DNA of 64,000 nucleotides. It comes from a virus. Every line of letters starts with the position of its first letter. Within the stretch, counting starts at the first letter, position 1. Both the position numbers and the translations under genes were made by a program. The notes beneath the pieces were generated by a model that made no database searches, had not been told where the DNA came from, and worked only from the letters and a program-made list of their open reading frames with translations. Where the stretch lies: the IMG/VR virus record IMGVR_UViG_3300035698_014365, positions 12,710 through 76,709 of that record; one strand, 5' to 3'. This document shows, piece after piece, positions 1 to 64,000 of the stretch.

Positions 1-55
1 GCCTTGTCGAGGCCCGACCAGTTCTCTATAACAACATTGCTGACTTTACGGATGG

Positions 56-337
56 TCACTTCTTATGGCTCCTGCCATTGCCGTTACGAGCTGCCGCCAC
101 CAACCACTTCACATCTGTCTGCACCGCGATGGACACCTCTTTGGTCTTCCTCACGTCACGCGCCAACTCCTTGTGGTCATTGCAGTGCCCGTTCACACCA
201 GAACACGCCTCTGCGCTGCCATTCTTCCCGCCGCGGACCTTGAATGCAAAGACGGTGACTACTATGCCACCCACCAGTCCGATTGAACCTTCGAGTACTC
301 CACCTAAAATATTCGACAGTGCGTTCGGGTCCATCAT
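56..337 (-). CDS. Small membrane protein, holin-like
   Basis: 93 aa with an N-terminal hydrophobic helix (GSIGLVGGIVVTVFAF) and a basic tail; follows the virion genes. Confidence 0.45.
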   Translation of the reverse strand: MMDPNALSNILGGVLEGSIGLVGGIVVTVFAFKVRGGKNGSAEACSGVNGHCNDHKELARDVRKTKEVSIAVQTDVKWLVAAARNGNGRSHKK

Positions 338-340
338 AAA

Positions 341-3300
341 CTACTCCTTGAGCAAGTCATTGTCAGATACAGAGTATGCCTTTATCTTGCCAAGTTTCTT
401 CAGCAGGAATTGTTGCCGTGCCATCTCGCCTACAAAACTCACGTGCTTCGCCAGTATCTTCTCCTGTACCTCCGGAGACTTGTTTTTCCATGCGTCCTTT
501 CCAGTGGCTCCCTGCTGTCTCTTGAGGGCACGCCGGAACTGTCGCGTCAGTAGCTCAGCCATGTACTTCTGCAGAGCCGCGCGCTCCTCACCAGAGATGT
601 TGAACTCAATGCGGTCCTTCGCCTTCGAGGCACCAATCTTTGCCAGCTCTTTGACATCCGCAGGGTCTACGCCCAGCTTGCTGATTGCATCCTTCTTGCT
701 GAACGTGAGCTTTCTCGGTGCACGCCTCGGAATCTGACCCGTTCTGCGCTCAGCCTCGTATGGGGTGAGCACCATTTCTATCATCGGGTCCACGTCGTAC
801 TTGGTTACGAACGCCGGGTTCAAGAACACATTGAACAGCGAGTTGCTGCCGCTCTTGAATATCTGCTTCTTGTCCAACCCCAGCGTGTTGTACGCCTCGG
901 GGAGCATCTTCTCAACAAACGGGAGCTTATTTATTACGTTATTCAGGGCGCGTTTGAATGTGTTGGGGTCGTGCTTCTCCCGGGCGGTGTTATCCATAGC
1001 CTGGCGAACCTGATACACGAACGTCGGCACGAATGATGCCGGTGCCTGCTCAAACACCCGGGCAAGGGCGCGGGTGTACTGCTTCCCCTCGTCGCCTGGT
1101 ACGCCACGACCGAACAGGGTCTGCAGCCCAGCCAGCGCAGGGGTCTCAGCAATGGACTGGGCGCCACCAGAGAACGCATCAACCGTGTTGTCGAATGCTG
1201 CCCCGTAGTCGCCACTCTCAAACGCACGCTCCTGTCGAGCCTGTGCAATATTCGCACCCAGCGACAGGGATATGGCAAGCGGCTGTGCCCAGTCGTAGGA
1301 CACAAGCATGTCGTCTTTTCTCTTCTTCGCAGCCTCGGCATCGGTGAACCCAGAGAAAACCCATCGCTTGAGCCCGGACACGTTCACCCGATATGGGCCG
1401 CCACCCGTCTGCTCGCGCTCGAAGGCCGTGACGTTGTAGTTCTCTGCATCCCCAGTGATTATTCCCATGTTGTACATGGCGTAACCCATGCCAGTGAGGC
1501 CACCACCACCAACGACCGCCCTTGTGAGCGACCGGACGAACTCGCGCTGATTAAACTCGTGTCCTGCAACCGCACGGCCGAGGTGGTACATCGACTTCAC
1601 CATGCCTGCCGGCGAGTACTCAAGCGCACGGGCCAGAAGGTTGGCCGGCGTCTTCGGATACTTCAGCACGAGGTCGCCAACACCGAAATCTTTCTTCGCA
1701 TTCAGCAATTTCTTGAGTGCAACGGCTCCCTCGGAAAGAAAGTTGTCGTCTTGGAACGTGACATACTTGCCGTACTGGTGAGCCAATTCAATGGCCGCAT
1801 CCGGGGCGTTCTTCATAAAGTCCTGAACGTATGCCTTGCGGTCTGCCTTCGGAACCTTGTTGTTGATCGCTGCCAGCTCGGCTATCTCCCCAACCAACTG
1901 GTTCTTTACCGTCTCGTACACGGCGCGGTCAGTGGCACCAAGCGACACACCAAGGGCCTTCTCGAGGAAGCCGAGTGTCTTCTCAGCATACTTGAACGGA
2001 CCCTCTGCACCCTTGCCGCGGAACGCAGCTCCCTGTATCTGGAACTTGGTTGAAACGTCGCCAGTGGGGAGCCCTTTTATGGAGCGCCGGGCGCCCTTCA
2101 TAAACCCCTTGTACATCTCCTCAAAGGCGTGCGTGCCACCCTTGCCGAGCGTCACTGAGCGTTCTCCGGTCACCCTGGAAACACCAATGTCTATGGCTGT
2201 CGCCGGAAGGTCTATAACTCGCTCTGCCGCCTGCATGAGTGAGTTGCCAATAACATTCCTGCCAAGCGTCTTTACGTTTAGGAGCTGTGCTATTGTCTGG
2301 AGCGCGCTGACCCTGCGCCAGAACTTCGGGGGTTTCAGCAACTCAAGCGTCTGTTGCACCTCAAGGATGGCCTCGGTACGCGCGTCGCCGGTCAGTTCCT
2401 CAATTGATGCAGTGCGCTCCTTCAGGTGCTCAAACATTTCCTGCGGCACGCTCTCGTCAGACTCAATGCGCTTCACCAGACGGTCAACAGCAGTTGCCTG
2501 CTCCCACAGGGCCTGCGTACGGGCACGCTCAGTCTTCAGAACCTTGCGAGCACGACGGTATATCTTCTGGAGGTGAGGCTGAACACGCTCATCCAGGTCA
2601 CCCATCATGGACTTCGACCACTCGCCAAACTTCAGCCCGGTCTCGCCAAGTTTCGCAGCACCGATAATCGCCAGGTCTGCCATCTCGTCACCCGGGAGCC
2701 CTGCGCGGGTCTTCGCCTGCGTCAGAGACTTCTTGTACTTGTCCATGCGCTCGGCAGCCATGGTGTTGAGGCGGCCCTGCAGCATCTTATTGAGGCTCGG
2801 CTTCTTTGCCTTACCCTTCAGAGGAACAGGCTCACTGCCAACCGCGTCGTGAATCTTTGTCTGCATCAGCTTCAGCGACTCAACGTCCGAAGACGTGAGC
2901 TCTCCGCTGCTGACCACGCGCTCGAGGACACCGAGAACCTGTTTGGTTTCCTTGTCCAACGTGTCCCATGTCTGAGCAATCTTAGCGAGCCTCTGCAGCT
3001 CCTTTGCGTCCTTGGTCTGCAGCACGAGCTTGCGCTTGTCGGGGCGAGTCTTATTTATCTGATCGAGGCGTCTCTGCCCAGCGACAAGCACGCCGGCGGG
3101 GTCTTTGAGAAGGCGCCCAAACACTCTGGCGGCCTGAATCTCCTGGCCAGCCTTGGTGAGGGCAACCGACGTTTCGGTAGCAATTTCAATAGCCTTCGAC
3201 ATCGCCGCATCGGCGCGCGCAGGATTGCCTGTGCCAGCCTTATTTGACACGGACTGATAGTGGTCAATAAGTCGCATGGCCACAACGGTCTTCTCAGAGC

Positions 3301-6300
3301 CGCTGGACTCGTCGGACTTCACCCACTGCTCAGCACCTTCCCACCCGCGCTCCCTAATGACCGCGTCGGCGTTCTTAATGCTCTCAACATTTGACTTGGG
3401 GGTATACAGACGCGAAGTTCCGCCAGGGCGACCCTTTTTCTCGGCCGTCTTGGGGAAACTGCGTTCTTTCTGCTTTGGCTGCTGCTTGGGCTTGGCCCCT
3501 GCCTTGGGTGGCGGGGGCTTCTTGGGCGGTTCAGCCTTGGGCGTTACTGGCTCTGGGGTTGGGGCTGGCTTCGGCGCTTCTGGCGTTCCGCCAGGCGCTT
3601 GTCCATCATCTCCAGATACTCCTCGTGTGTCAGCTTGTCCCAGCCGGCCCGCTTGTTCGCCATCTCCGTGGACATAATCTGAGTTCTCCTTCCATCGGCC
3701 CGCACGTGTCTCGTCTTCAATATATCGACGATTCCCGCCTGCGTCAATGTCTCTATTTGATACATCCCTCAAATACTGCTGTTTTGCGTCCTCTGCGTCA
3801 GCGCCTGCACTACCAGATGTGGCCATTGGGTCGCGCCCGACCACATGATCTGCTGCCCCAACGTCCATTCCAACGCCTGTGGGCATGCCACCGTTCTTTG
3901 GGTGAGAAAGTTCGTGCAGGCCAAGTCCTCGGATATACCCATCGTACTCTGAGGACGCCCTCTCTGCTGCCGCACGTGATTCGTCGGCAACACGGGCAGC
4001 ATCAGCACCATTGAGCTCGTCACCACCAGTGCGGTCAATCTTGGACTCCGGCGTGTCGAGCTCCTGCTTCAGGAAGTCGCCCCCTTTTCGCATGGCAATA
4101 TTGGCAGCATCGTGCCCCTTCAGCGGGTTGCCATCGGCATCCAAGTACTCAGGGTGCTTGCTTGCCCATTCTTTGCTGTAGTACTCACCGTTGGCGTCTG
4201 GTAGCTTGCCCTCAAAAAAGTCGTTGAGGCCACCGAGGTTGCGGAAGTCCACCGAGACTATCGAAAAGGGCTTCTTCAGGCTTGCGAGTCTGTATATCGA
4301 ATTGACATAGATAGGCCGCGTCGGCATATCCATGACCTCGTCGTGCGAAAGGTCGGCCAGCGCCTCGGTGTTTTTGCGAATCTTGTCGGAAACGCCGGGC
4401 TGCTGGGCTTCACGCACGAACGCAAGCGTCGGGTCAAGAATTTCCGCGGTGTTTTCTGGCTCGGTTGTGCCCTCAAACTTCTTCAGGACGCGCGCGCCTA
4501 TCTTGTCGGCCGCATCTACCTCGGGGCTCTTTGAAGTGCTTTCTGTGAGATTCTTTGTGGCATTTTCCGTGACCTTTGCCAGTTCCTGCGGTGTCGCTGG
4601 GGCCTTGAACTCCGGTTCGGGCTTTGTGTCCCCCGGCTTGGCGATATCCAATGTTGGCTGCTTCGGCCCCGCCCCGGGCTTTGGCTGCTCAAACTGTGCT
4701 CCGGGTTGCATCTTCGGCAGGGCGTCCCCGGCGAGCTTGTCTGCGACTGGCTCGAACAGCTCGTCTCTGCGGGCACCAAACTCGTCAACCTTCGCATCGG
4801 AAACGACTGCAAACCCCTCTTTGCCCTTGCCCTTGATCCATCCCTTTATCTCGGCGCGCTGCGCGCCCTGCAGAACCTTGAATTTGGCACCAGACGCCAC
4901 GTCGCGGATGGAAAACCCCTCTGCAATGGCGAGGTTCAGGAGCTCTTGCTTCATCCACTCCGCCGAGACAACATTTTCCCCGACAGCGCTCCCAACCCAA
5001 GCGTCATATGCGAGGTCGGCCAGCGGCTGTGCGAGAAGCTGCAGGGCGCCCGCGGGAGCATACACCTCTGGAATCACTGACACGAAGCCGGCGCCAGCAC
5101 CACGGGCGGCCGCAAAGAGGGCGTCGCCTAGTGCCACCTTGCCCTCTGTCAGGTCGTCGATAGTGCGTGCGCCAGACAGGCCACCCGCAACAATGGTTCT
5201 GGTCAGTGCAGATGTGAGAAATTTCGACTTAGCAATCCACGGAACGGTTTGGAGTCCCTTGCCCACAAGCCCCGCCATCCCAATGGACTGCAAAACTGTG
5301 CCAGAAATCTGTCCACCGACAAACAACTCGGGGTTTTCCTTGCGTGCCTGATCCACCATACGGTCTACGGCGCGGACATTCGTTGCAACCGAACGGCCAG
5401 CCTTACCAACTGCCCCGGGAACCTTGCCAACGGTTCCTTCGGCAAGGGATGCGATGCCCTTTCGGAGCAGACGGCTGCCCGGGACAGATTCACTAATTCC
5501 GGCAACGGTCGATACGAACGGGTTGACCCTCTCCTCAATTGCAACGTCTTCGATTAGCTGCTGGTTCACAGTCCGCTGTACATTGTCCCCCGAGCGGTCA
5601 AGGACCAATCTTTGCTGGTTCTCAGGCAGAGAGGCCAGCCAGCCCGCTGTGCCAACTTCACCGTCACCCTCAAGCCCTTGTGACTTCGCCAGATTGCGTA
5701 GCTCGCGCGCGCTGACACCGACCAGCGGTTTACGCGAAGCCTCATTGCGACTGTTCGCAACAACAGTTTCTTCGCGCTCGGGAAGGGCGGGCGCCACAGG
5801 ATCGTCAGACGCCGCAACAAAGTCCTCGCCAGCGTAGAGGTGCCCGGGGGGCGCCTCCTCCTGCCCCACGCGCAACTGGCGCTCCTCCTCTGTCTCTGCT
5901 GGAGGGGTTGTTGGCTCAATGTCAACACGAGTGGCGTCAGGAACAGCAGCCTCAGTAAGGGTGCGCTCGGGGCCCGGGGGAGCCATGGGGCCTTCGCCAA
6001 GAACCTCTCCTAGAATTCCGGTGCGGTCCGGTCCAGCAGGTTCAGGTGCAGGCGCTGGAGCAGGGGCACTCGGGGCTGCCGCGCCCGGCTCAACGAATAT
6101 CTCTGACAGGTTCTGGGAGATGGCCTGTGACTCCCACCCGCCGTAGGCATCGAGACCACCAAGGGCAGACGACAGACCCGCAATACGCCCCTCGTCCCCA
6201 GAGGACAACACCTCTGTGACGTTGGAGCGGATGTCGTCCGGAGACCACCCTGAGTATGCAGGGAGTGCGGACGCCGCGCCAAGAAAACTATCCTGACGTG

Positions 6301-6316
6301 CGATATCGAGAGGCAC
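341..6316 (-). CDS. Giant internal virion/DNA ejection (polyvalent-type) protein with a GGDEF-like domain
   Basis: 1991 aa; last and largest of a run of Ala/Gly/Gln-rich genes after the tail genes; motifs IVSVDFRNLGGLND...GHDAAN...RTGGDEL at ~3770-4335. Confidence 0.75.
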   Translation of the reverse strand: MPLDIARQDSFLGAASALPAYSGWSPDDIRSNVTEVLSSGDEGRIAGLSSALGGLDAYGGWESQAISQNLSEIFVEPGAAAPSAPAPAPAPEPAGPDRTGILGEVLGEGPMAPPGPERTLTEAAVPDATRVDIEPTTPPAETEEERQLRVGQEEAPPGHLYAGEDFVAASDDPVAPALPEREETVVANSRNEASRKPLVGVSARELRNLAKSQGLEGDGEVGTAGWLASLPENQQRLVLDRSGDNVQRTVNQQLIEDVAIEERVNPFVSTVAGISESVPGSRLLRKGIASLAEGTVGKVPGAVGKAGRSVATNVRAVDRMVDQARKENPELFVGGQISGTVLQSIGMAGLVGKGLQTVPWIAKSKFLTSALTRTIVAGGLSGARTIDDLTEGKVALGDALFAAARGAGAGFVSVIPEVYAPAGALQLLAQPLADLAYDAWVGSAVGENVVSAEWMKQELLNLAIAEGFSIRDVASGAKFKVLQGAQRAEIKGWIKGKGKEGFAVVSDAKVDEFGARRDELFEPVADKLAGDALPKMQPGAQFEQPKPGAGPKQPTLDIAKPGDTKPEPEFKAPATPQELAKVTENATKNLTESTSKSPEVDAADKIGARVLKKFEGTTEPENTAEILDPTLAFVREAQQPGVSDKIRKNTEALADLSHDEVMDMPTRPIYVNSIYRLASLKKPFSIVSVDFRNLGGLNDFFEGKLPDANGEYYSKEWASKHPEYLDADGNPLKGHDAANIAMRKGGDFLKQELDTPESKIDRTGGDELNGADAARVADESRAAAERASSEYDGYIRGLGLHELSHPKNGGMPTGVGMDVGAADHVVGRDPMATSGSAGADAEDAKQQYLRDVSNRDIDAGGNRRYIEDETRAGRWKENSDYVHGDGEQAGRLGQADTRGVSGDDGQAPGGTPEAPKPAPTPEPVTPKAEPPKKPPPPKAGAKPKQQPKQKERSFPKTAEKKGRPGGTSRLYTPKSNVESIKNADAVIRERGWEGAEQWVKSDESSGSEKTVVAMRLIDHYQSVSNKAGTGNPARADAAMSKAIEIATETSVALTKAGQEIQAARVFGRLLKDPAGVLVAGQRRLDQINKTRPDKRKLVLQTKDAKELQRLAKIAQTWDTLDKETKQVLGVLERVVSSGELTSSDVESLKLMQTKIHDAVGSEPVPLKGKAKKPSLNKMLQGRLNTMAAERMDKYKKSLTQAKTRAGLPGDEMADLAIIGAAKLGETGLKFGEWSKSMMGDLDERVQPHLQKIYRRARKVLKTERARTQALWEQATAVDRLVKRIESDESVPQEMFEHLKERTASIEELTGDARTEAILEVQQTLELLKPPKFWRRVSALQTIAQLLNVKTLGRNVIGNSLMQAAERVIDLPATAIDIGVSRVTGERSVTLGKGGTHAFEEMYKGFMKGARRSIKGLPTGDVSTKFQIQGAAFRGKGAEGPFKYAEKTLGFLEKALGVSLGATDRAVYETVKNQLVGEIAELAAINNKVPKADRKAYVQDFMKNAPDAAIELAHQYGKYVTFQDDNFLSEGAVALKKLLNAKKDFGVGDLVLKYPKTPANLLARALEYSPAGMVKSMYHLGRAVAGHEFNQREFVRSLTRAVVGGGGLTGMGYAMYNMGIITGDAENYNVTAFEREQTGGGPYRVNVSGLKRWVFSGFTDAEAAKKRKDDMLVSYDWAQPLAISLSLGANIAQARQERAFESGDYGAAFDNTVDAFSGGAQSIAETPALAGLQTLFGRGVPGDEGKQYTRALARVFEQAPASFVPTFVYQVRQAMDNTAREKHDPNTFKRALNNVINKLPFVEKMLPEAYNTLGLDKKQIFKSGSNSLFNVFLNPAFVTKYDVDPMIEMVLTPYEAERRTGQIPRRAPRKLTFSKKDAISKLGVDPADVKELAKIGASKAKDRIEFNISGEERAALQKYMAELLTRQFRRALKRQQGATGKDAWKNKSPEVQEKILAKHVSFVGEMARQQFLLKKLGKIKAYSVSDNDLLKE

Positions 6317-7722
6317 TAAAATCCTCCGCCACGGTTATCCGCTGGTGCGCCGCCTCCCCCTCCACCGCTCTGCTGTGCAAGAATAGCCTGCACGGCCTTC
6401 AAGTCCTCCGGTGTTGGCTGTGGCATCTCCGAGTCCTCGGCCAGCTTTGGAGAATACATGTGTGCAAGGGCCGCACGATACCGAGGAACAGCCCACACCT
6501 GTGCCGCTGCCGAGTTGGGGAGAATGCGATAAGTCGTCTTGCCAAATGCATCAGTGTCAGCCTGAACACTCTTCGGGAATATTGCTTGGAGCTCACGCTT
6601 CAAGACTGTGCTCAAATCCTTCTCGGACTGGCCGGCAGTCTTCGGAGTCGGCGACTTGGGTGCAGCCGCACCGCTGGCCTTCTGTGTCGCCAGCTTTTTC
6701 TGCTCCTCGGCAGCCTTGATTTCTCCCTGGTAGCGAATCCCATCATTCTCGAGCTTGCCTTTGAGGTCCAGCAACTCGTCCTTGTCAGTGGGCAGCCCGG
6801 TCTCCTGCGCCATCTGCTGTATTTTGATGTTCGCCTTCTCGTCAGGCCCACCAGCCATGAGCTTCAGGAGCTTGTCAACATCCGAGGTTTTTTTCTTTGA
6901 CCCTGCGAGCTGTTCCTGCTTGCCGTACACATAGAAGTTGGCACCCGTAATGGACTGGAGCCCGCCACGCGCCTTCGTCTCAGTAAGGAGCTGCTGATCA
7001 GGGTCTTGGCCCATCTCGGGAGTGCGGCCCTGCTGAATAAGCTGCTTTTCTTTCTCCTGAAGCTGAGAGCCGGGGCCGGTGGCGGCAATCTCTTGTCCAG
7101 TCACATCGGGGACCGACCCAGCGACCTGTTGGGTAAGCTCCTGCGTGCTCTGTGCCCCGGGAATCAACTGGCTCGGTGGCTCCTGTGGAGGCAAATCATC
7201 TGCAGGCCCGAGCCTCTGGGCGAGCTCCGGGTTCTCAACATTGCTCCTGCCAATATCCTCGTCGGTTGGAGCGGCGCCCTGTGGCCCCATCATACTCACC
7301 TGCGAGGACTGGCCGGCGATGTTGGCCGTCTCGGCTATTGTGCTCTTGCGGCGATCCTTGGCCTGTTTCTCCCATATAGGAAAGCTCATACCAAAAATGG
7401 GGGGCGTGTCAAGCCCAAGCTCGGCAACAGCCCTCTTCTGAAGCTCGTACTGGGCGACGTAGTTAAGGAACTTATCAGGCTCCTCTATTGAGTCCACCCT
7501 CTTTTTCATTGCCGAGCGCTTCTGCTGGCTCCAGTCCGACGCCGTAGGAGAGGCCAATAGCTGGGCTGTAAATTCGCTCTTTGTGGCAGTGAAGTTCTTC
7601 ATCTTCTTGCGCAGCTCGGCCGCAGCAACCGTGTTGTCAGCAGATCTTCCAACCTTGCCGAGTTGCGACGCTATCTTACCAAAACCGCCAATAAAGTCTG
7701 TTACAGGGTATGGAGCGCCCAT
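6316..7722 (-). CDS. Putative internal virion protein
   Basis: 468 aa, Gln/Ala/Lys-rich and helical; lies among the putative ejection proteins. Confidence 0.55.
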   Translation of the reverse strand: MGAPYPVTDFIGGFGKIASQLGKVGRSADNTVAAAELRKKMKNFTATKSEFTAQLLASPTASDWSQQKRSAMKKRVDSIEEPDKFLNYVAQYELQKRAVAELGLDTPPIFGMSFPIWEKQAKDRRKSTIAETANIAGQSSQVSMMGPQGAAPTDEDIGRSNVENPELAQRLGPADDLPPQEPPSQLIPGAQSTQELTQQVAGSVPDVTGQEIAATGPGSQLQEKEKQLIQQGRTPEMGQDPDQQLLTETKARGGLQSITGANFYVYGKQEQLAGSKKKTSDVDKLLKLMAGGPDEKANIKIQQMAQETGLPTDKDELLDLKGKLENDGIRYQGEIKAAEEQKKLATQKASGAAAPKSPTPKTAGQSEKDLSTVLKRELQAIFPKSVQADTDAFGKTTYRILPNSAAAQVWAVPRYRAALAHMYSPKLAEDSEMPQPTPEDLKAVQAILAQQSGGGGGGAPADNRGGGF

Positions 7723-7725
7723 CTG

Positions 7726-8088
7726 CTACCTCCCGGTTTTCCAAACTTGCATAAGGTTGTTGCGCAGCCCAGGGGATTTGTTGAGAACCCCATTAAAGTT
7801 CTGCTGAAAGGCCTGGGCTTTCTGGTAGTCGCCCTCCTCTTCCCTCCACTTCCACTCGCGTGCACTCTGCTGTCTCTGGAACGCCAACTGGCTACGCTGT
7901 GCCGCGATAGATGAGGCGAGGCTTCTTTTTTTGAGAGAAAAGTCCCGCGCATTTATCATCATTGCCTCGCGGCGAGCCTCCTCGTCGGCTTCTTCCTGCT
8001 TGGACATCCCAATGGCGCTCAATACGAGGCCACCGATATCCGCAATGGTACTGAGTGTGCCCGCTCCCGCCACTGTTCCTACACCCAT
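7726..8088 (-). CDS. Small internal virion (DNA pilot-like) protein
   Basis: 120 aa; Gly/Ala hydrophobic N-terminus followed by a Gln/Glu coiled coil, typical of small podovirus ejection proteins. Confidence 0.6.
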   Translation of the reverse strand: MGVGTVAGAGTLSTIADIGGLVLSAIGMSKQEEADEEARREAMMINARDFSLKKRSLASSIAAQRSQLAFQRQQSAREWKWREEEGDYQKAQAFQQNFNGVLNKSPGLRNNLMQVWKTGR

Positions 8089-8102
8089 ATCATACCCCCC
8101 CC

Positions 8103-10316
8103 CTAGAAAGTCCCTACTGCGTTTTCGCCTACGAGGGCGCCCTCAAGACCACTCCTGTTTTCGCTGCTCCAAAGGTGGCGAGACACCCCCATCGAATAGA
8201 ACTTCCACATACTTACGATCTGGGACTCGCCCCAGCCCTTGGCGGCAAAGTTGTCGTAAACGGCCATCGGAACGACCTCTGTCAACGTAGTCCCGTCTGC
8301 CACCATTGTTGCGAGTTCGTCAGGCGAATATCCATAGTTGTCAAACCACCCAAGCTCTACCTGTCTTGCTGTTATTGGATCTCCAGCAGTGGTCGGTTCA
8401 ATATTTCTACGGATGTCATCAGAAACAAGTGGTGCAACAGTGTCGTTCATCCACCGCCCGGTCCTCGCCCAGTCCTCAACTGTCATATTCGGGGCTATTT
8501 CTGACAGCAGGTTAGAAAGCTCAAGAGAGTTGGCCGCCTTCTTATCAGGGTTATCGGTTGAATTGTGCTCTGAGGTAAGACGCCAAATGCGCTCAAACTC
8601 GGCCTCAAAGTCGGCGGGGTTTGACATGATTGTAAGCATGTTTTGGCCTCCGCTATTGTACCATGTCTCAAACTCCTGCGTTGTCGGCTGACCAAGGTTC
8701 TCCCACACGCTCTGGGTAGCGTTCTCCGCAAGCTCAGGGTTCAGGTTCTCGGTGAAAGTACCGAAGGCAGTCGCTCGCTGCTCTGGCGTCACGGCTAGAC
8801 CACCGCCGGGGCCCCCACCGCCCCCAGGAACGCTGAGTCCAAGACTCTCAAGCATGTCGTAGTCTATCTGGAACTTGCCATCTGCGTCGAACGTCCCAAC
8901 GCCAAGGAGATGCATCTTCCCAATCGTGGACCGGGCTTCCGCGGGGTCCATGTCCGGGAACAGCGTTGCAAGCGTATCGTCGTCCAGGGAATTCATGGCC
9001 TGGTAGACAGGGTCTCCGTTGAGTGCCATCTTCTCATACATAGCCTTGGCCGACTCTGGCGCCATCCCAAGCATGTCGATGGTCCCGTCGTTCTGCATTG
9101 CGGTGAATGCATCGTCCCAGCCCATGCCGCTTGCAATGTACTTGGTTATATTCTCCATGCCAGACGCAAAGTCAGCACGCGACTCTGCGGTCAGCATCCT
9201 GTCGGTGTTCAGCGGAACCCCATACAAGGACTCAAACGCAGTAGACGCCTGTGCGAAGTTGTCTGCTCCGCCAGCCTCTATGAGGGCCTGTGCGGCATCT
9301 ACCTTTCGAGTGTACTCCTGCTGAGACTTCTGCAGGCCAAGTGTCGCCATGCTGTTCACCGCCTGCATCTGACGCGCAGCGGCCTGCTCGTTGATGCCGC
9401 GCATCGCTTCGACTTCCTGCCCACCAAACTGGCCCTGAAGCATCGCGCGCTCAGTAAGGCCCTCGCGACCAGTCATGCCAAGCTGAGACATGTCCTGCGC
9501 AAGCGCACCAGAGGCAGCCTGCTCCTCGCCCTTCAAACGCATGCGCTCCGACTGGCGTTGCTGGTCAAGCTGCGGGTCTTGCCCTGCGGCAATCTGGCTC
9601 ATAATACCAGTGCTCTGATTGAACAGGCTGTCGCCCTGGCCAACCTGTGCCACGGGTGTCGTAGCAGCGGGGTCTGCCGGGGGGTTATTCAATGCATCCA
9701 AGTTCGCGTTAGGCGCATTGGGGTCACCGGTGGCGCTCAGATCAAGGTTCAAATTCCCCATCTGTGTCGATGGTACAGCGCCCGCACCTGCTGCCACCCC
9801 GTCAGAGGTTGCCAGTGGAAGATCCAGGTTTCCCATCTGTGCCGATGACCTACCTCCCCTCAGGCTACCCTTCGCAACGGCTGCAGGGGGCCTTGCCCCA
9901 CCCAAAACACGCGGGTCAACTCCCGCAGCAGCCCTTCCACCGGACCCCTTGGCTTCGGCTGCTGATGGCCTAAATGTCCCGCCCCTCTGCGCCCCTGGAA
10001 TCCCATAATCCCGTTCAATTCCCTTGAGCTGCGACTGGCTGACCGGAGTAACCGTCATGCTGCCATCGGGGTTGCGCGTCAAGTCCTCTCCTTCATGGAG
10101 CATCAGGGGGCCTTCCTGCGTCCCGACCATCTGTGTCGGGTTGGATGGCTGTAGTTGCCCATCTTCACCGAGACCAGTGTTGCCAAGGGCCTGTGAGCCA
10201 AGCGGCGGCCCCGCGGCCACTGCCAACTGCTTGCGCAGCTCCTTCAGGGACTTCGACTCTTTGCGCGAAGCGCGAGTCTGTTCTTCCTTGAGCCACTTAT
10301 ATCTCGACTTAGCCAT
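8103..10316 (-). CDS. Putative internal virion protein
   Basis: 737 aa, Gly/Ala/Gln/Met-rich, with short internal repeats (QMGNLxL twice). Confidence 0.55.
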   Translation of the reverse strand: MAKSRYKWLKEEQTRASRKESKSLKELRKQLAVAAGPPLGSQALGNTGLGEDGQLQPSNPTQMVGTQEGPLMLHEGEDLTRNPDGSMTVTPVSQSQLKGIERDYGIPGAQRGGTFRPSAAEAKGSGGRAAAGVDPRVLGGARPPAAVAKGSLRGGRSSAQMGNLDLPLATSDGVAAGAGAVPSTQMGNLNLDLSATGDPNAPNANLDALNNPPADPAATTPVAQVGQGDSLFNQSTGIMSQIAAGQDPQLDQQRQSERMRLKGEEQAASGALAQDMSQLGMTGREGLTERAMLQGQFGGQEVEAMRGINEQAAARQMQAVNSMATLGLQKSQQEYTRKVDAAQALIEAGGADNFAQASTAFESLYGVPLNTDRMLTAESRADFASGMENITKYIASGMGWDDAFTAMQNDGTIDMLGMAPESAKAMYEKMALNGDPVYQAMNSLDDDTLATLFPDMDPAEARSTIGKMHLLGVGTFDADGKFQIDYDMLESLGLSVPGGGGGPGGGLAVTPEQRATAFGTFTENLNPELAENATQSVWENLGQPTTQEFETWYNSGGQNMLTIMSNPADFEAEFERIWRLTSEHNSTDNPDKKAANSLELSNLLSEIAPNMTVEDWARTGRWMNDTVAPLVSDDIRRNIEPTTAGDPITARQVELGWFDNYGYSPDELATMVADGTTLTEVVPMAVYDNFAAKGWGESQIVSMWKFYSMGVSRHLWSSENRSGLEGALVGENAVGTF

Positions 10317-10326
10317 TGACTACTCC

Positions 10327-10731
10327 TTACAGGCGAACGCTGCCAAGGAACTTGATTTCACGTGCATCGGTATCAGCATGCCGACTTTCGGTGCCGCGCT
10401 TCCATGAGGTGCCAAAGTAGATGCGCATGAAGCACAACGGGTGTGTCTGGCGACCGGCCAGAACGTACCGGTCAATCTCTTGCTCTGTCTGCCCCATCAG
10501 GTAACCGACAACAGACTCGCCCTTGTCGGTGTCCCCAAGCACAACCCCCATGTCAACGAAGTTCGCGCGGGTCGTCTCGACGACGGCGCTGAGCCCCATC
10601 TCCGTGACGTAGGCACTTGTGCCCTTGCGAATCTCGTCGATGTCCACATAGTCACCCGAGACACGCGCCGGATTGTCGAACCAGCCATTCAAAATCGGGT
10701 AAGACATACTTGCTCTCTCGCGTACAGCCAT
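10327..10731 (-). CDS. Hypothetical protein (virion region)
   Basis: 134-aa ORF with an AGGAGG RBS. Confidence 0.55.
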   Translation of the reverse strand: MAVRERASMSYPILNGWFDNPARVSGDYVDIDEIRKGTSAYVTEMGLSAVVETTRANFVDMGVVLGDTDKGESVVGYLMGQTEQEIDRYVLAGRQTHPLCFMRIYFGTSWKRGTESRHADTDAREIKFLGSVRL

Positions 10732-10740
10732 GCCATCCTC

Positions 10741-10905
10741 CTATTGCTTTACTTTGTCCTCAAGCTCTTTGACGCGATGTCTCAGAGCCGTGACTTGTGC
10801 GTTCAGTTGGTTTGCCAGGTCAATCACCTTGCGCTGCGACTCCGGATCGGCAGGGTCAATGTCCCGGACAATATTCTGATACTGTTCATCTACCAAATTG
10901 GGCAT
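10741..10905 (-). CDS. Small coiled-coil protein, 54 aa (MPNLVDEQYQNIVRD...KELEDKVKQ)
   Basis: Read by hand (below the ORF-track cutoff); fills the gap between neighbours; heptad-like C-terminus. Confidence 0.55.
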   Translation of the reverse strand: MPNLVDEQYQNIVRDIDPADPESQRKVIDLANQLNAQVTALRHRVKELEDKVKQ

Positions 10906-13205
10906 GTCGTGTCTCCCTGGTGCTCAGTCATGTCTCGGTGCATGTACAGCACCGACTCGAGGTCCGGAGCATTCGACACTATCCGCAAGTCGCTGAATTG
11001 GCAGCCACCAGACAGCAGCGTAACCGCCCCACCATAGCTCTCCGTCGAATCGGGCAGGTTGGCAGTGTTGGTAAGGGCCCCGTTCTCATATACAATCAAC
11101 GATGAGCCGTCACGAACCACCACCAGGTGCGTCCAGGCAGCATATGTTTCATTAAGATACACTCTTATGTCGTTGTTATCATCCTCAAATCGCAATGCGT
11201 ACCCTTCGTCTTGAAAACGGACACGCAATCGCAGTTCTCCGTCGTCGAATATCACCACTTCATCGGACAGGCTGCGAAGCCACACGCCAACAGCGAAGTC
11301 GCCGGAGCCAGTTGCTGCCATTGTGGCAGTCAGGCTGTCTGTGATGCCCATCACAACGGCGCTCCCCGACTTCCCGTCAGGGCCAATCGTAGTATTCGAG
11401 AACGATCCACCGGCAGCAACACCGGTTGCGCGGTCCATTGTCGGCGACAACTGGTCTCTGCCAATCCACAACAGAGGCGTTGACCATGCCAGCGCCCACG
11501 ACATCTCACTCATCAGCTTCTTGGGTGGCGCACTGCCCTTGCTGAACAGCTTTGCCCACATCTGCGTCATAACCAGGCGCCATGGAGCCACAACCACGCG
11601 AGTCACGAGCTGGATGAACTTCGACTCAAAGTGTCTGTCAGCCACAATCTGGCCATCAATAGGCACTTCCCGGGTCACCACAAAGTCTGTCGGCAGAGAG
11701 TCTTGGCGCAGCGCAGCGTCCATCGACATGCCCGGGCGGTATCCATCGGCATCAAACTCGCCCACAGAGCGCACGTTTTTGTACCACGGCTTCACATTGA
11801 TATGCGTCTCACTGTGCCGGTAGATGTCGGAGCCCAGCTTCGCGTACAGCTCGGGGTATATCACCTCGCTCTCAATCTCAGAGCCAGCGTACTCATCTTC
11901 CCCGTCTTTCCACTGGTCGTCACGCCCCATCTCGTGGATCTTGAACGTCGTGGCGTCCATCACCAGCGGCACACTCTCATCCACAGGACTCTGCAGCTCA
12001 ATGGTGCCCGTCTTACCAATGGGGTACGGGAATGCCTCCCCGTTGTAGAACGACCACCCAACGCCCTGAGAGGGCTGCTGAGGGATGGCGTGGCGTGCAC
12101 AGAAGTCGGTCTTACTCACGACATACCCTGAGCCGTAGTCCCAGTTGTGGATGTAGATGGTGAGGGTCGTCGTCGAGGTGTTGCCCAAGGCGTCGGTGAT
12201 TACGTACGTTACTTCGTATTCGCCAGGCGACTCGTAGGTGTGGGCCGGGTCTTTCTCGTCGCTCGTTGTGCCATCCCCAAAGTCCCAGAAGTGCCCCGTG
12301 ACAGCCGCATCCTCGGTTCCGGTGAACTGCTTGTTGTCAGGAGCGGCGCCGGTCTCTGAGTCCACCGATGCAGACGCTGCGGGGATGCCAAAGTAGAACG
12401 CCCCAACACCCTGCCTGTCCTCGTCGGCATACCCGTGGTCGTATCCGGTGAACGCATTGTCCTGCTCCGGCAGCCCAAACAGCGAGTAGCGCATGTTCTG
12501 CGTGGTGAACGTAGTGATGTCGCTCGGGATGTCGCGAGACAGCGTAACGCTGAACGTACACCCAATATACGTGATGTTGGTGCCGTTGCCGACCTGTGAC
12601 TGCGTCTTGCCCACGAAGGTGCAGTTGGTGCAAATCACCGTGTAGTTGCTGGCCACATCGAATTCGCAGTCAAGGAACAGGCAGTCGGTGAACCGGTATA
12701 CGTTGCCTATCTGGCCGTTGTACCCCACGGCGAACAGCGGCGAGTGGATTGTGCACCCCTCAAACCTGAATACACAGCTACTGTGGTCCACGTCGACCTG
12801 CAGAGAGGTCGCGTGGCGCATGTAGCACGACTTCCAGGCGTACTCATTGCTATCAGAAATTACCCGCATTGTAAGCGTGAGGTTGCCCAGAACCCCTCGC
12901 GCCGTGGTAAGGCCATCGGCGTTTTTATCCGAGCCGTAGTAGTCAAACTCGTCAGTGATTATCCACGCATCAAACCCACCCTCTGACCGATTCCACCCGT
13001 CAAGTGTTTGGTTGGGATTACCCATGAAAACGTCTACATCAAGGTAATCATATGTCCCATTCATGCGGAAAATGGAGCCTGCGGCATCCCCACCATTCTC
13101 TATGAACGTAAGCCACCGAGGATACCCCCACGGATCGGCGGAAGTACCAGGATTCATCCCCGTTCCAAGGGTGCTAAAGTCTGTGTAGAACGTCGCCATG
13201 GGCAA
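10890..13205 (-). CDS. Tail protein: beta-helix-like N-terminus, PKD domain, nozzle-like segment, LamG/concanavalin-like domain
   Basis: GTSADPW start motif; WDFGDGTTS...PAHTYESPGEYEV PKD signature; WTHLVVVRDGSSLIVYENG...FSDLRI LamG signature. Confidence 0.75.
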   Translation of the reverse strand: MPMATFYTDFSTLGTGMNPGTSADPWGYPRWLTFIENGGDAAGSIFRMNGTYDYLDVDVFMGNPNQTLDGWNRSEGGFDAWIITDEFDYYGSDKNADGLTTARGVLGNLTLTMRVISDSNEYAWKSCYMRHATSLQVDVDHSSCVFRFEGCTIHSPLFAVGYNGQIGNVYRFTDCLFLDCEFDVASNYTVICTNCTFVGKTQSQVGNGTNITYIGCTFSVTLSRDIPSDITTFTTQNMRYSLFGLPEQDNAFTGYDHGYADEDRQGVGAFYFGIPAASASVDSETGAAPDNKQFTGTEDAAVTGHFWDFGDGTTSDEKDPAHTYESPGEYEVTYVITDALGNTSTTTLTIYIHNWDYGSGYVVSKTDFCARHAIPQQPSQGVGWSFYNGEAFPYPIGKTGTIELQSPVDESVPLVMDATTFKIHEMGRDDQWKDGEDEYAGSEIESEVIYPELYAKLGSDIYRHSETHINVKPWYKNVRSVGEFDADGYRPGMSMDAALRQDSLPTDFVVTREVPIDGQIVADRHFESKFIQLVTRVVVAPWRLVMTQMWAKLFSKGSAPPKKLMSEMSWALAWSTPLLWIGRDQLSPTMDRATGVAAGGSFSNTTIGPDGKSGSAVVMGITDSLTATMAATGSGDFAVGVWLRSLSDEVVIFDDGELRLRVRFQDEGYALRFEDDNNDIRVYLNETYAAWTHLVVVRDGSSLIVYENGALTNTANLPDSTESYGGAVTLLSGGCQFSDLRIVSNAPDLESVLYMHRDMTEHQGDTTCPIW

Positions 13206-13668
13206 AGTGCTCGCTCTCTATTACGCCAACTTTTCCGAGAAGTCTCTGGTTCAAAACCTGGTGTGCATCCGCGTAAGCCATTATCATCCTGCCTGCCCTC
13301 AAGCAACGCAGCATCAGCGTGGCAAACAAGTCCTTCAACGCCTTGCAGTCTCCCGTGTAGAACAGAAAGTGGTCTATCTGATGCTTCCCGTATCTGGCGA
13401 AGTGTGCCTTACCGTTGAGAGGGGGGAGCGAACGCACCGCGCAGTCGAAGTCCCGGTACAACCACCCGGGGCGCCGCATTCCCTCGTAAATTCTCACGAT
13501 ATCTGACAACACTCGCAACCCCTTTTCGCCTTCCGGCAGCTCCGCACCAGCCATCGCTGGCTGAATAGCACTCGGCACCTCTGTCACCACCTCGTCAAAG
13601 GCGCCTCCCGGCACGGGCTCGTCGCCCAGCCAGACCCCGTAAGTCCTTATACCTTCTGCTTTTCCCAT
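13174..13668 (-). CDS. Hypothetical protein between the two tail genes
   Basis: 164 aa from MGKAEG; overlaps both neighbours by 20-30 nt. Confidence 0.5.
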   Translation of the reverse strand: MGKAEGIRTYGVWLGDEPVPGGAFDEVVTEVPSAIQPAMAGAELPEGEKGLRVLSDIVRIYEGMRRPGWLYRDFDCAVRSLPPLNGKAHFARYGKHQIDHFLFYTGDCKALKDLFATLMLRCLRAGRMIMAYADAHQVLNQRLLGKVGVIESEHFAHGDVLHRL

Positions 13669-16229
13669 AGCACGTATCCAAGGTTTCCGCGGGTACTGTA
13701 CACGCCAGCGCTCTGCGGCCACGTTTCTCCAAGGTCTTTGCGGACACGATCCTGCTGTGTCTGCGGGTCCATTGTCAGGTCACCAAGGTTCATGTCGTAC
13801 ACGGTCCCGTTGAACTGGCGCACAGAGCCATCCTGGCAGCGCATCTCAAACACGCCATCTCCGAGGTCGGCAATGCTCCCAACGTCCACAACACCAATGC
13901 TCTCACTCAGAACGTCAGCATAGATAACGGCGTACTGAATATTGGTGTTCGGGATGCTCTTGATATTCGAGTCAGACACGTTCGTCGGCCCACCCCATGT
14001 CGAGTCACGACACCACACAATGAACTTGTTGGGGGCCTTCCTGATGCCCTGAATTGCACCCTCTATGCGGTCATTTACCTGCCTGTTGGGGAAGTAATAG
14101 CCACACATGTACTTCGTGGACACGCCCAGCTCAGAGTAATGGAGCAGACTGCCGTTTTGGTTGCCGCCGATGGCAAAGCCAGGGACGACAATTCCGAGCG
14201 CGAGGTTGGGCAGCCTGCTCTTGTACCGGTGGACAAAGAACCCAACGTGGCGCTCGCCCGCACGATTGCGCAGCGTTCCGTCGGGAATGGTGTCGTTGAT
14301 TACTCTGCCAGTGGGAACGCACGTAAACCCTTGAATTGTGCGCGTCCCGGATGTGGTCACCCGAACCTCCGTGTCGCTGATAACCTCTTCGATCACCAGT
14401 TCATGCCCATCTGATGTCCACAGCGTCTCTCCCGGAGTCAGCCCAGAGAAGTCGTCGCCGGATATCCATGTGACAATGTAGCCCTCCTGTGACGCCCTGG
14501 TGACACGGCCGCCCCCGATCGCCGCGGCCTGTATGTCCTTAGCTTCGCCATAGTAGTAGTCGCCACCACGCACAAGCATATGAGTGCTATCGATATAGGT
14601 GCCAAGCGTATCGGTCTCGCCATCTTCCCAGTCGAATGGTGTGCCCTCGTCCTTGTGCTCAAACTCCCCAATGATGGCGGTGATGACCCCGCTGGTATCC
14701 TTGGAGGCCCAGAAGGCCCCGGCGCAGCGCGCATCCATGACCCAAATAACCTCAACCGGAGGCAGAATCTCTCCGCTGATGTCGTCAACGCGCGACTCGC
14801 GCCCTTCGGGCCCAATGTCTTCACTTCGAATCACCACATAATGCGTCCAGTGGCGCTCCCTTACCGTCTTTTCAATCCCAGACGAGAACTCCTGGAGCGG
14901 TGGGCGCAGTATTCCGACCTCTATATCCTGCTGATACGCATAGGCATTGTCCACTTCGGCGTCGTCAGCAAGCGTTATGTTGAGCCAGCCAGACACATCT
15001 GTCCCACCGGTGCCGGCGCTGCCGTAACCAATGGTGCTCCCAGCGATATTCCCCGCGGTGAATATGAAGCGCTCGTTTGCAGAGTCGTATTCACTCGTGG
15101 CGTAGCGAAAGACCTTCCTGATTTCTGTCTGGTTGGCCAGCGCAACGTCGCCAAGGCTCTGCACGTTGTACCCGTCTGTGCCGTATTCCACGCAGAACTG
15201 TGCCTCAACACCGTTTATCAGCAGCGTGAATGACCCACCAGGAGACGCGAGGGCCGACCACTGAGTTGGGTCTTTATACGTGTCGTTCAGGGCCTTACAC
15301 ACAAGGCGCCCTGTCGTAAGGCTGCCATCACCAACCGGCCGCGCAGTCCACATGTCCCCATAGTCTCGGACGACAACACCCTCTTCAACAAGTTTATTGC
15401 TCCCCGACTGCTGCAAAATGTCGGCGCCAGGGGTGGTCCGATCGCGAAGGCCCTGCCCATCCAGCTTCGCCATAGCATACAAGTACGAGTACCTGTGCGG
15501 GAGGCTAGGCGTTCTACTGTTTGGAATAACAAGGGCTTGCGGGACAGGCGTGTTGCGTTTCCAGTACTCTGTCTTGTCGAAATCAACGGCAAACATGCCG
15601 CCCGGGTTGAATATCAGGCCCTGCCTGTCAACCTGGTCCCACGTACTATCTGAATTTTGAAGGGATTCTGATGAGCGGCAGAGGAGCAGCGTTCGGTTGG
15701 TGAATTGCACCACGCCGTCGCCGGACAGCTCTACATCTGCCTGATAGAGTGAGCTGCCCCACTGGAAAACGACCTTGCGAGCCACATTGTGGTACTCCCA
15801 AAGGTTGATTCTGGCATGCATCCAGCACCCGGAAGTCCACGCAATGTCTCCAGATGTACCAGTGCGCACCTCGGTAGGACTCACGTACTGCTGAATTTCG
15901 TCGTGCTGATCCCCGAGTTCGCCAGGCCACACCCACCAGTGGCTGATGTCGGCAACGCTGAATATGGCGGTGTCAGAAATTATCCGATTCCCCACCTTGT
16001 AAGCGCGGTAACCACTGCGCCCTGACAATGTAGGGGGTATGGGACACTCGACTATTCTGGTGCCATTCCGTGGGCGAATTTCCGTAGGGTATGCAAGAGC
16101 ATTGGTGAGGCTGGCAAGCGCGCCTTCAGGCAAGTCCTCGTGAGGGGCGTTGTGTATCATGCCCCGAGGAGCACCCTCGTAGGTAACTGGCTTATTGTTC
16201 CGGGGGTTGACTTCCCGCGCAGTACTCAT
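13647..16229 (-). CDS. Tail nozzle / DNA-stabilisation protein (tail tubular B or P22 gp10-like)
   Basis: 860 aa, beta-rich; N-terminal RGM...P..L......N.......IRPRNG pattern; follows the adaptor gene. Confidence 0.65.
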   Translation of the reverse strand: MSTAREVNPRNNKPVTYEGAPRGMIHNAPHEDLPEGALASLTNALAYPTEIRPRNGTRIVECPIPPTLSGRSGYRAYKVGNRIISDTAIFSVADISHWWVWPGELGDQHDEIQQYVSPTEVRTGTSGDIAWTSGCWMHARINLWEYHNVARKVVFQWGSSLYQADVELSGDGVVQFTNRTLLLCRSSESLQNSDSTWDQVDRQGLIFNPGGMFAVDFDKTEYWKRNTPVPQALVIPNSRTPSLPHRYSYLYAMAKLDGQGLRDRTTPGADILQQSGSNKLVEEGVVVRDYGDMWTARPVGDGSLTTGRLVCKALNDTYKDPTQWSALASPGGSFTLLINGVEAQFCVEYGTDGYNVQSLGDVALANQTEIRKVFRYATSEYDSANERFIFTAGNIAGSTIGYGSAGTGGTDVSGWLNITLADDAEVDNAYAYQQDIEVGILRPPLQEFSSGIEKTVRERHWTHYVVIRSEDIGPEGRESRVDDISGEILPPVEVIWVMDARCAGAFWASKDTSGVITAIIGEFEHKDEGTPFDWEDGETDTLGTYIDSTHMLVRGGDYYYGEAKDIQAAAIGGGRVTRASQEGYIVTWISGDDFSGLTPGETLWTSDGHELVIEEVISDTEVRVTTSGTRTIQGFTCVPTGRVINDTIPDGTLRNRAGERHVGFFVHRYKSRLPNLALGIVVPGFAIGGNQNGSLLHYSELGVSTKYMCGYYFPNRQVNDRIEGAIQGIRKAPNKFIVWCRDSTWGGPTNVSDSNIKSIPNTNIQYAVIYADVLSESIGVVDVGSIADLGDGVFEMRCQDGSVRQFNGTVYDMNLGDLTMDPQTQQDRVRKDLGETWPQSAGVYSTRGNLGYVLWEKQKV

Positions 16230-16231
16230 GC

Positions 16232-16909
16232 CTAGAATGCCCGTTTTCTATTAAATCTCGGAACACCTTGTTCGCCTTCGCCAAGTCTCCGCATGACAAG
16301 CGGCTTGAGCGTGGTTTCAATATATGCCCTTGCGGCTTCCATTTGCTGGTGGTCGTCAACTGCATCTATCAGCTTTGCCGTCGCCTGCAACAGGTAGTCG
16401 TCGGCTCCGATAGGCATTTGATGCTGAATTGCGTCACTGGTAATCTGGCGTGGTCTCGCATAGGCCATGCGCCGGAACGTAGAGATTGTGTCGCCCGGGT
16501 CGAGGCCACCAAAGAACTGCAGCCACGCATCTTCGCTGGAGGTTGCCTGCTGAGAGCGCACGTTGAGAATGCGTCGGTATTCCTTGCCACCGAACCACTT
16601 GAGCTCAGCAGACCAATCGACGTTCTCGCTCCAGGACAGGTCATATCCGAGCGATACGTGCGAATCGACAAGCACGGAATCGACAAGCCACACCGCGGAC
16701 GGGGCCGCATAACGGTATGTGCCTGCCACAGTTGTGAAGAATGGCAAGTCGCCCGTTGTCTCGTCGATGATAATGTTGTCTTCAGAACGGCGCGCAATGA
16801 GAATCGTGTGCGCCTCATTAAACAGGGCCCGAGAGCCACGGGCGCCCTCGCGCTGCCACCCGTGACACTCAAGCTCAATCCAAGTCAGCAACTGACTGGT
16901 TGTGGCCAA
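16232..16909 (-). CDS. Head-tail adaptor (tail tubular A-like)
   Basis: 225 aa, with a TTVAGTYRY motif and helical ends; lies between capsid and nozzle genes. Confidence 0.6.
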   Translation of the reverse strand: MATTSQLLTWIELECHGWQREGARGSRALFNEAHTILIARRSEDNIIIDETTGDLPFFTTVAGTYRYAAPSAVWLVDSVLVDSHVSLGYDLSWSENVDWSAELKWFGGKEYRRILNVRSQQATSSEDAWLQFFGGLDPGDTISTFRRMAYARPRQITSDAIQHQMPIGADDYLLQATAKLIDAVDDHQQMEAARAYIETTLKPLVMRRLGEGEQGVPRFNRKRAF

Positions 16910-16910
16910 T

Positions 16911-17543
16911 TTACACCTCGTCGTTCAGGCGATCCGAATCCTCTTTGCGCTTTGCCTTCGGCGGTCTGCCTCTGGGGCGCTTGGGTGGCTCCTGCTCTGG
17001 CGCAGGGGTCGGCGGTTCGTCTGCTTCAGGTGTTTCCACAACGGGTTCTTCAGGCGAGACTTCAGTAGGTTCTCCCTCGACTGCTTCCTCAGTGGCAATT
17101 TCCCGGTCAAGACGCTCCTTGTCACGCTTCAACTGATCCAACTTGGAGACCTCGACCTTGAACTCCTTCTTGCTGAGTGCTGCAATCTCGCGTTTTACTG
17201 CCGGCTCATCTATCTCCAGTTCCCCACTCGGAGGCAGATGGCGTGACAGCCAGAACCTATTGTATTCGCAATCGAGCACATCTGCTACCAGGGCGCCCAC
17301 GGAGTCTTCCTGAAACTCGAGGACAGCAGATTCCTCTGCGGTCTTCCACTCCTGCTTGCCGCTGATGTCGGTGTACGGATACGCTCGCACCCCGTATGTC
17401 CCATGAATCCTTGGCATCTGCCCGCCACCGAGATACCTCACCCGGATGAACGTGCGGCCAAGTTTCTTGAGTTGCTCAATGCGCTGAATCTCTTTCTTTT
17501 CTTCCTGACTTTTGAAAAAATCACCCATTATCGGTGCACCCAT
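16911..17543 (-). CDS. Hypothetical protein with an acidic linker and a C-terminal AT-hook-like motif
   Basis: PKRPRGRPPK at the C-terminus; immediately downstream of the capsid gene. Confidence 0.6.
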   Translation of the reverse strand: MGAPIMGDFFKSQEEKKEIQRIEQLKKLGRTFIRVRYLGGGQMPRIHGTYGVRAYPYTDISGKQEWKTAEESAVLEFQEDSVGALVADVLDCEYNRFWLSRHLPPSGELEIDEPAVKREIAALSKKEFKVEVSKLDQLKRDKERLDREIATEEAVEGEPTEVSPEEPVVETPEADEPPTPAPEQEPPKRPRGRPPKAKRKEDSDRLNDEV

Positions 17544-17570
17544 GACACTACTCCTTGAGAGTTGTTTTCA

Positions 17571-17597
17571 GAGAGGGAGCCCGAAGGCCCCCTCCCC
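17571..17597 (-). terminator. GC-rich hairpin with a C(UUCG)G loop after the capsid gene (terminator or mRNA stabiliser)
   Basis: Minus strand GGGAGGGGGCC-TTCG-GGCTCCCTCTC; U-tract is weak. Confidence 0.6.
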
Positions 17598-17617
17598 ATT
17601 CAGTCAACCCACCAAAC

Positions 17618-18910
17618 CTACGCAGTGCGCGAGGTCTGACGGTAACGGCCGCCAATGACAAGCGCCGACCCGAAGTACTCACGCCCGACGCCCGTTGCAT
17701 CCACAGGGGATGTATCGAACTGGAGCTGCTGAATACCACGCACACCAGCATAGCCGTAGCCATTGCGGATGTTGTAGTCGTAGTTGTCGTTGACGTAATG
17801 CATCGGTTCCGGCTCCCATTTCACGAGCGCACCAGCACCATGAAGAACCATGGCATCGCGCACGAGCGGGTTGTCCAGCCGGCGGTCGTCGTTGTCTGTC
17901 GGCCACATGTAGTGAGCCGTCAGCCCGAACGGTTCGGCGCTACCGGACGGGAGCAGTGTAGCAAGGCGCTCGTCCAGAACGACGTAGATATCAGCACCAG
18001 CAGCCGACATCCACTTGCCCAGGGTTCCATACCAGTTCTGCGCCGGCTCGTCCTTGAGACGATTCATTGCAGTCCAGCGGTCACCAAGGGTGTCCGTGAA
18101 GTTCGGGTTGGAGAAGTACGCGGCCTGCACCTGTGAAACGGTGAGAACGTACCACGGACGTTTCCCAGGAAGCGGGATAATCCGACGGCGAAGCGCAAAG
18201 ATGGCCATCTCATCCATGGCCCAGCCACTCAACATCTGAGGCTGCGTCTGGGTGAAGGCGCCTGCTCCGCCACTCACGGTGTCCATCGCACTCACGATGC
18301 GATTGGTGTACGTCGCGTACGTCGGGTGGAACGCCGGCTGAGTGTCGGCATTGAGGCCCACCACGAAGGCGTGACGGTTCCACTGGGCGGGAGCCAGGTT
18401 GGCGGTTGAGCCAGCCATAAGGTTCCAGCCGTTCGTCTCGATCAGCGCCATGCGGATTTCCAGACCTTCCTCAGCCGCAGCATGAGGGGAGAGGTCGTCC
18501 ACGTGAGCCTGATAGAGCCGGTAGGGTTCGGCGTCCAGCTTGTCCTCACCGTAGCCAGGCTCATCCTGAATAACGAAGCGGTATGGCGCGCGATACAGAG
18601 TACCCGTCTTCACCTGCGGCGGAACCTCAGTACCCAACGCAACCGTGCGACCACGCAGGATGTTGGCGTTGATGGGGAGCTTCATCGTGACACGAATGTT
18701 ATTCGCGCCAGCGCTGTCTTTCGGAGCAATCGGCTGGTAGATCCCCGCAGGGATTTCCAGACGCTGACCATCATAAAGAATGGTCTTGGCCCGCAGGTTC
18801 GTGTAGATATCCCGCGGGAGGGCACGTCTTCGCAGTTCCCTTGAGAAGTTGCGAATAACGCTCTGACCACCGGACATGGTGCCCAGATCGGTGTACTGGC
18901 TGAGAGCCAT
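17618..18910 (-). CDS. Major capsid protein (N4-gp56/DUF4043-like)
   Basis: 430 aa, after the scaffold; C-terminal DNYDYNIRNGYGYAGVRGIQQLQF...REYFGS pattern; strong codon bias; downstream hairpin. Confidence 0.8.
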   Translation of the reverse strand: MALSQYTDLGTMSGGQSVIRNFSRELRRRALPRDIYTNLRAKTILYDGQRLEIPAGIYQPIAPKDSAGANNIRVTMKLPINANILRGRTVALGTEVPPQVKTGTLYRAPYRFVIQDEPGYGEDKLDAEPYRLYQAHVDDLSPHAAAEEGLEIRMALIETNGWNLMAGSTANLAPAQWNRHAFVVGLNADTQPAFHPTYATYTNRIVSAMDTVSGGAGAFTQTQPQMLSGWAMDEMAIFALRRRIIPLPGKRPWYVLTVSQVQAAYFSNPNFTDTLGDRWTAMNRLKDEPAQNWYGTLGKWMSAAGADIYVVLDERLATLLPSGSAEPFGLTAHYMWPTDNDDRRLDNPLVRDAMVLHGAGALVKWEPEPMHYVNDNYDYNIRNGYGYAGVRGIQQLQFDTSPVDATGVGREYFGSALVIGGRYRQTSRTA

Positions 18911-18970
18911 AAGGCATCCTCCGACTAAAGATTTACGTTACTTGGTGCGCTCGGAGGTCGCGTTTCATCC

Positions 18971-20638
18971 CTATACAGCCGGGACACCCTGCTGCTGTGG
19001 AAGTGCAGGCCAGTGATCGGGGACCGGGAGCTTTATACCCATGCTCACGAAGTATGCCTTTGCATACCGGCTCCACAATTGGCGGTCACCTGCAGACCCC
19101 AGTTTCTCCATTTCTGCCAAATCAATCCGGTTGAGCTCTGCTTCCGCCTGCTCTGCCGTCATTTCACCACCGGCACTTTCCGGACCCGCTGCACCATCAG
19201 AGCCGATTGTCTTGGCACTGGTGGCTGCTCTCTGCACGGCTGACTCCAGTTTCTGCTCTCCCCGCAATTCCGCTTGGGCGAGGGCGTCTTCCTGACGCTT
19301 CTTTGTGATGCCTCCCTGCGAGAGCATGTATTGGTAAGCGGCTTCAATCGATGGAAAATTGACCGGCTTACCGAAAGGATTCCGCATCTGCTCAAGCTGC
19401 CCAGTGAATCTATTGAACTGCTTGCCCTGAACCATGTTGTACGCATTCACAATCGTAGCGTAGCCTTGCAGGTCGTCGGGTGTAATCCCTGCATCCGCAG
19501 GAGAGATACCGCTGTTCTGGCAAAAAGCCATGAGTTCGGTGTCTTCTCCATTGAACTGGTTCACTACAGCATTTACTTCGTCCCATCCGCGTGGACCGCT
19601 TCCCCTCTTCATCGTGAGGATCTTGTTTGCAAAAGTCCATGCGGCATTTTCAACCGCTCCGCCATTTCCATCCGGTGAAAACACCGGCTTTGACGTATCC
19701 AGCTCAGGGTGTTCGCCCTGAAGCGACCGAACTTCGGCGGTTACCGTTACCGCTGTGGTCTTTGAATCAGCTTCGTTCTTCCACTTCTCAAGAAGTTCCT
19801 TCTGAGCCTTTGAGTCACCAGAAACCGCATCGAGCTGCTGGCTGAAGTCCTGCTTTTGCTGCACAACCAGCGTTTGCAGTGACGCATTTTCCTGGTACAT
19901 CGACTTAACGCTCTCACCAAGCGTCTTGAGGATAGCCTTTGTCTTCTTCTGCTGATCGGTATCTACAAGCGGGTCTTCCTCTATGCCCTCAATTTCAGCA
20001 AGCATAGCATCGACCGCAACAACCTGCTCATTCGGCACACCCGGTGCAACTGGGGGCTGAATGGGCGCCTGCGCATACCCAGAGGGCTGCATCATCCCAA
20101 CCGGCAACGCTGTCGGCGGAACTGCTGCTGCGCCTCCCTTTTTCAGCGCTTCAAGCTCCTCTCGCAACTGGCGCTGGTCTTCTTGACCCTTTGCAAACTC
20201 CGTGGTCAACTCCGTAAGGCGCGTCTCGGCTACGTTCGCATACTTGCGTGCGTGTCCGAACTGTTTCAGCACCTCTCTCGGATCGGCATAGCCACGAAGC
20301 TCTTCGGGCAGATCCTCCTGGCGGACCTGAGTACCGTCGGGCAGTGTGAAGTAAACCTGGCCTTCGCCGACTGGCGCCTGCTGTGGTTCCGGGGCTGGCG
20401 GGGCAGGGGCTGGGGGCTCCTGTGTCGGCTCCTGGACAACGGGCGTCTCTTGCGGCGACGGTTCCGGAGGGGGCTCTTGGGGAGCGCCTTCTGGAACAAT
20501 CTCGGCCGACAGGATTTCGTCTCTTGCTTCTGTCTGTTCTACCTGCCACTGGTCTACGTCAGCACCAGACGGTGGTGTCTCAGGCAGAGCGTCGAGAGCG
20601 GCCTGTCGCTCCTCTTCACTCGTGAATGTCCTCGGCAT
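18971..20638 (-). CDS. Putative capsid scaffolding protein
   Basis: 555 aa from MPRTFTS (AAGGAG RBS); acidic, Pro-rich N-terminus and coiled coils; lies between portal and capsid. Confidence 0.65.
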   Translation of the reverse strand: MPRTFTSEEERQAALDALPETPPSGADVDQWQVEQTEARDEILSAEIVPEGAPQEPPPEPSPQETPVVQEPTQEPPAPAPPAPEPQQAPVGEGQVYFTLPDGTQVRQEDLPEELRGYADPREVLKQFGHARKYANVAETRLTELTTEFAKGQEDQRQLREELEALKKGGAAAVPPTALPVGMMQPSGYAQAPIQPPVAPGVPNEQVVAVDAMLAEIEGIEEDPLVDTDQQKKTKAILKTLGESVKSMYQENASLQTLVVQQKQDFSQQLDAVSGDSKAQKELLEKWKNEADSKTTAVTVTAEVRSLQGEHPELDTSKPVFSPDGNGGAVENAAWTFANKILTMKRGSGPRGWDEVNAVVNQFNGEDTELMAFCQNSGISPADAGITPDDLQGYATIVNAYNMVQGKQFNRFTGQLEQMRNPFGKPVNFPSIEAAYQYMLSQGGITKKRQEDALAQAELRGEQKLESAVQRAATSAKTIGSDGAAGPESAGGEMTAEQAEAELNRIDLAEMEKLGSAGDRQLWSRYAKAYFVSMGIKLPVPDHWPALPQQQGVPAV

Positions 20639-20719
20639 CTCTTCAACTCCTTTTGCCGTACGGGGGGATCGAATGTGGCTGTTGGCAGCCAATCCGCCGC
20701 TTGGGCGTTGGGGTCACGT

Positions 20720-22861
20720 TTATTCCGCACCCTCTTGCGGAATTTCCATATACTGCTCCTCTGGGGACGAGAAATCACCCCCGCCCTCGGGGGGAGCAAC
20801 CTGTTCTGGCTGCGAGTTGGTAGGCTGACCCTGTGAAGGGCCACCAGGAGCTGCGCCTTGGGGGGCACCGCCTGGCTGCGCACCAGCTTGCTGAGCCATC
20901 TGCTTTAGCATCTGTAGGGCCTGTTTCTGCATCAGAATTGACTGTGCAGTCTGGGCCTTTGTACCTTCAATCTCAGAAATCGCCTGCAGCATGTCGCGCA
21001 TTTCCTTGAGCTTGCCAAGCATCTCGACCTTTTTCTTCTCCTGCGGATCAAGCTCTATGGTCTGGAGAATGCGGTTGGTCAGAATGCGAATCTCTGCCTG
21101 GAACAGCTCTGGGTGCGCCGACAATATCTTGGTGATATCATAAAGCATGGCCTGCTCACCAATGCGCTGAGTTGGGCTGTCCTTGCGCAGGGTCACATAC
21201 ACGTTGGCCCGCGGCAAATCAGAGATACTGTTCTCGTAGAGCCGTTCTGTGCTCTCGCCGTCAACGCGGTACTGCGGACGGTTGAACTCGATTTCCTCGT
21301 CAGTGTCGCCGTCGCGAATCTTGCGGTACTGGTCCTTATAGGTGATGCGCGCCTGATTGTACCACGCCTCGCCCTTGTTCATAAGATGCTGGCGCCAGTT
21401 GTCATACAGAACCAGGGTGCCGAGCTTCGTGACCGCATGCCGCATTTCGAATAGAACGCCGGACTCAGACTGTGGGCCCGTGCCCTCGAGCGCTGGCGTG
21501 ACCGGGAGGACTTCGTTGAACAGGCTCAGGGTCTGCCCTATGTCCTGCATAATCGACGACGGAACCTCTTTGTTGGCAACCTGCCCCATCACAAGGCGGG
21601 GGTCACCGTGCGCAGCGACCATGAATCCAGGCTTCGTAGCATTCTCGCTGATTTCACGGAACGTGGTCTGCGAGGTGTCGAGTGCATCGACGTTGACGAT
21701 CTTCATGTCAGACGCCAGCGACGCAATAATGTCGTCTTTCTTGGCTTCTCGGTAGTTCAGGGTGCGCACGAGGTCGATTGCGGCATCCATGACGCCCTTA
21801 TCGATACCCATCTCGCGGCATGCACTGAAGGGGAAGTAGCCGATAAACCCGCACTGAACGTCGTGGTCGCCCTCATACAGGAACGTCGTACGCGAGATGT
21901 CGGGGCAGCACACGCCGAGCTTCAGCGTACGAGAGGTGTATGGAAATTCCTTGACGTTGCTGAAATCGGTGATTTTGTAGCGCTTCATGTACTTCTGAAC
22001 GTCGGCACGGCCCTCAATATCCAGCGGAAATTCAATCCAATCGCCATTTTCGTTCTTGCCGTACAGCCTGGTTGTCTTCTTTTCCTCTATCCAGCGGTAC
22101 TCAATGACCAGATACTTGTCACCCCATCGGTTCGGGACGCGCTCAAACGTATCGACGTTATCAGAAAAGCCCACATCCTCCTGAGAATTGCTCTGGTCCC
22201 GAGCAATGCTGCGGAACGTGTCGTCGCGGATGTCCCACTTGTCGATCATTTCCTGTGGGGTGAACCATGCGTGCTTGATTGCGCGCTTCCAGTCCTTCAG
22301 GTCATCGGTAATCCAGTAGGGGTCTTTCAGTACCATGCCGCTCTGGGGCGACGTAAACGCAAGCGCACCCTGTGGGCGGAGGTCGTAGCGGACCGTAAGC
22401 TCCTCGTACCCGCTGTGCAGGAGGCCGCGGAGGCAACATCGATTCTCACTGTTGTGGTAGTTGTATTGCTCAGCGTCTGCATGATACCAGTGCTTGAGCT
22501 TCTGGAGGGTCCAACTGTTTTCCTGATCGAGGGCCTGAAAGTCGAAGTCCCACTTTTCAGACAAGATTGAGCCTGCGAGGGTGTCTATTTTGCGGCTCGC
22601 TACATCGATGCTTACCGGGTGGCGACCGTCCTCTACGATTTTGCTGTACGATTCGCGGTCCCAGGAACTGCCGTCTACGGGCACGTAGGCCCGGATGTTG
22701 CGGAAAAGCCTGTCTCGTTGAGAGCGCGTCTTGGTGAGCCAGTCGTCGTTCTTGCGCTCTATGTCATTGATGAAGTCGTTACTCGAACTCTCCAGCTCCC
22801 GATAAGGGATGTTGGTGGAGATATTCGGAGCACGAATTTCCTTGGTATCAGCCATCCCCAT
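20720..22861 (-). CDS. Portal protein (P22-like)
   Basis: 713 aa; GRHPVSID and SESGVLFEMR motifs; Gln-rich C-terminal coiled coil; gene position. Confidence 0.8.
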   Translation of the reverse strand: MGMADTKEIRAPNISTNIPYRELESSSNDFINDIERKNDDWLTKTRSQRDRLFRNIRAYVPVDGSSWDRESYSKIVEDGRHPVSIDVASRKIDTLAGSILSEKWDFDFQALDQENSWTLQKLKHWYHADAEQYNYHNSENRCCLRGLLHSGYEELTVRYDLRPQGALAFTSPQSGMVLKDPYWITDDLKDWKRAIKHAWFTPQEMIDKWDIRDDTFRSIARDQSNSQEDVGFSDNVDTFERVPNRWGDKYLVIEYRWIEEKKTTRLYGKNENGDWIEFPLDIEGRADVQKYMKRYKITDFSNVKEFPYTSRTLKLGVCCPDISRTTFLYEGDHDVQCGFIGYFPFSACREMGIDKGVMDAAIDLVRTLNYREAKKDDIIASLASDMKIVNVDALDTSQTTFREISENATKPGFMVAAHGDPRLVMGQVANKEVPSSIMQDIGQTLSLFNEVLPVTPALEGTGPQSESGVLFEMRHAVTKLGTLVLYDNWRQHLMNKGEAWYNQARITYKDQYRKIRDGDTDEEIEFNRPQYRVDGESTERLYENSISDLPRANVYVTLRKDSPTQRIGEQAMLYDITKILSAHPELFQAEIRILTNRILQTIELDPQEKKKVEMLGKLKEMRDMLQAISEIEGTKAQTAQSILMQKQALQMLKQMAQQAGAQPGGAPQGAAPGGPSQGQPTNSQPEQVAPPEGGGDFSSPEEQYMEIPQEGAE

Positions 22862-23093
22862 GGTCCACCACCAATGCTGGCAAGTGCTTGAAATCGAAAT
22901 GATAGCTCTTTGGCATACGCTTCAACTGCACCATCTCGCCCTCTGCGCGCATCTCAAACCACTGCCGACACTTCGCGTCCGGACAGTGTATGTAAACCCT
23001 TGTTATTTCGCCCTTGTCCACCTCTATGCCCAGCAACAGCTTCTTGTAGCCCTTGTGTATGTCCTCCGGGCAATCAATCCTGTACTTGCGCAT
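22848..23093 (-). CDS. Small Cys-containing (zinc-finger-like) protein
   Basis: 81 aa with DCP and HCPDAKC. Confidence 0.5.
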   Translation of the reverse strand: MRKYRIDCPEDIHKGYKKLLLGIEVDKGEITRVYIHCPDAKCRQWFEMRAEGEMVQLKRMPKSYHFDFKHLPALVVDHGDG

Positions 23094-23095
23094 AG

Positions 23096-23131
23096 AAAAA
23101 GGGCCCTTCCCGTGTGACCAGAAAGAGCCCT
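23096..23131 (-). terminator. Intrinsic terminator-like hairpin upstream of the portal operon
   Basis: Minus strand AGGGCTCTTTC-10 nt loop-GGAAGGGCCCT followed by TTTT. Confidence 0.6.
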
Positions 23132-23167
23132 GGCGTGGGATGTTGGCGAATGACGCATTCAGGTATG

Positions 23168-23197
23168 AATATATCGACCATGTATGCGTATCGTCAA
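23168..23197 (-). promoter_or_regulatory. Sigma70-like promoter for the head/tail operon
   Basis: TTGACG-18 nt-TATATT on the minus strand in an AT-richer intergenic gap. Confidence 0.5.
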
Positions 23198-23252
23198 GGC
23201 ACCCAAAAATGCCGGTAGCAACATTATGTTGCTACACGGACGCCATTTGTTG

Positions 23253-23672
23253 CTACGCGGTGCGGTTGTGCCCAGAGGCACATTGCAGCTCCACAGTGCC
23301 GTCTCCGCCCACTGCAACAATGCGAGAACTGGGGGTTTTGCACTGCGGGCACTCACCATATTCGGTAGTTAATCCATAGAACACCTCTTTGGCGAGAGCG
23401 GCAAGCTCTGGGGCATCCTCATCTGACACCATCGGCTCAGAAACCTCTGTATCATCGCCCTCAACCACGATTTTCTCAGGATCGACGACGACTGCCTTCA
23501 CCTTCTCGTCAGGCCCGGGCTCAGGCACATTGACCACCGCAGACGAGACGACCGGTTCTTCCGGCGTTTTCTCATCCCTTTTCCGCTTCTCCTTGTACGC
23601 AGCGAGTGCAGCCCCCTCTGGCACCCATCGAGCATCCTCGTCGCTTCCAGCGTAAACTCTGTCGCCTTTCAT
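23253..23672 (-). CDS. Hypothetical acidic protein with a C-terminal zinc ribbon
   Basis: CPQC...CASGH; AGGAGG RBS. Confidence 0.6.
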   Translation of the reverse strand: MKGDRVYAGSDEDARWVPEGAALAAYKEKRKRDEKTPEEPVVSSAVVNVPEPGPDEKVKAVVVDPEKIVVEGDDTEVSEPMVSDEDAPELAALAKEVFYGLTTEYGECPQCKTPSSRIVAVGGDGTVELQCASGHNRTA

Positions 23673-23682
23673 GCTATTCCTC

Positions 23683-24447
23683 CTATTTCACCAGTTTCAC
23701 CGTCCAGGTCCGCTCATCGAGCCAGTCCCTGACACGGCACAGTACTTGTTTGGCGCTCGCCCCGCCCTTCATTGGGATAACCCATCCCGGATACCAGAAG
23801 TCGAGGCAGGCGCCGTAATTGACAGGAATATTGACCTTCAGGCCGTAGAACTCTATTTCCATCAGCTCTTCAAGGTGCTGCTGTGGGATGCCCTTCATTA
23901 TCGCGTCGTCGGTCTTCTTGTCAAATTCAATCACATTCGGGTCGAATTTACGACGGGTCACCCAGCGACCGGCCTTTGTGTGCCAGTAGTAGCCATTCCA
24001 CGGAAACATGAGCCAGTGGCAGAACTTGTTGTTGTCGCCGTGGTGGCGCAGTGTGAACCACGCCAGGCGATGCGGGCTTATCTCAGGGTTGACCTCCTCA
24101 GCAAGGACAGCCTCCTCGCCACGCTTCACCTTTCTGGCAATGGCTGCAAAGTCTATCTGATGGCCATCAGGGCACTTTCTGGTACACCAGTGGCCCCGGG
24201 CAAAGAACATCCCGCACTCGCCCAGCAGGCGGAAATAGTCGGCCTCCTGCTCAGCGGTTATCTTGTCCGCGAGAATGCACATATCAACGTCGTCGTCGTG
24301 GCCAATGAAGTCGCCCTCCCTGATTATCCCAAGGAGAAGGCCAAACCCGATGAATAATGCGTGCCGTATGCCAGCCTTGTCGGCACAGCGCAGCATTATC
24401 TCGATGTCGTCGATCGCCTTTTTCTTCTTTTCTGGCGTATAGCTCAT
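23683..24447 (-). CDS. LicD-family nucleotidyl/phosphotransferase
   Basis: FGLLLGIIREGDFIGHDDDVDM; C-terminal P.NY...L..WY..W..P. Confidence 0.85.
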   Translation of the reverse strand: MSYTPEKKKKAIDDIEIMLRCADKAGIRHALFIGFGLLLGIIREGDFIGHDDDVDMCILADKITAEQEADYFRLLGECGMFFARGHWCTRKCPDGHQIDFAAIARKVKRGEEAVLAEEVNPEISPHRLAWFTLRHHGDNNKFCHWLMFPWNGYYWHTKAGRWVTRRKFDPNVIEFDKKTDDAIMKGIPQQHLEELMEIEFYGLKVNIPVNYGACLDFWYPGWVIPMKGGASAKQVLCRVRDWLDERTWTVKLVK

Positions 24448-25145
24448 AGATCCTCGCAGGACTTGACAACAACCTTCCCATCAGGGGACTGGCTCTGGCC
24501 ACGGAAGTACTGCCGGAAGCGCCACCCGGGATACCACTGGTCGAGAAGTGTCCCGTACGCAAAGGGAATGCGCATTTTGTACGGCCCATGGTCCTCAAAT
24601 ACGTCATATCGCCAGATGCCGTCCTCTCCCAGCAACCGAGACGCCTCCGGGTGAGCGGCCCCGCGGATACGCGCAATGGTCTCTGGCGCCGGCTCAAGCA
24701 GCTCTTTCCGGGTCTTCTTGAACACGTACTTCGAAGGAACCTTCTTGCCCTCCCGGTTGTAATCGTACGTGTACAGGTAGTCGCCACCGCGCGGATAGAA
24801 CGCATAGATGTCCACAGTGGGCGTCCCGTGCAGCCGCGACTCAGCCGGCACACAGTGAATATTGAGCGGGCGACCGTCCTTATCATTCTTGATAGACGTG
24901 CTGACCTTGTAGCCAAGCGCATCAAATGCCTTCTGGAGCATGTCTTCGTCGAGTTCCTGGAAGAAAACCCCTATGTCGATGTCGTACGCATCGATTGAGA
25001 AGGTGCGGTCGGCCACATACTCGAGCATTGTCCCGAACGCGTGGAACCAGCGCAGGGGCCTCCCGTGGCGCCCGGCGAGGCTGTCCATTGCTGAGGATAT
25101 GCGCTCAAACACAGCGCGGGCAAGAATCTCGTTATTCATGCTCAA
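24444..25145 (-). CDS. LicD-family protein (divergent)
   Basis: FGTML...DIDIG; VDIY; PFAYGTLLDQWYPGW. Confidence 0.7.
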   Translation of the reverse strand: MSMNNEILARAVFERISSAMDSLAGRHGRPLRWFHAFGTMLEYVADRTFSIDAYDIDIGVFFQELDEDMLQKAFDALGYKVSTSIKNDKDGRPLNIHCVPAESRLHGTPTVDIYAFYPRGGDYLYTYDYNREGKKVPSKYVFKKTRKELLEPAPETIARIRGAAHPEASRLLGEDGIWRYDVFEDHGPYKMRIPFAYGTLLDQWYPGWRFRQYFRGQSQSPDGKVVVKSCEDL

Positions 25146-26106
25146 TGCTCCGAATAAGGGTTTTTAGGTACTTTGCGGCAACCGGGAGGGACAGATCCTT
25201 CTCGTACATTTCCGAGTAATGATCCGGCTCCCCGGTGAGCGAATACGCCTTGTGTGTCCTGACCTGGTCCCAGAAATGGGCCTTGTCAGCGAGGATAACG
25301 GGGTATTTATAGCCCCATATCTGCAGACTGTCACGGGCAACGACGGGGAGTCCACAGGCAAGGAACTCAGAAACCACCCTCGGACAGCTATCATCGCGAT
25401 TGTACGGCGCTATGCCCACATGACACTTGCTCATGGCCTTCGGCATTGACTCACGTGAAACATGCTTGACTTTCACGTTCTTCGGCGGCCTCTTCCCCTT
25501 CAGAGGATTTCCGAGCTGGAGGACGGACAGATCCTTGGGCACGGTGTCCCATACCCAGCCCACCCGCTTCCTCTTGTCCTTCGGGTGAATTGCCACAAAG
25601 CACACGTCGTATTTTTTCTGCTGCCTGTCGCGATATCCAAATATGTGCGACGCAGGCTTTATCCACAGGCTCGTACGCATGTACGGGTAGAGCTCATTGA
25701 CACGGGCCTTCTGCTTCTCGGAATCGACCAGCACCATGTCGTAGTCCAGAAACGACGACTCGGGGACAAATCTCTTGCCGGCGCCGTAGTACACCTTTAT
25801 TGCCCAGTGATATCGTTTGAATATCGGGATGTACTCAGGGAACCCTCCCCGGGCAATTATCATGTCGGGCTTCACGGGGTGGACGTAGCTCTGTAGCCGC
25901 TTCACGAACTTGACCTCGAAGTTCTCAGAGTACCGCACCGTGCGCTTGTGACCACCATAGAGGACGGTACACGTGTCTGAAGGCCCGGTCATGGCGTAGG
26001 CAAGCTCCGTCCATTGATCTGTCTCGTCCTCGATGCTGTCGTACAGAATCTCTTTGGGGTTCTCCCGGTCCTTCGGAAAGAATCCGCGTAGGAACAGTAT
26101 GTTCAT
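25132..26106 (-). CDS. Glycosyltransferase, GT4-like (GT-B)
   Basis: MNILFL start; DSCPRVVSEFLACGLPVV. Confidence 0.85.
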   Translation of the reverse strand: MNILFLRGFFPKDRENPKEILYDSIEDETDQWTELAYAMTGPSDTCTVLYGGHKRTVRYSENFEVKFVKRLQSYVHPVKPDMIIARGGFPEYIPIFKRYHWAIKVYYGAGKRFVPESSFLDYDMVLVDSEKQKARVNELYPYMRTSLWIKPASHIFGYRDRQQKKYDVCFVAIHPKDKRKRVGWVWDTVPKDLSVLQLGNPLKGKRPPKNVKVKHVSRESMPKAMSKCHVGIAPYNRDDSCPRVVSEFLACGLPVVARDSLQIWGYKYPVILADKAHFWDQVRTHKAYSLTGEPDHYSEMYEKDLSLPVAAKYLKTLIRSIEHE

Positions 26107-27221
26107 TCGTTGATTATCTCCGTTACGTGCCACACCTCATCATTGTGCAGCATCGGGTGAATGGGAAGGGTGAGTTCGTGTTCCTCGTACCAGCGCGCAC
26201 CGTCCAGCGTGCCGTCCTTTTCACACACGTCGTACATCGGATACCGGTGGTTTGATTTGTAGTGCATCCCTGCGTGAATATCCGCCATCGACAGCCTGCG
26301 GTACACCGTGTTGCGGTCAGCGAAAAACACGGGAAAGAAGTGGTTGCTACTCAGCGACGGCGCATGGCTCGGAAATAGCGTTCCCTCAAGCGTGATGTTC
26401 TTCTTGTAGAACTCGGCAATCTCAGAGCGGCGCCGGTTGTGCTCGTCGAGAACCTTCAGTTGTTCAAGGGCAATCGTGGCCGTGATGTCGTTCATGTGGG
26501 CCTTCAGGCCAACCAGCGGAACGCCGTACTCCCACGAGTAGCCATCACTGTACATGCGGGAGATAGTGTCCTTGTCGATACCCAGCCAGCGCATCTTATT
26601 TGGCGGCTCACCCTTCCACGACGCCAGTGATGGAATCACGAGCGCGCCACCATCGCCAATGCCCAAATTCTTGACCGCATGGAAGCTGAAGCAGCACTGG
26701 TTCTGAGAACACCCGATCGGCTCGCCGCTCATATACGTGCTTCCCATGGCGTGCGCACAGTCCTCAATTATCGGAATCTCTGCTGCGAGAGCAATCCCAT
26801 CTATTCTACGCATGTCGCACGGATACCCTCCGAGGTGCACAATGACAATAGCCTTGGCGTCAACCTCCTCAAGCATGCGCTCTATTGATTCAGGGTCGGC
26901 GCATCCCGTTGACCACGTCACGTCGTAGAACACCGGCTCCAGCCCCTCGTAGAGCAGGGCGTGGTTGGTGGACACAAAAGTCATTGGTGTGGTGAGCACC
27001 TTGTCGCCAGGCTGCAGTCCCAGATTTTTGACTGCGAGGTGAAGTGCCGACGTACAACTGTCTGTGGCCCACACGCGCTCGTGGTTGACATGGAACCTCT
27101 CTGCCAGAGCCTTCTCAAATTCAGCGACCTTCGGCCCGAGGCCAATCCACCCACTGTCCAGCACCGGGCGCAGGGCCTCAAGGATGTTGTCTGTCTGCAT
27201 TGCTGGTCGAAATACCTGCAT
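26103..27221 (-). CDS. DegT/DnrJ/EryC1/StrS sugar aminotransferase (PLP)
   Basis: SCTSALHLA, IIEDCAHAMG, FSFHAVKNL..GDGG, LTLPIHP. Confidence 0.93.
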   Translation of the reverse strand: MQVFRPAMQTDNILEALRPVLDSGWIGLGPKVAEFEKALAERFHVNHERVWATDSCTSALHLAVKNLGLQPGDKVLTTPMTFVSTNHALLYEGLEPVFYDVTWSTGCADPESIERMLEEVDAKAIVIVHLGGYPCDMRRIDGIALAAEIPIIEDCAHAMGSTYMSGEPIGCSQNQCCFSFHAVKNLGIGDGGALVIPSLASWKGEPPNKMRWLGIDKDTISRMYSDGYSWEYGVPLVGLKAHMNDITATIALEQLKVLDEHNRRRSEIAEFYKKNITLEGTLFPSHAPSLSSNHFFPVFFADRNTVYRRLSMADIHAGMHYKSNHRYPMYDVCEKDGTLDGARWYEEHELTLPIHPMLHNDEVWHVTEIINE

Positions 27222-27223
27222 CT

Positions 27224-27859
27224 CTACTCCTTCACCCAAAGGACGAATTGGTGCTTATGTGGCTTCTTCGCTGTCCGCATCTCAACCCTGAACCCCGCCT
27301 GCTTCATTCCCGCCCTGATCTCGTGTCTGATTCCGTCATACAGCAAGCCGTCAAACAGCCCCCCCTTGCAGTGCATGGTCAGCAGAACCATCTTGGCCCT
27401 CTTCACAACTTCTGGGACCATATGCCAGAATATCTCATACTCGGCACCGTAGCAGTCAAAGCGGATGAAGTCCGGGCGCAGATCAATGTTGTCGCAGAAA
27501 TCATCGAGCTTGCTGGAGGGCACCGTCTCCACCTTGCCCTTTGTTTTGCGCACCTTCCCAACCTCGCTGTACAACGAACTGTTCCGGCTGTCCTTCCCCG
27601 AGTAGCAGTTCACCCTGACTCTCCCGGTGACGCTGCCAATGGCAAGTATCCTGATGTCCACATGCCGCGGCACATTCGCCATGAGCTTCGGGAAGTTTGA
27701 CGGGTCGGCCTCCACAGCACAGACGCTGGCCTTGGGACACGCCTCGAGCATTGCATTTACGCCGTCGCCCTGGTGGCTGCCTATCTCAAGGACAACCGGA
27801 GACTCGCCAAGGCTCGGCAGCAACTCAAGCGCGCGGACAAATTCAGCTCGTAACGACAT
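27224..27859 (-). CDS. FkbM-family methyltransferase
   Basis: VVLEIGSHQG, AVEADP, LDDF...PDFIRFDCYGAEY. Confidence 0.8.
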   Translation of the reverse strand: MSLRAEFVRALELLPSLGESPVVLEIGSHQGDGVNAMLEACPKASVCAVEADPSNFPKLMANVPRHVDIRILAIGSVTGRVRVNCYSGKDSRNSSLYSEVGKVRKTKGKVETVPSSKLDDFCDNIDLRPDFIRFDCYGAEYEIFWHMVPEVVKRAKMVLLTMHCKGGLFDGLLYDGIRHEIRAGMKQAGFRVEMRTAKKPHKHQFVLWVKE

Positions 27860-28712
27860 CAAATACCTCTGCAAGTTTTCTCCCGGAAATACTCGGGTGG
27901 TAGTTGGTGGCATGCGCACGGAAATCAGCAGACACAGCTTTCCTGTCCGTGTTGAGACCATTCGACTCGACAAGCTCAGGGTGCCCACACTGTTCAACCG
28001 TTGAACGGTACGCGATGCAGTCAGACACAACTGCCGGCAGCCCTATGGCCATGCACACGAGAAGGCGATTATTTGACTTCATGTTCACGGCCCAGTGGGG
28101 GTGGTGGGCAAGCACGGCCAGATCGCAGTCGCGCAGAATATCGATAAGGGTGTCAGCCGACCAGCGCATGAATATCCAGTCCTTGAACCCGGGTAGCTTG
28201 CGGTCACAGATGTACACACGCTCTTCGTACAGCCCAACTCCCGGATAATCCTTTGCCGCCGCGACATTCTGCCAGCGCCCGAACGTGGCAATGCGCGTTA
28301 TCTTGTCGCGCAAAATCACGGGGGGCTCCTCCATGGCACCGTAATCAATTGTGTCAGGCACGACAAATACCGGGAGGTCAGTATGCTTCATCAACTCGTG
28401 GCGCTTCTCCTCGGTGTCGGTTGTCACGGCATCACAATAGCGCATCATCTTGTCGTACGGCTTGTCGCTCCAGTTCTCCCGAATATCATCCATGTCCAGA
28501 ACAACGGCAACCCCTTTGCGTTGAGCCTTCTTTGCCGCAGAAATTGTCCAGTCCCTCAGCAGCTTCTGGATATAGAGCACCTGAAAGCCGTCAAACGTGC
28601 CCTTGTATTTGCTGTACGAGTACCCCTTGGGCAGCGCCTTCAGAAACGCCTTGTACCTGATGCGCCTGGACGCAGAGGTCTTGTCCTCAATCGGAATGGT
28701 TGCTATTCTCAT
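27843..28712 (-). CDS. Glycosyltransferase (GT-B-like)
   Basis: ASRRIR, VLDMDD, VVPDTID, KSNNRL...MAIGLPAVVS. Confidence 0.75.
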   Translation of the reverse strand: MRIATIPIEDKTSASRRIRYKAFLKALPKGYSYSKYKGTFDGFQVLYIQKLLRDWTISAAKKAQRKGVAVVLDMDDIRENWSDKPYDKMMRYCDAVTTDTEEKRHELMKHTDLPVFVVPDTIDYGAMEEPPVILRDKITRIATFGRWQNVAAAKDYPGVGLYEERVYICDRKLPGFKDWIFMRWSADTLIDILRDCDLAVLAHHPHWAVNMKSNNRLLVCMAIGLPAVVSDCIAYRSTVEQCGHPELVESNGLNTDRKAVSADFRAHATNYHPSISGRKLAEVFDVVTS

Positions 28713-29362
28713 TTCTTCCAGAACTCCCATAAGTGGTCGCCGCGCGACTCTTTTGTTATCCGCTTGAACCCGTCAGACTTAAACTGTCGGCACAACTCCT
28801 CGTACTTGCGCCGATACTGCTTGGTGTCGAATGGGGCATGAGAATGCCACGACACAAATATCGCACGAATCTCCTCTGGCACACCGTCAAGCACGTCGTA
28901 CTCGGCGCCCTCAATATTGACCTTGAGCAAATCGACGGGACGACGGGTTCTCTTCTTCAGGGCATTCAGGAGGTCTGTCAGGCGATACGACATCACGGGA
29001 ACCTTCCCGTACCCCGTAATCTTCCCGCTGCGCTTCTTCTCCTTCAGTGGCTCCCTGAATATTGTGCAGCCCTGAGAGCGGTCTTTCCCCTTGTACTTAT
29101 CCGGGATATACAGTTGGGAGTACCCCTTGTCGGCAGCAACAACGCAGGCGGACACGACAACCCTCTCGTCACCCTTGAATCGCTCCTCAAGCCTGCATAC
29201 GCTCCGAGGCAGCGGCTCCACAGCGACAACGAGTTTGGCGCCGGCATCCAGCCATATTTTCGTGGTCTTCCCCGTGTGGGCACCAAGGTCAATGACAATA
29301 GGGCTTCTCTGCCCCATCAGGTAGCCTACGACCGTCTCAATGCCGGGGCGCTTCTCACTCAT
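28709..29362 (-). CDS. FkbM-family methyltransferase
   Basis: VIDLGAHTG, VAVEP, VDLLKVNIEGAEYDVL. Confidence 0.85.
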   Translation of the reverse strand: MSEKRPGIETVVGYLMGQRSPIVIDLGAHTGKTTKIWLDAGAKLVVAVEPLPRSVCRLEERFKGDERVVVSACVVAADKGYSQLYIPDKYKGKDRSQGCTIFREPLKEKKRSGKITGYGKVPVMSYRLTDLLNALKKRTRRPVDLLKVNIEGAEYDVLDGVPEEIRAIFVSWHSHAPFDTKQYRRKYEELCRQFKSDGFKRITKESRGDHLWEFWKK

Positions 29363-29363
29363 A

Positions 29364-29861
29364 TCACTTCCTCAGTACGAGGTTCGTGTAAAGGGCTCGC
29401 CCCAGATGCTTTGGCATAGGAGTTTTCCAGTCTGAATACACCCACTCCAAGTACTCCTCAATGGGGGAGTGGCACGGGTACTCGCGCCCGTAGCACACAA
29501 TCTTACCGGGGTACTCAAAGAAGTGGGCGGGCATGCGCCATGTGTTGCGCACTCGGTAGGCCCCCTTCTTTTGAAACGCTGCGACTGCCACCTCTATGTC
29601 TCCGCAGACACCGATTACCCGTAGTTTCTTCTTGGCACTGTGAACCTTGGTTTTGAAGTTGAGCTTGCGCAGCCCTCGCGCCACCATCTTTTCTTTCCCA
29701 AGCAAATCTTCTGTCTTGCAGCAAAAATCAAGGTCGTTGTCGCCCTGTATGACACCGCCTTCGCGATAGAACCCCAGAAGAGTGCCAAAGGAAATCCAGT
29801 ACGGGACGCCTGCGGCGCGGAGAATTTTGTCCGTCTCGACCAATGCGTGCTCGTGGTTCAC
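29364..29861 (-). CDS. LicD-family protein
   Basis: YWISFGTLLGFYREGGVIQGDNDLDF; EEYLEWVYSDWKTP; GTG start coupled to the upstream stop. Confidence 0.85.
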   Translation of the reverse strand: MNHEHALVETDKILRAAGVPYWISFGTLLGFYREGGVIQGDNDLDFCCKTEDLLGKEKMVARGLRKLNFKTKVHSAKKKLRVIGVCGDIEVAVAAFQKKGAYRVRNTWRMPAHFFEYPGKIVCYGREYPCHSPIEEYLEWVYSDWKTPMPKHLGRALYTNLVLRK

Positions 29862-30583
29862 TCTTTCACCCCCACCACGATGCAGGTTTGCCAATCCATG
29901 ATGATATCTCCGTCCACAAAGCGCATGTTGTAGGCGTCCTTGACATACTGAGGGGCACCCTGGTGCAGCCACCAAATGCTGTCGCGCTTCGCTTGCTCCT
30001 TTTCGCTATTTCGCAGCCAGTTGTTGAGGCTCATTCCCTGCTGCACCACAACGTCAACGCGCTTCACCCTGCACTGCTCGTCAACAAGCCCAACAAGGGT
30101 GTCGGGGGTATAGCAATTTCTGGCTTCTTTCACCTTGAACATCTCAGTGAACCAGCCGAGGCAGCCACGCGGAGGCACGCCCTCAACAACACACAGGCGC
30201 CCACCCGCGCTCAGAGAGCTCGCCACAGACGCCATGGCAACGACTTCGTCGGTCACTACGTGGTGAAGAACCATGCGCATGACCGCTATGTCGTAGGCGA
30301 GAACGTCGAGGCCGTGAACTATGTTGGCCGCCTCTATTGTGAACTTGTCGCCAATGCACCGCTCCCTGCACTTTTCAAGCATCTCTTCGCTCGAGTCGAG
30401 CATGTCCACGTGCTTCACGTAGGGGGAAAGTGCGGCACCCACCGCGCCGGTCCCACAGCCCGCGTCAAGCGCATAGTCGCCCGGCTTAGGATCGACGCCG
30501 CGCAGGACCACAGAAAGGTCCGTGGCGTCATTCACCCACAGCAGGTTGTCGTAATTGTCCGCCCTTGAGTTGTCCCAGCTCAT
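29858..30583 (-). CDS. Class I SAM-dependent methyltransferase
   Basis: ALDAGCGTG, DSSEEML, MVLHHV. Confidence 0.9.
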   Translation of the reverse strand: MSWDNSRADNYDNLLWVNDATDLSVVLRGVDPKPGDYALDAGCGTGAVGAALSPYVKHVDMLDSSEEMLEKCRERCIGDKFTIEAANIVHGLDVLAYDIAVMRMVLHHVVTDEVVAMASVASSLSAGGRLCVVEGVPPRGCLGWFTEMFKVKEARNCYTPDTLVGLVDEQCRVKRVDVVVQQGMSLNNWLRNSEKEQAKRDSIWWLHQGAPQYVKDAYNMRFVDGDIIMDWQTCIVVGVKE

Positions 30584-31149
30584 TTTCCCTTTACCTTTCG
30601 TTTATTCATGTACTTGTCACGGGCAGATGGGTTGCCAAAGTACGGCTTGCGCCAGTTCTTGTACTGCCATTCCAGATACTCCTCGACGGGGGACATGCAC
30701 GGATACATCACATCCCCGTATCGGATGAAGTCCTTGCCAAACATCCTCGCTGGCACACGGCGCCCTTTGAATACGCGGTACTTTCCCTTGAGAAAGTGGC
30801 CCATCAGAGCCATGTCTTCGCCGCCCATGTAGGCCAGCAGGCGAGCCTTCTTGCTGTAGCTGCGCACATCGAACCCGCGCGCAAGCAGTACCTGTTTGAG
30901 CACATTAATCTTCGGCACCAAGTCTTCGGCAAAACAGAAGAAATCAACGTCCTCATCACGCTCCAACAGGTGCCCCTCGCGGTGTATCCCCAACAGGGCG
31001 CTCATACCTATCCAGTGCCGCACTTCACAGGTGCTTAGGATGTCGTGAAATATCTCCATCACCGCGGCACGATGAGCTATCCCGGGGGAGTGCAGCAGCG
31101 AGTGGTACATCTTCAGCCACTTCTTTTCTGGCACCAAACTATAGTCCAC
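30580..31149 (-). CDS. LicD-family protein
   Basis: ALLGIHREGHLLERDEDVDF; EEYLEWQYKNWRKP. Confidence 0.8.
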   Translation of the reverse strand: MDYSLVPEKKWLKMYHSLLHSPGIAHRAAVMEIFHDILSTCEVRHWIGMSALLGIHREGHLLERDEDVDFFCFAEDLVPKINVLKQVLLARGFDVRSYSKKARLLAYMGGEDMALMGHFLKGKYRVFKGRRVPARMFGKDFIRYGDVMYPCMSPVEEYLEWQYKNWRKPYFGNPSARDKYMNKRKVKGK

Positions 31150-31735
31150 ACTTCACCCCCACGTAGCACACCTCTTTGCCGTTCGGGATAATGCCCTGCG
31201 ACTTCGACTTCCCAAAGAAGTCCTCTCTGAAGCCCGCTGCGAGTGCCATGCCCCGGAACTCATTCTTGTGTGCGAAGTGCGCGAGGTGGTCGTTCTTCTT
31301 GCGCGCGCGCCACTCATCCGTTGTCTCAATGGGAAACGTGAGGAATATTCCACCGCCTGGCACAAGGAGACTCCAGCATGCGTCCAGAAAGGCCCCGGTA
31401 CTCGCGCAGTGCTCAACACAGTGGCGGCTGAAGATGTAGTCGAACGACTCTTCTGCAAATATGGGGTGGAGGATATCGCCCTCGACGACATTGCGTTTGC
31501 GCTCTTTGGCGTACCGTGCGTACTCAGGGACGAGCTCTACCCCAGTGGCAACGTATCCATGGCTGGCAAGCGCCTCTACGGCGTACCCGTCACGAGAGCC
31601 AACGTCCAGAACAGTCCCCACAGACGGGAACCACCTGAAAAACGCCATCACCGTCGTGTCGATGTGGGGATGATACTTCTCTTTTTTCGACAGGTCTTTC
31701 ACTGGAAGGTCTCTGTTATCCCCGTACAGCATCAA
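31139..31735 (-). CDS. Class I SAM-dependent methyltransferase
   Basis: VLDVGSRDG, GVEL, FDYIFSRHCVEH, LVPGG. Confidence 0.9.
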   Translation of the reverse strand: MMLYGDNRDLPVKDLSKKEKYHPHIDTTVMAFFRWFPSVGTVLDVGSRDGYAVEALASHGYVATGVELVPEYARYAKERKRNVVEGDILHPIFAEESFDYIFSRHCVEHCASTGAFLDACWSLLVPGGGIFLTFPIETTDEWRARKKNDHLAHFAHKNEFRGMALAAGFREDFFGKSKSQGIIPNGKEVCYVGVKCGL

Positions 31736-32591
31736 ACGCCTCCTTGTACGCCTTGGCGGCGTGCTCTATGTCGAACCACTGCGATTCGGGCTTCTCAGCA
31801 TTCAGTAGCGCATGCTCAATATCGGCCTCAGAGGCGTCCTGCGAAATTGGAGGCAGGCCCGCCGTAGACAGAAGCTCTCCGATGGCTGTCCCGGCATACC
31901 CAACAACAGGAAGCCCTGCACCCAGAGCCTCAACGGTCGCATTCGGGCACCAGTCGAGGTCACTCAGGTTCAGCATCACCGTGGAGGTCTCTATTATCGA
32001 CAATAGCTCGTTGTCGTCAACCTGCCCGGTGTACAGCAGGCGGTCTGCATGCGGATGCCACGGAGTCTTCCCGGCGACAATGGCCATCCAGTCCTCGTGC
32101 TTCTCAAGGAACTTCATTGTGAACGACACCATTCTCTTGAGCCGCTTGTGCTTGCGCAGCCTCTTACCACCCCAGTTGCCCACCATGAGCAGCACATTCG
32201 GCTGTTCCCAGTACTTTCTCAGCGTGGAGGCGCGAGAAGTGTCTACTCCGTTGTGAATGACCACCGACTTCTTGGGAGCGACCAGGTGCGATGAGACATA
32301 GTCGCGGGCAAAGGCCGACTGGAATATGACCAGATCGGAGCGCTTCATGCTCTTCTTCACCAGCTTGTTGTACCACTTGTCCTTCTTCTCGTCGCCAATC
32401 CTGATGCCGTCAATGCGCAGCACCTTCGGCAGATATGTGCTGTTGCGCCACCGGGAAATGCCAAGCGCCACCTGGGCCTTGTCCTGCTTGCTGGTGAACT
32501 TGGCCCCCATAGGCTCAAGGGCGGCCTCCAAGCGCCGCAGGAACTTGCCCTTCCCAGTTTCATCTGGCTCGTAGTCGAGATACACCTTCAT
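31716..32591 (-). CDS. Glycosyltransferase GT4
   Basis: VIFQS, VIHNGVD, DWCPNATVEALGAGLPVV. Confidence 0.88.
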   Translation of the reverse strand: MKVYLDYEPDETGKGKFLRRLEAALEPMGAKFTSKQDKAQVALGISRWRNSTYLPKVLRIDGIRIGDEKKDKWYNKLVKKSMKRSDLVIFQSAFARDYVSSHLVAPKKSVVIHNGVDTSRASTLRKYWEQPNVLLMVGNWGGKRLRKHKRLKRMVSFTMKFLEKHEDWMAIVAGKTPWHPHADRLLYTGQVDDNELLSIIETSTVMLNLSDLDWCPNATVEALGAGLPVVGYAGTAIGELLSTAGLPPISQDASEADIEHALLNAEKPESQWFDIEHAAKAYKEAFDAVRG

Positions 32592-33421
32592 GGTCGGTCA
32601 CATCCATTGCAAAGGGGAACAGAATGGCGGTCGCTCAGGCGATTCACCTCGTCTTTGTACCACTGCGATTTTCTCATCTGCACGTATGTGCCCTCCAGCA
32701 GGTTGCCCAAAACAAGGGCGCGGGGATGGTGGCAGCACGGAACCACGGTGCCGTCGATGTCCACATATAGTCGCCTGCCCTTGCGCTTCCCCACAAACAG
32801 ACACTTCCCTGTGGGAATTTTGCGGGGCTTTTCATACTCCTTGGCCTCCGGAAGCTCCCACTTGCCTCTGAATAGCGGCCGCCAGCCAAGCGGGTTTACG
32901 AGCTTTTTCCACCGCCTTTTCCCGTTGACGGAGGTGCAGATGGTGCGGGTGACCAGTTCGAGGCGCGGATTGTACTTCCGCCTCAGCTTGCCGACATACT
33001 CCAGAAACTCCATCAGCTTGTCCCATTTGGCCGGAGTGTGCCATGCCTCGTACTCCTCCGGTGTGCCATTGCCATGACAGCTCACGGCGAGGCGGGTCAC
33101 AATGCGGCCCCTGACAAGCGCTTTCAGGTCGTCTTTGCGCAGAACCTGTGCATTGGTGGATATCTCGACCTCTTTTGGCTTCCACGGGGCCTGTTTAATC
33201 AGCTTGATCAGATGAACAACCTCTGGATGCAGTAGCGGCTCCCCAAAATTGAACAGGCGCAGGAGGTCAACCTCGCCCACATCCACGTTGTGCAGGATTT
33301 TGAGGAAGTCGCCGGGCTCGATGAACTCGATCTTCGGCTTCAGCGTCGATATGGGACAGCCGACGCACCTAAGTTGGCAACCGCGGACTATGTCAATCCC
33401 GAATTTATGCAGTGTGCGCAT
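32588..33421 (-). CDS. Radical SAM protein with a SPASM/twitch domain
   Basis: CQLRCVGC (CxxxCxxC), FGEPLLHP, ISTN; C-terminal C...DGTVVPCC...LGNL...CNGC. Confidence 0.92.
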   Translation of the reverse strand: MRTLHKFGIDIVRGCQLRCVGCPISTLKPKIEFIEPGDFLKILHNVDVGEVDLLRLFNFGEPLLHPEVVHLIKLIKQAPWKPKEVEISTNAQVLRKDDLKALVRGRIVTRLAVSCHGNGTPEEYEAWHTPAKWDKLMEFLEYVGKLRRKYNPRLELVTRTICTSVNGKRRWKKLVNPLGWRPLFRGKWELPEAKEYEKPRKIPTGKCLFVGKRKGRRLYVDIDGTVVPCCHHPRALVLGNLLEGTYVQMRKSQWYKDEVNRLSDRHSVPLCNGCDRP

Positions 33422-34103
33422 CTGGCTTCTTCTTCCATGTATCCTTGAGTGTTCCGTGCTTGGAGGCAGACGTGCGCCGTATCAGCGCAAGGCCAAACCC
33501 GTAGGGCAGTGTGAGGGTTTCTATGTCGTTTTGGTACTTTCTCTGGAGATTGCCAACAGCAGTCGCCACATTGTACTTGCCGGGGAGCGCATCGTGAACC
33601 GCGATGATACCGTTCCGGGCCATCAGCTTCACCGCGCGCTTCAGATCCTTGTAGCAGCTCTCGACAGACTTCTTGCGGGTGCTCATGTAGTCCAGAAACA
33701 GGAAGTCAAATCCCTTGAGTGACTGTGGGTGTGTCCAGAAATCACCACTGTCGCCCTGCAGGTACGTCACCCAGTCGATGCCTGCGGCGTCGAGCATATA
33801 GCTATAGTCGAAGCGGTCGCAGGTGATGAAGTCGCCACCATTGAGAAGGGCCACGTGGCCAAGGACAAAGGACGAGCGGCCAAAGCCAATCTCGCCAATG
33901 CGCGTAGCGCCCAAACCAAAGCATATGTCCACAAGCGTGCAGAGGTGCGCGGATGTTGAATACCCGAGGCTGGGATCGATGTTGAGCGCCCAGCACGCCA
34001 GCATGTACCGAAGCGGGTGTGCTTGGGCGCTGACGATTGGGAGTTCTTCAAGGAGCGTCTCCTGGCAATGCATTCTCTTAGGCATCACTACCGTCCCCGG
34101 CAT
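33405..34103 (-). CDS. Class I SAM-dependent methyltransferase (Methyltransf_24-like)
   Basis: EIGFGRSS, GDS, FDFLFLD, GIIAVHD. Confidence 0.8.
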   Translation of the reverse strand: MPGTVVMPKRMHCQETLLEELPIVSAQAHPLRYMLACWALNIDPSLGYSTSAHLCTLVDICFGLGATRIGEIGFGRSSFVLGHVALLNGGDFITCDRFDYSYMLDAAGIDWVTYLQGDSGDFWTHPQSLKGFDFLFLDYMSTRKKSVESCYKDLKRAVKLMARNGIIAVHDALPGKYNVATAVGNLQRKYQNDIETLTLPYGFGLALIRRTSASKHGTLKDTWKKKPDAHTA

Positions 34104-34257
34104 TGTTCAACAACGCGCAATACGCCTCGCCAAGGGACTCTACGGATTTGGCAAGAGCGGGATTGCAGTCAAACTCGCTACTCTTTATGAGGTTGCGGAT
34201 CTTTGCAAGAACTTCCATGCGTGTCTCTAAACGGACTTTCGTTTCATTGTCTCCCAC
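34078..34257 (-). CDS. Small hypothetical protein (59 aa)
   Basis: Read by hand; GTG start after GAGGAGG; fills the gap. Confidence 0.4.
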   Translation of the reverse strand: MGDNETKVRLETRMEVLAKIRNLIKSSEFDCNPALAKSVESLGEAYCALLNNAGDGSDA

Positions 34258-34271
34258 AACACCCTCCTCGC

Positions 34272-35024
34272 TTAGGTGAACTTCGTATTCTCTCGGGTAA
34301 TACCTTCCCGCTTGAGTTGTTTGATGCGCTTCTTGAACTGCTTCTTCAGTTCCGCGTTCTTCTTCTCGTCCAGCCGGCGAACCTTGTGCATCTGGCCCTC
34401 GTGCTTCCGATAACGCGCCACCACCTTCTTGAGCTTGTAATCCTTCACGAGCTTCGGTAGCGGGCTGTCAGGGTGCACGCCCAGCCGATAGATAAATTCC
34501 TTGTCCCCCATCGACCTCAGTGCCTCGTAGTACAGCCCAAACCTGTCGTACACTGAGCGGCGCCACATGCGTCCCTGCGCGTGGCAGAAAGTTTTTTTGT
34601 TTACACCGCGGAAGTCGTCGCCACCGTACCAACGGTCTGCGTAGCCATGGACAAGGTCAACCTCCGGGTGTTCGTCAAATATGCGCACGGCATCTTCCAG
34701 CGCATTCGGTGTTAAGACGTCGTCGGCGTCTATCAGGCGGATGAATTCTCCCTGAGATGCGAGTATTCCGGTGTTCTTGGCGGTGTTGTAGCCAAAATTC
34801 CTTGGGTGCTCTATAATGTGAAAGCGCCCACGGGGCTTGCCTGTGTCGGCAACGCTGTAGTAGAGCATGTACGAGCCAATTTCATCGAGTTCTTCCGGGC
34901 GGCTCCCATCATCAACGATAATGCACTCAAAGTCCTCGAACGCCTGCGCCTCAATACTCTCAAGGCAGTCGTCCAAATAAGTGGCATAATTGAAATGGGG
35001 CACCACGATCGATACCCTAGGCAT
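34272..35024 (-). CDS. Glycosyltransferase GT2
   Basis: VSIVVPHFN, IIVDDGS, AKNTG, IDADD. Confidence 0.92.
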   Translation of the reverse strand: MPRVSIVVPHFNYATYLDDCLESIEAQAFEDFECIIVDDGSRPEELDEIGSYMLYYSVADTGKPRGRFHIIEHPRNFGYNTAKNTGILASQGEFIRLIDADDVLTPNALEDAVRIFDEHPEVDLVHGYADRWYGGDDFRGVNKKTFCHAQGRMWRRSVYDRFGLYYEALRSMGDKEFIYRLGVHPDSPLPKLVKDYKLKKVVARYRKHEGQMHKVRRLDEKKNAELKKQFKKRIKQLKREGITRENTKFT

Positions 35025-35595
35025 ATTTCTTCGCCTCCCTTATCCAGCGACTGTCCTCACGCGAGTGGCCCTTGCCATGCCAAATCACAGACTCGCGGTC
35101 AAAATGGTTGTCATTGAACTTGGTCTCCAGTGGAATCAATCTCACAACAGACTTCTTCCACACCTTCCACAGGTATCGCTGGTCGTCAAGCCACTTCTTG
35201 GCTTTCATCACACCACGCAGCCAGTTGGCAACCAGTTCCTCTGTCTCAGGTGAGCGCCCGATTGCCATGACGCCGGTGTTGAATATCGAGCAGTCGGCTA
35301 TTCCGGGGCGATACATCACCTTCAGCGTCCCGGGCTCCACATCTGACCAAAAATCATCGAGTGGCGCACGCACGATGGTGTCAACGTCCACCCACCCCAC
35401 CCGTGTCCACCCGCGCTGAAACGCTTGGTGAAACAGCTTCACGCGACCCATTGCTGCCTCAATGCGATCGCCGGTGGGAAATGTGACCTCCTTGAGATCC
35501 TGATCGGGGTCATTCCTCTTGATAGAGGCCACGCACACCTTGCGCATCTCCATGCATTCGGTGTTCTCGTTACATCCTGTGAGTAGCAGGCCCAA
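35017..35595 (-). CDS. Nucleotide-diphospho-sugar transferase (GT-A, GT77/GT34-like)
   Basis: WVDVDTIV (DxD), FNTGVM, DDQRYL, IWHGKG; TTG start after GGAGG. Confidence 0.75.
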   Translation of the reverse strand: MGLLLTGCNENTECMEMRKVCVASIKRNDPDQDLKEVTFPTGDRIEAAMGRVKLFHQAFQRGWTRVGWVDVDTIVRAPLDDFWSDVEPGTLKVMYRPGIADCSIFNTGVMAIGRSPETEELVANWLRGVMKAKKWLDDQRYLWKVWKKSVVRLIPLETKFNDNHFDRESVIWHGKGHSREDSRWIREAKKYA

Positions 35596-35603
35596 AAGTC
35601 CTC

Positions 35604-36239
35604 CTATGCGCAGTCCACACACCACCAGCGCTTGGTTTTTGTACAGTAGACAATGTCCCCCAGTTTTGGAATCTTGTCGCCGCCGCAAATCGTTATGCCG
35701 AGCTTCTTTGTCGCCTTGTACACTTTTCTCGCAAATGCCAGATATCCCTCGGGTGTATGGAGCGGGTGCTCGGCCCTGTCGAGGCAATTGAAATCATACG
35801 GCAGCCCGCTCGCATACACGTTCCAAGCATCTTCAGGATAGTGGACGTGCACCATCTTTATTGCCCACGCCTTCGCCGACCTTCTTTTTCCTCGGACGAG
35901 GAGATCGAGCTTTACGTGGACTATTTTTGTTGCCTTCGGGGTTATCCCCGCCGCCGCCATCCGCACTCGGTTCTTCCAGTCCTTCATCAGGGCTCTCTTC
36001 TTGTACACCTTGAACTCCGGGAGCTGGACAAACACCTTCATCCCCTTGTCCTTCTTGTACCGGAAGTACGCTCCCGTCATCCCCTTCGGGACTACCTTCT
36101 CCGTCCCGTCCGGCAGCGTCCACAGCAGGCTGTGCACTCCCTTGATCAGGCCGTCCTTGTCCGAGTTCCGGTGTATCCCGTCCAGCGGAGCCTTCACCCT
36201 CGACCTCTTTATCTCCGTCAGTGTCCCCTGAATCTTCAT
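35604..36239 (-). CDS. Protein-kinase-fold (Kdo/WaaP/APH-like) kinase, divergent
   Basis: GMTGAYF...MKVF, AGITPK, MVHV, GD...GDI...VDC match the order of kinase subdomains. Confidence 0.5.
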   Translation of the reverse strand: MKIQGTLTEIKRSRVKAPLDGIHRNSDKDGLIKGVHSLLWTLPDGTEKVVPKGMTGAYFRYKKDKGMKVFVQLPEFKVYKKRALMKDWKNRVRMAAAGITPKATKIVHVKLDLLVRGKRRSAKAWAIKMVHVHYPEDAWNVYASGLPYDFNCLDRAEHPLHTPEGYLAFARKVYKATKKLGITICGGDKIPKLGDIVYCTKTKRWWCVDCA

Positions 36240-36864
36240 TCTTCCTCCTGCCAATAACGTCCGCGAACCTCTTTTCAAGGCCCCAGTGCACCTCACACTC
36301 AAACCCGGCCTCCTCCAGCCACGTAATAACGGTGCTGTTCTTCTCGAAATGCTGGGAGTTGTGCTCGCGCCAGTCCTTCCCCTTCTTGCGATTGGTGCGT
36401 TCCTTCGTGCGGTTCTGGATAATCACGAGGCTGCAGTGCGGAAGAATGTGCTCTGCCACTGCGGCGAGCTCTTTGTTGGACAGGTGGTACAGGACAAAGC
36501 TGGCGTACATGGCGTTCACCTTGGCTTCCCGCTGCCCCTTGCGTATCTCCCTGCAGAAGTCCTTGGTTGACATCTTGAGAAACTCGACGTTTTGATTGAA
36601 CTTCTCGATGTGCTGTGCCGTGACCTGTGCCTGCCCCATGTATCTGTCTGAGAGGTCGATGCCAATCACACTCTTGGCGTAGTGAGCCACCTCCCACACG
36701 TACAGGCCGGCGTTGCAGCCTATCTCCAGCACGTCCATGCCCTCAAACAGGGGGGCAAACTGGGAAAAGAACCTCAGCCTGATGTCGAGCCTGGGCCAGC
36801 GCTGGTAGGCTTTCTCTTTCCACTTTGCCGCGATTTTATCGTACTTATCCTTTGTGAGTTTCAT
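35833..36864 (-). CDS. Class I SAM-dependent methyltransferase with a long acidic tail overlapping the next gene
   Basis: VLEIGCNAG, GID, VLYHL; the domain ends near 36240 but the ORF continues for 407 nt. Confidence 0.8.
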   Translation of the reverse strand: MKLTKDKYDKIAAKWKEKAYQRWPRLDIRLRFFSQFAPLFEGMDVLEIGCNAGLYVWEVAHYAKSVIGIDLSDRYMGQAQVTAQHIEKFNQNVEFLKMSTKDFCREIRKGQREAKVNAMYASFVLYHLSNKELAAVAEHILPHCSLVIIQNRTKERTNRKKGKDWREHNSQHFEKNSTVITWLEEAGFECEVHWGLEKRFADVIGRRKNEDSGDTDGDKEVEGEGSAGRDTPELGQGRPDQGSAQPAVDAAGRDGEGSPEGDDGSVLPVQEGQGDEGVCPAPGVQGVQEESPDEGLEEPSADGGGGDNPEGNKNSPRKARSPRPRKKKVGEGVGNKDGARPLS

Positions 36865-37411
36865 CCCATACCCCTTTCACGAACATAAGTTTTTTGTCGA
36901 ACTTCCCTTTATCCATTGAGCCCGGGTGGCGGTCCTCATACCACTCGGCCCATATTGACCTTTTCCCCAAAACCCACCGTGATGCTGCGCGGCCGGCACC
37001 TGTCCATATCTCGGGTCCACCTACCCACGCATTCTTCAGCCCAAATCGGGTCACCCAGAACGGCTCCTCAAGTATCTCTATCGGCTGGCGCCGGTCGTAC
37101 CCCTTCTTGCGGATGCTCTCAAACAGCTTGAATCGCTTGGGAAGGTGCACGTTGAGAATATATGCGTCCGTCCATTTGCTCATGCCAATCTTGAGCCGAC
37201 GCTGGCGCTCCTTCACATAGCGAGTCTTCTTGAGCTTGCGCCAGTCGAATCCGTGCTTCTCGTACAGCTCCAGCATCTCAACGTGCGGGCTGTTCATCAG
37301 CGACAGATCCCCCTCGTAAATATCCATCGGTGTCACGACCGGGATATACCTGATGTGCAGAGCCTCCAATTGCACCTTCTCTTTGGTGCCCGTTGAGCGG
37401 ATGTCACTCAT
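36845..37411 (-). CDS. ParB/Srx-like domain protein
   Basis: LFESIRKKGY...PI...EIWTGAGRAA resembles the ParB-N core (DGxHR degenerate). Confidence 0.45.
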   Translation of the reverse strand: MSDIRSTGTKEKVQLEALHIRYIPVVTPMDIYEGDLSLMNSPHVEMLELYEKHGFDWRKLKKTRYVKERQRRLKIGMSKWTDAYILNVHLPKRFKLFESIRKKGYDRRQPIEILEEPFWVTRFGLKNAWVGGPEIWTGAGRAASRWVLGKRSIWAEWYEDRHPGSMDKGKFDKKLMFVKGVWDETHKG

Positions 37412-37775
37412 TCTTGACCCCCACAAATTCATTCCACTTTGCCATCAGGCGCATGGGGCAGCTTCTCTTCTGACACTGAACATCGCCAGCGCCAATTTCC
37501 TCAATGAGTCCACAGGTGTCCTCGTGTGAGCCTTCTGTCACCCCGAAGAAGGGGCACTCCTGCTGGATGATATCTGGCCAGTCTAAATAGTTTTGGAGCG
37601 TGGGCATTGAGGAGCGCGCGTGTTCTAGTGGGCAATACTCTTTACAGCAAGAGGGTTCGCCCGGCGAGTACATGTCGGGAGAAATGAGCTCCTGAATGGA
37701 ACAGCTCCCATCGTCACAAAGAATGCCAAACGTCGCACATCCTGATTTGTGGTCACCCACCCAGCACCTCCTCAA
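37404..37775 (-). CDS. Cys-rich hypothetical protein with two similar modules
   Basis: C..F...C...C...CP pattern occurs twice; start uncertain. Confidence 0.5.
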   Translation of the reverse strand: MRRCWVGDHKSGCATFGILCDDGSCSIQELISPDMYSPGEPSCCKEYCPLEHARSSMPTLQNYLDWPDIIQQECPFFGVTEGSHEDTCGLIEEIGAGDVQCQKRSCPMRLMAKWNEFVGVKNE

Positions 37776-38712
37776 AGAAGTTCAGGTAGTCGTTGGCCAC
37801 ATATCCTATGTCCAGCCTGTCCGGGCGCACAGCCGGCTTCCAGTTCTGGTCTGCCGACATTATCATCGCATTGGCCAGTATGACACGGTCGAGGCGCGGA
37901 GGCTTGCCAAGGTCGATGGGTTTGAACTTGAATTTCTTGTCCTGAATGGAGATGTAATTCCACCCCTCCAGCATCTCCGCTGTGCCACCCTGGTTGGTGC
38001 AAAGCACCGGGGCTCCGGCTCCGACGGCCTCGGCAACACTGTTCGGGCAGGCGTCGAGGTGCACCACGTGAACAAATGTCGATGCTGCCTTCAGATACGA
38101 CGCGATGGTGACCTGATCGCACTCTCCCACATAGGTGACGTTGTCGCCCTTGTACTTCTTGTCCTGATCGAGCGCGTTGCCCAGAATGAACAGCTTGGAC
38201 TCCGGGATGCAGGCCATGTTAAACGACAGCACAATATCCTTCAGCCGCTTCTGCGCTATCCACTTGCGCGTACTGGCGACGAATATGTGTCCCTTCCCGA
38301 GGTCGCGTGCAGTGATGACATTGTCGTACCACTCGTAGTCCACACCGTTGTGGATAACCGTCTCTGGGCATTTCGGCTTGCACACGAACGCATGGTTGAC
38401 CTTGCGACTGTATTCTGACTGAAATACGACGGCATCAGCCAGCTTCACCGACTTCTTGCGCTTCGCATTGAGCTTTTCATAGTCCTCGTGCTTTGACACC
38501 CTCGCAGGGCCAATTCTCAGCACGTTCGCCCGGGCACGCGACTTGTACCTGATGTGCCCCACGTGGAGGGCAATATCCACCTTCTTGTCAGTGTCAGCCG
38601 TTACCTCTGCCCCGAGCTTCCCGAGAGCCGTAACGAGGCGCTGAACGAAGAAGCCCTTGCCACTCTTGGCAGCCGACCAGTCTCCATGCTTCGATGCTAT
38701 GCAGATCTTCAT
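37753..38712 (-). CDS. Glycosyltransferase GT4
   Basis: VVFQSEYS, VIHNGVD, DACPNSVAEAVGAG. Confidence 0.88.
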   Translation of the reverse strand: MKICIASKHGDWSAAKSGKGFFVQRLVTALGKLGAEVTADTDKKVDIALHVGHIRYKSRARANVLRIGPARVSKHEDYEKLNAKRKKSVKLADAVVFQSEYSRKVNHAFVCKPKCPETVIHNGVDYEWYDNVITARDLGKGHIFVASTRKWIAQKRLKDIVLSFNMACIPESKLFILGNALDQDKKYKGDNVTYVGECDQVTIASYLKAASTFVHVVHLDACPNSVAEAVGAGAPVLCTNQGGTAEMLEGWNYISIQDKKFKFKPIDLGKPPRLDRVILANAMIMSADQNWKPAVRPDRLDIGYVANDYLNFFEEVLGG

Positions 38713-39650
38713 CCCAGTAGCCTCGCCATCTTTGTCATGTTTTCGAGCCTGGTTCCGATGGCCAGCACCCGTTTTCTGCAGTCCGCCCACTCTGGCGGAA
38801 CCTCTCGTGCTCGAATTCTCTCTGCTGCTTCTCCCAGCGATCGATAGACAATAGAGTTTGAATCAGTCGAGTAATCTGCCATCCCCCCACGAGCAGAATC
38901 ACTGCGAACAATGATGCAGCCACTAAGAGCGGCCTGACTTGCGGCATTGTAGAATCCCTCCAGTTTGTTGGGGGCGAAGAAGTAGTCGCAGGCCCAGTAG
39001 AAATCTTGGAGCTGTTTGGGCTTTGGTTGCCGAATATGTGTCAGCCACCCCTTCTCGTAGCGACTGTTCCCAAACGTCAGCCACTCACACTCAGCCCCGA
39101 GTTTTCTGTGCAGCTTTTTGAAGGCCTTGAATTTCTTGCGCGGCAACTTTGAGTGTTGGCATCCAACAACAGCTCTTCCGCCGAACCGATCGCGCTCATA
39201 GAGGTACTGAAACTCGCTCTCCGCTAACCCCGCAAACACCACCTGCGCTTCCACTCCATGCTGTCGCAGCACCTCGGCGGGCCACGAGCTATTGGCCATG
39301 ACTATGCCACCCTTTTTGTGGAACTTCTTGAGCAGATGAATGATGTCGTGCTCGGGCATTGTCCACGTTTCGTACGGGCGTGCCCAATATGCCACCCGCT
39401 TCCCCTTGGCCTTCTCCATCACCAGCGGAACGTCGTGGATATGGACAGCCACAACCACGTCGGCGTTCTGTGGGATCGTCTCCTTTGGCTTCGGGTGCTT
39501 GAACCATGTGAATCCGTCGTGCGTCGCCACCACCGACACCTTATGCCCCAGATCGCGCAGGGCCTGAGCAGACAACAGGATGGTGCGCGTGCCACCCGTG
39601 TTGTTGAGCTGCCCCCAATAATGGTGGTCGTTGTAGAAGCATATGTTCAT
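38709..39650 (-). CDS. Glycosyltransferase GT4
   Basis: GGTR...LRDLGHKV, EGFYNAASQAALSGC. Confidence 0.82.
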   Translation of the reverse strand: MNICFYNDHHYWGQLNNTGGTRTILLSAQALRDLGHKVSVVATHDGFTWFKHPKPKETIPQNADVVVAVHIHDVPLVMEKAKGKRVAYWARPYETWTMPEHDIIHLLKKFHKKGGIVMANSSWPAEVLRQHGVEAQVVFAGLAESEFQYLYERDRFGGRAVVGCQHSKLPRKKFKAFKKLHRKLGAECEWLTFGNSRYEKGWLTHIRQPKPKQLQDFYWACDYFFAPNKLEGFYNAASQAALSGCIIVRSDSARGGMADYSTDSNSIVYRSLGEAAERIRAREVPPEWADCRKRVLAIGTRLENMTKMARLLG

Positions 39651-40441
39651 AGGAATTTCCCCAGCGCCTTGACGACCTTCTTCACCGGAGGCTGCCAGTT
39701 GTGATCTTGTAAGATTTTGCACGGCGTACCAAATGGTGACCATAGCTTTTTGTACCTGTCTTTATTCGTCCCCTTGATGGCCTTCTCGTACTTGTCGTAG
39801 GTCATCACAACATGTGGTAGCCCACACAGGCTCGCCAAATGCGCCGGGCCCGACGACGGGCTGAGCATCACCTTGCTCGAGGCCATAATATCACACAGCC
39901 TTCTCAGCGAAATCCCTCTGAGGTCTTCTGTCCCGGGCACATGATACGCCCCCTTCGTTGTTCCAATACTGCACACGGTGTGTGGCTTCAGCGCCTCGAC
40001 AACCTTCACATAGTTCTTCAGCGGCCAGTTGCGATTCTTGTGGTTCGACTTATGGGCGAATTTTGTCTCAGCGCGCGCGTGAATCACAAGGTTGTACTTC
40101 CACGCCCCACTCACCTCGCCGTACTTCACATACTCTCTCGCCCACTTGCAGCACACCTTGCGCCCGGGAGACAGGTGAATGACCTCTCCCACCACGGGAA
40201 TCGGCACATCGAACGACGGCTTAATGCGCAATTTCTTCCCGTTGAAAAACCATCGGTCGGCAACCCCGTCTGGGCTGTATGAAATAAAGTCGGTCGCAAA
40301 CTCGTACAGAAACTCGTGCTCAGGCCGACATATCACCGTCACGCGCTCGAATCGTGGGGCAATATGGCGCAACGCTGGAATCCAGGTGGCGACACACCAT
40401 CCAAATTCCATAGAGTCAGGGCCTGCGACGAGGTGTCTCAT
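39647..40441 (-). CDS. Glycosyltransferase GT9 (heptosyltransferase-like)
   Basis: KNRNWP, DLRG.SL, SSGPAHLASLCGLPHV. Confidence 0.82.
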   Translation of the reverse strand: MRHLVAGPDSMEFGWCVATWIPALRHIAPRFERVTVICRPEHEFLYEFATDFISYSPDGVADRWFFNGKKLRIKPSFDVPIPVVGEVIHLSPGRKVCCKWAREYVKYGEVSGAWKYNLVIHARAETKFAHKSNHKNRNWPLKNYVKVVEALKPHTVCSIGTTKGAYHVPGTEDLRGISLRRLCDIMASSKVMLSPSSGPAHLASLCGLPHVVMTYDKYEKAIKGTNKDRYKKLWSPFGTPCKILQDHNWQPPVKKVVKALGKFL

Positions 40442-40611
40442 GGTGTGAATCTTACGCACTCTGGTGGGTATTCTGATTCCTGCCCGTTTCCAGCAGCATC
40501 AAACCATTCACAGCAGACGTAGTTGTCGCCAACAAACGTAATAGTCATGTCTGGGCCGCCGCTGTTCAGACAAACCACATAGCCAACTTTCATTTTTTCG
40601 TCGTCGCTCAT
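40438..40611 (-). CDS. YodC/DUF2158-like small protein
   Basis: Read by hand: MKVGYVVCLNSGGPDMTI...VCCEWFD. Confidence 0.7.
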   Translation of the reverse strand: MSDDEKMKVGYVVCLNSGGPDMTITFVGDNYVCCEWFDAAGNGQESEYPPECVRFTP

Positions 40612-41372
40612 CACCACACCGCCTTTCTCATGGGCTTCTTTGCCCGGACAATTTTCTCACATCGCTTCTCAACGACACGCTTCTTCTTCGTCTTCACATC
40701 GCGATAATAGTAGATGAGCCTGTGGATGTGCACACATCGGCTGAGCCCAGCCAGTTCTATCGCCGGCATCATCAGCGCCAAGTCGGAGCACGCTGGCAGC
40801 CACGCGCCCTTGTGCTTGAAACAATCCTCCGGAATCTGCCTGAACAGCTTCCATTTCATTGTCTTGAGGTGCGAGCCGCGCCACGGATGCTTCCTGACAT
40901 TGGCCCCGTCGGGGTAGGCATTCGAAATCTTCGTTCTGCGGCCGACCGACTTCTTCAAATACGAGCCGTAGGTCAGCAGGCACTTCGGGTTCTTCTGGTA
41001 GGCGCGCTCAACAATGCGCAGAGCCTTCGGGTCGAGCTTATCGCCATCCCCGTCCAGAAACACCAGGATATCCTCTGGGTCGAACGGAATACTCTCATAG
41101 GACGTGTCGCAGTGTTGCTTCTGAATCCAAGGGGCCTTGTATATCTGGCGCGCGACACCGTAGTTCTTCTCACTAACCGATATGGATATCTTCCCCAGAG
41201 GCAGATTTGCATTCCTGCGGAAGCTGTCAACGGCCGTGAGCGTCCTGTCCTCCGGCGCATCCAGTGCTACGTGCGCAACCCACTTCTCACACGTCTGGCC
41301 GACGAGACTCTTCAGAGTCTTGCCGATCAGATGCTCTGCATTGCGAGCGCGCATGATTACGCGGAACAGCAT
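40611..41372 (-). CDS. Glycosyltransferase GT2
   Basis: ARNAE..I...L.SL..Q, FLDGDGD, TYGSY, SHLKT, DLALM. Confidence 0.85.
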   Translation of the reverse strand: MLFRVIMRARNAEHLIGKTLKSLVGQTCEKWVAHVALDAPEDRTLTAVDSFRRNANLPLGKISISVSEKNYGVARQIYKAPWIQKQHCDTSYESIPFDPEDILVFLDGDGDKLDPKALRIVERAYQKNPKCLLTYGSYLKKSVGRRTKISNAYPDGANVRKHPWRGSHLKTMKWKLFRQIPEDCFKHKGAWLPACSDLALMMPAIELAGLSRCVHIHRLIYYYRDVKTKKKRVVEKRCEKIVRAKKPMRKAVW

Positions 41373-42277
41373 CAGCAAATCACCTTTCTGGAGTTGTGCA
41401 GGAGCTTCTTTGTCCCCTTGTCGCTCCCCATGCACGCCTTGGCAATAGCAATCCACTCAGGGTCTTTCCACAGCCTCTTATAGCGCTTCACGGCCGTCTC
41501 GGTGATGAGTTTGCTGCGACGCCCCTCTTTGAGCCTTCTGGCAAACTTGAAGTCCCCAAGATGGATGTCGCGGTAGCTCGCACTCGACTTCTGACCATTT
41601 GGCATCTCGTTCTTGTGCTTCGGAACCTTGATTCCTGACCCGCGCAGCATCCGGCAGTGCATGACCTCGTCGTACTCCCGATAGCTGCCAAACTTGTGCT
41701 TATCGAGACCATCCCTCTTCTGTCCGGTCGCAACAGCCTTGTAGAGCGCGCGCTGAGCCTTCACGGCCTTCAGCCATTGTTTCACGTGAATCATCACTGT
41801 ACCACCGCAGATGCGCATGTAGTGGTCGCGCCAGCCGTGCTCACCGTGAATCTTCGGGCGCCAGGGGCGAGTAGACGGGCCCCGGAACGCACTGTACGGA
41901 ACTCCGCCCTTTTTCATCACAGACACGTGGTACTGGAGGTGTGTTGGCGTGTGACGGAAAACGACGAAATCCACGTCCGTGATATACGCATATTTGTAAG
42001 GCTTCAGGTAAGCTCGCGGTATCAGCAACCGACAGGCGCCACAGGTTCCCTTCCCGTTCCGATAATTCAGGAATTGATTCTCTATCACATCCCAGCCCAC
42101 CATAGACTGAAACGGCTTCGTATTGAGAATCGCAGCAACCCCTGGCAGCAACTTCCCTCGGATTAGTACCTTCACGTCCCACTCTGGGTACGCTCGTTTT
42201 ACCGAGTATATCCACAGGGGAATGAAGAATTCAAACCCGTCGGCGCTGACAACCGTGAATGCACACACCTTCGCCAT
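41372..42277 (-). CDS. Putative GT-A fold glycosyltransferase
   Basis: YAYITDVDF (DxD), RICGG, DE; cluster context. Confidence 0.55.
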   Translation of the reverse strand: MAKVCAFTVVSADGFEFFIPLWIYSVKRAYPEWDVKVLIRGKLLPGVAAILNTKPFQSMVGWDVIENQFLNYRNGKGTCGACRLLIPRAYLKPYKYAYITDVDFVVFRHTPTHLQYHVSVMKKGGVPYSAFRGPSTRPWRPKIHGEHGWRDHYMRICGGTVMIHVKQWLKAVKAQRALYKAVATGQKRDGLDKHKFGSYREYDEVMHCRMLRGSGIKVPKHKNEMPNGQKSSASYRDIHLGDFKFARRLKEGRRSKLITETAVKRYKRLWKDPEWIAIAKACMGSDKGTKKLLHNSRKVIC

Positions 42278-42278
42278 C

Positions 42279-42650
42279 TTAGACCGTGTGCGTCCCTTCT
42301 ACACCCCGGGCCTGACGCGCAGCCGTACGGTGGTTGAGCCAGTGCATGGCCTCTTCCAGCTTCGTGAGCGCCAAGGCGTTCTCGCGGCACGAGTAGTCAC
42401 CGGACTGGAACCCCTGAAGCCGGTCGATGACGATGGCGATCAGGTCTTCGTTGTGGCACCCGTTGACATCCCCTTCTTTGATTGGGCCGTTCTGAAACTC
42501 GACCCAGGCAAACGTCGTGGGTGGCGTGTCCTTGTCAGAAGGCTTGTCCACCTCTCCAACCTGATACCTGTGGCACGCATTCCCCGCGCCCGGCTTGTCG
42601 AGGCACACAACCTTTGTGTAGCGCTGGCTTCCAATGCCCAGTGTTCTCAT
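42279..42650 (-). CDS. tad1: Tad1-family anti-defence sponge (Thoeris/CBASS signal sequestration)
   Basis: G.G.A.H.Y...FQ.GP......G...EDL..IV.DRL..FQ.G..SCRENA.AL..LEEA..WL..R...R..RGVEGT matches the Tad1 motif pattern as recalled. Confidence 0.85.
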   Translation of the reverse strand: MRTLGIGSQRYTKVVCLDKPGAGNACHRYQVGEVDKPSDKDTPPTTFAWVEFQNGPIKEGDVNGCHNEDLIAIVIDRLQGFQSGDYSCRENALALTKLEEAMHWLNHRTAARQARGVEGTHTV

Positions 42651-42796
42651 TTCTTCTTTCTCCTCTTCTTTTTTTTCGACTTACCGGCCTTGTCAAGCGC
42701 GATAGCCACTCTCTGTTTTTTGGGATACCCTTCGCCAGCGAGCTTCTTGATATTCTTGCTGATGGAAACGGGCGACTTTCCACTTGCGAGCGGCAT
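42647..42796 (-). CDS. Small basic phage protein (MPLASGKS...QRVAIAL family)
   Basis: Read by hand; 49 aa, GAGG RBS; motif recurrent in phage late regions. Confidence 0.65.
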   Translation of the reverse strand: MPLASGKSPVSISKNIKKLAGEGYPKKQRVAIALDKAGKSKKKKRRKKK

Positions 42797-42809
42797 AGCC
42801 GCCTCCTCT

Positions 42810-43001
42810 CTACTTAGCCTTCTTCCGGGCCTTCCGGGCCTTGCGAATCTTCTTCAGGAGCTTGTCCATCTTCGCTTCCAGGGCTGCCACTCGCTTCTCC
42901 AGCTCCTCGATCACAATTTCCTTCCCCGACACCCGAATCTTCGCCGGCGCCTTCTTCAGCACGACCTTCTTCTTTGCTGCCACTTTCCTTGCTACCGCCA
43001 T
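42810..43001 (-). CDS. Small Lys/Ala-rich, histone-like protein
   Basis: 63 aa MAVARKVAAKKK...RKARKKAK; GAGG RBS. Confidence 0.6.
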   Translation of the reverse strand: MAVARKVAAKKKVVLKKAPAKIRVSGKEIVIEELEKRVAALEAKMDKLLKKIRKARKARKKAK

Positions 43002-43353
43002 CCTCTTCCTCCTTCTGATAGACAAGCAATGGCTTGCCTGCTTTGTGCAGTGGCTTGACCATCTTGAAGCCATGCTTCAAACACAGGTCGCGCCCTGCCG
43101 TGGATAACCAAGAGGTCCATATTGCATCGAACCTCTGGGTCAAGTACCACATGAGCCTGTCTGCAAACCCCTTTTGGCGGTCCTCTTCGTGGTACACGTA
43201 GATATCGAGAAGCACGAGCCCTTCGCGGTCACTCGGGTTGATCACGAGCGCGCGACCAATCATACGCTCTTCCTCGTACAGTGGAATATTGTAAATGCCG
43301 TAGCACTCAATGTACTCTTCCTCGACCGACACTTCCTTGACTTTCTGAATCAT
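42814..43353 (-). CDS. GNAT-family acetyltransferase with an acidic overlapping tail
   Basis: DIYV...RQKGFADRLM (motif A) and AGRDLCLKHGF. Confidence 0.7.
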   Translation of the reverse strand: MIQKVKEVSVEEEYIECYGIYNIPLYEEERMIGRALVINPSDREGLVLLDIYVYHEEDRQKGFADRLMWYLTQRFDAIWTSWLSTAGRDLCLKHGFKMVKPLHKAGKPLLVYQKEEEDGGSKESGSKEEGRAEEGAGEDSGVGEGNCDRGAGEASGSPGSEDGQAPEEDSQGPEGPEEG

Positions 43354-45455
43354 CTCGCCATCCACCTTTCGGGTCTTTTCGTCCGATCTGTCTTCGGAGC
43401 CTCTACTCGCTGGTATTCTCTACGACTCGCCACGTGCGGCGCTGGCCGCTTCTTCCTTCTGACCTCGCTCAGGATGAGCAGGAGGGCTTTGCACATCAGC
43501 GCCTCTTCGTCCTGAATTTTCTTGTCACGCACACTCCACAGACTCAACTGCTTGCGGGCAATCGGGCACTTATTGTGGATAACCACGCGGTCGTCGTTGA
43601 ACATCTGGACGCCAAGGGCAATCGCGCCGAACTCGTCGTACCTGACGGGCTCCCGGGTCACCACCCCAGCCTGCTCACGGAACACATCGGACAACGGGCG
43701 CCGGCCACCCGACTCTTTGAACATTAGATCGTTGCCAATCACGTTTGCCTGGCGGTAGTCGTGGAGATACACGCCGTATCGCGACTCTTCGCGCAGGGAC
43801 GCCGCCATTTCGGTCACCAAGGGGGTGTCCTGCCAGAATTCAGTGTACACCCACAGCTTATTGCGGTAATACTCGTAAATTGCGCCAATTCCGCCCAGCG
43901 TAAGGTCTTTTCCGAGAACGAGGGCCACAAAATGCAGTATTTCGACTGCCACCGGCCCATTCCAGGTAGGATCGAAGGCGTGGCGCACGTCCCAGTCCAC
44001 TGTGAACGCTGAGCTCATCACATTTGAGGACGTTTGGGTGAATATCTTCTTGGGTCCGCCGGCAAAGGCCAGCACACAGGCGTCTCCCTTGTCCGGAGAG
44101 CGTGATATGCGGGCCTTAAAGTCGGTTTTCGACTCCATCTTGATAGCAGTGCCGTCACCCGGGCGCCATTCGCGTCCACTGAGCTCGTCAAGCAGAAATT
44201 CGTCGCGGCACAGCACCATGTCGTCGATGTCGGCACCCACATTGAACCACATCTCTGTGGCATACCCCTTGTACTCAGGATTTGAGGACTTGGCGTTGCT
44301 GTAAATCGGCACCACTTCGAGATTGTCGGCCTCGTTGAGGGTCAGAAACTCGATAAGCGCAGCCCCGTACCCGCCATGGGCATCCACCTTGACCTTTATC
44401 CGGTCGGTCGGGCTCTTGAAGTCGCGCCTGGCGTCCCGAATGTCCTGCAGCACGAACCGGTTGAGCTCCTGTGGGGTTGCCTTGGGGTGAGTGGCTATGC
44501 GGTGGAGTATGTTCCCCTGCCGGACTGCCACTGTGGCCAGGTCGTCACCCTCAAATGCAGGGTCAACGCCTACCTCGAGCGGACCCGACGCCGACCACTC
44601 GCCATTCTCGTAGCGCACCATTGCCGCATTGACCCTGTCCCACGCCATGATTGCCCGCGGGTTGGAGGGCGGGAACTCGCCGAGCACACGCACCATATAC
44701 TGTGGGCTGTCGCGGTTGTATTTGCGGCGCCAGTATTCAATCGATTCTGGGGTTACGAGGCTGGATTCCTCGGCATTGTAGTGCAGATGCTTCCACAGGC
44801 CCGCATCGGTGTGGAAGGTGTCGAAAAACCACCCCTGTGTGCGCGTAGGGTTACCGCAGAGCAGAATGTGGTTATTGGGTCCAGTCAGGCAGCCCATGAG
44901 GCCGTCACGCATCTTATCGATGTTTTCGCCACTGGCCTCGTCCACCACCACGAGCACATGATCTTCATGGAGGCCGGTGATTGACTCCTGGTCGCGCGCG
45001 GTCACGATATTGGCAAACCACGTCTGCGGTGAATCGACGAACACCAATTTCTCCGCCGTGTACTCCAGCTTGTCCTTTATGGTGCTGCGATTGTACCACT
45101 TGCCCACTTCGGCCCAGGTGGTCATTTTGAGCTGGTCATACTTGGAGCCGGTGATGATTATTCTGGCGTTCTCGTACAGATAGATGAATGTGAGGACAAT
45201 GAGGGCCACAGATCCCGTTTTCCCAATTCCATGACCTGAGCGGGCGCACACGCGCGGAAAGTCCTGAACGGCCGTAATGAGCTCTACCTGCTCTGGCTCA
45301 ACCCGCCGACCCTGCACCTGTGCCGCGACATCTTCCGGACTCAGGCACATTATCTGATCTTCGATGAACGCCACCCAGTTTGACTGGTAGTAGCGCAGCT
45401 CTTCAATCGACAGGTCTATGAGGGAGTTCTTAGCCAACGGCGTTTGCCCGTTCAA
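43350..45455 (-). CDS. terL: Terminase large subunit with a C-terminal extension
   Basis: SGHGIGKT (Walker A), VVVDEAS (Walker B), GNPT, GVDPA..GDD, SPDKGDA. Confidence 0.93.
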   Translation of the reverse strand: MNGQTPLAKNSLIDLSIEELRYYQSNWVAFIEDQIMCLSPEDVAAQVQGRRVEPEQVELITAVQDFPRVCARSGHGIGKTGSVALIVLTFIYLYENARIIITGSKYDQLKMTTWAEVGKWYNRSTIKDKLEYTAEKLVFVDSPQTWFANIVTARDQESITGLHEDHVLVVVDEASGENIDKMRDGLMGCLTGPNNHILLCGNPTRTQGWFFDTFHTDAGLWKHLHYNAEESSLVTPESIEYWRRKYNRDSPQYMVRVLGEFPPSNPRAIMAWDRVNAAMVRYENGEWSASGPLEVGVDPAFEGDDLATVAVRQGNILHRIATHPKATPQELNRFVLQDIRDARRDFKSPTDRIKVKVDAHGGYGAALIEFLTLNEADNLEVVPIYSNAKSSNPEYKGYATEMWFNVGADIDDMVLCRDEFLLDELSGREWRPGDGTAIKMESKTDFKARISRSPDKGDACVLAFAGGPKKIFTQTSSNVMSSAFTVDWDVRHAFDPTWNGPVAVEILHFVALVLGKDLTLGGIGAIYEYYRNKLWVYTEFWQDTPLVTEMAASLREESRYGVYLHDYRQANVIGNDLMFKESGGRRPLSDVFREQAGVVTREPVRYDEFGAIALGVQMFNDDRVVIHNKCPIARKQLSLWSVRDKKIQDEEALMCKALLLILSEVRRKKRPAPHVASRREYQRVEAPKTDRTKRPERWMAR

Positions 45456-46134
45456 TGTGCCCGTGGTGGATTACAACCTCATCGAACGCTTGGGCCGCCT
45501 CTTCTTCATCCTTGAAGGTGCCTATCTCAATATCCTTGCCATCTATGCGCGCGACGACCTCAAACTTGCCATCTGTGCCGCGCTGCCACACCCCCCGGTA
45601 TTTCGATGTCTTGAAGGCCACCCTGTGCTCCCCACCCGGGAACTCTCTGGCTTGGCTCGCCGGCAGGAAGGAAATGTCGTTGATATCCGCCCCGGGACCG
45701 AACGCCTCAATTGCAGTGGCATTGTACGCCCTGGCAGCATCCGTCTCGTTATCGAACAACCCTATGTGGCAATTGTTGAAATGGGATTCCCACAGACCCC
45801 GATTGTCGTACCAGCGCACCCCAGCGTACTCAGACTTGCCCACACCACTCACCCAGCGCTCAGATTTACCACTGAGGTTGATTGGCAGCATGTTTCCCTT
45901 GCGACAGTCGAGGGAGTTGCCGTTGATGAATTTAATGAGGAAATATGGGGGGTAACCGCAGATTAAACGATGGAGATAAACCTTCTTGTACCTGCCTTCG
46001 ATGCGCATGCCGCGGGTGGCATACTTGTGCTTCTCGTCGCGTATGAGGGCCGACCAGTTGTAGTCCGAGAGCCAGTCGTAGACCTTCGAGTCTACAAGCG
46101 CGCGCTCATTCTTCGTCAGGAGAAGGCTCTTCAC
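45430..46134 (-). CDS. HNH-AP2 homing-endonuclease-like protein
   Basis: YLHRLI...INGNSLDCRKGNM (HNH, with the first His replaced) and two AP2 repeats (SEYAGV...AARAYN; SKYRGV...EEEAAQAFD). Confidence 0.8.
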   Translation of the reverse strand: MKSLLLTKNERALVDSKVYDWLSDYNWSALIRDEKHKYATRGMRIEGRYKKVYLHRLICGYPPYFLIKFINGNSLDCRKGNMLPINLSGKSERWVSGVGKSEYAGVRWYDNRGLWESHFNNCHIGLFDNETDAARAYNATAIEAFGPGADINDISFLPASQAREFPGGEHRVAFKTSKYRGVWQRGTDGKFEVVARIDGKDIEIGTFKDEEEAAQAFDEVVIHHGHIERANAVG

Positions 46135-46291
46135 GTTGCTCGTACTCCCGGTTGATTACCTGACGTATCCACGCGGCCGGGGAGAGCTTGTCCTCTACCC
46201 ACTCACAGATGGCTTCCTGAAGCCTGATCGTGGTTTTGAGGCGCCTGCTCTTAGTGCCATATCCCGCTACTGGTGGACGACCCTCACGCAT
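46106..46291 (-). CDS. Small ribbon-helix-helix-like DNA-binding protein
   Basis: TTIRLQEAICEWV...SPAAWIRQVI. Confidence 0.45.
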   Translation of the reverse strand: MREGRPPVAGYGTKSRRLKTTIRLQEAICEWVEDKLSPAAWIRQVINREYEQREEPSPDEE

Positions 46292-46296
46292 TGACC

Positions 46297-46413
46297 CTAC
46301 TTCCGCGACTTGCGCTGTGTTGCTGCACGCTTCTTCTGGCGAGCAACAAGGGCCTTCTTCTCGCGCTCCATGATGCTGTCACCTTTTCTCTGTGTAGATG
46401 TCTTCTTGGCCAT
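46297..46413 (-). CDS. Small basic protein (38 aa)
   Basis: Read by hand: MAKKTSTQRKGDS...RKSRK. Confidence 0.4.
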   Translation of the reverse strand: MAKKTSTQRKGDSIMEREKKALVARQKKRAATQRKSRK

Positions 46414-46421
46414 GTTCGGCA

Positions 46422-46685
46422 TTATTTCTTCCCCTTTTTTGATTTGTCGATTTTCACGTCTTTGGGAGAAACCCGCTTAGACCCATAAAACAGCTTCTTT
46501 GTAACGTGCTCATCCTTCTGTGCTTGGGTCTTGAACGTCTTCCCGTATGTCAAGGAGTCCGTTAGGGCGCCGGCCCGCCTGTCCAGCGCAGCCCTTTTCT
46601 TCGAATCCCGCCTTTTAAGCGCGGCCCGATCCTTGGCTATTTTCTTCATCTCGGAGTCGTACTTCTTTTCTGACAGCTTTGCCAT
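46422..46685 (-). CDS. Lys-rich hypothetical protein
   Basis: 87 aa with an AGGAAGG RBS. Confidence 0.6.
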   Translation of the reverse strand: MAKLSEKKYDSEMKKIAKDRAALKRRDSKKRAALDRRAGALTDSLTYGKTFKTQAQKDEHVTKKLFYGSKRVSPKDVKIDKSKKGKK

Positions 46686-46696
46686 ACCTTCCTCCT

Positions 46697-46879
46697 CTAC
46701 GCTCCGCGTAGGTCGTTTGGGCCGCGCTGAGGGGGTCCGCCATTCATCATGCGAACCTGCTCAAGGTCGTCCCCCGACATCGGGTGTGATTTGTGACACT
46801 TCTCGCAGTACCACTCCGACGCCTTGGGGTAGTGGTCGCTGATAAGCGGTCTGCAGGCTTTGCCACATGCGCACTTCAT
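46697..46879 (-). CDS. Small zinc-finger-like protein
   Basis: CAC...C...CEKC. Confidence 0.5.
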   Translation of the reverse strand: MKCACGKACRPLISDHYPKASEWYCEKCHKSHPMSGDDLEQVRMMNGGPPQRGPNDLRGA

Positions 46880-46887
46880 AAGGTCTC

Positions 46888-47061
46888 CTATGTCCTCTCA
46901 AGGAACTTTTCGAATGACTCCTCTGTCTCCAGAGCAATCTTCAGGTTGATAACATCTTCCTTGGAAATGGGCGTATCGCGCCCCTCGACCTCATCAGGGT
47001 TTCTGACGGTGCCGTCGGCATGCAGGTATCGCAGCCTGCGATGGTCCACTGAATTGAGCAT
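46888..47061 (-). CDS. Hypothetical protein
   Basis: 57 aa from MLNSVDH; AGGAAGG RBS. Confidence 0.5.
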   Translation of the reverse strand: MLNSVDHRRLRYLHADGTVRNPDEVEGRDTPISKEDVINLKIALETEESFEKFLERT

Positions 47062-47364
47062 CCCTTCCTCACAATGATTCGGCCACCCGCCGAAACTCAT
47101 CCACGCCAATTTCCTTCGCCAAAGCCTTCAGGTCAAATCTTCCACTATGATACGCGGCCGCCAGCTCTTCATTTCTGTCGCTTCGGCCCAGAAGCTCGTC
47201 GGCCAGCTCCATAATCGTTGCTTCTTCCAGTGATACGAATTCCTCCACTCTTACCCTCCGGTCTCTTGTAAAACTCCGGCTTCACGGGAGCGTACGTCCC
47301 GCACTTATTGCAAATCGGCCCCTTGCGATACCAGGAGTGGCACCCCTCCTTCGGACACGCCCTG

Positions 47365-47598
47365 TCAGCCTGCCGGGCAAGCATCGAGCAAGTCCTCCTG
47401 CACCGCCCAGATGCCATCAAAGCACTCTGCGAACCGATATCCGGTGATTCCGCGGTGCCGAGCGTACGATCTGAAGCTCTGAGCAGCCGCCTCCTTCGTC
47501 CACGGATACGGGCCCTCGCTGTGCCCGGCAATACTCCCAACCCGCCACGTCCAGCGCCCGGGCTTCACCTCTTCGAATTTTACGAGTATCAGTGCCAT
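47365..47598 (-). CDS. Hypothetical protein
   Basis: 77 aa from MALILVK; AGGAG RBS. Confidence 0.5.
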   Translation of the reverse strand: MALILVKFEEVKPGRWTWRVGSIAGHSEGPYPWTKEAAAQSFRSYARHRGITGYRFAECFDGIWAVQEDLLDACPAG

Positions 47599-47640
47599 GA
47601 TTTCTCCTAATATCGTCTTTTGGCGGTCGAAAGTCAAGCC

Positions 47641-48042
47641 CTAAAGTGAATCTTCGCGCACAACCTTGCCGCCGATGGTCACCGTGAACCCGTGGCCGTA
47701 GTACCCATTGTGGGAGTTGAAGAGGTGTAGGTAGAGGACCTTTTTGCCCTTCACGAGCTTGAATGCCACCATTCCTCCCGCGTCGAGGGCGCTGTATCCG
47801 TGTTCGCGCGCCTCAAGAACAACCTCCTGAAAAAACTCTGGGTCGAACTGCCAGCCGTCCAAATCTCTCGGTTGGCTCAGCTCCCCATCGTAGTCGTAAG
47901 TAGTGGCGATCTCTTTGGTGATGAACCAGTCGGCTCTCTCGCAGCAAGACTGGCCCATGTCGTATCCGACGAGCACGTTGTTGTCGTCTACAAAATTAAC
48001 CTTTTGTGCCCACCCTCCGTCGTTGCTGTCGAAAATTTTCAT
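47641..48042 (-). CDS. Conserved phage hypothetical protein
   Basis: QSCCE...HNGYYGH motifs typical of a widespread phage family. Confidence 0.65.
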   Translation of the reverse strand: MKIFDSNDGGWAQKVNFVDDNNVLVGYDMGQSCCERADWFITKEIATTYDYDGELSQPRDLDGWQFDPEFFQEVVLEAREHGYSALDAGGMVAFKLVKGKKVLYLHLFNSHNGYYGHGFTVTIGGKVVREDSL

Positions 48043-48204
48043 AGCTTTTTCCCCTCAGAACGTCACCGCGACAGTGAGAACCGCTGCCGCTATCCAGTAC
48101 ACCACTCGCCGCACGTCGCCGTCGATCCCGCACACCACGGCCGCGCCCACATCACAAACTATCAGTATGCACGGGAATATCTGTGTGCGGTTCATCGCCA
48201 CCCC

Positions 48205-48615
48205 TTATCCATTCTTCCTCCCGGGCACGCCCAGCCGGTCACAGGCTCTGTCGTAGGCCACACCCGCCTCATCCTGCCCATCAAACGTCCCCAGGAACTC
48301 CCTCACCCCGCCAACACAAATATCCGCCCGGAACCCACCCCGAAAACCCCTGACCCCCTTGGGCTTGCTTCGCCCCGGGCAATATTTCGCCGCCGCACAC
48401 CCGGAAACCACACACAACCCCAGCGACACTTCCCTCCCCACCTTCACAAGCACAGCCCCCGCAGCGCGGGCAGCCGAGAAAACACCCTCCTCACCCACCG
48501 GCCACATACCCTCCGGAACCAGCACCGCCCATGGGTTACCTTCGACCATACCAGTTTTTCGGGCATACGCCAGCATCTTGCCAAACCACTCTGCATTTAA
48601 TCGTTTTCCGTTCAT
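48205..48615 (-). CDS. AP2-domain DNA-binding protein
   Basis: C-terminal KGV...FRADI....FLGTFD...EAGVAYD. Confidence 0.6.
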   Translation of the reverse strand: MNGKRLNAEWFGKMLAYARKTGMVEGNPWAVLVPEGMWPVGEEGVFSAARAAGAVLVKVGREVSLGLCVVSGCAAAKYCPGRSKPKGVRGFRGGFRADICVGGVREFLGTFDGQDEAGVAYDRACDRLGVPGRKNG

Positions 48616-48618
48616 GGG

Positions 48619-49740
48619 CTATTCCACCTCCATGTATGCCTGAATAAATTCAGCCGCTACTTGCGGAACGATTGCATTGCCGTAACCCCGCAGCAGGCCC
48701 ACTCTTCCGGGTAGCCCATCAACCAGCGGGGCAAGTCCGGGTTTAATTGGCCGCGCTTTCCCGTCCGCACAGGGGATGTAGATGCAGTCTGCCCAAGCAC
48801 AGTGGCGGCCGCCTGGAGGTCTCCCCCGCCGCTCTGCGTCCGGCCCAGCTCCTGCTTGCGTTCTGCACTCTCCGCTCCCCCCGTTATCGCTCTGGGTGTC
48901 GGCCATCCCGCTACCGCTGCTTGTCTGGGAAGCTGATCCACCCTCGCTCTCTTCGACCCGTCCGGGTTCACCCCCTCCTGACTCATTCCCGAGGTGTCCT
49001 TCCAGTCCCTGCTTGAGGGCGTCACCCACCCCGTCGCCAGGTGTATTTGATCCCTCAGTTTGTACCGGCCCTGGGCGTCCGGGCGTATCTCCATTACTCC
49101 GCCTTCGCCGTCCGTGTGGTTTGGGGTTCTCCACCCCGCCTGCTGCCCCATGTACTCCAGATCCCCCATCGTCACCCGGTTCGCAAATGACGAGTTCTGA
49201 TCTTTCCGGTTCGCCGTACCCTGCCGTTTGACATTTGCCTTGACCGTCGGCCACCCACCAGAGCCTTTGTCTGATGTGCGGAGTCCCGAGGCCCGCAGCG
49301 CACAGATCGGCACCCCCGAATCCATATCCCAATGCTTCCATTTCAGAGCGTACTCCGGTGAGCCATAGCCTGCCAGCCTTGCTCGCAACCTGCTCTCCAA
49401 ACACGACTGCAGGGTTTCCTTCGCTGATAATTCGTCGGAAATCAGGCCACAGGTGTCTGGGGTCGTCGGTTCCACCACCCTTTCCCGCTGCGCTGAAGGG
49501 CTGACAGGGACAGCTCCCGGTCCAAACAGGTCGGTCTGCTGGCCATCCTGCGAGCCGCAACGCAAGGGCCCATCCCCCGATTCCGGCAAAGAAGTGGCAC
49601 TGCCTGTATTTCCCGAGTTCCCCACCATCCACCTCCTTTATACTCCGGCAGTCCACATACCCCCACGGCAAATGGCCGGCCTTAATCAACTCTCGCAACC
49701 ACTGACACGATTTCGGGTCATTGTCGTTGTAATAAACCAT
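48619..49740 (-). CDS. C5 cytosine DNA methyltransferase, alpha polypeptide
   Basis: Motif I FFAGIGG, IV GSCPCQPFS, VI GEQV, VIII PHIRQR, X YGNAIVP; motif IX absent. Confidence 0.9.
   Translation of the reverse strand: MVYYNDNDPKSCQWLRELIKAGHLPWGYVDCRSIKEVDGGELGKYRQCHFFAGIGGWALALRLAGWPADRPVWTGSCPCQPFSAAGKGGGTDDPRHLWPDFRRIISEGNPAVVFGEQVASKAGRLWLTGVRSEMEALGYGFGGADLCAAGLGTPHIRQRLWWVADGQGKCQTAGYGEPERSELVICEPGDDGGSGVHGAAGGVENPKPHGRRRRSNGDTPGRPGPVQTEGSNTPGDGVGDALKQGLEGHLGNESGGGEPGRVEESEGGSASQTSSGSGMADTQSDNGGSGECRTQAGAGPDAERRGRPPGGRHCAWADCIYIPCADGKARPIKPGLAPLVDGLPGRVGLLRGYGNAIVPQVAAEFIQAYMEVE
48657..49628 (-). CDS. C5 DNA methyltransferase beta polypeptide nested in an alternative frame (M.EcoHK31I-type)
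   Basis: 323-aa open frame inside the alpha gene, ending in motif IX-like GQLNPDLPRWLMGYP; start uncertain. Confidence 0.75.
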   Translation of the reverse strand: MVGNSGNTGSATSLPESGDGPLRCGSQDGQQTDLFGPGAVPVSPSAQRERVVEPTTPDTCGLISDELSAKETLQSCLESRLRARLAGYGSPEYALKWKHWDMDSGVPICALRASGLRTSDKGSGGWPTVKANVKRQGTANRKDQNSSFANRVTMGDLEYMGQQAGWRTPNHTDGEGGVMEIRPDAQGRYKLRDQIHLATGWVTPSSRDWKDTSGMSQEGVNPDGSKRARVDQLPRQAAVAGWPTPRAITGGAESAERKQELGRTQSGGGDLQAAATVLGQTASTSPVRTGKRGQLNPDLPRWLMGYPEEWACCGVTAMQSFRK

Positions 49741-49793
49741 CCCACCCCTTCAGGGTTATTTTCGCCACAAATGGTTTTCGGCCCCCCAGAGCA

Positions 49794-49836
49794 AAGATAC
49801 TGTTCTGACCGCCAAAAGTCAATAGTGAATATTCAC
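49794..49836 (-). promoter_or_regulatory. Promoter for the MTase/terL operon with an adjacent palindromic operator
   Basis: TTGACT-17 nt-TATCTT; perfect palindrome GTGAATATTCAC at 49825-49836. Confidence 0.6.
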
Positions 49837-49876
49837 ACGGGTAATTAAAAAGCGACCTTGAATACATGGACAGGTG

Positions 49877-49912
49877 GATTTAATGGGAGATTTAATGGGA
49901 GGCACAATGGGA
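49877..49912 (+). repeat. 12-nt tandem repeat, 3 copies
   Basis: GATTTAATGGGA, GATTTAATGGGA, GGCACAATGGGA. Confidence 0.75.
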
Positions 49913-50115
49913 GGGGAGTTGCGACGGTCAAAAGTCGTTCGTGGAAATACACAGCAGTGGGGAGGAGGTGATATATATAAATCTCAAGCACGGGGATCGT
50001 ATATGGGGGAGACCCCCCCCCCCACCCCTTTGGATCTGTGTGTGCCAGTGTGCGCAGAACAGGCCCTACTATACATATTAAACATTATGCGACACGCAAC
50101 AGGCCCGTATGCACT

Positions 50116-50712
50116 CTATTCATCACTCGCTTGTGCTTTCGACACGTCCGTGATGTCTGCACCCACATCCCTCGCAATTCTTCGCGCCTCCTGGTTAGCA
50201 CTGAATGCCTGCCTCCGTGCCTCGCCAGGCTGTAGGCCTATGTTAACGTCTACGGTGCTGTGTTCACCGAATAGCTGAGGGTTCCACTTGGCAGCACGCC
50301 ACTGTGCACCCCTGTCTATCACGCTCCATATGCGGCTCTTAAGGTCTATCTTGCGCATATTGCCCACATCCTGTGGGGATACCTCATCTGCCTCCATGGC
50401 TATATTTCGCTGTTTCTCTTTTACGGCCTGAACCTGTGCGATGCTGCGAACGGCCATTGCGCGCTTGTATGGCGCAAGCATTCCGGTTAACCCACTTAGC
50501 CACAAATAGAACCCCTGGCGCGATATTCCATGTTTCTTGCATATCTCAGATACTGTTAAATCCGTGTTCGCTGCAATCTCTCTGAGGATGCTCTTTGCAA
50601 GGGAGGGGGAATATATTTGGTAGGGGTGCCCGCCATGGTTTTTCTTTGGTGGGATAGCTGGCACGTCGTCGAAGCTATCAACTGGCTGTGTGTTGTCTTG
50701 TAGTTGTTCCAT
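50116..50712 (-). CDS. terS: Terminase small subunit (Sf6-like HTH)
   Basis: YSPSLAKSIL..IA...V.EICK..GISRQ.FY.WL...Y.RA...W.AAKWNP..FGE. Confidence 0.75.
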   Translation of the reverse strand: MEQLQDNTQPVDSFDDVPAIPPKKNHGGHPYQIYSPSLAKSILREIAANTDLTVSEICKKHGISRQGFYLWLSGLTGMLAPYKRAMAVRSIAQVQAVKEKQRNIAMEADEVSPQDVGNMRKIDLKSRIWSVIDRGAQWRAAKWNPQLFGEHSTVDVNIGLQPGEARRQAFSANQEARRIARDVGADITDVSKAQASDE

Positions 50713-50719
50713 AGAGAAC

Positions 50720-50751
50720 AAGATATGGCATGGGGGTATTGACTGTCAATA
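50720..50751 (-). promoter_or_regulatory. terS promoter overlapping a 15-bp palindrome
   Basis: TATTGAC-T-GTCAATA at 50737-50751; minus strand TTGACA-18 nt-TATCTT. Confidence 0.6.
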
Positions 50752-51013
50752 GAAAGAGTAAGGGAAGGAGAGAGGCGTTTAGGTAGGTACTAGGTAAAGG
50801 TTAGTTCTATATATAGCTTTATAGGTGGCTGTGGGATGGGATACGCGGTGTATCATTTCCATACGTACTATATGGTGGGTTCTGTGGGGATTTATTATTT
50901 GTTGGGGCACAAGATATAGAATGTGCGTTTTGTTGTTGGTACTTCGTTCTAGTTGGGGTAGATTGTTGATATCAGAACGATATCAGGCACCACTTATAAA
51001 GGAAGGGAAACAC

Positions 51014-51289
51014 ATGACACGCAAAGATTACACAGAGTACCAGGAAGCGGTCGCGGCATTCTTCGCCAACGAGGGAATAAGCAACCTGTCCGCAACCGAC
51101 GCAGAGTCCAGCTTTTCCTGGCGCCAGTGTGAATGTTGCGGCAGTACCTTGGGCGGCGATCGTTATGAATGCACAGGATATCACTCAACGTCCGGCGACG
51201 TGTTCGAGTACGAAGTATGCTCAGATTGCGTGTACTACGCCGAATATGGCCAGCTCGACGATATGACAATGATGGACATGGGCAACTAG
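51014..51289 (+). CDS. Early acidic zinc-finger-like protein
   Basis: 91 aa; FSWRQCECCGS.LGGDR...CSDC; GGAAGG RBS. Confidence 0.65.
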   Translation: MTRKDYTEYQEAVAAFFANEGISNLSATDAESSFSWRQCECCGSTLGGDRYECTGYHSTSGDVFEYEVCSDCVYYAEYGQLDDMTMMDMGN

Positions 51290-51317
51290 TAACACCACCA
51301 CAACGAAAGGTCACAAT

Positions 51318-51473
51318 ATGAGCGCCGACGAATTGAAAGGGTACATGGCAGCACAACGCGACATGATTGCAGAAGCGCATGATGCGAATGCTCCACACAT
51401 GGACCTTGATTTGTACGCCATTCTCTGGATTGAAGCCAATTCGGCCACATTTCGCACTGCATGGGAAGGGTAA
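51318..51473 (+). CDS. Small early protein (51 aa)
   Basis: Read by hand; follows a repeat-motif RBS. Confidence 0.5.
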   Translation: MSADELKGYMAAQRDMIAEAHDANAPHMDLDLYAILWIEANSATFRTAWEG

Positions 51474-51809
51474 GATATGGCACGGATAGAAATAGTAGTC
51501 GCGACTCCACAGGGGATTGCCAAACACACCACCGGCATTATGGCGACAGTAGCAACCGCAGAGCTCGAACAGTACGGTGAATATCTGTGCACGTGGAAGG
51601 GTAAGAAATACCGCTTCGTGCTCAAGGCGACAGTATGAAAACCAAAGAATACACGCCGTGCCCCAAATGCGGCAAGGCACTACACACCAGCGAGATCGGC
51701 CCCGATGGGGAAGCGTATCTATGCAGAGAGTGCGCACAAGGGCCCACCTGGGACGATTACCGCAGAGGGCGCGACTGCGAATAGCCACACCACAACGAAG
51801 GGTAATACA

Positions 51810-52139
51810 ATGCAGGAATTAACCGTGCACGGCACCACATGCTACCTTCCCGAACAGGTACAGGAAGCGAGAACACGCGCAGAAACAGATATCGGCCTAA
51901 ATGCTCTCCGTTGCGCCACACGGATCGGTTATGCATGGCCGGGGGGTTATGAGATTGCTGGCATTATGAGCGATGGGGAGTTGGTTTGCGGCGACTGCCT
52001 CAAAAAGGAATACCGCGCAGTATATGCCAGCACACGCGACAAAGACCGCGACGGGTGGCAAGTAGTCAGCACAGCTATAATTGGCATGGACTGCGAAGAT
52101 GTTGGACTGTGTGCACACTGTAATAAATCGTTCAAATAG
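51810..52139 (+). CDS. Early hypothetical protein with CxxC pairs
   Basis: YAWPGGY...DG..VC.DC...CAHC. Confidence 0.65.
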   Translation: MQELTVHGTTCYLPEQVQEARTRAETDIGLNALRCATRIGYAWPGGYEIAGIMSDGELVCGDCLKKEYRAVYASTRDKDRDGWQVVSTAIIGMDCEDVGLCAHCNKSFK

Positions 52140-52168
52140 ACCAAACACCACAACAGAAAGGCAACGCC

Positions 52169-52465
52169 ATGATACAGTCAATAGGGTTCTGCCAGTTCAC
52201 TGATTCCTTCCGCGACATGGGACGCAAGGATCAATTCTCGTACCAGGGCCTCCGAGCACTCTTCGATTACCTCGTGGAGTACGAAGAGTCAACCGGCACG
52301 CCTGTCGAGCTCGACGTGATTGCCCTCTGTTGTGAGTATTGCGAATTCGACGATCTCGCAGAGGTACAGGAATCCTACACCGATATCGAATCGCTGGAAG
52401 ATTTGCAGGACCACACAACCGTAATTGAGTGCGACAACGGCCACATTATCATTCAGAGCTACTGA
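52169..52465 (+). CDS. Acidic conserved phage early protein
   Basis: 98 aa; QFSY.GL.ALFDYL..YEE.TG...ELDVIALCCEY. Confidence 0.7.
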   Translation: MIQSIGFCQFTDSFRDMGRKDQFSYQGLRALFDYLVEYEESTGTPVELDVIALCCEYCEFDDLAEVQESYTDIESLEDLQDHTTVIECDNGHIIIQSY

Positions 52466-52475
52466 GGGGAATAAC

Positions 52476-52778
52476 ATGACACCGAACAAAGTGATTTTCC
52501 GCAAGTATCCTGACGGGGATATCATTGCAATACTCCCCGAGATTCACGGCACCGCCGATCCGTATACCTGCACGTCATACATGCACATTGGACAGCACGG
52601 ATCTTGCGACCCTGGCCACGTTGTCAACACGACCACACCGGCAACAGACGAGGAAGCCAAACCGCTCAGAAAAGAGCTCGCGGGAATCGGATACGCACCA
52701 TTCGTGATATACAAGCGGCTACAGTACCACATGCACTACGCAAGATTGCGCGAATTGAACAAGGGAGAAACGATATGA
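52476..52778 (+). CDS. Conserved hypothetical protein
   Basis: VIFRK...SYMHIGQH...PAT.EE..PL..EL..IGY. Confidence 0.7.
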   Translation: MTPNKVIFRKYPDGDIIAILPEIHGTADPYTCTSYMHIGQHGSCDPGHVVNTTTPATDEEAKPLRKELAGIGYAPFVIYKRLQYHMHYARLRELNKGETI

Positions 52779-52978
52779 AAATGTATAGATCGTCAGACGT
52801 TGCCATGATGCGAGTGGTCGCACTCGACGAGGGATACAGGGACGGGAAATCCGAGCGTGACGCACTTGTGGAAGCTCTGAATGGTGTAAAACGCTGCCTT
52901 GACGGGCGATTCGGCCCAATCGAATGCCAGAAGGCGTACGAAATTGCCGCGGCAGCACTCAAGAAAGCAGGGGAATAA
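52775..52978 (+). CDS. Hypothetical protein
   Basis: ATGA-coupled ORF ending ...ALVEAL...AAAALKKAGE. Confidence 0.5.
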   Translation: MKMYRSSDVAMMRVVALDEGYRDGKSERDALVEALNGVKRCLDGRFGPIECQKAYEIAAAALKKAGE

Positions 52979-53212
52979 TGCACCCAATATCCTTCCGCCT
53001 TGACATTCTGCCGGCAGTCAATCAGTACCACGCCGATCACCCCGATCTCCCTTACTCCGAGTGCGTGTATCGTGTCCTGCAACACCTGACAGAGAAGGCG
53101 GGCGAAGAGTAGGGTGTACCATTCGGATACATACTACATCTTGGGGTTTGCACTGATAGCATTTTGATATAGATTTGATACTAACACACCACACCACAGA
53201 AAGGTGACACCC

Positions 53213-53854
53213 ATGCCGGAATCAAAGACAATCCTCATTTACAAGCTGGAAGAGCTCGAAGGTGCACCGCGAGAGCATGCGCTCGGGCAGCTGGCCGAAA
53301 TGGAAACGATGCACGAATGGTGGGAGAATGTATATGATTCCTTCCAAGGCATGTGCGACTCCGTTGGTATCTCCGTTGACCTGAAGAATACGTTTTTCAA
53401 TGGCTTCTCGGTTCAGGGACAGGGCGCAGCGTTCACTGCCAGCATTGACGTGGCGAAGCTGATCGGGGTATCTGACAGCGATTTGAGTGAGGAAATAGCC
53501 ACTACTTTCCCGCGTATCGACCTGTCTGGTATCGACACGCCGGTACTGGTGGCAATCGAAGAGGGCACAATCCAGTTTTATGCCAGCACGGCACCCGCAG
53601 GATTCCGCAATACCGATCAGAAAACAGAGGGAGAGTGGCATTTCGATTTGCCATATTGCCCGAGGGATGCGACCACGACAGAGGGTATACTCGGGTCATT
53701 GGACGCGCTCATTGGTGAATATATGACAGAGCTCGGGAACTGGCTCTTCACATGCTTGCGCGACGAATACGAATACATCACGGGCGAAGAGTGCTTGAGT
53801 GAGATGGCAGAGGCTAATGAGTATCGTTTTCTTGAGAATGGGGAAACAGCATGA
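53213..53854 (+). CDS. Acidic conserved phage/plasmid protein
   Basis: FNGFSVQGQGAAF and LRDEYEYIT......EANEYRF.ENG motifs. Confidence 0.7.
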   Translation: MPESKTILIYKLEELEGAPREHALGQLAEMETMHEWWENVYDSFQGMCDSVGISVDLKNTFFNGFSVQGQGAAFTASIDVAKLIGVSDSDLSEEIATTFPRIDLSGIDTPVLVAIEEGTIQFYASTAPAGFRNTDQKTEGEWHFDLPYCPRDATTTEGILGSLDALIGEYMTELGNWLFTCLRDEYEYITGEECLSEMAEANEYRFLENGETA

Positions 53855-54162
53855 ATACAAAGACATTTAACGCCGCAGTTGCCAAAATCATGGACCCGAT
53901 CAGTGTAGGGCCAGGGAAGCACAATTACAAGTGGGAAGTCTATACATCCTCTGGCCCTCTGAGTGTGACCGTGCACACCGACAAAAGCCGCGTATTCTCT
54001 GTGTTCTGCCGATTTGACAACGCGAAACTCGCCAGCAGGGCAACAGATTGCAATCCGTTCAGTGGCAAGTGGAATATTCACACTTGGGACGCAGAGGGTG
54101 CGCTTGATCTGCTTAAATTCCGGATGGAAGGCTGGTGCCGGGAGAGGGTGTGTGCCATATGA
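53851..54162 (+). CDS. Hypothetical protein
   Basis: 103 aa; FCRFD...NPFSGKWNIH. Confidence 0.6.
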   Translation: MNTKTFNAAVAKIMDPISVGPGKHNYKWEVYTSSGPLSVTVHTDKSRVFSVFCRFDNAKLASRATDCNPFSGKWNIHTWDAEGALDLLKFRMEGWCRERVCAI

Positions 54163-54508
54163 AACTCGCCCTTCTCGCCATCATACACGCCATTATCCTC
54201 TCGCTGCCCATGAACCCGTACGAAGAGGTCCGCGCCTGGGCATACAACAATGGCAGCAGTATTCATATCTGGGACGCGCCCGATTCGCTGACAATACGGT
54301 ACGAGGTATGGTGCCAGGAGAATGGGCACGATGCCGTTTTATACCATTTCGAACAGTTGAGGGGAGAATGAACGCGAAAGAACGAGTGCGTGTGCACTCA
54401 CTGCTGCTTGTCGATCCACCCAACACGCCATCACCATACCGTCTGTATGAGCGGGCACTCAACACCGAAGTACAGCCAACATTCACTGGATGCCTAAAAG
54501 GAGCCAAC

Positions 54509-55045
54509 ATGACCACGAACGACGCCCTGCAGAAGTCGATAGAGCATCACGAGGAGAATTTGTCGAAACTCAAGCATGCACTGGCCATTATTAATGGGGT
54601 GGATATCACAGCCTCAACCTGCCCGCTCTGTGCTGCCCACAATAGCAGTGGTGATTGCGACGGGTGCCCTGTTCAGGCCGGTTCGAGTGGTGACGGGTGC
54701 AAGAATACGCCATACGAGAACCTGGCGACGGAGCTGGAGACGCTCGGCGAAGACCTCAATGACACAATCGAAGCCGAAGAGAAAGAAATCGCCTTCCTCA
54801 AGTCACTGGTGAAGCCCGCGAGGAAGAAGATTGCCATTGGCCAGAGGTGGATTTGCGCAGGCAGCGAATACCTTCTCGCGTCCGTGGAAGACTTCAAGGT
54901 AGGGCTTGTGGACATTTCCGACGGATATCGGGGAGGCGCCACTGCTGGTGTCCACGATCTCAGAAATATCACCGATGACGAGTGGTACGAAATCACTGCC
55001 GGGGAACCCGATGAGTGGACCCGCGTAAACGATTCCAAGAAATAG
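54509..55045 (+). CDS. Cys-rich hypothetical protein (paralog of 56261-56557 plus an extra domain)
   Basis: AAGGAG RBS; CPLC..C.GCP..C.NTPY. Confidence 0.65.
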   Translation: MTTNDALQKSIEHHEENLSKLKHALAIINGVDITASTCPLCAAHNSSGDCDGCPVQAGSSGDGCKNTPYENLATELETLGEDLNDTIEAEEKEIAFLKSLVKPARKKIAIGQRWICAGSEYLLASVEDFKVGLVDISDGYRGGATAGVHDLRNITDDEWYEITAGEPDEWTRVNDSKK

Positions 55046-55125
55046 GGGGCGGATCGTGGTGGTCCGTGAATGCTGTCGGCTTTCACCTTTCGGCCGGCAG
55101 CAATCCCCGCTCATAAGGAGAAAAT

Positions 55126-55341
55126 ATGTTTTCAGTAGCACAGAAACGGGAAATTGCGGACAAGGTGCAGCGTGCATTGCGGGAGACCGGGCACGGAGAG
55201 TTGCCAGACGGAGAAGTGTCTTTCGAGTTGCACGTGGATGGCGCTGAGTCGTGGTCGTGGGCAGATATTCGCAATAATGGTGCCGTTGACAACCCCGGCG
55301 TGAACCCATGGAATGAAGATCAGGACAAGAGAGAAGCATGA
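55126..55341 (+). CDS. Hypothetical protein
   Basis: 71 aa; AAGGAG RBS. Confidence 0.6.
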   Translation: MFSVAQKREIADKVQRALRETGHGELPDGEVSFELHVDGAESWSWADIRNNGAVDNPGVNPWNEDQDKREA

Positions 55342-55583
55342 AGAGAGAAAGGCAACATGAAGCACCAAGCAACGCCACAGCAAAAACTTAGTCTTTGATG
55401 TTCAGCGGTATGCGGTTGAGGGTACAGCTATTCCGTGGCACCGCAAGGGCCGCATTGCTTCAACCTGGAAAAGAGCGTCCGATTAACCGGCAACATGATT
55501 GCACCGAAGTATCCACCACCCCGGGGCAGAACTTGAAACTGACACCCGGGTTCGCACTGACAATATATACCAAGGAGATTGAC

Positions 55584-55745
55584 ATGTCAACCAAAATGGT
55601 GGCGAAAGAGACAAAGATGTTCTCGACCAGGTTCCCGTTGGATTTGTGGAAGAGGGTGCGCGCGTACTGTGACCCTCGCGGTGTTAAGCTGCGCTGGTTT
55701 GTGGAGAGGGCCATCGAGGAGAAGCTGGCGAAGGAGAAGAAATGA
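55584..55745 (+). CDS. Ribbon-helix-helix (Arc/CopG-like) regulator
   Basis: FSTRFPLDLWKRVRAYC..RGVKL..FVERAI.EKL; AAGGAG RBS. Confidence 0.65.
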   Translation: MSTKMVAKETKMFSTRFPLDLWKRVRAYCDPRGVKLRWFVERAIEEKLAKEKK

Positions 55746-56113
55746 AAATGTATAGAGAGATTAAGGGTCGGCTGAGGAGCCCCCACAATGACGACGAAAT
55801 GGCCGAGGTTGTGATGTGGATGAACGTGGGGACATGGGATTCCTGTGCGCCAATTGCGCAATACATCCTTGAGTTGGAAGCCACCACCCGCATCGCCGCC
55901 GTAGAGGGGGCGGGGTGGATATCGGTTAAGGACAGGTTCCCCCCAGACGCCAACCCCGTGGTTGTCTATGGCGTGGGACATCAGGTAGCGTCTTTCGATG
56001 GAGAAGGGTGGTATTTGGGCGACGGCTACTACGACTTGACAGACGACGCTGACAAGGGTGAACTTCCAACACACTGGATGCCACTACCCGAGCCCCCAAA
56101 GGACTCACCATGA
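55742..56113 (+). CDS. DUF551-domain phage protein
   Basis: WISVKDRFP...THWMPLPEPP. Confidence 0.85.
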   Translation: MKMYREIKGRLRSPHNDDEMAEVVMWMNVGTWDSCAPIAQYILELEATTRIAAVEGAGWISVKDRFPPDANPVVVYGVGHQVASFDGEGWYLGDGYYDLTDDADKGELPTHWMPLPEPPKDSP

Positions 56114-56286
56114 CCGACAACACGACAGCATTCCTCCTGCGAATTGACCAGGAGACGAAGGACAAGCTGGTAATCAGGGCCGCGAAGAAGGAAAGGTCGC
56201 TGAATAACTACCTCTGTGCGTTGCTGCACGATCTCACAAAACTCGACGAGGAGGAAGAGGATGAAACTGACCAAGAGACAGCTTGA
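56110..56286 (+). CDS. Arc/HicB-like ribbon-helix-helix protein
   Basis: Read by hand: FLLRIDQETKDKL..RAAKKERSLNNYL..LL. Confidence 0.7.
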   Translation: MTDNTTAFLLRIDQETKDKLVIRAAKKERSLNNYLCALLHDLTKLDEEEEDETDQETA

Positions 56287-56557
56287 CGCGCTGCAGGAGT
56301 CTATCTACCACTGGTATGAGAACCTGTATCTGGCGCTGGCAGGGATGGAGATAAGCCGCTGCGGGCACGACTGTGCGCTATGTGTTGAGTTCTTTTACGA
56401 AGTGCCTACGGAGGACCAGTGTTGTAGTTGCCCTGTAAAGGAAGAAACCGGAGAGCTTTTTTGTGAGGCCACACCACACTCCAATACCTATGGCGGCATG
56501 GTTAGTGATGTGATAGCCGAAATCCACTTCCTCGAATCCCTGGACACGGGAGAATAG
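56261..56557 (+). CDS. Cys-rich hypothetical protein
   Basis: ALQESI.HW.EN...CALC...C.SCPV...C.ATP. Confidence 0.65.
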   Translation: MKLTKRQLDALQESIYHWYENLYLALAGMEISRCGHDCALCVEFFYEVPTEDQCCSCPVKEETGELFCEATPHSNTYGGMVSDVIAEIHFLESLDTGE

Positions 56558-56704
56558 CATGACCGGATGCGAAAAGCTAGAGGCCGCTGTCAGAGAGTTT
56601 GGTGTTGACGCTGCCCTTGAATACTTCGGCACGCCCAAAGATTTGTACCACCTCTGGGACGAGGAGCGCGCCCTAGAAAAGACAGAAAGGGAACAGGACG
56701 ACAA

Positions 56705-56917
56705 ATGACAACCTGCCGTAATTTCCTATGCTGGCACCATTCCACACTCGAGCCGTCCGGTTGCGTAGAGATCTGCGACCTCAAGATATGCACCAGGCGC
56801 AAGGCGTTCGAGAGAATTATGAGCGTGAGCGGGACTGAGAATGATAGCTACGAGGCCATATATGCCGCGCGCGGGTACAGGCTCACCAAGGAACTGGAGG
56901 AGGCAATGAAGAAATGA
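56705..56917 (+). CDS. Small Cys-rich hypothetical protein
   Basis: 70-aa coupled ORF. Confidence 0.5.
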   Translation: MTTCRNFLCWHHSTLEPSGCVEICDLKICTRRKAFERIMSVSGTENDSYEAIYAARGYRLTKELEEAMKK

Positions 56918-57198
56918 CTGACAAAACAGGAGGACCGGCGTTCCCGATAATGCGCGAAATGCACGACATGTACGAACAGGGCAATGTGGTAGGGCAATAC
57001 GTCGAAGGCGACAAGGGCATGTCGCTGCGTGATCATTTCGCGGGGCAGGCACTGGTGGGGCAACTCGTGGCTTGCGGAAGTAAGCACGGAGCGCAATCAC
57101 TTGCAAGGCTGCATGAGGAGACGGGCGACATCCATTCAGGGATAGCACGCGGCGCATACGAGTGGGCTGACGCCATGCTCAAGGAGCGGGCCAAATGA
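56914..57198 (+). CDS. Conserved phage protein (GGPAFP...GMSLRD.FA..A family)
   Basis: GGPAFP, GMSLRDHFAGQAL, AYEWADAML. Confidence 0.8.
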   Translation: MTDKTGGPAFPIMREMHDMYEQGNVVGQYVEGDKGMSLRDHFAGQALVGQLVACGSKHGAQSLARLHEETGDIHSGIARGAYEWADAMLKERAK

Positions 57199-57421
57199 CC
57201 TCGGCCACCATACGCGCCTCCCGGGCCAGAAATGATGCTACCGTAGACAAATGGGATGAGTGGTACGATCGCTTTCCTTGGGAGATGCCCGTCCACAGGA
57301 GAACCACTGGGCCCGAGCACAGGTACAATACCGGAAAGGCCCCGGCTGTGAATCCGGTGCCGCGGGGGATGTGGGACCCGGATGTCAGATACCCAATTAT
57401 CAAGGGACGGAGGAGCTACTG

Positions 57422-57892
57422 ATGAGCAAGCATTTTTGTCCGATTGAGAAGAGAGAGTGCGGGCGGGTCAACACCACAGAGATTCGTGAGCCGTGTTCGT
57501 GTGGGGTTTCCGCCACGTTTGAGTTCTACTTTTCAAGGACGAGCAAATTCGAGCGTTGCCCCTTCCCCTCCAAAATCAAGCCCATCGTGGACCCGGGCGA
57601 GGGGTATGAGCTGGTGCCGGAGGGTGAGACTATCACTGATTGCACCGAGTTCTATTCCCCTTCGCAGAAGGCTTGGCGCAATGCGGAGCGCATTGGCTGC
57701 AACGCCGAGTCCTCCTACACCTACCGTCGCCCCATAGCCAAGGTGTGCCCTGTGACCAAAGAGCGGTGCAAGCGGGCCAAGAGCAGTGATGACCGCACCG
57801 TGTGCACCGCCAGTAATGCCGGGTCATTTGATGTAGACGGGTGGAAGTTCATGGGGTTCAAGCGTTGCCCATTTTGGGAAGGGGGAGCATAG
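57422..57892 (+). CDS. Cys-rich modular hypothetical protein
   Basis: CP..K..C...F.RCPF twice, flanking a DPGEGYELV module; GGAGG RBS. Confidence 0.6.
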   Translation: MSKHFCPIEKRECGRVNTTEIREPCSCGVSATFEFYFSRTSKFERCPFPSKIKPIVDPGEGYELVPEGETITDCTEFYSPSQKAWRNAERIGCNAESSYTYRRPIAKVCPVTKERCKRAKSSDDRTVCTASNAGSFDVDGWKFMGFKRCPFWEGGA

Positions 57893-58324
57893 CATGAAAA
57901 CCCCCCAACCATCACACTCCCCCGTAATTTGCTTCGTCTACATCCAAAATGAGCGGCGCCGAGAGAGCTTCCCCGGTGTCAAATACGAGGTTGCCGGCGA
58001 GTGGACAAAGTGTATCCACCGCGTAACCGCCGACAGTCACCACTACGAGAACACAACTGTTTTTGGCCATTATGACCTCGCCGAGGCAGTCTGCCGTGTC
58101 CATGCCCTGCGCAATATGCCCGTCATCCTGGTGGTCGTGAAGGCCGGAAATGTGCTCATGCGCGTGCTGTACAACAAGAAATTGCTCAAGACACTCGAGG
58201 AAAGGAGCGCCAGTAGTGGAGAGGTATACAAGCAAAGACCCCTTCTTCGTAGCCTCAATAGCTGTCGCACTCCTCTCTTTGGTTATCCTGATTCGCATGT
58301 TCTGCAGCGAAACGGGGTTGCCGT

Positions 58325-58540
58325 ATGAGCGTATCCAGCAAGAAAGTGCACAGGATCAGGACCAAGGACGGCGGCACGATTGATGTCGAGAACTACGGGC
58401 GGGCGAAGGCCATTAAGCTGCAATGCACTGCCTGTTGCGGATTTGGGGAGGCCCACCCGAGAGATTGTACGGATAAATACTGTCCACTGTACCCGTACCG
58501 CGGGAAGATGCTCGCGGCTTATCACAAGGAGGAGGAATGA
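58325..58540 (+). CDS. Small zinc-binding protein
   Basis: KAIK..C..CCG......C....CPLYPYR. Confidence 0.6.
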   Translation: MSVSSKKVHRIRTKDGGTIDVENYGRAKAIKLQCTACCGFGEAHPRDCTDKYCPLYPYRGKMLAAYHKEEE

Positions 58541-59316
58541 CTATCAAGGTTGTTGGGATGTCCCCAGAAGACACTGCCCATATCGTGCCACCCAACACCA
58601 TCCTCTTGGGGTACGTGGGCTCTATTTCACACGGCACCCAGATCGTCGGGGCCGATTCAATCGACGACCGGGACATGATGGGCTGCGCCCTCGGGCCAGT
58701 TGAGTGCTATCTGGGGCTCAAAAAGTTCGAGCAGAGAGAGTGCAAGCGCGGCGTCTGGGACTCGGTTATCTATGAACTCCGGAAGTTCGTGCACCTCCTC
58801 CTGAAGCAGAACCCCAACGTCATGGGGTTGCTGTGGTTACAGCGCAAGGACTACATCCACATCTCCCCGCACGGCCAGTTGCTCATCGACAACCGCGAGA
58901 TGTTCATGTCGCTCAAGGCGTACCACAGCTTCGTAGGATATGCCCACAGCCAGCTTCACCGCATGACACACGGCGCATACCAAGGCTACATGGGACAGAA
59001 GCGCAAGGCCCTGGTTGACCGGTTCGGCTACGACACAAAGAACGCCGCCCACCTCATTCGGCTGCTCAGAATGGGCATTGAGTACCTGAAAGAGGGGCAA
59101 CTACACGTGTTCAGAGAGGACAACGTAGAGCTCAAGGCCATCAAAAAGGGTGAGTGGTCGCTCGAGCGAGTGCAGAAAGAAGCCGAGGATCTGTTCCGAC
59201 TGGCAAAGGAAGCACATGTGCGGTCCGCGCTGCCACCCGAGCCAAACTATGATGGTGCAGAACGGTTGCTTGTGTCAATTATCAAGGACGTTTTTGGGTG
59301 GAAGGAGGAGGGATGA
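58537..59316 (+). CDS. Pol-beta-superfamily nucleotidyltransferase (YcgL/Nuc-transf-like)
   Basis: GSISHG......DDRD.MG, YELRKF, NPNV, GYA, YDTKNAAHLIRLL. Confidence 0.85.
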   Translation: MTIKVVGMSPEDTAHIVPPNTILLGYVGSISHGTQIVGADSIDDRDMMGCALGPVECYLGLKKFEQRECKRGVWDSVIYELRKFVHLLLKQNPNVMGLLWLQRKDYIHISPHGQLLIDNREMFMSLKAYHSFVGYAHSQLHRMTHGAYQGYMGQKRKALVDRFGYDTKNAAHLIRLLRMGIEYLKEGQLHVFREDNVELKAIKKGEWSLERVQKEAEDLFRLAKEAHVRSALPPEPNYDGAERLLVSIIKDVFGWKEEG

Positions 59317-59501
59317 AAGTCGGAAACTTCGATGTAGACGTTTGGGGGTCTGGGTATCCGGTGTGGATTCTCATCAAGCACAATGGTCAGGAGCTGAAGT
59401 TCACCCACGGCGAACTTGCCGACTTGGAATACGTCATGAAGAAGGCTCGGATAGAGGCCACAAAGAGTCTCCCTGAGAAATACAGGGCAGAAATAGGTTG
59501 A
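59313..59501 (+). CDS. Hypothetical protein
   Basis: 62 aa; GGAGG RBS; ATGA coupling. Confidence 0.5.
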   Translation: MKVGNFDVDVWGSGYPVWILIKHNGQELKFTHGELADLEYVMKKARIEATKSLPEKYRAEIG

Positions 59502-59640
59502 CTTCCGAATCCCCTTGTCGTAAGTTGAGGGTATGGTCGGACAAGCCTTCGATACTACTACGTGACCAGCTACCCGTGGGAATCAACCCCTCGCCTGTGT
59601 GCATTCTGTGCTTGTCCGGCCATTTTGCACACGGGGCGGG
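59498..59640 (+). promoter_or_regulatory. Replication promoter and structured 5' leader
   Basis: TTGACT-17 nt-TAAGTT; two competing stems in the leader (see findings). Confidence 0.55.
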
Positions 59641-59658
59641 CTCTACTTTGGGAAATTA

Positions 59659-60663
59659 ATGCCTTTCACAAAGCTCGACACAAACATCCTCGATAGCAGC
59701 ATCTGGGCCGAGTCTCTTGCAACCAGGGTGGTCTGGGTGGCCTTTCTCGCGAAAGCAGATCAGCACGGGTTTGTCGCCACATCCAGAAGCGGAATGCTGA
59801 GGGCGGCAAACGTGCCAGAGCAGGAGTTCGACGCCGCGATAAGCTGCCTTGAGTCCCCAGATCCAGACTCTCGCACGCCCGACAACGAGGGGCGCAGGAT
59901 AGAGAGAGTGGTTGGGGGGTGGACGGTTCTTAACTACAAGAAATACCGTGAGATGCGCGGAGAAACGGTGGATACGCGAAGGACAAAGGATGGATATGTG
60001 TATTTTGCCGGCACCGGAGACCGCGTTAAAATAGGGTATTCGCTCAATCCGTGGAGTCGAGTAAACGACCTAAGGGTTGCAAATCCGGCCATTATTCTCT
60101 ACGGATCATACAAGGCCCCGATGTCTGTAGAGAAAGAACTCCACGAAAGATTTGCCGTGGCAAACATAGAGCGAGAGTGGTTTTCTCTCACAGAAGAACT
60201 CTCGCAAGTCATTGAACAACTTACAGGAAAGACTACGGTAGGTGCTACCAAAGGGGCTACGGTAGCTACTTCCTCTGTATCTGCTTCTGTATCTGTATCT
60301 GCTTCTGTAAAGAAGGAAAAGCCTTTATGGAAAAGATCGTTTCTTGCCTACAAGGTAAATCACGATACGGCGTACGCGATGTTGCGCTCAAATGATGTGT
60401 GGATGGCAGAGCGCAGAAAATTTCACCCGGGCCTCGACATTCTCCTGTCGATGGAAAAGGCGGCAACTGAATACTGGGGCACGGAGGCTGGCTGGAAGAA
60501 GAGGAAGTCCTCACAGACCCTTACCCTTGACTGGACGAAAACCTACATCAATGTCCTGTCGATGAAAAATAATCAGGTCTGGCTTCCGCGGGAACAGCAA
60601 CAGGCGGCGAGTTCCTACGCACCCAACCCACTACCCGGGCCGGAGAAGTTGGAAAAACCATGA
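59659..60663 (+). CDS. Phage replication initiator with an inserted GIY-YIG/T5orf172-like domain
   Basis: FTKL...ILDSSIW...L..PDP.SR....GRRI N-domain; GYVYF...VKIGYS.NP..R...E..LH..F.....EWF; upstream of DnaB. Confidence 0.75.
   Translation: MPFTKLDTNILDSSIWAESLATRVVWVAFLAKADQHGFVATSRSGMLRAANVPEQEFDAAISCLESPDPDSRTPDNEGRRIERVVGGWTVLNYKKYREMRGETVDTRRTKDGYVYFAGTGDRVKIGYSLNPWSRVNDLRVANPAIILYGSYKAPMSVEKELHERFAVANIEREWFSLTEELSQVIEQLTGKTTVGATKGATVATSSVSASVSVSASVKKEKPLWKRSFLAYKVNHDTAYAMLRSNDVWMAERRKFHPGLDILLSMEKAATEYWGTEAGWKKRKSSQTLTLDWTKTYINVLSMKNNQVWLPREQQQAASSYAPNPLPGPEKLEKP
60231..60309 (+). repeat. Short repeats inside the initiator gene, putative replication origin
   Basis: CTACGGTAG twice and TCTGTATCTGCTTCTGTA twice in the low-complexity linker, as in lambda O-type origins. 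Confidence 0.5.
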
Positions 60664-61997
60664 CCGACCGCATCCCCCCATCCTCCCCTGACACCGAGCG
60701 CTCCGTTCTGGGCTCCTGCCTCATTTCTGGCCGCAAAACGGTGGCCAACGCTATCAACGCGGGCCTGGACGAGAGCGATTTCTACCTCTCAGCCCACCGA
60801 AGCATCTGGTCAGCAACGGCCTCGGTGTGGGATTCTGGCCATGAGCCCGACCTTGAGACTGTCCACGACTCACTGCTTGCATCCGGTCTGGCCGACACCT
60901 GTGGTGGCACCCCGTATCTGTCAGAATTGATGAATATGGCCTCTTCTCCCAACCTGCTGCCATGGGTCAAGATTCTCAAGCAATATTCTTCACGGCGCCG
61001 AATGATAGCAGTTGGCAATAAAATGGCCGAGCGGGCCTACGACATGGAGATTCCTACAAAAACCCTCGAGGCCGACGCTCAGGACGACGTATTCACCAAT
61101 GTCGTGTCGCTGGATGTCGATCACCGACCGCGGCTGGTCAAGGAGCTCATCCCTGAGTTCTTCGAGAGGGTTAAGGGATATTCTGAAGGCTCCATTCAGG
61201 GAATTAAAACAGGGTTCGCTGGTCTGGACGCGCGTATCGGAGGGTTTATGAATTCTGACCTCATAATCCTCGCAGGACGGCCCTCAATGGGCAAGACCTC
61301 CTTTGCCCTGTCTGTGGGGCTGGGAGCCGCTACAAAAGATTCTTCCGTGCTTTTTTGCAGCATTGAGACCTCTACAGCACAGCTCATGGAACGCCTGATG
61401 TGCATGGAGGCCGGAGTTGAGATGTCGCAGCTACGCGCCGGCACGCTTCCACAGAGAGAATTTCCCAAGCTGACCATCGCCGCGGGGCCAATGGAAAGCG
61501 CGACACTGCGCATAGACGACACTCCGAGCCTCACGGTCGCCCAAGTCCGCAGCAAATTAATGCGCACCGAGGGAATAAAGCTGCTGATTGTCGATTACCT
61601 GCAGTTCATGGACGGCCCGGGCAAGCCTGGTAATGAGAAAACGAGCGCCATCAGCAAGGGCATGAAAATGATTGCCAAGGAATTTGATATCCCTGTGATA
61701 TTACTCAGTCAGTTGTCGCGCGCGGTTGAGCAGAGGGGTGGAGACAAGCGGCCGCAGTTGTCGGATCTGCGTGACAGCGGGGCCATTGAGCAGGACGCCG
61801 ATGTGGTGATATTCGTGTACCGCGGTGAATATTATTTCCGCGAAGACGAGTCGCTGAAGGGAAAAGGGGAATTAATTGTTTCGAAGCAGCGCAACGGGCC
61901 GATAGGGTTTGTGCCGCTGGAATGGCAGTCGTCATTCGCCAGATTCGCGAGCCCCAAGTACGGGGAAACAGAGCCTGGCTGGGAGGATGATATTTAA
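60660..61997 (+). CDS. dnaB: Replicative DNA helicase
   Basis: AGRPSMGKT, IVDYLQ, LSQLSRAVEQR, LSDLRDSGAIEQDAD, KQRNGP. Confidence 0.96.
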   Translation: MTDRIPPSSPDTERSVLGSCLISGRKTVANAINAGLDESDFYLSAHRSIWSATASVWDSGHEPDLETVHDSLLASGLADTCGGTPYLSELMNMASSPNLLPWVKILKQYSSRRRMIAVGNKMAERAYDMEIPTKTLEADAQDDVFTNVVSLDVDHRPRLVKELIPEFFERVKGYSEGSIQGIKTGFAGLDARIGGFMNSDLIILAGRPSMGKTSFALSVGLGAATKDSSVLFCSIETSTAQLMERLMCMEAGVEMSQLRAGTLPQREFPKLTIAAGPMESATLRIDDTPSLTVAQVRSKLMRTEGIKLLIVDYLQFMDGPGKPGNEKTSAISKGMKMIAKEFDIPVILLSQLSRAVEQRGGDKRPQLSDLRDSGAIEQDADVVIFVYRGEYYFREDESLKGKGELIVSKQRNGPIGFVPLEWQSSFARFASPKYGETEPGWEDDI

Positions 61998-62112
61998 CGC
62001 CGTCTCAGGCACCCTCCGCGACTCATCCTGGGCGCGGTATGTGAACGGGCACAGAGGAAACTCTGTGTGGGTGTCTGGGGCGGCCACCCCAACAGGAGAG
62101 AGTGACACATGA
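61987..62112 (+). CDS. Small array gene (41 aa) ending in the repeat B peptide ATPTGESDT
   Basis: Overlaps the dnaB end; coupled to the next ATG. Confidence 0.45.
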   Translation: MIFNAVSGTLRDSSWARYVNGHRGNSVWVSGAATPTGESDT

Positions 62113-62630
62113 GACCAGTAATGCAGACGAAGCTCGGGAAGGTTGACGGGAATTGCCTCCAGGCGTGTATCGCCTCTTTGCTGGAGGTGCCCGTTGAGGA
62201 GATGCCCGATGTAATCAGTGATGATGATTGGGTAGATGAAACCAATGCGACCCTTAAGCCATACGGGTACTACTACATGTCTTTTGTGCAGAACCCAGAA
62301 ATCCAGTTCCCACTCCGTGGCTACCATGTCATTCATGGAGACGATGGCCCACACGGGCACAACCACTGTGTTGTTGGGAAGTGCGGGGAGCCTGTGCATG
62401 ACCCCCACCCGTCAAAGCCGGGAGTCAACGGGACAATCACCTACGGGATTCTCGTACCGCTCTCTCCCGCCACCCCCACCGCTACGACTGAGGGGTGTGA
62501 GGGGTGTGGATGGTCAGAACTCGGTGGGCCACACCTGTTGTGTGGGAGTTGCCGCCAGTGTACTCGCATGAAACGTGAGCCGCCAACTGATAACTTCACA
62601 CCCAAGACGGGAGAGGATGGCAATGGCTGA
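62109..62630 (+). CDS. Modular array protein: peptidase-C39-like N-module, PTATTEG linker, Cys module
   Basis: Q...GNC.QACIASLL...H.VV...VHDPHP N-module; repeat-encoded linker. Confidence 0.7.
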   Translation: MRPVMQTKLGKVDGNCLQACIASLLEVPVEEMPDVISDDDWVDETNATLKPYGYYYMSFVQNPEIQFPLRGYHVIHGDDGPHGHNHCVVGKCGEPVHDPHPSKPGVNGTITYGILVPLSPATPTATTEGCEGCGWSELGGPHLLCGSCRQCTRMKREPPTDNFTPKTGEDGNG

Positions 62631-62883
62631 ACCATATAGAGATAAATTTCTGCGCCAGTGCGAAGAGGACATTGGGCATAAACCCAATTGGAAAACCGAT
62701 GATTATACGGAATGGTTGGAGGCTAGGTATCTGGTATTGCTTACCACAAGCCCCACCCCCACCGCTACGACTGAGGGGTGCAAGACATGTGGCGGGAAGA
62801 AGTACGTGCCCGATAGCGACTTCGATGGTGAGCCTACGCCATGCCCCGACTGCGGGGGAACAGGAGAGAGTGACAATGGCTGA
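62623..62883 (+). CDS. Modular array protein: N-module, PTATTEG linker, DnaJ-type CxxCxG finger
   Basis: CKTCGG...CPDCGGTGESDNG. Confidence 0.7.
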   Translation: MAEPYRDKFLRQCEEDIGHKPNWKTDDYTEWLEARYLVLLTTSPTPTATTEGCKTCGGKKYVPDSDFDGEPTPCPDCGGTGESDNG

Positions 62884-63304
62884 ACTGATGACACAGCGCG
62901 AATTCATACAGTTCGTTTCCGAGGTATCGACAACAGAGTACGCCGCGTCAGAGCAACTTGCTGGCCTGCGCAACACGGCAAGGCGACTTCTGGCCGCCAC
63001 CCCCACCGCTACGTGTAATGAGTGCGGGAACCCGCCAGCTCTGCACCGCTCTCACTGCCCCACCTCCACCGCTACGACTGAGGGGGAGTGCTATACCTGT
63101 AAGGGTGATGGGGAAATAGTGGAAGTGTCCCACGAAACCAACTCTGCCGATGTTGTGCCATGCCCTGACTGTGCCACCGCTACGACTGAGGGGGCGTGTC
63201 CCGAAGACTGTATACAACGCGCAGGGCGGTCGTGCCTGCTCAGCACCAACCATTGCACACGCAGGGCAGAGGATTTCTACACCCCAACAGGAGAGAGTGA
63301 CTAA
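62876..63304 (+). CDS. Modular array protein with three Cys modules separated by repeat A
   Basis: MAEL start; PTAT-CNEC, TATTEG-CYTCKG, TATTEG-CPEDC; ends TPTGESD. Confidence 0.7.
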   Translation: MAELMTQREFIQFVSEVSTTEYAASEQLAGLRNTARRLLAATPTATCNECGNPPALHRSHCPTSTATTEGECYTCKGDGEIVEVSHETNSADVVPCPDCATATTEGACPEDCIQRAGRSCLLSTNHCTRRAEDFYTPTGESD

Positions 63305-63305
63305 C

Positions 63306-63458
63306 ATGGACACACAGTTATTTGCTGACCCGGTTTTCTGGCAAGGCGCGATGGTAGGAGTTTCCATCACATGCGTGCTGATTATATCCATTGGCAGCAC
63401 TATACGCTGGCTGGTGGAGAGGTCGCCACCCCAACAGGAGAGAGTGACACATGGCTGA
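63306..63458 (+). CDS. Small membrane protein in the array (50 aa)
   Basis: Hydrophobic helix GAMVGVSITCVLIISIG; bounded by two B repeats. Confidence 0.55.
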   Translation: MDTQLFADPVFWQGAMVGVSITCVLIISIGSTIRWLVERSPPQQERVTHG

Positions 63459-63666
63459 ACTGACTGATAGACAGAACTTCTCGTGTGAATGTGACTATTG
63501 CAGCAATGACGAGTCTCCATTATGCCCACGCAACAAGGCCCCCACCGCTACGACTGAGGGGTGTGAGACGTGCGGGGGGAAGAAGTACGTGCCCGATAGC
63601 GACTTCGATGGTGAGCCTACGCCATGCCCCGACTGCGGGGGAACAGGAGAGAGTGACAATGGGTGA
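63451..63666 (+). CDS. Modular array protein: Cys N-module, PTATTEG linker, duplicated DnaJ-type finger
   Basis: C-module nearly identical to that of 62623-62883. Confidence 0.7.
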   Translation: MAELTDRQNFSCECDYCSNDESPLCPRNKAPTATTEGCETCGGKKYVPDSDFDGEPTPCPDCGGTGESDNG

Positions 63667-64000
63667 ACTGAAAATCGCAATCACGTATGATGGCCCACTG
63701 GACACCGGGGTTGACGATAGGTTGCGCAAGGCCATGGAGTCCATCGGTGGCAAATGGTACGCACAAGGCACAGACCGTACCACTGGCGTGCGCGACTTGG
63801 CCTTTGACTTGGGTGCAGCCCCCACCGCTACGACTGAGGGGGGCGATGGGTCGCCGTGTCCGCAATTCTCAAGGGAACTTGTGCCAGACGGTGACAACCA
63901 CCACCACACAGAGGTTCCATGGTGCAATTCTGGGGGCGTAATGAGAGCGGGCCACGCCGAAGACTGCCGATGCCTAAAGTGCCACAGAGAACACAAGGGA
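63659..64000 (+). CDS. Modular array protein, truncated by the window end
   Basis: Read by hand: MGELKIAITYDG...LGAAPTATTEGGDGSPC...CRCLKC; no stop before 64000. Confidence 0.65.
   Translation, partial: MGELKIAITYDGPLDTGVDDRLRKAMESIGGKWYAQGTDRTTGVRDLAFDLGAAPTATTEGGDGSPCPQFSRELVPDGDNHHHTEVPWCNSGGVMRAGHAEDCRCLKCHREHKG

Follow-up and report, generated by a model that had tools for sequence, protein, structure and literature searches.

The locus described here raises the question of whether a phage virion carries a nucleotide cyclase into its host, or whether the resemblance that suggests such an enzyme has another meaning. It lies in a window of 64,000 nucleotides, which is the whole stretch of DNA that was analyzed, from an uncultured phage, and belongs to a late protein of 1,991 residues (P0001, here called the giant protein). 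An initial annotation, made from the DNA letters and their reading frames, had placed a GGDEF-like nucleotide cyclase domain at window positions 3770–4335, which correspond to residues 661–849 of the giant protein, and had described an insert of about 30 residues and Pro/Lys-rich flanks. Stop codons crowd the plus-strand frame of this interval, which leaves the minus strand as the one to read. Indeed, all of the motifs quoted are found in the reverse-strand translation of 341–6316 (DMPT at residue 663, FSIVSVDF at 684, GHDAAN at 734, RTGGDEL at 762, GMDVGAA at 816, and ADAEDAK at 839), and the insert and both linkers are also present (Table 1).

Table 1. Features of the giant gene and its upstream neighbors, in window coordinates
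Feature	Residues	Position	Strand	Basis or remark
Giant ORF P0001	1–1991	341..6316	-	Reading frame and homologues
Gly/Ala-rich, weakly hydrophobic conserved region	301–510	4787..5416	-	Common to sister phages
Pro/Lys-rich linker 1	534–577	4586..4717	-	Only ~20% identity between relatives
Helical N-terminal extension of module	597–655	4352..4528	-	AF2
GGDEF-type core domain	656–852	3761..4351	-	Family HMM envelope, hhalign to DgcZ, Foldseek, VIA-align
Metal-binding Asp of DxD motif (PleD D327)	690	4247..4249	-	hhalign register
33-aa insert (FFEGK...W...HPE...)	700–732	4121..4219	-	Between conserved Asn698 and Gly-His
Asn at guanine-reading Asp site (PleD D344, GacA Ser348)	739	4100..4102	-
GGDEL signature	764–768	4013..4027	-	After invariant R762
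C-terminal extension of module	853–906	3599..3760	-	Conserved in giant-protein subfamily (VD..GN..YI)
Pro/Lys-rich linker 2	907–950	3467..3598	-
C-terminal module, no named family	951–1991	344..3466	-	Shared backbone of phage/prophage giant proteins
Upstream 468-aa gene		6316..7722	-	Cysteine-free, translationally coupled to giant gene, syntenic in sister phage
737-aa gene		8103..10316	-	Cysteine-free, syntenic in sister phage

The giant protein itself is missed by the Pfam and NCBIfam models, so that it is assigned to the GGDEF superfamily by transitive and structural evidence. Pfam PF00990 gave no match to the giant protein even at an E value of 10, and neither the whole protein nor its domain had a useful match in PHROGs or NCBIfam. 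A phmmer search of the domain against PDB sequences returned only a chance-level match to OMP decarboxylase (E 0.009), and hmmsearch of the strict-subfamily profile against the PDB retrieved no GGDEF protein. The domain has 22 relatives by phmmer among 1.84 billion representatives. The Pfam GGDEF cut-off is reached by eight of the weaker relatives and also by P0006, which is 40% identical; the scores are 24.4 bits for P0006, 31–81 bits for P0013–P0023, and 47.8 bits for an ORF of locus L001. The two subgroups of the domain belong to a single family (hhalign 100%, E 3e-45). E. coli DgcZ is matched by the profile of the strict giant-protein subfamily (hhalign 92.6%, E 4.6e-7) and by that of the whole family (97%, E 8e-11), with the motifs in the same register. 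One IMG/VR locus was found with a seven-row alignment of the domain.

The AF2 model of the module has a pLDDT of 90.7 and a pTM of 0.85, while prediction from the single sequence reached a pLDDT of 40 and was useless. The top 50 Foldseek matches are all GGDEF diguanylate cyclases, with a probability of 1.00, and the palm core of the model (β-α-α-β-β-α-β) superposes on solved diguanylate cyclases with VIA-align Z scores of 15–18.2 and an rmsd of 2.0–2.5 Å over about 150 of 160–170 residues. The N-terminal extension is modeled as three helices (model residues 2–18, 27–41, and 48–60), the last of which extends, stalk-like, into the GGDEF core; model residues 43–60 are matched to stalk or coiled-coil helices in WspR, DgcB, and SiaD. 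The C-terminal extension has short strands (269–281) and is disordered thereafter. The initial annotation had proposed that the fold of residues ~660–850 be checked, and the fold predicted for them by AF2, Foldseek, and VIA-align is the GGDEF palm that it had supposed; the profile comparison with DgcZ, the confidence of the model, and the structural matches place the resemblance far beyond chance. Judged by profile comparison and predicted structure, residues 656–852 are a diverged GGDEF domain in which the catalytic residues are kept.

The kept residues are D690, N698, H735, R762, and G764-G765-D766-E767, and 22 of the 24 family-conserved positions are retained in the giant protein. D690 pairs with the first Asp of the DgcZ "DID" motif by hhalign and is present in all 21 relatives. 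In the stretch R762-T-G764-G765-D766-E767-L768, the Arg, both Gly, the Asp, and the Glu are found in 20–21 of the 21 relatives, and relatives that retain D690, R762, and GGDE reach down to about 25% identity. The final position of the signature is hydrophobic in most relatives (Leu here, Gly in P0003). The spacing of the motifs, both in D-8-N-5-H-4-N and from GH to RxGGDE, is exactly that of GGDEF domains. The metal-binding Asp and the GGDE are thus retained, as had been claimed. The ADAEDAK motif is also present, but not in the register assumed for it: hhalign puts the canonical helix-5 "AD" two residues earlier, on A837-G838, where the giant protein has "AG." K845 is also kept and is paired with the canonical Lys442 by hhalign and with Arg446 by MAFFT.

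Residues that contact the substrate have changed. In PleD, guanine is recognized by Asn335 and Asp344, and it is at the latter position that the Watson-Crick face of the base is read (PMC6456294). In the giant protein, the Asn is kept as N698 and Asp344 is replaced by N739, so that the pair specific for c-di-GMP is incomplete; the N739 site is Asn in 18 of the 21 relatives and Asp in the other three. The phosphate-contacting Lys332 of the FK motif corresponds to G695 by hhalign, and two invariant lysines, K704 in the insert and K807 in a PHPK motif, might stand in for it. Altered specificity residues are thus supported by the profile and structure comparisons. The insert is located in the base-binding loop and, in the alignment, occurs only in the giant-protein subfamily, where F, F, G, K, and W are invariant; its pLDDT is about 97. 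An RxxD I-site, which many cyclases have as an optional feature five residues before GGDEF, is absent (T755..S758 are found there), and the canonical cassette of a sister phage is likewise without it. After GGDE comes a strand of unusual polarity (LNGADAA), which makes a reduced or different activity possible.

The giant gene is the last of a co-directional terL-portal-tail operon (terminase, portal, and tail-like genes) in a complete 76.7-kb DTR genome. It starts at a GTG that shares one base with the TAG stop of the 468-aa gene upstream, and GGAGGA sits just ahead of this start. A very large protein encoded amid the virion genes of a portal/terminase phage is the setting of phage-type polyvalent proteins. 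No cysteine occurs in the 3,196 residues of the giant, 468-aa, and 737-aa proteins, whereas ten other phage proteins contain 1.1% (P about 4e-16). The Gly/Ala-rich region is 48%–75% identical to those of P0003 and P0026; a transmembrane reading of it is weak, with one hydrophobic 19-mer only (residues 411–429, Kyte-Doolittle 1.36). An 860-aa protein gave Atlas leads to crAss muzzle and nozzle proteins (score 0.81–0.92), mere hints of a short tail.

The C-terminal module (~1,040 residues) has at least 628 phage and prophage homologues with varied cargo. An alignment search found it at 64 IMG/VR loci, while a single-protein scan found none, and Pfam, PHROG, and NCBIfam gave no match to it. The Atlas lead to LPD38 was discarded, since the hhalign probability of the module with the LPD38 region in P0013 was only 0.2%. 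Searches of 50,697 GenBank phages with the giant gene, the C-terminal module, and the portal (megablast, tblastn) found no match, so there is no characterized virion that could serve as a reference. The backbones of P0003 and P0026 are 75%–96% identical outside the slot between the linkers, yet they hold different GGDEF types in it: one is divergent, and the other (P0026, residues ~440–660) is a canonical GGEEF with all canonical residues. The presence of both types in such close backbones points to a cassette swap. Four relatives (P0015, P0016, P0019, and P0024) carry the domain as a tandem pair, which fits an enzyme made of two half-sites. Relatives of the domain also carry SLT, SNF2, methylase, ART-PolyVal, RadC, LPD1/5/38, and PBECR5 domains, and proteins that share the GGDEF domain or the C-terminal module also carry 2H, Zeta, and DnaJ. 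The carrier is probably a phage-type polyvalent protein. The GGDEF domain is its sole recognizable enzyme domain, the other ~1,700 residues matching no named family, and it is thus polyvalent mainly through its relatives.

The explanation that we favor, with a probability of about 60%, is that a feedback-free cyclase cassette within a late polyvalent protein is packed, ejected, and makes a cyclic dinucleotide. Residues 597–906 would be a self-contained effector cassette between the two linkers, in which a short stalk of helices leads into a diverged GGDEF palm nucleotidyl cyclase, putatively competent for catalysis. The C-terminal module and the Gly/Ala-rich region would be the fixed backbone, and the middle slot would accept interchangeable enzymes. 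The giant protein would be synthesized late, enter the head along with its two cysteine-free neighbors from the genes just upstream, and leave the virion with the DNA; such injection is suggested by the late-operon position, the absence of cysteine, and the polyvalent architecture of the relatives. In the cytoplasm, two copies would pair via the stalk, and each would bind one purine NTP and Mg2+ (through D690 and D766/E767), giving a cyclic dinucleotide that would then act on the host. This product may be c-di-GMP or a mixed or adenine-containing dinucleotide, the latter being considered because Asn replaces the guanine-reading Asp. With no RxxD site, product feedback would be absent.

A true GGDEF cyclase could instead act late in the producing cell, or be part of a structural protein that is not injected; raised c-di-GMP could, for example, drive polysaccharide or glycan synthesis or alter the cell surface. 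In favor of this, expression of the giant gene goes with the late operon, the giant protein shows no recognizable packaging signal, protease, or portal-binding domain, and c-di-GMP-dependent glycans matter for infection by phage N4 (PMC8669472). We nevertheless consider late action unlikely: the cysteine-free trait shared with two upstream genes, the flexible Pro/Lys linkers, and the swappable cargo are expected of ejected polyvalent proteins (PMC5512222), and a soluble late enzyme would need no fusion to a conserved module of 1,040 residues. It also seems improbable that the domain is degenerate, a nucleotide-binding, protein-binding, or purely structural module that synthesizes nothing. The positions usually lost in inactive GGDEF domains (D690, R762, and GGDE) are invariant or nearly so in the 21 relatives, the domain lacks the RxxD I-site through which it could serve as a c-di-GMP receptor, and a fully canonical GGEEF takes the same slot in sister phages, which argues that the slot needs enzyme activity. 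These points are set against the replacement of Lys332 and Asp344, the Leu (Gly in P0003) for the Phe of GGDEF, the "AG" in helix 5, the polar strand after GGDE, and the failure of Pfam to recognize the domain.

The fold is also common to GGDEF domains, the Cas10 palm, and mCpol, and the product might then be linear pppNpN, a longer cyclic oligonucleotide such as those of Cas10 and mCpol, or a primer-like oligonucleotide. The insert and a PHPK..G.PTG motif surround the substrate pocket and have no canonical counterpart, and the base-reading residue is either Asn or Asp within the family. We give such a product only a slim chance, given that the best 50 structural matches are all GGDEF diguanylate cyclases and not Cas10 or class III cyclases, and that the motifs are spaced as in GGDEF. 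A more specific proposal starts from another gene of this phage, which encodes a nucleotide sponge of the Acb2/Tad1 type (window 42279–42650; Pfam PF24729, 29.8 bits). Panoptes-type guards rely on a decoy cyclic dinucleotide, the product of a small palm-domain synthase, and fire when a sponge drains it (PMC12657218). An injected, feedback-free GGDEF-type cyclase with an altered base-reading residue could refill or mimic the decoy pool of such a guard, or flood another cyclic-nucleotide sensor. It would act from the first seconds of infection, and the sponge could then be used without tripping the guard. This is very much a long shot; if true, it would be the first virion-delivered synthase of an immune-signal mimic.

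The favored explanation, an ejected cyclase cassette, follows a design already described. Iyer, Burroughs, Anand, de Souza and Aravind (2017, J Bacteriol) catalogued GGDEF domains in polyvalent proteins from sequences, for example in Acetonema longum WP_004096050.1, and predicted for this class packaging, injection with DNA, and the use of (cyclic) nucleotide signals (PMC5512222). As in those proteins, the GGDEF domain here is one cargo among interchangeable enzyme domains, and its giant carrier is encoded alongside portal, terminase, and virion genes of a phage. In contrast, the backbone here is an unnamed C-terminal module and not MuF, LPD38, or MPTase, there is one enzyme domain, and the GGDEF, which has a 33-residue insert and is missed by Pfam, has changed base- and phosphate-contacting residues. 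Since 2017, it has been predicted that virions deliver GGDEF domains; in the literature searched, we found no test of their activity, product, or delivery. Backbones of the P0003 and P0026 type, with a textbook GGEEF or a diverged cyclase in the same slot, are a natural experiment, and a comparison of the products of the two cassettes would bear on c-di-GMP synthesis at entry and on a nucleotide shift in the diverged clade. The diverged clade is uncommon, with 22 clusters among 1.84 billion representatives, and Pfam misses most of it; cargo of this kind is therefore under-counted by current annotation pipelines.

Compared with the solved cyclases PleD, WspR, DgcZ, SiaD, and DgcB (1w25/2v0n, 3bre/3i5b, 4h54, 7e6g, and 6ttr), the domain has the same fold (Z 17–18, rmsd 2.0–2.9 Å), motif order, and spacing, the metal-binding Asp, GG(D/E)E, the Arg before GG, and the preceding stalk helix. 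It differs in having neither a sensory input domain nor RxxD, in the changes of Lys332 to Gly and Asp344 to Asn, in the insert after Asn335 and an additional PHPK..G.PTG loop ahead of the last core strand, and in being embedded in a viral giant protein. The Hypr GGDEF GacA of Geobacter, a cGAMP synthase (5VS9), likewise has a non-Asp residue at the Watson-Crick-face site, which in GacA sets the purine choice (PMC6456294), and GGDEF rather than GGEEF. However, the residue is Ser in GacA and Asn here (Asp in three of 22 members), and the giant protein has no Rec domain. The two are no closer in sequence than the domain is to other GGDEFs, and Asn is not known to go with a given product.

Delivery of an enzyme with the DNA by large, late, head-packed proteins is known from the N4 virion RNA polymerase, T4 Alt, and P1 DarB (PMC5512222). 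No similarity of the giant protein to these three or to T7 gp16 was found by sequence or profile. T7 gp16 is an ejected virion protein with an N-terminal transglycosylase, and the relative P0006, which begins with an SLT transglycosylase domain, resembles it in this layout. The best BFVD matches of the model are Bacillus phage G gp350, a "diguanylate cyclase" of Bacillus phage SP-15, and a protein of Bordetella phage CN1 (E 7.5e-7 to 3e-3, identity 12%–16%). Those phage GGDEF proteins are small separate genes of 146–358 residues, whereas here the domain is a module of a giant protein in virion-gene position.

Positions 3770-4335, where the initial annotation placed a GGDEF-like cyclase in a giant ejection protein, lie within a giant open reading frame on the minus strand; the plus-strand frame there is riddled with stops. 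All of the motifs quoted in support of the cyclase were found in the minus-strand translation (DMPT begins at residue 663, FSIVSVDF at 684, GHDAAN at 734, RTGGDEL at 762, GMDVGAA at 816 and ADAEDAK at 839), as were the insert, put at ~30 residues and in fact of 33 (aa 700-732), and the flanking Pro/Lys-rich linkers (aa 534-577 and 907-950). Pfam, PHROGs and NCBIfam gave zero family matches for the giant protein, the PF00990 model detected nothing across the whole genome even at E 10, and a PDB sequence search with the domain returned only noise. When 1.84 billion cluster representatives were searched exhaustively with aa 597-906 (phmmer), 22 relatives were retrieved; nine of these (E 1e-107 to 1e-13) are giants 1,762-4,300 aa long. 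Weaker relatives (E 1e-9 to 4e-4) themselves exceed the Pfam GGDEF cut-off, at 31-81 bits (P0013, P0014, P0015, P0017, P0018, P0019, P0021 and P0023), and the domain of P0006, 40% identical to the query, also clears the 23.8-bit cut-off, with 24.4 bits. Local hhalign comparison joined the Pfam-negative giants and the Pfam-positive members in one family (probability 100%, E 3e-45). The profile of the nine Pfam-negative giants aligned with Escherichia coli DgcZ (L002:4961-5851:-) at 92.6% probability (E 4.6e-7) and that of the whole family at 97% (E 8e-11), the alignment spanning the full domain from the 'D.LTGLP.R' lead-in through the helix-5 Lys.

The domain was modelled by AlphaFold2 with a pLDDT of 90.7 and a pTM of 0.85 from the 23-row family alignment, and with a pLDDT of 40 from the single sequence. 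The 50 best Foldseek matches of the model in the PDB were all GGDEF diguanylate cyclases (probability 1.00), including SiaD, WspR, PleD, DgcB, DgcZ and DosC, and VIA-align superposed ~150 residues with Z 15-18.2 and rmsd 2.0-2.5 Å. A pre-core helix (model residues 43-60) superposes on the helices of WspR, DgcB and SiaD that form the stalk or coiled coil. Structure prediction had been proposed as a check, with a fold other than the GGDEF palm counting against a cyclase; on the Foldseek and VIA-align results this alternative therefore fails, and the predicted fold of the domain is GGDEF.

Active-site residues were mapped from the hhalign register together with a MAFFT alignment that included DgcZ and canonical phage cassettes, using PleD numbering. 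The metal-binding Asp and the GGDE, which the initial annotation held to be retained, are D690 (PleD D327) and G764-G765-D766-E767, the latter followed by L768 and aligned with the canonical GGEEF. PleD N335, H340 and R366 correspond to N698, H735 and R762, canonical K442 (or R446) to K845, and PleD F331, K332 and G343-D344 to L694, G695 and A738-N739. The motif spacing is precisely canonical, with 8 residues from Asp to Asn and, in insert-free members, 5 from Asn to His and 4 from His to Asn. The I-site positions are T755..S758, and RxxD is therefore absent. Conservation among 21 relatives reaches at least 75% in 24 alignment columns; the present protein retains 22 of these, including D690, N693, N698, H735, N739, R762, GGDE, K807 and K845, and departs from the family at S673 and G838 (helix-5 'AD').

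The position facing the Watson-Crick edge of the base is Asn in 18 and Asp in 3 of the 21 relatives. In GacA (Hypr), Ser348 at this position relaxes purine choice and must pair with GGDEF rather than GGEEF (PMC6456294). In the divergent family GGDE is present throughout. Judging from sequence, the Asn may alter specificity. The insert, FFxGKxPDxNG..W..HPE, begins immediately after Asn698 and is without canonical counterpart. It is restricted to the giant-protein subfamily, its F, F, G, K and W are invariant, and it was modelled with pLDDT ~97. A PHPK..G.PTG loop preceding the last core strand likewise lacks a canonical counterpart and is family-wide.

The similarity of the related proteins P0004 and P0013 to the present protein in BLASTP is confined to the GGDEF module, which therefore travels as one unit. 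It is carried by proteins of classic polyvalent type: P0006 carries an N-terminal SLT domain, GGDEF, a homing endonuclease, SNF2/helicase and a methyltransferase; P0005 carries LPD5, LPD1 and PRTase; P0007, RadC and ART-PolyVal; and P0013, LPD38. Four metagenomic relatives (P0015, P0016, P0019 and P0024) contain tandem pairs of the divergent domain, each copy matching the family HMM at E 1e-32 to 1e-47. Such pairs would be as expected for an enzyme requiring two half-sites, and these proteins may be built-in dimers. A complete viral genome (IMGVR_UViG_3300009838_000026; 60,909 bp, DTR) devotes a quarter of its length to a 5,012-aa open reading frame holding a member of the divergent family, in which the insert is absent and SKGEEF replaces GGDEF (Pfam E 4.6e-14).

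The C-terminal module of the giant protein is highly conserved, with invariant motifs that include TFQDDN..S, LKYPKTP and YDWAQP, and is matched by no Pfam, PHROG or NCBIfam model. A search with aa 1320-1880 found at least 628 homologues at E <1e-3. The proteins concerned are 1,095-3,485 aa long and come from metagenomes and from prophages of Paenibacillus, Neobacillus, Bradyrhizobium and others; the module is a large unnamed family. Its assignment to LPD38, a hint from Atlas, was rejected when a follow-up comparison gave no support. Varied enzyme cargo sits upstream of the module, the precomputed Pfam annotations comprising GGDEF, ART-PolyVal, PBECR5, 2H phosphoesterase, Zeta toxin, DnaJ and DdrB-ParB. 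The module occurs in 64 IMG/VR viral contigs, mostly of ~40 kb. Of 49 viral records that carry the module and were searched, only 2 contained PF00990, both being sister phages of the present one; GGDEF is a rare cargo on this backbone.

The gene order of 771-aa, 737-aa, 468-aa and giant proteins is maintained in the sister phages, of which G003 (76,297 bp, DTR) is one. The corresponding slot of their giant proteins, P0025 and P0026 (1,757-1,765 aa), is occupied by a canonical GGDEF (Pfam E 6e-14 and 3e-13) with textbook residues: DGDKFKAVNDTQGHKAGD, GGEEF and KDGGRN. In sliding windows, P0003, which has the divergent cassette, is 75-96% identical to P0026 in the backbone and 20-40% in the slot; against the present protein the values are 52-87% and 47-67%. 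The history of the slot therefore conflicts with that of the backbone, and one GGDEF type has been exchanged for the other by recombination inside a closely related lineage, the breakpoints lying in the Pro/Lys linkers or close to them. Such alternation of two non-orthologous GGDEF enzymes in one slot argues against a purely structural role and for enzymatic function as the target of selection.

GGDEF cargo in phage polyvalent proteins has been known since Iyer et al. (2017; PMC5512222), who name it among the rarer catalytic domains and propose that cyclic nucleotide signals of invasive elements interfere with host responses or target rival elements. Stand-alone phage GGDEF genes are on record, for example in Bacillus phage G (gp350) and SP-15. 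A literature search turned up no test of either activity or delivery for a virion-position GGDEF, which is weak evidence as most subscription journals lay outside its coverage. Distinctive here are a GGDEF clade that is rare, missed by Pfam and altered at the base-reading residue, its conserved substrate-loop insert, and the alternation of the divergent cassette with a canonical one across closely related backbones.

Positions of the features discussed, in window coordinates
Feature	Position	Strand	Remarks
Giant ORF	341-6316	-	1,991 codons; final gene of operon
C-terminal module	344-3466	-	~1,040 aa; alignment A5; related loci L003-L066
GGDEF slot with both linkers	3467-4717	-	compared with P0003, P0025 and P0026; loci L004 and L068 in sister phage G003
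468-aa protein	6316-7722		
737-aa protein	8103-10316		
771-aa protein	10890-13205	-	PKD domain (E 4e-14); C-terminal ConA-like lectin/Laminin_G_3 domain (E 1.3e-8)
Putative capsid-position protein	17618-18910		
Portal	20720-22861	-	operon member
Acb2/Tad1 ORF	42279-42650	-	123 aa
Large terminase	43350-45455	-	operon member
RlaP ORF	58537-59316	+	259 aa; Pfam RlaP (RNA repair pathway Pol-beta-family nucleotidyltransferase), E 2.2e-15

The virus record is complete (76,709 bp, with direct terminal repeats), and the window covers most of it. The minus-strand genes form a long co-directional operon running from the large terminase through the portal and large unannotated proteins to the giant frame, whose GTG start is preceded by GGAGGA and shares one base with the TAG stop of the 468-codon gene upstream. 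The 771-aa protein, one of these large proteins and only 31% identical to its sister-phage homologue, is likely a receptor-binding fibre or spike. Weak Atlas leads for an 860-aa protein (crAss muzzle and nozzle, scores 0.81-0.92) hint at a short-tailed virion.

The giant protein is probably injected with the DNA. In favour are the placement of its gene last in the virion operon and, by analogy, the N-terminal SLT domain of P0006 and the polyvalent architecture, for which packaging and injection have been predicted (Iyer et al., 2017; PMC5512222). Its composition also points this way: the giant, 468-aa and 737-aa proteins, encoded by the three large genes that close the minus-strand operon, contain no Cys in a total of 3,196 residues, the average in ten other proteins of this phage being 1.1% (P ~4e-16 for the three jointly). 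Cys is likewise absent from several relatives and from the putative capsid-position protein, and its absence may be a mark of proteins whose passage through the tail channel requires unfolding. Against injection, no packaging or protease domain is recognisable in the giant protein, and no similar protein was found in any GenBank phage record.

Between the terminase and a glycan cluster, an ORF passes the Pfam model Acb2_Tad1_hairpin (PF24729; 29.8 bits, the cut-off being 27; E 6.9e-7), which supports a putative cyclic-nucleotide sponge of the Acb2/Tad1 type. In Panoptes-type guards a palm-domain synthase makes a decoy cyclic dinucleotide, and the guard is triggered once sponges of this kind drain it (PMC12657218). 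A delivered cyclase could conceivably replenish or mimic a pool of this sort, a role considered very improbable. A second nucleotidyltransferase of this genome, the RlaP ORF, lies in the early or middle arm, which is on the opposite strand.

Follow-up and report, generated by a model that had tools for sequence, protein, structure and literature searches.

Organisation of the island

What does a phage build with a long run of sugar-chain enzymes encoded between its terminase and portal genes, and on which acceptor is the product assembled? The locus lies in the ~77-kb (76.7 kb) genome of an uncultured salt-lake phage, which is complete as judged by terminal repeats and a CheckV value of 100%, and the phage is short-tailed and apparently lytic. 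The island occupies positions 23683-42277 of the window (the whole stretch of DNA analysed, 64,000 nucleotides) and consists of 25 back-to-back genes, a number that rests on start sites refined against relatives and replaces the about 27 genes of the initial annotation; the share of about 30% given there corresponds to 29% of the window but 24% of the genome. All features described here are on the minus strand, and island genes are named by their low window coordinate (e.g. w34272). The upstream boundary is the large terminase subunit (43350..45455; phrog_2 terminase large subunit, 1.9e-33), for which tblastn found annotated TerL genes in GenBank phages at ~32% identity over residues 8-472, and the downstream boundary is a P22-type portal protein (20720..22861; PF16510 P22_portal, 1.7e-34). 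The gene order TerS-TerL-island-portal-putative capsid-tail forms one co-directional block, so that the island is co-oriented with the packaging genes and, as noted previously, with the morphogenesis genes. The GC content of the island is the same as that of its flanks, and its genes mostly overlap or abut, leaving three gaps of 150-170 nt. Sequence comparison indicates that the island ORFs are real genes and not chance ORFs, because counterparts occur in five related phages and dN/dS values lie at 0.03-0.26 (relative G001 versus relative G002). A candidate counter-defence gene encoding an Acb2/Tad1-hairpin protein adjoins the island.

The island encodes ten glycosyltransferases (four GT-A and six GT-B), six SAM methyltransferases (two of them FkbM), four LicD-type paralogues, a DegT sugar aminotransferase, a radical SAM/SPASM enzyme, a Cys-rich protein, a minimal kinase-fold protein and a ParB/sulfiredoxin-fold protein; Pfam, paralogy and structure searches thus recovered every gene class listed in the initial annotation. 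No membrane helix was found in the island proteins, none of which contains a hydrophobic 19-residue stretch above 2.0. The earlier statement that flippase, polymerase, membrane protein and nucleotide-sugar activating enzyme are missing from the island was borne out and could be extended genome-wide, where searches returned no polytopic membrane protein, no flippase, polymerase, lipid-carrier or export function, and no NTP_transferase, nucleotidyltransferase, cytidylyltransferase-like protein or SDR epimerase/dehydratase. The genome also carries no tyrosine integrase.

A strongly structured spacer (23094..23252) separates the island from the portal module. A terminator scan and RNA folding (-71.4 kcal/mol, z -6.05) identified a pair of terminator-like hairpins, both with a U run directly behind, together with a promoter-like site. 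A similar hairpin precedes the portal gene in relative L058, and none was found ahead of the portal gene in L045. Given the two hairpins, co-transcription with the capsid genes is not evident, and with the promoter-like site they suggest that the terminase, and not the head genes, may share its transcript with the island.

Glycosyltransferases

The GT2, GT1/GT4-type, methyltransferase, DegT and radical SAM assignments were made using Pfam searches. Among the GT-A enzymes, w34272 (34272..35024) is a clear GT2 glycosyltransferase (PF00535, 1.6e-27) and w40611 (40611..41456) is GT2-like (PF00535, 24.7 bits against a cut-off of 23.3), with a probable start at 41372 that gives a 1-nt overlap with the upstream stop and with homologues in relatives G001-G004 (37-39%). 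The first gene, w41372 (41372..42277), had been called a putative GT-A enzyme, and this weaker call is upheld by its Atlas model (pTM 0.81), which resembles GT8 clusters (TM 0.64) and viral clusters labelled 'nucleotide-diphospho-sugar transferase' (TM 0.77-0.87); it has no Pfam match, belongs to a mostly viral family and has homologues in G001-G004 (33-37%). The gene previously described as GT77/34-like, w35017 (35017..35553), carries DVD, NTG and DDQ motifs recognised by eye and was aligned with its G002 and G004 homologues, with the start taken at Met79 of the ORF. HMM support was not obtained for this weaker call, and on these motifs it is probably a small GT-A glycosyltransferase.

Pfam matches of the GT1/GT4 type are significant for w37753 (37753..38790; PF00534 5.4e-09, PF13692 6.4e-09) and its paralogue w31716 (31716..32591; PF13439 4.1e-09, PF00534 1.3e-06), and fall below cut-off for three further genes, all with glycosyltransferase homologues in relatives. 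The probable start of w37753 is 38712; it is 40-45% identical to its homologues in relatives and weakly matches a 'GT4 in conflict systems' family (E 0.0014). The three others are the GT4-like GT-B enzyme w38709 (38709..39743; sub-threshold Glyco_transf_4, Glyco_trans_4_4 and Glyco_trans_1_4; probable start 39650; homologues in relatives 26-32%), the probable GT-B enzyme w27843 (27843..28730; PF13692 E 0.0024; homologues in G001, G003 and L058) and the GT-B enzyme w25132 (25132..26133; PF13692 8.5e-05), whose homologues lie near the portal, as it does, in 5/5 relatives (42-44%) and whose wider family occupies 10 loci outside G001-G004, several on large contigs. The GT9 assignment concerns the short heptosyltransferase-like w39647 (39647..40441) and is again a weaker call, based on a weak PF01075 match (E 0.01) and on a family of 1,290 homologues, some of which carry PF01075 or are named ADP-heptose:LPS heptosyltransferase; PDB profile matches to heptosyltransferases are weak (E ~0.5). 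This family is widespread in phages, with 67 IMG/VR loci outside the lineage, and its members were located on 60 or more other viral contigs, chiefly those of large phages, with TerL, where found, ~28-97 kb away.

Tailoring and accessory enzymes

The methyltransferases comprise a class I enzyme, w35833 (35833..36864; Methyltransf_23, 2.3e-09), whose ORF overlaps the next gene by ~400 nt in another frame, producing a low-complexity tail, an overlap that recurs in G001-G004; a Methyltransf_24-type enzyme (33405..34103; PF13578, 6.8e-07); two SAM methyltransferases (31139..31735; PF08241, 3.6e-15, and 29858..30583; PF08242, 7.5e-12); and two FkbM paralogues, w28709 (28709..29362; PF05050, 1e-13) and w27224 (27224..28030; PF05050, 1.2e-06), the latter probably starting later than its ORF. 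Pfam and NCBIfam detect only two of the four reported LicD proteins, w29364 (29364..29975; PF04991 2.5e-06, NF045866 7.6e-07) and w23683 (23683..24447; PF04991 E 1.8e-4, NF045866 1.7e-09), the latter kept in all relatives (39-49%). The other two were added by blastp paralogy for w30580 (30580..31149; 38% to w29364, E 1.4e-27), which has a D-x-D motif and a homologue in L058, and by the Atlas for w24444 (24444..25145), whose closest clusters contain PF04991 (score 0.95, with 198-202 features shared) and which has a W-Y-P-G-W motif in common with w23683 and is also kept in all relatives.

The DegT/PLP sugar aminotransferase w26103 (26103..27239; PF01041, 2.6e-81) is closest to PseC (2.4e-75) and ArnB (2.5e-60), both below the NCBIfam equivalog cut-offs, and matches the PDB profile of ArnB (1.7e-45), and its predicted substrate is an NDP-4-keto sugar. 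A small GNAT-like acetyltransferase gene (42814..43365), which lies outside the cluster as first delimited and adjoins TerL in relatives too, encodes R-G-K-G-x-G and C-terminal K-x-G-F-K motifs and is a candidate N-acetylase of the amino sugar; it scores only E 0.2 against Pfam Acetyltransf_4, and its profile match is PDB 2gan (E 0.0019), entitled a hypothetical protein, which we take to be an acetyltransferase. The radical SAM/SPASM enzyme w32588 (32588..33421; PF04055 2.9e-10, PF13186 9.6e-08) has only far sub-threshold NCBIfam matches and homologues of 36-50% in relatives, with two copies in G003.

The gene described as kinase-like, w35604 (35604..36239; 211 aa, lineage-restricted), one of the weaker calls, was modelled with AF2 (pLDDT 92.7), and all of its 50 best structural matches (Foldseek, VIA) are protein-kinase folds (Z 6.8-9.4), including OspG, NleH, HopBF1 and RIO; its alignment displays a conserved H-x-H, G-D and terminal D. 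The ParB-like assignment, likewise a weaker call, concerns w36845 (36845..37411; 188 aa, AF2 pLDDT 96.7), which Foldseek relates to sulfiredoxin, KorB, ParB-CTP, PadC and SbnI with a probability of 0.9-1.0, though at E ~0.01. It has a conserved G-x-x-R-x-A-A motif and 56 homologues among 1.8 billion representatives, and is a candidate nucleotide-binding phosphotransferase. The Cys-rich protein w37404 (37404..37775; 123 aa) has no Pfam or PHROG match and no homologue in relatives, and in the comparison it is confined to this genome.

Conservation in related phages

A survey of synteny between terminase and portal, as suggested in the initial annotation, located the island in 5/5 uncultured relatives whose sequence extends upstream of the portal (G001-G004 and L058); their portals are 40-46% identical to that of this phage. 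About 17 island genes are common to the lineage and have diverged as far as the portal, with island protein identities of 30-55% compared with 38% for TerL and ~42% for the portal. Synteny with G001 is complete over ~21 kb, and in G003 part of the island moves with an inverted TerL block. Shared island proteins of G001 and G002 are ~95% identical (mostly 87-99%), and the central cassette is replaced, G002 gaining a sulfotransferase, a second radical SAM/SPASM enzyme and methyltransferases. The 138 island ORFs of the relatives include 16 GT1/4, 7 GT2, 6 radical SAM and 5 LicD proteins. Sulfotransferases and cytidylyltransferase-like proteins also occur, and none of the 25 commonest families serves export. 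These comparisons support the island as a stable, vertically inherited lineage trait under purifying selection.

Proposed nature and acceptor of the glycan

As a set, the enzymes are consistent with a glycan that contains amino sugar and bears methyl and phospho substituents. Our leading reading, to which we give slightly less than an even chance, is a self-contained cytoplasmic pathway that builds such a heteroglycan on an acceptor supplied by the phage, probably a virion protein. The donor sugars would be nucleotide sugars of the host, one of which, an NDP-4-keto sugar, would be turned aside by the DegT enzyme into a 4-amino sugar that the small GNAT beside TerL may N-acetylate. The ten soluble glycosyltransferases would extend the chain stepwise, directly on the cytoplasmic acceptor; the six methyltransferases would add methyl groups and the four LicD-type enzymes phosphodiester-linked groups, possibly helped by the kinase-fold and ParB/sulfiredoxin-fold proteins, and the radical SAM enzyme would perform one more tailoring step. 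A virion protein appears the most plausible acceptor because the enzymes at the island ends are constant across hosts that surely differ and the central cassette is swapped between near-identical phages, a pattern that would fit a constant attachment and inner core with a variable exposed part. The virion glycan pathway proposed in the initial annotation is consistent with the soluble enzymes, the lack of export genes and the co-orientation, but not its acceptor: the sequence contains no tie between the glycan and any virion protein, and no Ser/Thr-rich tail or tract was found in the putative capsid or other structural proteins.

The main rival, which we consider possible though rather doubtful, is remodelling of the host envelope, in which the soluble enzymes would act at the inner membrane face on undecaprenyl-linked O-antigen, capsule or teichoic-acid intermediates and host flippases or ABC exporters would carry the altered glycan out, changing the surface of the infected cell and, for example, blocking superinfection or preventing adsorption of progeny to debris. 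GT2, GT4, GT9, LicD, FkbM and DegT families, all present here, are the usual content of O-antigen and teichoic-acid loci, which the swapped central cassette also resembles, and GT9 enzymes normally act on LPS core, with some w39647 homologues named LPS heptosyltransferase. Soluble GT2 and GT4 enzymes normally use lipid-linked acceptors too, so the missing membrane proteins are compatible with a host target. The GT9-like family, which is common in large phages at a distance from packaging genes, and the terminator-like hairpins that part the island from the head genes point the same way, as do publications that assign cyanophage clusters of this kind to modification of the host surface (PMC12801897) or favour that role for phage glycosyltransferase and LicD genes (PMC8008677). 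Against this, an initiating polyprenyl-phosphate transferase and a ligase are lacking genome-wide along with flippase, polymerase and polytopic membrane protein; there is no integrase; 24% of a lytic-looking genome, in what would be a late block, is much to spend on altering the cell surface shortly before lysis; and ~17 genes at portal-like divergence across phages of different hosts are hard to square with host-specific acceptors. Lysogenic serotype conversion, the form of host-surface change raised in the initial annotation, is unlikely, as neither an integrase nor a Gtr-type membrane protein was found.

It is unlikely that the chain is built on another cytoplasmic acceptor, such as a non-structural protein of the phage, a protein of the host (flagellin, pilin or one used in defence), a small molecule or a lipid, with a product serving take-over, counter-defence or signalling. 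The adjoining Acb2/Tad1-hairpin gene and the conflict-system match of w37753 would suit such a role, and the combination of radical SAM enzyme, aminotransferase, methyltransferases, kinase-fold protein and glycosyltransferases recalls aminoglycoside and nucleoside natural-product clusters, but ten glycosyltransferases and four LicD proteins imply a long or branched polymer and not a small product, no scaffold-forming natural-product enzyme was seen, and we know of no precedent in tailed phages. Hypermodification of phage DNA, with sugars attached to and tailored on the bases to evade restriction, is very improbable. Clusters for thymidine hypermodification do contain ParB-like, kinase, PLP and radical SAM enzymes, and the packaging genes adjoin the island, but 5-hydroxymethyluracil DNA kinases are P-loop kinases and w35604 is protein-kinase-like. 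DNA hypermodification is a known activity of phage glycosyltransferases (Pyle et al. 2024, cited in PMC12619734), but the numbers of glycosyltransferases, LicD proteins and methyltransferases here are far above known DNA-sugar systems, and the replication-module genes scanned include a DnaB helicase only and no DNA polymerase. This alternative, also named in the initial annotation, is judged unlikely because no thymidylate-synthase-like dCMP/dUMP hydroxymethylase was found genome-wide in searches with positive controls.

Assembly of the glycan on a virion protein would have parallels in mycobacteriophages, which carry virion glycans according to the summaries in PMC12619734 and PMC12363180, and in giant viruses, in which the glycosylation clusters for fibril glycans comprise 6 to 33 genes (PMC10117803). 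Counting against it, the island glycosyltransferases have no sequence similarity to Che8 gp108-110, and part of the island moves with an inverted TerL block in G003. This phage and its relatives give about a quarter of the genome to soluble sugar-chain enzymes, the target of which is most plausibly the virus particle.

Gene order around the island

The source record is a single contig of 76,709 bp, of which the window covers bases 12710-76709. Its first 30 bases are found again at position 76615, 95 bases before the end, the record is classed in IMG/VR as having direct terminal repeats and its CheckV completeness is 100%; on these grounds the phage genome was taken to be complete. A co-directional block on the minus strand opens with the small terminase (window 50116-50721 (-); Sf6_terminase, 1.1e-05), continues with a DNA methyltransferase and an HNH endonuclease and reaches the large terminase, TerL (43350-45455 (-); phrog_2, 1.9e-33). 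The island of glycan-enzyme genes (23683-42277 (-)) separates TerL from the P22-type portal (20720-22861 (-); PF16510, 1.7e-34), after which come a Pro/Glu-rich scaffold-like protein of 573 residues, a putative capsid protein of 430 residues, and then tail genes and giant proteins. The 430-residue protein was assigned as the putative capsid because of its position and because it is the most conserved protein of the lineage. On the opposite strand lie small early genes and the gene for a DnaB helicase, and no tyrosine integrase was found in the genome. PHROGs gave no match for eight structural proteins, and PDB profile searches gave none for the putative capsid protein or for the island glycosyltransferase (GT) w25132 (island ORFs are named by their lower window coordinate on the minus strand). 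Residues 472-701 of TerL (43350-44040 (-)), that is, the C-terminal 230 or so, lie outside every GenBank phage terminase match, are conserved in four related genomes and, from these alignments, appear to be a lineage-specific extension.

Two genes lie just outside the island on its TerL side. A small GNAT-like protein gene adjoins TerL, and its product could acetylate an amino sugar. Between it and the first glycosyltransferase is the gene for a 123-residue protein with an Acb2/Tad1 hairpin domain (42279-42650 (-); PF24729, 6.9e-07; phrog_2428, 6.8e-36), a candidate sponge for cyclic-nucleotide defence signals with no homologue among five relatives. On the portal side, the last position is taken by a zinc-ribbon-like protein of 139 residues (23253-23672 (-)); at this position G001, a related uncultured IMG/VR genome, carries an N6/N4 DNA methylase (L045:8419-9285 (+); PF01555, 6.1e-30) as its last island gene, immediately upstream of the portal.

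Counts of sigma-70 promoters and terminators across the island were not above those of shuffled controls, and only the 159-nt spacer between the island and the portal (23094-23252 (-)) stood out. Its predicted fold has an energy of -71.4 kcal/mol (z = -6.05 against shuffled sequences) and comprises two hairpins, each followed by a U run, with a promoter-like TTGACG-18-TATATT between them. A similar hairpin is present in the related contig L058 and absent in G001. The spacer may separate the transcription unit of the island from that of the portal module, and transcription of the island together with the terminase genes, not the head genes, is therefore possible.

Enzyme inventory

Genes were assigned using Pfam, NCBIfam, paralogy, the protein atlas and two structure predictions, and gene starts were refined against the relatives. 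All gene classes named in the initial annotation (glycosyltransferases, methyltransferases, LicD, DegT, radical SAM, kinase-like and ParB-like) were confirmed in this way; its block of about 27 tightly coupled genes is indeed co-directional, but the count falls to 25 once the starts are refined.

Ten genes encode glycosyltransferases or GT-like proteins, none with membrane segments and all on the minus strand. Pfam identified the GT2 enzymes w34272 and w40611 and the GT1/GT4-type GT-B enzymes w37753 and w31716, while w38709, w25132 and w27843 were placed in the latter type by matches under the Pfam cut-offs. The protein atlas assigned w41372 (41372-42277 (-)) as a GT8-like GT-A, and w35017 was recognised as a small GT-A by motifs only. 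The short GT9-like protein w39647 matches PF01075 under the cut-off (E = 0.01) and PDB heptosyltransferases weakly (E of about 0.5), being some 70 residues shorter than these (264 versus 326-349 residues); a few of the 1,290 members of its family carry PF01075. The GT8-like family of w41372 and several of the LicD-like families are mostly viral. A lipoprotein-like L-T-G-C signal in an upstream extension of w35017 was dismissed, because this stretch lies, in a different frame, over the 3' end of the kinase-like gene and because a normal GT-A N-terminus stands there in the homologues from the related genomes G002 and G004.

The remaining 15 genes include six methyltransferases, two of them FkbM, and four LicD-type paralogues, of which w29364 and w23683 match PF04991 or NF045866 and w30580 and w24444 were assigned via paralogy and the atlas. 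A D-x-D motif is present in all four, and the model matches are confined to the N-terminal part. The DegT aminotransferase is nearest to PseC and ArnB, at scores under their equivalog thresholds, and a single radical SAM/SPASM enzyme is encoded. The lineage-restricted kinase-fold protein (211 residues; model pLDDT 92.7) has protein kinases as all 50 of its 50 best structural matches (Z 9.4-6.8), and it has an invariant His, a Gly-Asp and a terminal Asp, candidates for the catalytic-loop and Mg-binding residues expected of the bilobal kinase fold. The ParB/Srx-fold protein (188 residues; pLDDT 96.7) has the ParB N-domain/sulfiredoxin fold with the G-x-x-R-x-x-A nucleotide-binding motif, conserved here as G-x-x-R-x-A-A; Foldseek matched it to Srx, KorB, ParB and SbnI with a probability of about 1 but an E value of about 0.01, and no Pfam match was found in 33 members of its family. 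For nine island proteins, even a Pfam threshold relaxed to E = 5 brought no informative match.

The ParB/Srx-fold gene has as its neighbour the gene for a Cys-rich protein of 123 residues with about a dozen cysteines (37404-37775 (-)), which has no homologue in the relatives; the radical SAM/SPASM gene is some 4 kb away. This protein might be of the Fe-S or zinc type, or else serve as a substrate of the radical SAM enzyme. The methyltransferase ORF w35833 has no stop after its domain and runs on for 130-200 codons (35833-36239 (-)), spanning the first two-thirds of the kinase-like gene in a different frame. This extension occurs in five of five genomes (in the relatives at L053:5712-6112, L060, L062 and L047). 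The resulting tail is of low complexity (G/E/D/K/S/R/P) and poorly conserved, and it was read as a by-product of purine-rich coding, although none of the five genomes has an earlier stop.

Conservation among relatives

Scans of IMG/VR with the portal or the radical SAM protein as single queries found nothing. Relatives were recovered via an alignment of portal homologues, of which about 70 occur in public metagenomes at 39-83% identity, and this search yielded four IMG/VR genomes of 71-74 kb (G001-G004) and the 41.8-kb contig L058. A tblastn search of the GenBank phages in INPHARED gave no match for the portal, putative capsid, GT8-like, GT9-like or LicD proteins; no cultured relative is available. 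L058 (CAZNMB010000001.1) carries portal, capsid, tail and island genes of the lineage within a Dehalococcoidia MAG; it is probably a mis-binned phage contig, and the MAG was therefore given no weight as host evidence.

The island is present in all five relatives. In G001 the TerL-portal distance is 20.9 kb and the intervening genes match those of the window, with their order almost unchanged. The interval from packaging genes to portal wraps around the contig ends in G002, where it measures about 21.7 kb; calculated likewise for G004 it comes to about 28 kb, about 6 kb of it without a homologue here. In G003 TerL and the flanking island genes are inverted relative to the portal (L049, L054, L056, L047). 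The island of that genome is split over three places, two flanking TerL and one upstream of the portal, and it holds two copies of the radical SAM gene.

About 17 window genes have homologues in most relatives, at 26-55% identity; TerL stands at 38%, the portal at about 42% and the putative capsid at about 60%. Since the identities of the island genes are comparable to those of TerL and the portal, and GC content is uniform across island and flanks, the data fit vertical co-inheritance of the island with the lineage. Three methyltransferases, like the Cys-rich protein, have no counterpart in the five relatives. The two FkbM methyltransferases and two LicD paralogues are matched in L058 alone, and w35017 is matched in none but G002 and G004. 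A Pfam search over 138 island ORFs of the relatives identified 16 GT1/4-type, 7 GT2, 6 radical SAM and 5 LicD proteins, and two each of DegT, sulfotransferase, FkbM and cytidylyltransferase-like proteins, with no export family among the 25 commonest. The cytidylyltransferase-like genes, which this genome lacks, fit the idea that the LicD enzymes would use CDP-activated donors.

The island proteins shared by G001 and G002 are mostly 87-99% identical (dS 0.05-0.4), and dN/dS between the two genomes is 0.03-0.26 for island orthologues, 0.02 for the portal and 0.05 for the putative capsid. A central cassette has been replaced (G001 L053:9007-L045:3073 versus G002 L060:830-6600): several central genes of G001 lack an orthologue in G002, and identity falls to about 40% for the radical SAM protein and one GT4. 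The centre of G001 holds DegT, GTs and unknowns, that of G002 a sulfotransferase, a second rSAM/SPASM and further methyltransferases.

Outside the lineage, members of the GT9-like family were found in at least 60 further viral contigs, most of them pieces of large phages, and where TerL was found the GT lies about 28-97 kb from it. A DegT homologue is located upstream of the GT9-like gene within a 10-kb flank in 11 of 67 such IMG/VR loci, at a distance of about 1 kb in L080, L081, L103, L107 and L109, which suggests that the pairing of amino-sugar enzyme and transferase recurs in diverse, mostly large phages. Beyond DegT itself, the 43 viral loci containing this enzyme have almost nothing in common with the island.

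Functions absent from the genome

Profile-HMM and membrane-segment analysis agreed with the initial annotation, which had recognised no flippase, polymerase, obvious membrane protein or nucleotide-sugar activating enzyme. No 19-residue stretch in any island protein exceeds 2.0 in hydrophobicity, and no polytopic membrane protein was found in the whole genome. Polyprenyl-phosphate transferases, flippases, ABC exporters, polymerases and ligases are multi-pass or membrane-partnered proteins. A genome-wide search found no initiating polyprenyl-phosphate transferase, flippase or ABC exporter, polymerase or ligase and, as judged from this gene content, the island by itself cannot begin on a lipid carrier or export its product. 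Six-frame genome searches with positive controls were likewise empty for PF00483 (nucleotidyltransferase), PF01467 (cytidylyltransferase-like), PF01370 (SDR epimerase/dehydratase) and PF00303 (thymidylate-synthase-like dCMP/dUMP hydroxymethylase). With no nucleotidyltransferase or epimerase in the genome, the pathway must use host sugar nucleotides.

Comparison with known systems

Virion glycosylation of the mycobacteriophages Che8, Corndog and Myrna was reportedly described by Freeman and colleagues in Cell Host Microbe in 2023. In the summaries of two sources, the glycans of these phages are placed on capsid and tail-tube subunits (PMC12619734, PMC12363180), the acceptor tail lies at the C-terminus of those subunits (PMC12619734) and Che8 gp110 is called essential (PMC12363180). 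The island resembles these systems in its phage-encoded soluble GTs, which would likewise act during lytic growth and lack membrane partners. Che8 has three GT genes (gp108-110), at the right end of its genome, whereas the island has 25 genes, 10 of them GTs, between TerL and the portal, and adds LicD, DegT, radical SAM, kinase-fold and ParB/Srx-fold proteins. With Che8 gp108-110 as queries, phmmer matched neither the island proteins nor any ORF of the relatives at E values up to 10, and the C-terminal acceptor tails have no visible counterpart here, where the capsid is itself putative, by position and conservation. These mycobacteriophages offer the closest characterised phage system, one of few genes and without sequence relationship to the island.

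In size, enzyme mix and cassette or clade variability the island is comparable to the fibril clusters of the Megavirinae, which comprise 6 to 33 genes, place bacterial-type amino-sugar glycans on virion structures (Notaro et al., 2022, PMC10117803) and are clade-specific, variable and independent of the host ER/Golgi (PMC10117803). However, those viruses have genomes above 1 Mb, infect amoebae and encode full nucleotide-sugar pathways, whereas the island lies in a 77-kb phage genome with only DegT and the possible GNAT-like acetylase. Gene sets for cell-wall synthesis or modification have been reported in the cyanomyoviruses S-SCSM2R, S-SCSM1 and P-SSM2; they include epimerases, Kdo enzymes and TagD, and one cyanomyovirus has 13 GTs, possibly the highest number in a marine phage (PMC12801897). 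Large cyanomyoviruses likewise hold many GTs in a single phage genome, with putative roles in both cases, but their genomes are far larger and the sets are not reported between TerL and the portal; here 10 GTs form one block in 77 kb.

With bacterial O-antigen and teichoic-acid loci the island shares GT2, GT4, GT9-like, LicD, FkbM and DegT genes and the pattern of conserved ends and a variable centre; unlike them, the phage genome has no initiating transferase, flippase, polymerase or ligase. It differs from the gtrABC serotype-converting phages in having no Gtr membrane protein and no tyrosine integrase, in its late-block position and in its lytic-looking phage. No description of such an island in a mid-sized phage was found in the literature searched. 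The island is a new, unusually large and enzyme-rich case of phage-encoded glycosylation, conserved in its lineage, with a putative acceptor.

The acceptor of the glycan

The best-supported reading of the island is a cytoplasmic assembly line for a complex glycan with amino sugars, methyl groups and phospho-substituents. We favour an acceptor supplied by the phage, most plausibly a virion protein, because the genes at the conserved ends of the island are retained throughout phages that must infect a range of hosts, its variable centre shows the behaviour of an outward-facing region of a surface structure, the genome has a lytic appearance with the island in its late block, and no gene exists for starting on or exporting a lipid-linked glycan. 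The interpretation given in the initial annotation is partly supported, by the soluble enzymes, the late position and the glycan-type enzyme set. Other results pull the opposite way, and a serious rival is that the soluble GTs act on lipid-linked intermediates of the host and so alter its surface: neither the putative capsid nor the other structural ORFs have a Ser/Thr-rich tract or C-terminal tail, no island protein is detectably similar to Che8 gp108-110, the terminator-like spacer would allow transcription with the terminase, the GT9-like family is found far from TerL in other viral contigs, and cyanophage and gut-phage genes of this kind have been read as host-surface modifiers (PMC12801897, PMC8008677). 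Modification of DNA by the island is unlikely, as the usual route to glycosylated bases is missing: PF00303 was not found genome-wide.

Taken furthest, a phage-supplied acceptor leads to a tentative proposal, held with rather more doubt than confidence. A lineage of mid-sized, short-tailed phages would coat its particles with a teichoic-acid- or LPS-like, methylated, phosphodiester-linked, amino-sugar heteroglycan, assembled by about 25 phage enzymes entirely within the cytoplasm and with no lipid carrier; swapping of cassettes among close relatives would vary its outer part. On this view the kinase-fold and ParB/Srx-fold proteins would be novel enzymes, providing phospho-groups or attaching them. 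This would amount to the giant-virus strategy in a genome some fifteen times smaller.

Implications

Several of the enzymes are of interest in their own right: the mostly viral GT8-like family, several mostly viral LicD-like families, the short GT9-like family of more than 1,000 members, and the lineage-restricted minimal kinase-fold protein and small-family ParB/Srx-fold protein, both encoded among glycan-pathway genes. Should the host envelope be the target, the island would represent an exceptionally large example of a lytic phage altering the cell surface with no membrane protein of its own. If the glycan is on the virion, elaborate virus-encoded particle glycosylation would extend beyond giant viruses and a few actinobacteriophages with few genes each, and would count as an inherited trait, subject to diversification, that ordinary environmental phages maintain at the cost of a quarter of their coding capacity. 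Such a coat could influence adsorption, stability in brine, grazing and recognition by host defences, and would bear on phage engineering.

What the first reader, a model, noticed from the sequence alone, without database searches (positions are those of the whole stretch)
61987..64000. Array of genes assembled from interchangeable modules at two in-frame DNA repeats: candidate combinatorial gene-shuffling system
Seen: after dnaB most genes follow one grammar, B-[N-module]-A-[Cys/zinc module]-(A-[module])n-B; two small genes (61987, 63306) lack A. Repeat A (22 nt, 7 copies, some partial) is always read as the (P)TAT(TEG) linker. Repeat B (ACAGGAGAGAGTGAC-n-ATGGCTGAACTGA in its fullest form) does three jobs: it encodes the C-terminal TGESD(NG), supplies the Shine-Dalgarno sequence, and carries an overlapping start/stop, so any cassette placed after it is translated. 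A and several B copies share a 5' core ACCCC(C/A)AC (TPT), so a module ending in TPT can either continue (A) or terminate (B). The repeats are conserved at the DNA level, including third codon positions, while the modules between them are mostly unrelated. Inference: the repeats are recombination joints that let the phage swap N-modules and zinc-finger modules between genes and genomes, like integron cassettes but at sub-gene scale. Modular early genes of lambdoid phages (ea22/ead) are a loose precedent; I do not know a described system with this two-repeat grammar. No dedicated recombinase is visible in the window.
Basis: partly seen in the sequence, partly recalled or inferred. Interest (0 to 1): 0.88.

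Follow-up and report, generated by a model that had tools for sequence, protein, structure and literature searches.

The report
Phage gene array with recombination joints
A salt-lake phage carries about 15 small genes assembled from unrelated pieces that are joined by two short, letter-identical DNA motifs, and related phages swap whole genes and half-genes exactly at those motifs, so this looks like a natural kit for shuffling genes and protein domains.

Summary
The contig is circular, with a 95-bp end overlap. The array runs from window 61997 across the contig end to genome position about 2642, roughly 4.6 kb. It holds 10 copies of repeat A plus one partial copy, and 12 core copies of repeat B plus degenerate ones. 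Neither repeat occurs elsewhere in the 76.6 kb.

Protein-level selection cannot explain the identical codons: the chance per copy is 1.4e-4 for A and 1.9e-5 for B. Five metagenome contigs from other salt-lake samples carry A and B at 97-100% identity, while almost everything else in them is unrelated or only 35-60% identical as protein.

Every informative homology endpoint lies on a repeat. Two cassette sets replace each other between 99.6-100% identical backbones, with breakpoints at B. g3 and g6 share a segment running from A to B. Database proteins are exact chimeras across A: P0026 is g15-N plus g12-C, and P0027/28 are another phage's N-part plus g15-C.

The B core also occurs in non-coding spacers before start codons in a further phage, so B is first a translation-start adaptor, like mycobacteriophage SAS. 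An endonuclease, a possible annealing protein and an exonuclease lie just after the array. No dedicated recombinase is shown.

The closest precedents are T4-type PeSL cassettes and gp38 motif shuffling. The in-frame two-level grammar is a new variant. The scan had also flagged this array in the neighbouring window of the same genome.

The parts
61997..62086 (+). Structured RNA-like element that occupies the first 'slot' after dnaB. It overlaps the putative 41-codon ORF g1 (61987-62112).
   Evidence: The + strand folds at -55.8 kcal/mol, z -5.9, with 0 of 200 shuffles as stable; the minus strand gives z -2.7. The homologous block in L007:23-112 is 89% identical, has unrelated flanks and no ORF. 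All substitutions keep pairing, one is a compensatory A-U to G-C change, and 0 of 31 pairs break. Rfam gives no match.
62083..62111 (+). Repeat B copy 1 (GCCACCCCAACAGGAGAGAGTGACACATG). It supplies the SD and the start of g2.
62109..62630 (+). g2: N-module with a papain/C39-like fold (residues 1-120), then A, then a Cys module, ending in a degenerate B (..TPKTGEDGNG*).
   Evidence: 22 homologues are stand-alone proteins of about 125 aa that end where A begins. Cys16, His86 and D98-P-H100 are invariant.
62475..62495 (+). Repeat A copy (in g2)
62607..62632 (+). Degenerate B (ACGGGAGAGGATGGCAATGGCTGAAC) at the g2/g3 junction.
   Evidence: family D5
62617..62883 (+). g3: N-module, A, DnaJ-type CxxCxGxG zinc module, B tail.
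62756..62888 (+). 133-nt segment (A + zinc module + extended B) duplicated at 63539-63671 with 95% identity. The flanks are unrelated.
62758..62778 (+). Repeat A copy (in g3)
62860..62888 (+). Repeat B copy 2 in its full form (ACAGGAGAGAGTGACAATGGCTGAACTGA), with an 8-nt stop/start overlap.
62876..63304 (+). g4: N-module, partial A, Cys module, A, zinc module, A, CPxDC..RRAEDFY module, B tail.
   Evidence: The last module belongs to a widespread C-terminal domain family.
63002..63013 (+). Partial repeat A (CCCACCGCTACG).
63065..63085 (+). Repeat A copy (1 mismatch, Pro to Ser)
63173..63193 (+). Repeat A copy (1 mismatch, Pro to Ala)
63287..63301 (+). Repeat B copy 3
63306..63458 (+). g5: 50-aa membrane-type protein without A. 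It reads B in a different frame.
63425..63463 (+). Repeat B copy 4 (extended form)
63451..63666 (+). g6: a different N-module joined through A to the same zinc module as g3.
63541..63561 (+). Repeat A copy (in g6)
63643..63671 (+). Repeat B copy 5 (extended form)
63659..64000 (+). g7, which runs across the contig end to genome position 137 (..PTPTGESDEV*). The array then continues as g8-g15 at genome 127-2642 (L001), followed by an endonuclease gene (2642-3241), a 385-aa candidate annealing protein (3234-4391) and a DUF2800/PD-(D/E)XK exonuclease (4384-5484).
   Evidence: A Logan contig reads on across the end (table 5c).
63821..63841 (+). Repeat A copy (in g7)

Best explanation
This is a hyperplastic early-gene array of a group of salt-lake phages, in which two short sequences conserved at the nucleotide level act as standard joints.

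B is about 25-35 nt: a CA-rich leader, AGGAGAGAG, a fixed spacer, the start codon, and the upstream gene's stop. It is a universal gene-boundary adaptor. It terminates the upstream reading frame and gives whatever lies behind it the same unstructured ribosome-binding site. When genes are packed head to tail, it necessarily writes the tail TPTGESD(NG).

A is about 21-27 nt and is always read as (P)TATTEG. It is an in-frame interdomain joint.

Both motifs are identical in every copy, and A always sits in the same frame. Homologous or short-homology recombination between copies therefore yields viable products. Exchange at B swaps, deletes or duplicates whole genes. Exchange at A re-pairs N-terminal modules with C-terminal (mostly Cys4) modules. 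Exchange can occur within a genome or between co-infecting relatives.

Shown: the repeats, their nucleotide-level conservation across diverged phages, and breakpoints exactly at them.

Inferred: the phage's own recombination genes next to the array (endonuclease, candidate annealing protein, PD-(D/E)XK exonuclease) carry out the exchange; B works as a translation start region; and shuffling is a selected function rather than a side effect.
For: 1. Repeats and grammar.

2. Nucleotide-level conservation. The same codons occur in all copies, with a per-copy chance of 1.4e-4 (A) and 1.9e-5 (B) given the peptide. The variants in A are non-synonymous and sit at its edge. B is kept in genes that read it in other frames: g5, and the L004 pentapeptide gene ending ..PNRRE*.

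3. Five metagenome contigs (L003-L007) share 24-34 nt A/B stretches with this genome at 97-100% identity. The only other nucleotide matches are one 85-nt RNA-like block and two stretches of 66-75% identity. Their backbone genes are only 35-60% identical as protein.

4. Breakpoints.
- L003 vs L005: 1699 nt at 99.6% identity ends at the 3' end of extended B.
- L003 vs L004: 610 nt at 100% identity starts 6 nt before B. Between these points lie different cassette sets of 4 and 3 genes.
- L003 vs L006 homology starts and ends at B.
- The g3/g6 shared segment runs from A to extended B.

5. Chimeras across A.
- P0026 = g15 N-part (56/56 identical) + A + g12 C-part (36/36).
- P0027 and P0028, from two contigs, = N-part of the L005 gene (~83%) + diverged A + g15 C-part (29/29).
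- P0001 = g2 N-part (97%) + A, then a different end.

6. The homologues of the g2 N-module are all complete proteins that end where A starts.

7. The B core lies in non-coding spacers directly before two start codons in another phage contig, G001. B regions are unstructured in folds.

8. Recombination genes follow the array directly.
Against: - All comparative evidence comes from short metagenome contigs and predicted proteins. Chimeric assembly at 22-35-nt repeats cannot be fully excluded.
- No module other than the RNA-like block is shared at high nucleotide identity between this genome and L003-L007. The 100% identity of A and B across these phages is therefore not explained by recent cassette transfer. 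It implies direct selection on the sequence, for which the recombination model alone gives only a second-order reason.
- No function is known that would hold A fixed at the nucleotide level.
- 21-35 nt is short for efficient annealing-protein recombination.
- The 385-aa neighbour is not demonstrably an annealing protein (no Pfam match; atlas leads of 0.76-0.77 only).
Confidence: 0.6

Rival explanations
1. Expression elements first, recombination as a by-product. B is a conserved translation-initiation region or operator, like the start-associated sequences of Cluster K mycobacteriophages. It may be bound by the ribosome or by a phage regulator that controls the whole array together. A is another RNA- or protein-bound element, or a linker under dual constraint. 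Any sequence conserved for such reasons then happens to serve as homology, so the breakpoints at A and B are a consequence and not the purpose.
For: - The B core with its CA-rich leader occurs in purely non-coding spacers before start codons in G001.
- The most invariant part of B is GGAGAGTGAC plus a fixed distance to the ATG, even where the 5' part varies.
- B is unstructured, with z at or above 0 in most copies.
- A and B are 100% identical across phages whose modules and backbones have diverged. This needs direct purifying selection.
- SAS show the same properties: asymmetric, containing AGGAG, 3-7 nt before starts, restricted to non-structural genes, and conserved across gene families (PMC3203893).
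Against: - No function for A is apparent. Its hairpin is weak and not significant (z from 0.3 to -1.8).
- A is always in the same reading frame (16 of 16 copies). An RNA element does not need this, but in-frame exchange does.
- The exact chimeras across A show that A is used as a joint.
- The two readings are not exclusive.
Confidence: 0.25
2. A dedicated, sequence-specific system. A phage enzyme recognises A and/or B, possibly through their shared 5' core ACCCC(A/C)AC. The endonuclease VII/HNH-like protein encoded right after the array is a candidate. It nicks or cuts there, so repair by the adjacent exonuclease and annealing protein targets exchange to the joints. This would be functionally like shufflon or integron sites, but acting on direct, in-frame joints.
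For: - Exact sequence conservation of 21-35 nt across diverged phages is what a recognition site would show.
- A and B share a 5' core (13 of 21 positions when aligned without gaps, read directly from the two sequences).
- The endonuclease gene (phrog_2340 at 9e-31, endonuclease VII families) abuts the last, degenerate B.
Against: - No integrase, serine recombinase or Rci-like gene was seen near the array.
- Endonuclease VII/HNH genes are common in phages for other reasons.
- The relatives' short contigs show no such gene beside their arrays.
- There is no biochemical evidence.
Confidence: 0.1
3. Artefact. The variant junctions are chimeric joins made by assemblers at the short repeats, and the array is a static family of paralogues.
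For: - The junctions sit on repeats, which is where assemblers err.
- Contigs are short and coverage is low: depth is 2-7 in Logan contigs.
- P0026 rests on a single 975-bp contig.
Against: - Independent samples agree on each arrangement: L004 with L005, L003 with L006, P0027 with P0028.
- The repeats (22-35 nt) are shorter than read length and shorter than the final k-mers of common assemblers (my knowledge).
- g3/g6 and the whole grammar lie within one contig whose pieces are reproduced in other runs (table 8).
- Nucleotide conservation across contigs does not depend on assembly.
Confidence: 0.05

Closest known systems
PeSL (promoter-early stem-loop) mobile regulatory cassettes of T4-type phages (Arbiol et al. 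2010, PMC2839356; Comeau et al. 2014, PMC4122927)
   Same: Both are short conserved expression motifs that flank small ORFan genes in hyperplastic regions. In both, insertions, deletions and replacements between related phages have their ends at the motifs. In both, the motif gives the incoming gene its expression signal. In PeSL, recombination between neighbouring copies makes mini-circles. The P0026 junction (g15-N/g12-C) is what a circle or tandem duplication between two A copies would give.
   Different: PeSLs are about 100 bp, intergenic, and act in transcription (sigma-70 promoter plus terminator). B is 25-35 nt, acts in translation (stop + SD + start), and overlaps the coding sequence of both neighbouring genes. 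PeSLs have no counterpart of A, the in-frame joint inside genes.
Start-associated sequences (SAS/ESAS) of Cluster K mycobacteriophages (Pope et al. 2011, PMC3203893)
   Same: SAS are asymmetric conserved motifs that contain AGGAG and lie at a fixed short distance before start codons. They have one orientation, occur only among non-structural genes, are attached to unrelated gene families, and are conserved across subclusters. B has all of these properties.
   Different: SAS are 13 bp, and no role in recombination or cassette exchange has been described. Their function was still untested in 2025 (PMC12699233). B additionally encodes a constant C-terminal tail and carries the upstream stop. There is no A-like partner.
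Conserved-motif-mediated domain swapping in T-even tail-fibre adhesins (gp38 glycine-rich motifs; Tetart et al. 1998, cited in PMC3157838)
   Same: Exchange happens below gene level, between short conserved in-frame motifs that separate variable segments.
   Different: There the motifs are structural core elements of a single protein family with a fixed order of segments. Here A joins unrelated domains across many different genes, and it is conserved at synonymous sites.
Integron gene cassettes (attC/attI, IntI)
   Same: Both are arrays of promoter-less cassettes in one orientation with a repeated site at each boundary, and cassette content varies between relatives.
   Different: No tyrosine recombinase was seen. 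The sites are not imperfect palindromes that fold like attC: B is unstructured. The joints lie inside coding sequence and one of them is sub-genic.
Shufflons and multiple-inversion systems (Rci/sfx, Min)
   Same: Short repeats conserved at sequence level re-pair an N-terminal part with alternative C-terminal parts of a protein.
   Different: Shufflon repeats are inverted and need a dedicated recombinase. Here all copies are direct, so a single genome can only delete, duplicate or excise. Re-pairing needs a second molecule.

Membership tests
PeSL-type mobile regulatory cassettes | A conserved motif flanks variable ORFs, and indels or replacements between relatives end at the motif. | tested here: met
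   six endpoints lie within 0-14 nt of A or B.
PeSL-type mobile regulatory cassettes | The motif consists of a sigma-70 early promoter plus a stem-loop terminator. | tested here: not met
   Promoter- and terminator-like sites are at chance level in the array. B is unstructured.
PeSL-type mobile regulatory cassettes | Mini-circles form by exchange between neighbouring motifs. | tested here: inconclusive
   P0026 has the junction expected of a circle or duplication between the A copies of g12 and g15. Its DNA could not be fetched. Logan contigs gave no junction evidence.
Start-associated sequences (Cluster K type) | An asymmetric conserved motif containing the SD lies a few nt before start codons, in one orientation, in the non-structural region. 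| tested here: met
   All copies are on the + strand and lie 8-12 nt before the ATG or GTG.
Start-associated sequences (Cluster K type) | Sequence consensus GGGATAGGAGCCC, in an actinobacteriophage host group. | tested here: not met
   The B sequence is different, so this is an analogy and not membership.
Integron | An IntI tyrosine recombinase lies next to the array. | tested here: not met
   The genes flanking the array are dnaB, an endonuclease, an unknown 385-aa protein and an exonuclease. The whole genome was not scanned for integrases.
Integron | attC sites are imperfect inverted repeats that fold as hairpins. | tested here: not met
   Folds of A and B are not better than shuffles.
Shufflon / invertible multi-site system | The repeats are in inverted orientation. 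| tested here: not met
   All A and B copies are direct, on one strand.
Diversity-generating retroelement | A template/variable repeat pair with A-specific mismatches, and a reverse transcriptase. | not tested
   Nothing suggested it. The modules between the joints are unrelated to each other, not point-mutated copies.

The most novel reading that the evidence does not exclude
A and B are recognition sites of a phage-encoded, sequence-specific nicking or cutting enzyme. The endonuclease VII/HNH-like gene that ends the array is the candidate, working with the adjacent exonuclease and annealing protein. Together they would form a dedicated system that reassorts whole genes at B and protein domains at A, in frame, including through excised cassette circles. 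That would be an 'exon-shuffling' device for phage accessory proteins.
Probability: 0.12. Interest if true: 0.92.

Novelty: new variant of a known kind. Interest (0 to 1): 0.72.

Why it matters
Phage mosaicism is usually put down to rare illegitimate recombination followed by selection. Cases where defined short sequences channel the exchange are few; PeSLs and tail-fibre motifs are the main ones.

Here a single locus shows two nested levels of channelled exchange. One is between genes. The other is between domains inside genes, in frame. Natural recombinants are visible in public data for both.

If this holds up in the laboratory, it would offer three things:
- a tractable model for how phages build new small proteins, probably host-takeover or anti-defence factors, from a shared pool of modules;
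- an explanation for how ORFan-rich regions stay expressible;
- a compact natural design (universal stop/SD/start adaptor plus in-frame linker) that may be of use in synthetic biology.

It also gives the SAS-type motifs, whose function remains unknown, a second candidate role.

Tried and rejected
- Pure protein-level conservation of the linker and tail was rejected. The codons are identical, with per-copy chances of 1.4e-4 and 1.9e-5, and B is kept in other reading frames.
- RNA structure as the reason for A or B was rejected. Fold z-scores range from +1.2 to -1.8, and Rfam gives no match.
- Promoters and terminators inside the array are at chance level.
- Replication iterons were considered and set aside. 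The spacing of 100-800 bp, the constant reading frame and the presence of arrays inside a glycan cluster in relatives do not fit.
- Searches that found nothing useful: A and B in IMG/VR gave only G001 for B, plus 35 single chance-like hits for a 16-mer. A and B in 185,579 prokaryote genomes gave none. Relatives via DnaB or an L003 glycosyltransferase in IMG/VR gave none. Isolated phages gave only DnaB matches below 40% identity. The protein word search with g3 found only g3 itself and g6.
- Read-level test. Only low-depth Logan contigs were available (9 salt-lake runs). The 'joints' are other array copies cross-matching through A or B (side 22-27 nt), so they are neither support nor refutation. 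Parts without cover are not evidence. One contig does read on across the contig end, which agrees with circularity.
- The covariance model of the RNA-like block found no further copies.
- The PDB sequence search for the 385-aa neighbour found nothing relevant.


Full report
**1. What is there**

The window is the last 64 kb of a single 76,709-bp virus contig whose ends overlap by 95 bp, so the sequence is circular or circularly permuted. A Logan contig from a salt-lake run reads on across the end (table 5c). The array therefore does not stop at 64000. It continues through genome positions 1-2642 (locus L001).

In all it holds a structured non-coding-looking block, about 15 small genes (41-173 codons) and one 146-bp gap, spread over about 4.6 kb. 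Counts of the two repeats:
- Repeat A (CCCACCGCTACGACTGAGGGG): 10 copies with at most 1 mismatch, plus one half copy.
- Repeat B (ACAGGAGAGAGTGAC): 12 copies with at most 1 mismatch, plus two degenerate copies.
- Neither repeat occurs anywhere else in the genome, and shuffles give 0 and 0.17 matches.

A is always read as (P)TATTEG. B comes in two forms. In ..GTGACAATGGCTGA(AC) the start overlaps the upstream stop by 8 nt and the next gene begins MAE... In ..GTGACACATGA the overlap is 4 nt.

**2. The conservation is at nucleotide level**

Given the peptide and this genome's codon usage, an independent copy would use the same codons with probability 1.4e-4 for A and 1.9e-5 for B. The three variants seen in full A copies are all amino-acid-changing and lie at the 5' edge. 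No synonymous variant exists among 16 full copies in six sequences. B is retained where it is read in other frames: in g5 (..PQQERVTHG*) and in a pentapeptide-repeat gene in L004 (..PNRRE*). Neighbouring Cys modules that are homologous as proteins (36-51% identity) have diverged, while the B that follows them is letter-identical.

**3. Relatives**

A scan of metagenome contigs with A found five contigs from other samples (L003-L007). Against this genome their nucleotide matches are 24-34 nt A/B stretches at 97-100% identity, one 85-nt block (see section 7), and two stretches of 66-75% identity.

Their backbone genes are glycosyltransferases and methyltransferases. These match this phage's glycan cluster (window about 35600-41400) at only 35-60% protein identity. 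In these relatives the A/B cassettes sit inside the glycan cluster, between two genes that are directly adjacent in this genome (window 36238/36240). The arrays are therefore not tied to one genomic site.

A further IMG/VR contig (G001) has two copies of CCACCAACACCAACAGGAGAGAGTGA. They lie in non-coding spacers, after the upstream stop and directly before an ATG and a GTG start. No other virus contig, and none of 185,579 prokaryote genomes, holds A or B. The runs that hold the array are all labelled salt-lake metagenomes.

**4. Breakpoints**

- L003 and L005 are 99.6% identical over 1699 nt. The identity ends at the last base of extended B (ATGGCTGAACTGA).
- L003 and L004 are 100% identical over 610 nt, starting 6 nt before B.
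- L004 and L005 overlap at 98.8%.
- Between these two B sites L003 carries four genes and L005+L004 carry three entirely different genes.
- L003 and L006 share three cassettes. The similarity starts 11 nt before a B-like copy and ends 2 nt after a B. After that B, L006 re-enters an earlier cassette.
- Within this genome, g3 and g6 share 133 nt (95% identity) running from 2 nt before A to the end of extended B, with unrelated N-modules.

At protein level:
- P0026 (ENA, 975-bp contig) is g15's N-module (56/56 identical) + TPTATTEG + g12's C-module (36/36).
- P0027 and P0028 (two ENA contigs) are the N-module of the L005 cassette gene (~83%) + TSPAMTEG + g15's C-module (29/29).
- P0001 is g2's N-module (97%) + PTATTE, followed by a different end.

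All nine informative endpoints fall on the joints, which cover about 15% of the array. The chance of that is about 4e-8 (my arithmetic). The 22 homologues of g2's N-module are complete proteins of about 125 aa that end just where A begins, so A sits at a true domain boundary.

**5. What B most likely does**

The evidence fits a standardised translation-start and stop adaptor:
- It has an AGGAG core.
- The most invariant part is GGAGAGTGAC at a fixed distance from the start codon.
- Upstream lies a CA-rich, unstructured leader.
- It is used in non-coding spacers in G001.
- It is also used after the two structured, apparently untranslated blocks of this array.

The TGESD tail is then the price of packing genes head to tail. 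This is very close to the start-associated sequences of Cluster K mycobacteriophages (PMC3203893), whose function is still untested (PMC12699233).

**6. Mechanism of exchange**

All copies are direct. Within one molecule, recombination can only delete, or excise a circle. Between two molecules it duplicates or re-pairs modules. P0026 has exactly the junction (downstream N-module joined to upstream C-module) that a circle or a tandem duplication between the A copies of g12 and g15 would carry. Those copies are 834 bp apart and the contig is 975 bp (834 + 141). I flag this only as a lead.

Directly after the last, degenerate B come four genes:
- an endonuclease VII/HNH-like gene (phrog_2340, 9e-31);
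- a 385-aa protein of a viral family without annotation, whose nearest named look-alikes are Rad52 and RecT clusters at only 0.76-0.77;
- a DUF2800/PD-(D/E)XK exonuclease (3e-33);
- a weak resolvase-like ORF.

General phage recombination acting on short identical joints is the most economical mechanism. Nothing shows a site-specific recombinase.

The open problem is why A and B stay letter-identical across phages that share no modules. For B, direct function explains it. For A, I have no direct function. A recognition-site role (novel case) or strong homogenisation remain possible.

**7.

The first 'gene' (61987-62112) is probably not a gene. Positions 61997-62086 fold on the + strand into a Y-shaped structure (-55.8 kcal/mol, z -5.9). 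The same block in L007 (89% identity) has unrelated flanks and no ORF. Its substitutions include one compensatory pair and no broken pair.

A second stable hairpin (genome 620-694, z -4.05) follows g9 in the only gap of the array.

Modules behind A are not only zinc modules. g11 has a DUF551-like module there, and the L003 genes have helical modules. The last Cys module of g4 belongs to a widespread C-terminal domain (CPxDC..GRxC..NHCxRRAEDYY) found on many small proteins with unrelated N-parts, none of which has A or B. 'Variable N-part plus small Cys-rich C-part' is therefore a general architecture. What is special to this phage group is the DNA-level joints.

**8. Comparison and verdict**

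The closest known system is the PeSL cassette system of T4-type phages. There, conserved expression motifs flank ORFans, indels end at the motifs, and mini-circles form (PMC2839356). For the sub-gene level, the closest is the motif-mediated swapping in gp38 adhesins (PMC3157838). The present locus is not a member of either. It has no promoter/terminator motif, different sequences, and a translation-level adaptor overlapping coding sequence. It adds a second, in-frame joint shared by many unrelated genes. Integron, shufflon and DGR membership tests fail on defining features.

I rate it a new variant of a known kind (motif-channelled modular shuffling). It is real, statistically solid and supported by natural recombinants. 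It rests on metagenome assemblies only, and the enzyme and the selected function are unresolved.

The same array was flagged independently in the neighbouring window of this genome by the scan (notes e1-6046260 and others). No look-alike was noted in other genomes.

Noticed in passing
window 61997-62086 (+); L007:23-112: An ~86-nt Y-shaped structured element lies between the dnaB stop and the first B. It folds with z -5.9 (L007 copy z -4.95). It is conserved at 89% in a diverged relative with unrelated flanks. One substitution pair is compensatory and 0 of 31 pairs break. Rfam gives no match. It may be an unknown RNA (processing site, stabiliser or sRNA) rather than the 41-codon ORF.
   Followed up: partly
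L001:620-694 (genome 620-694): A second stable hairpin (z -4.05, 0 of 200 shuffles as stable) lies right after the g9 stop, in the only gap of the array. It is followed by a 25-codon ORF ending in TPTGESDT* and by a B copy.
   Followed up: partly
window 62109-62470 (g2 N-module): This is a stand-alone ~125-aa family (phrog_5845) with invariant Cys16, His86 and Asp98-Pro-His100. The AlphaFold model (pLDDT about 88 over residues 1-120) weakly resembles C39 double-glycine peptidase domains (7n87: E 7.7e-3, prob 0.99, TM 0.42-0.47). It is probably a papain-like cysteine peptidase of unknown target.
   Followed up: partly
window 63190-63290 (last module of g4): The C-terminal motif CPxDCxxRxGRxCxLxxNHCxRRAEDYY defines a widespread domain with no Pfam entry. 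It sits at the C-terminus of about 20 or more small proteins whose N-parts are unrelated to each other.
   Followed up: partly
L003 (minus strand) 4536-6198; L004; L005; compare window 36238-36240: In relatives, A/B cassette arrays are inserted between a methyltransferase gene and the next gene of the glycan-building cluster. In this genome those two genes are adjacent with an ordinary SD between them.
   Followed up: yes
L004:810-1000 and L005 (reverse complement) 4620-4871: A cassette gene carries NHGTV(K/E)(F/A)-type 7-residue tandem repeats whose copy number differs between samples. The Ala/Ser/Trp-rich repeat of the 'MKTIEAWHF' cassette likewise differs in length between L003 and L006.
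   Followed up: no
L002 (reverse complement) 12110-12410 = G001:C1:47075-47344: A different 59-kb virus contig has two exact 26-nt copies of CCACCAACACCAACAGGAGAGAGTGA in non-coding spacers before a small Cys-rich gene and the next gene. The core is the same as B but the copies are not coding.
   Followed up: partly
L001:127-336 and window 56705-56917: g8 (MKCRNYLC..KHRKDFERI..) looks like a paralogue of the small Cys-rich ORF at window 56705-56917 (MTTCRNFLC..TRRKAFERI..), which lies outside the array.
   Followed up: no
window 59659-60663: The ORF before dnaB has a T5orf172/GIY-YIG-like middle part (weak PHROG hits, one to a homing endonuclease family) and an 18-nt tandem Ser/Val/Ala repeat (60265-60300).
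   Followed up: no
genome ends (window 63906-64000 = genome 1-95): The 95-bp terminal overlap shows that the contig is circular or permuted. The window edge cuts gene g7 and hides half of the array and the recombination genes.
   Followed up: yes
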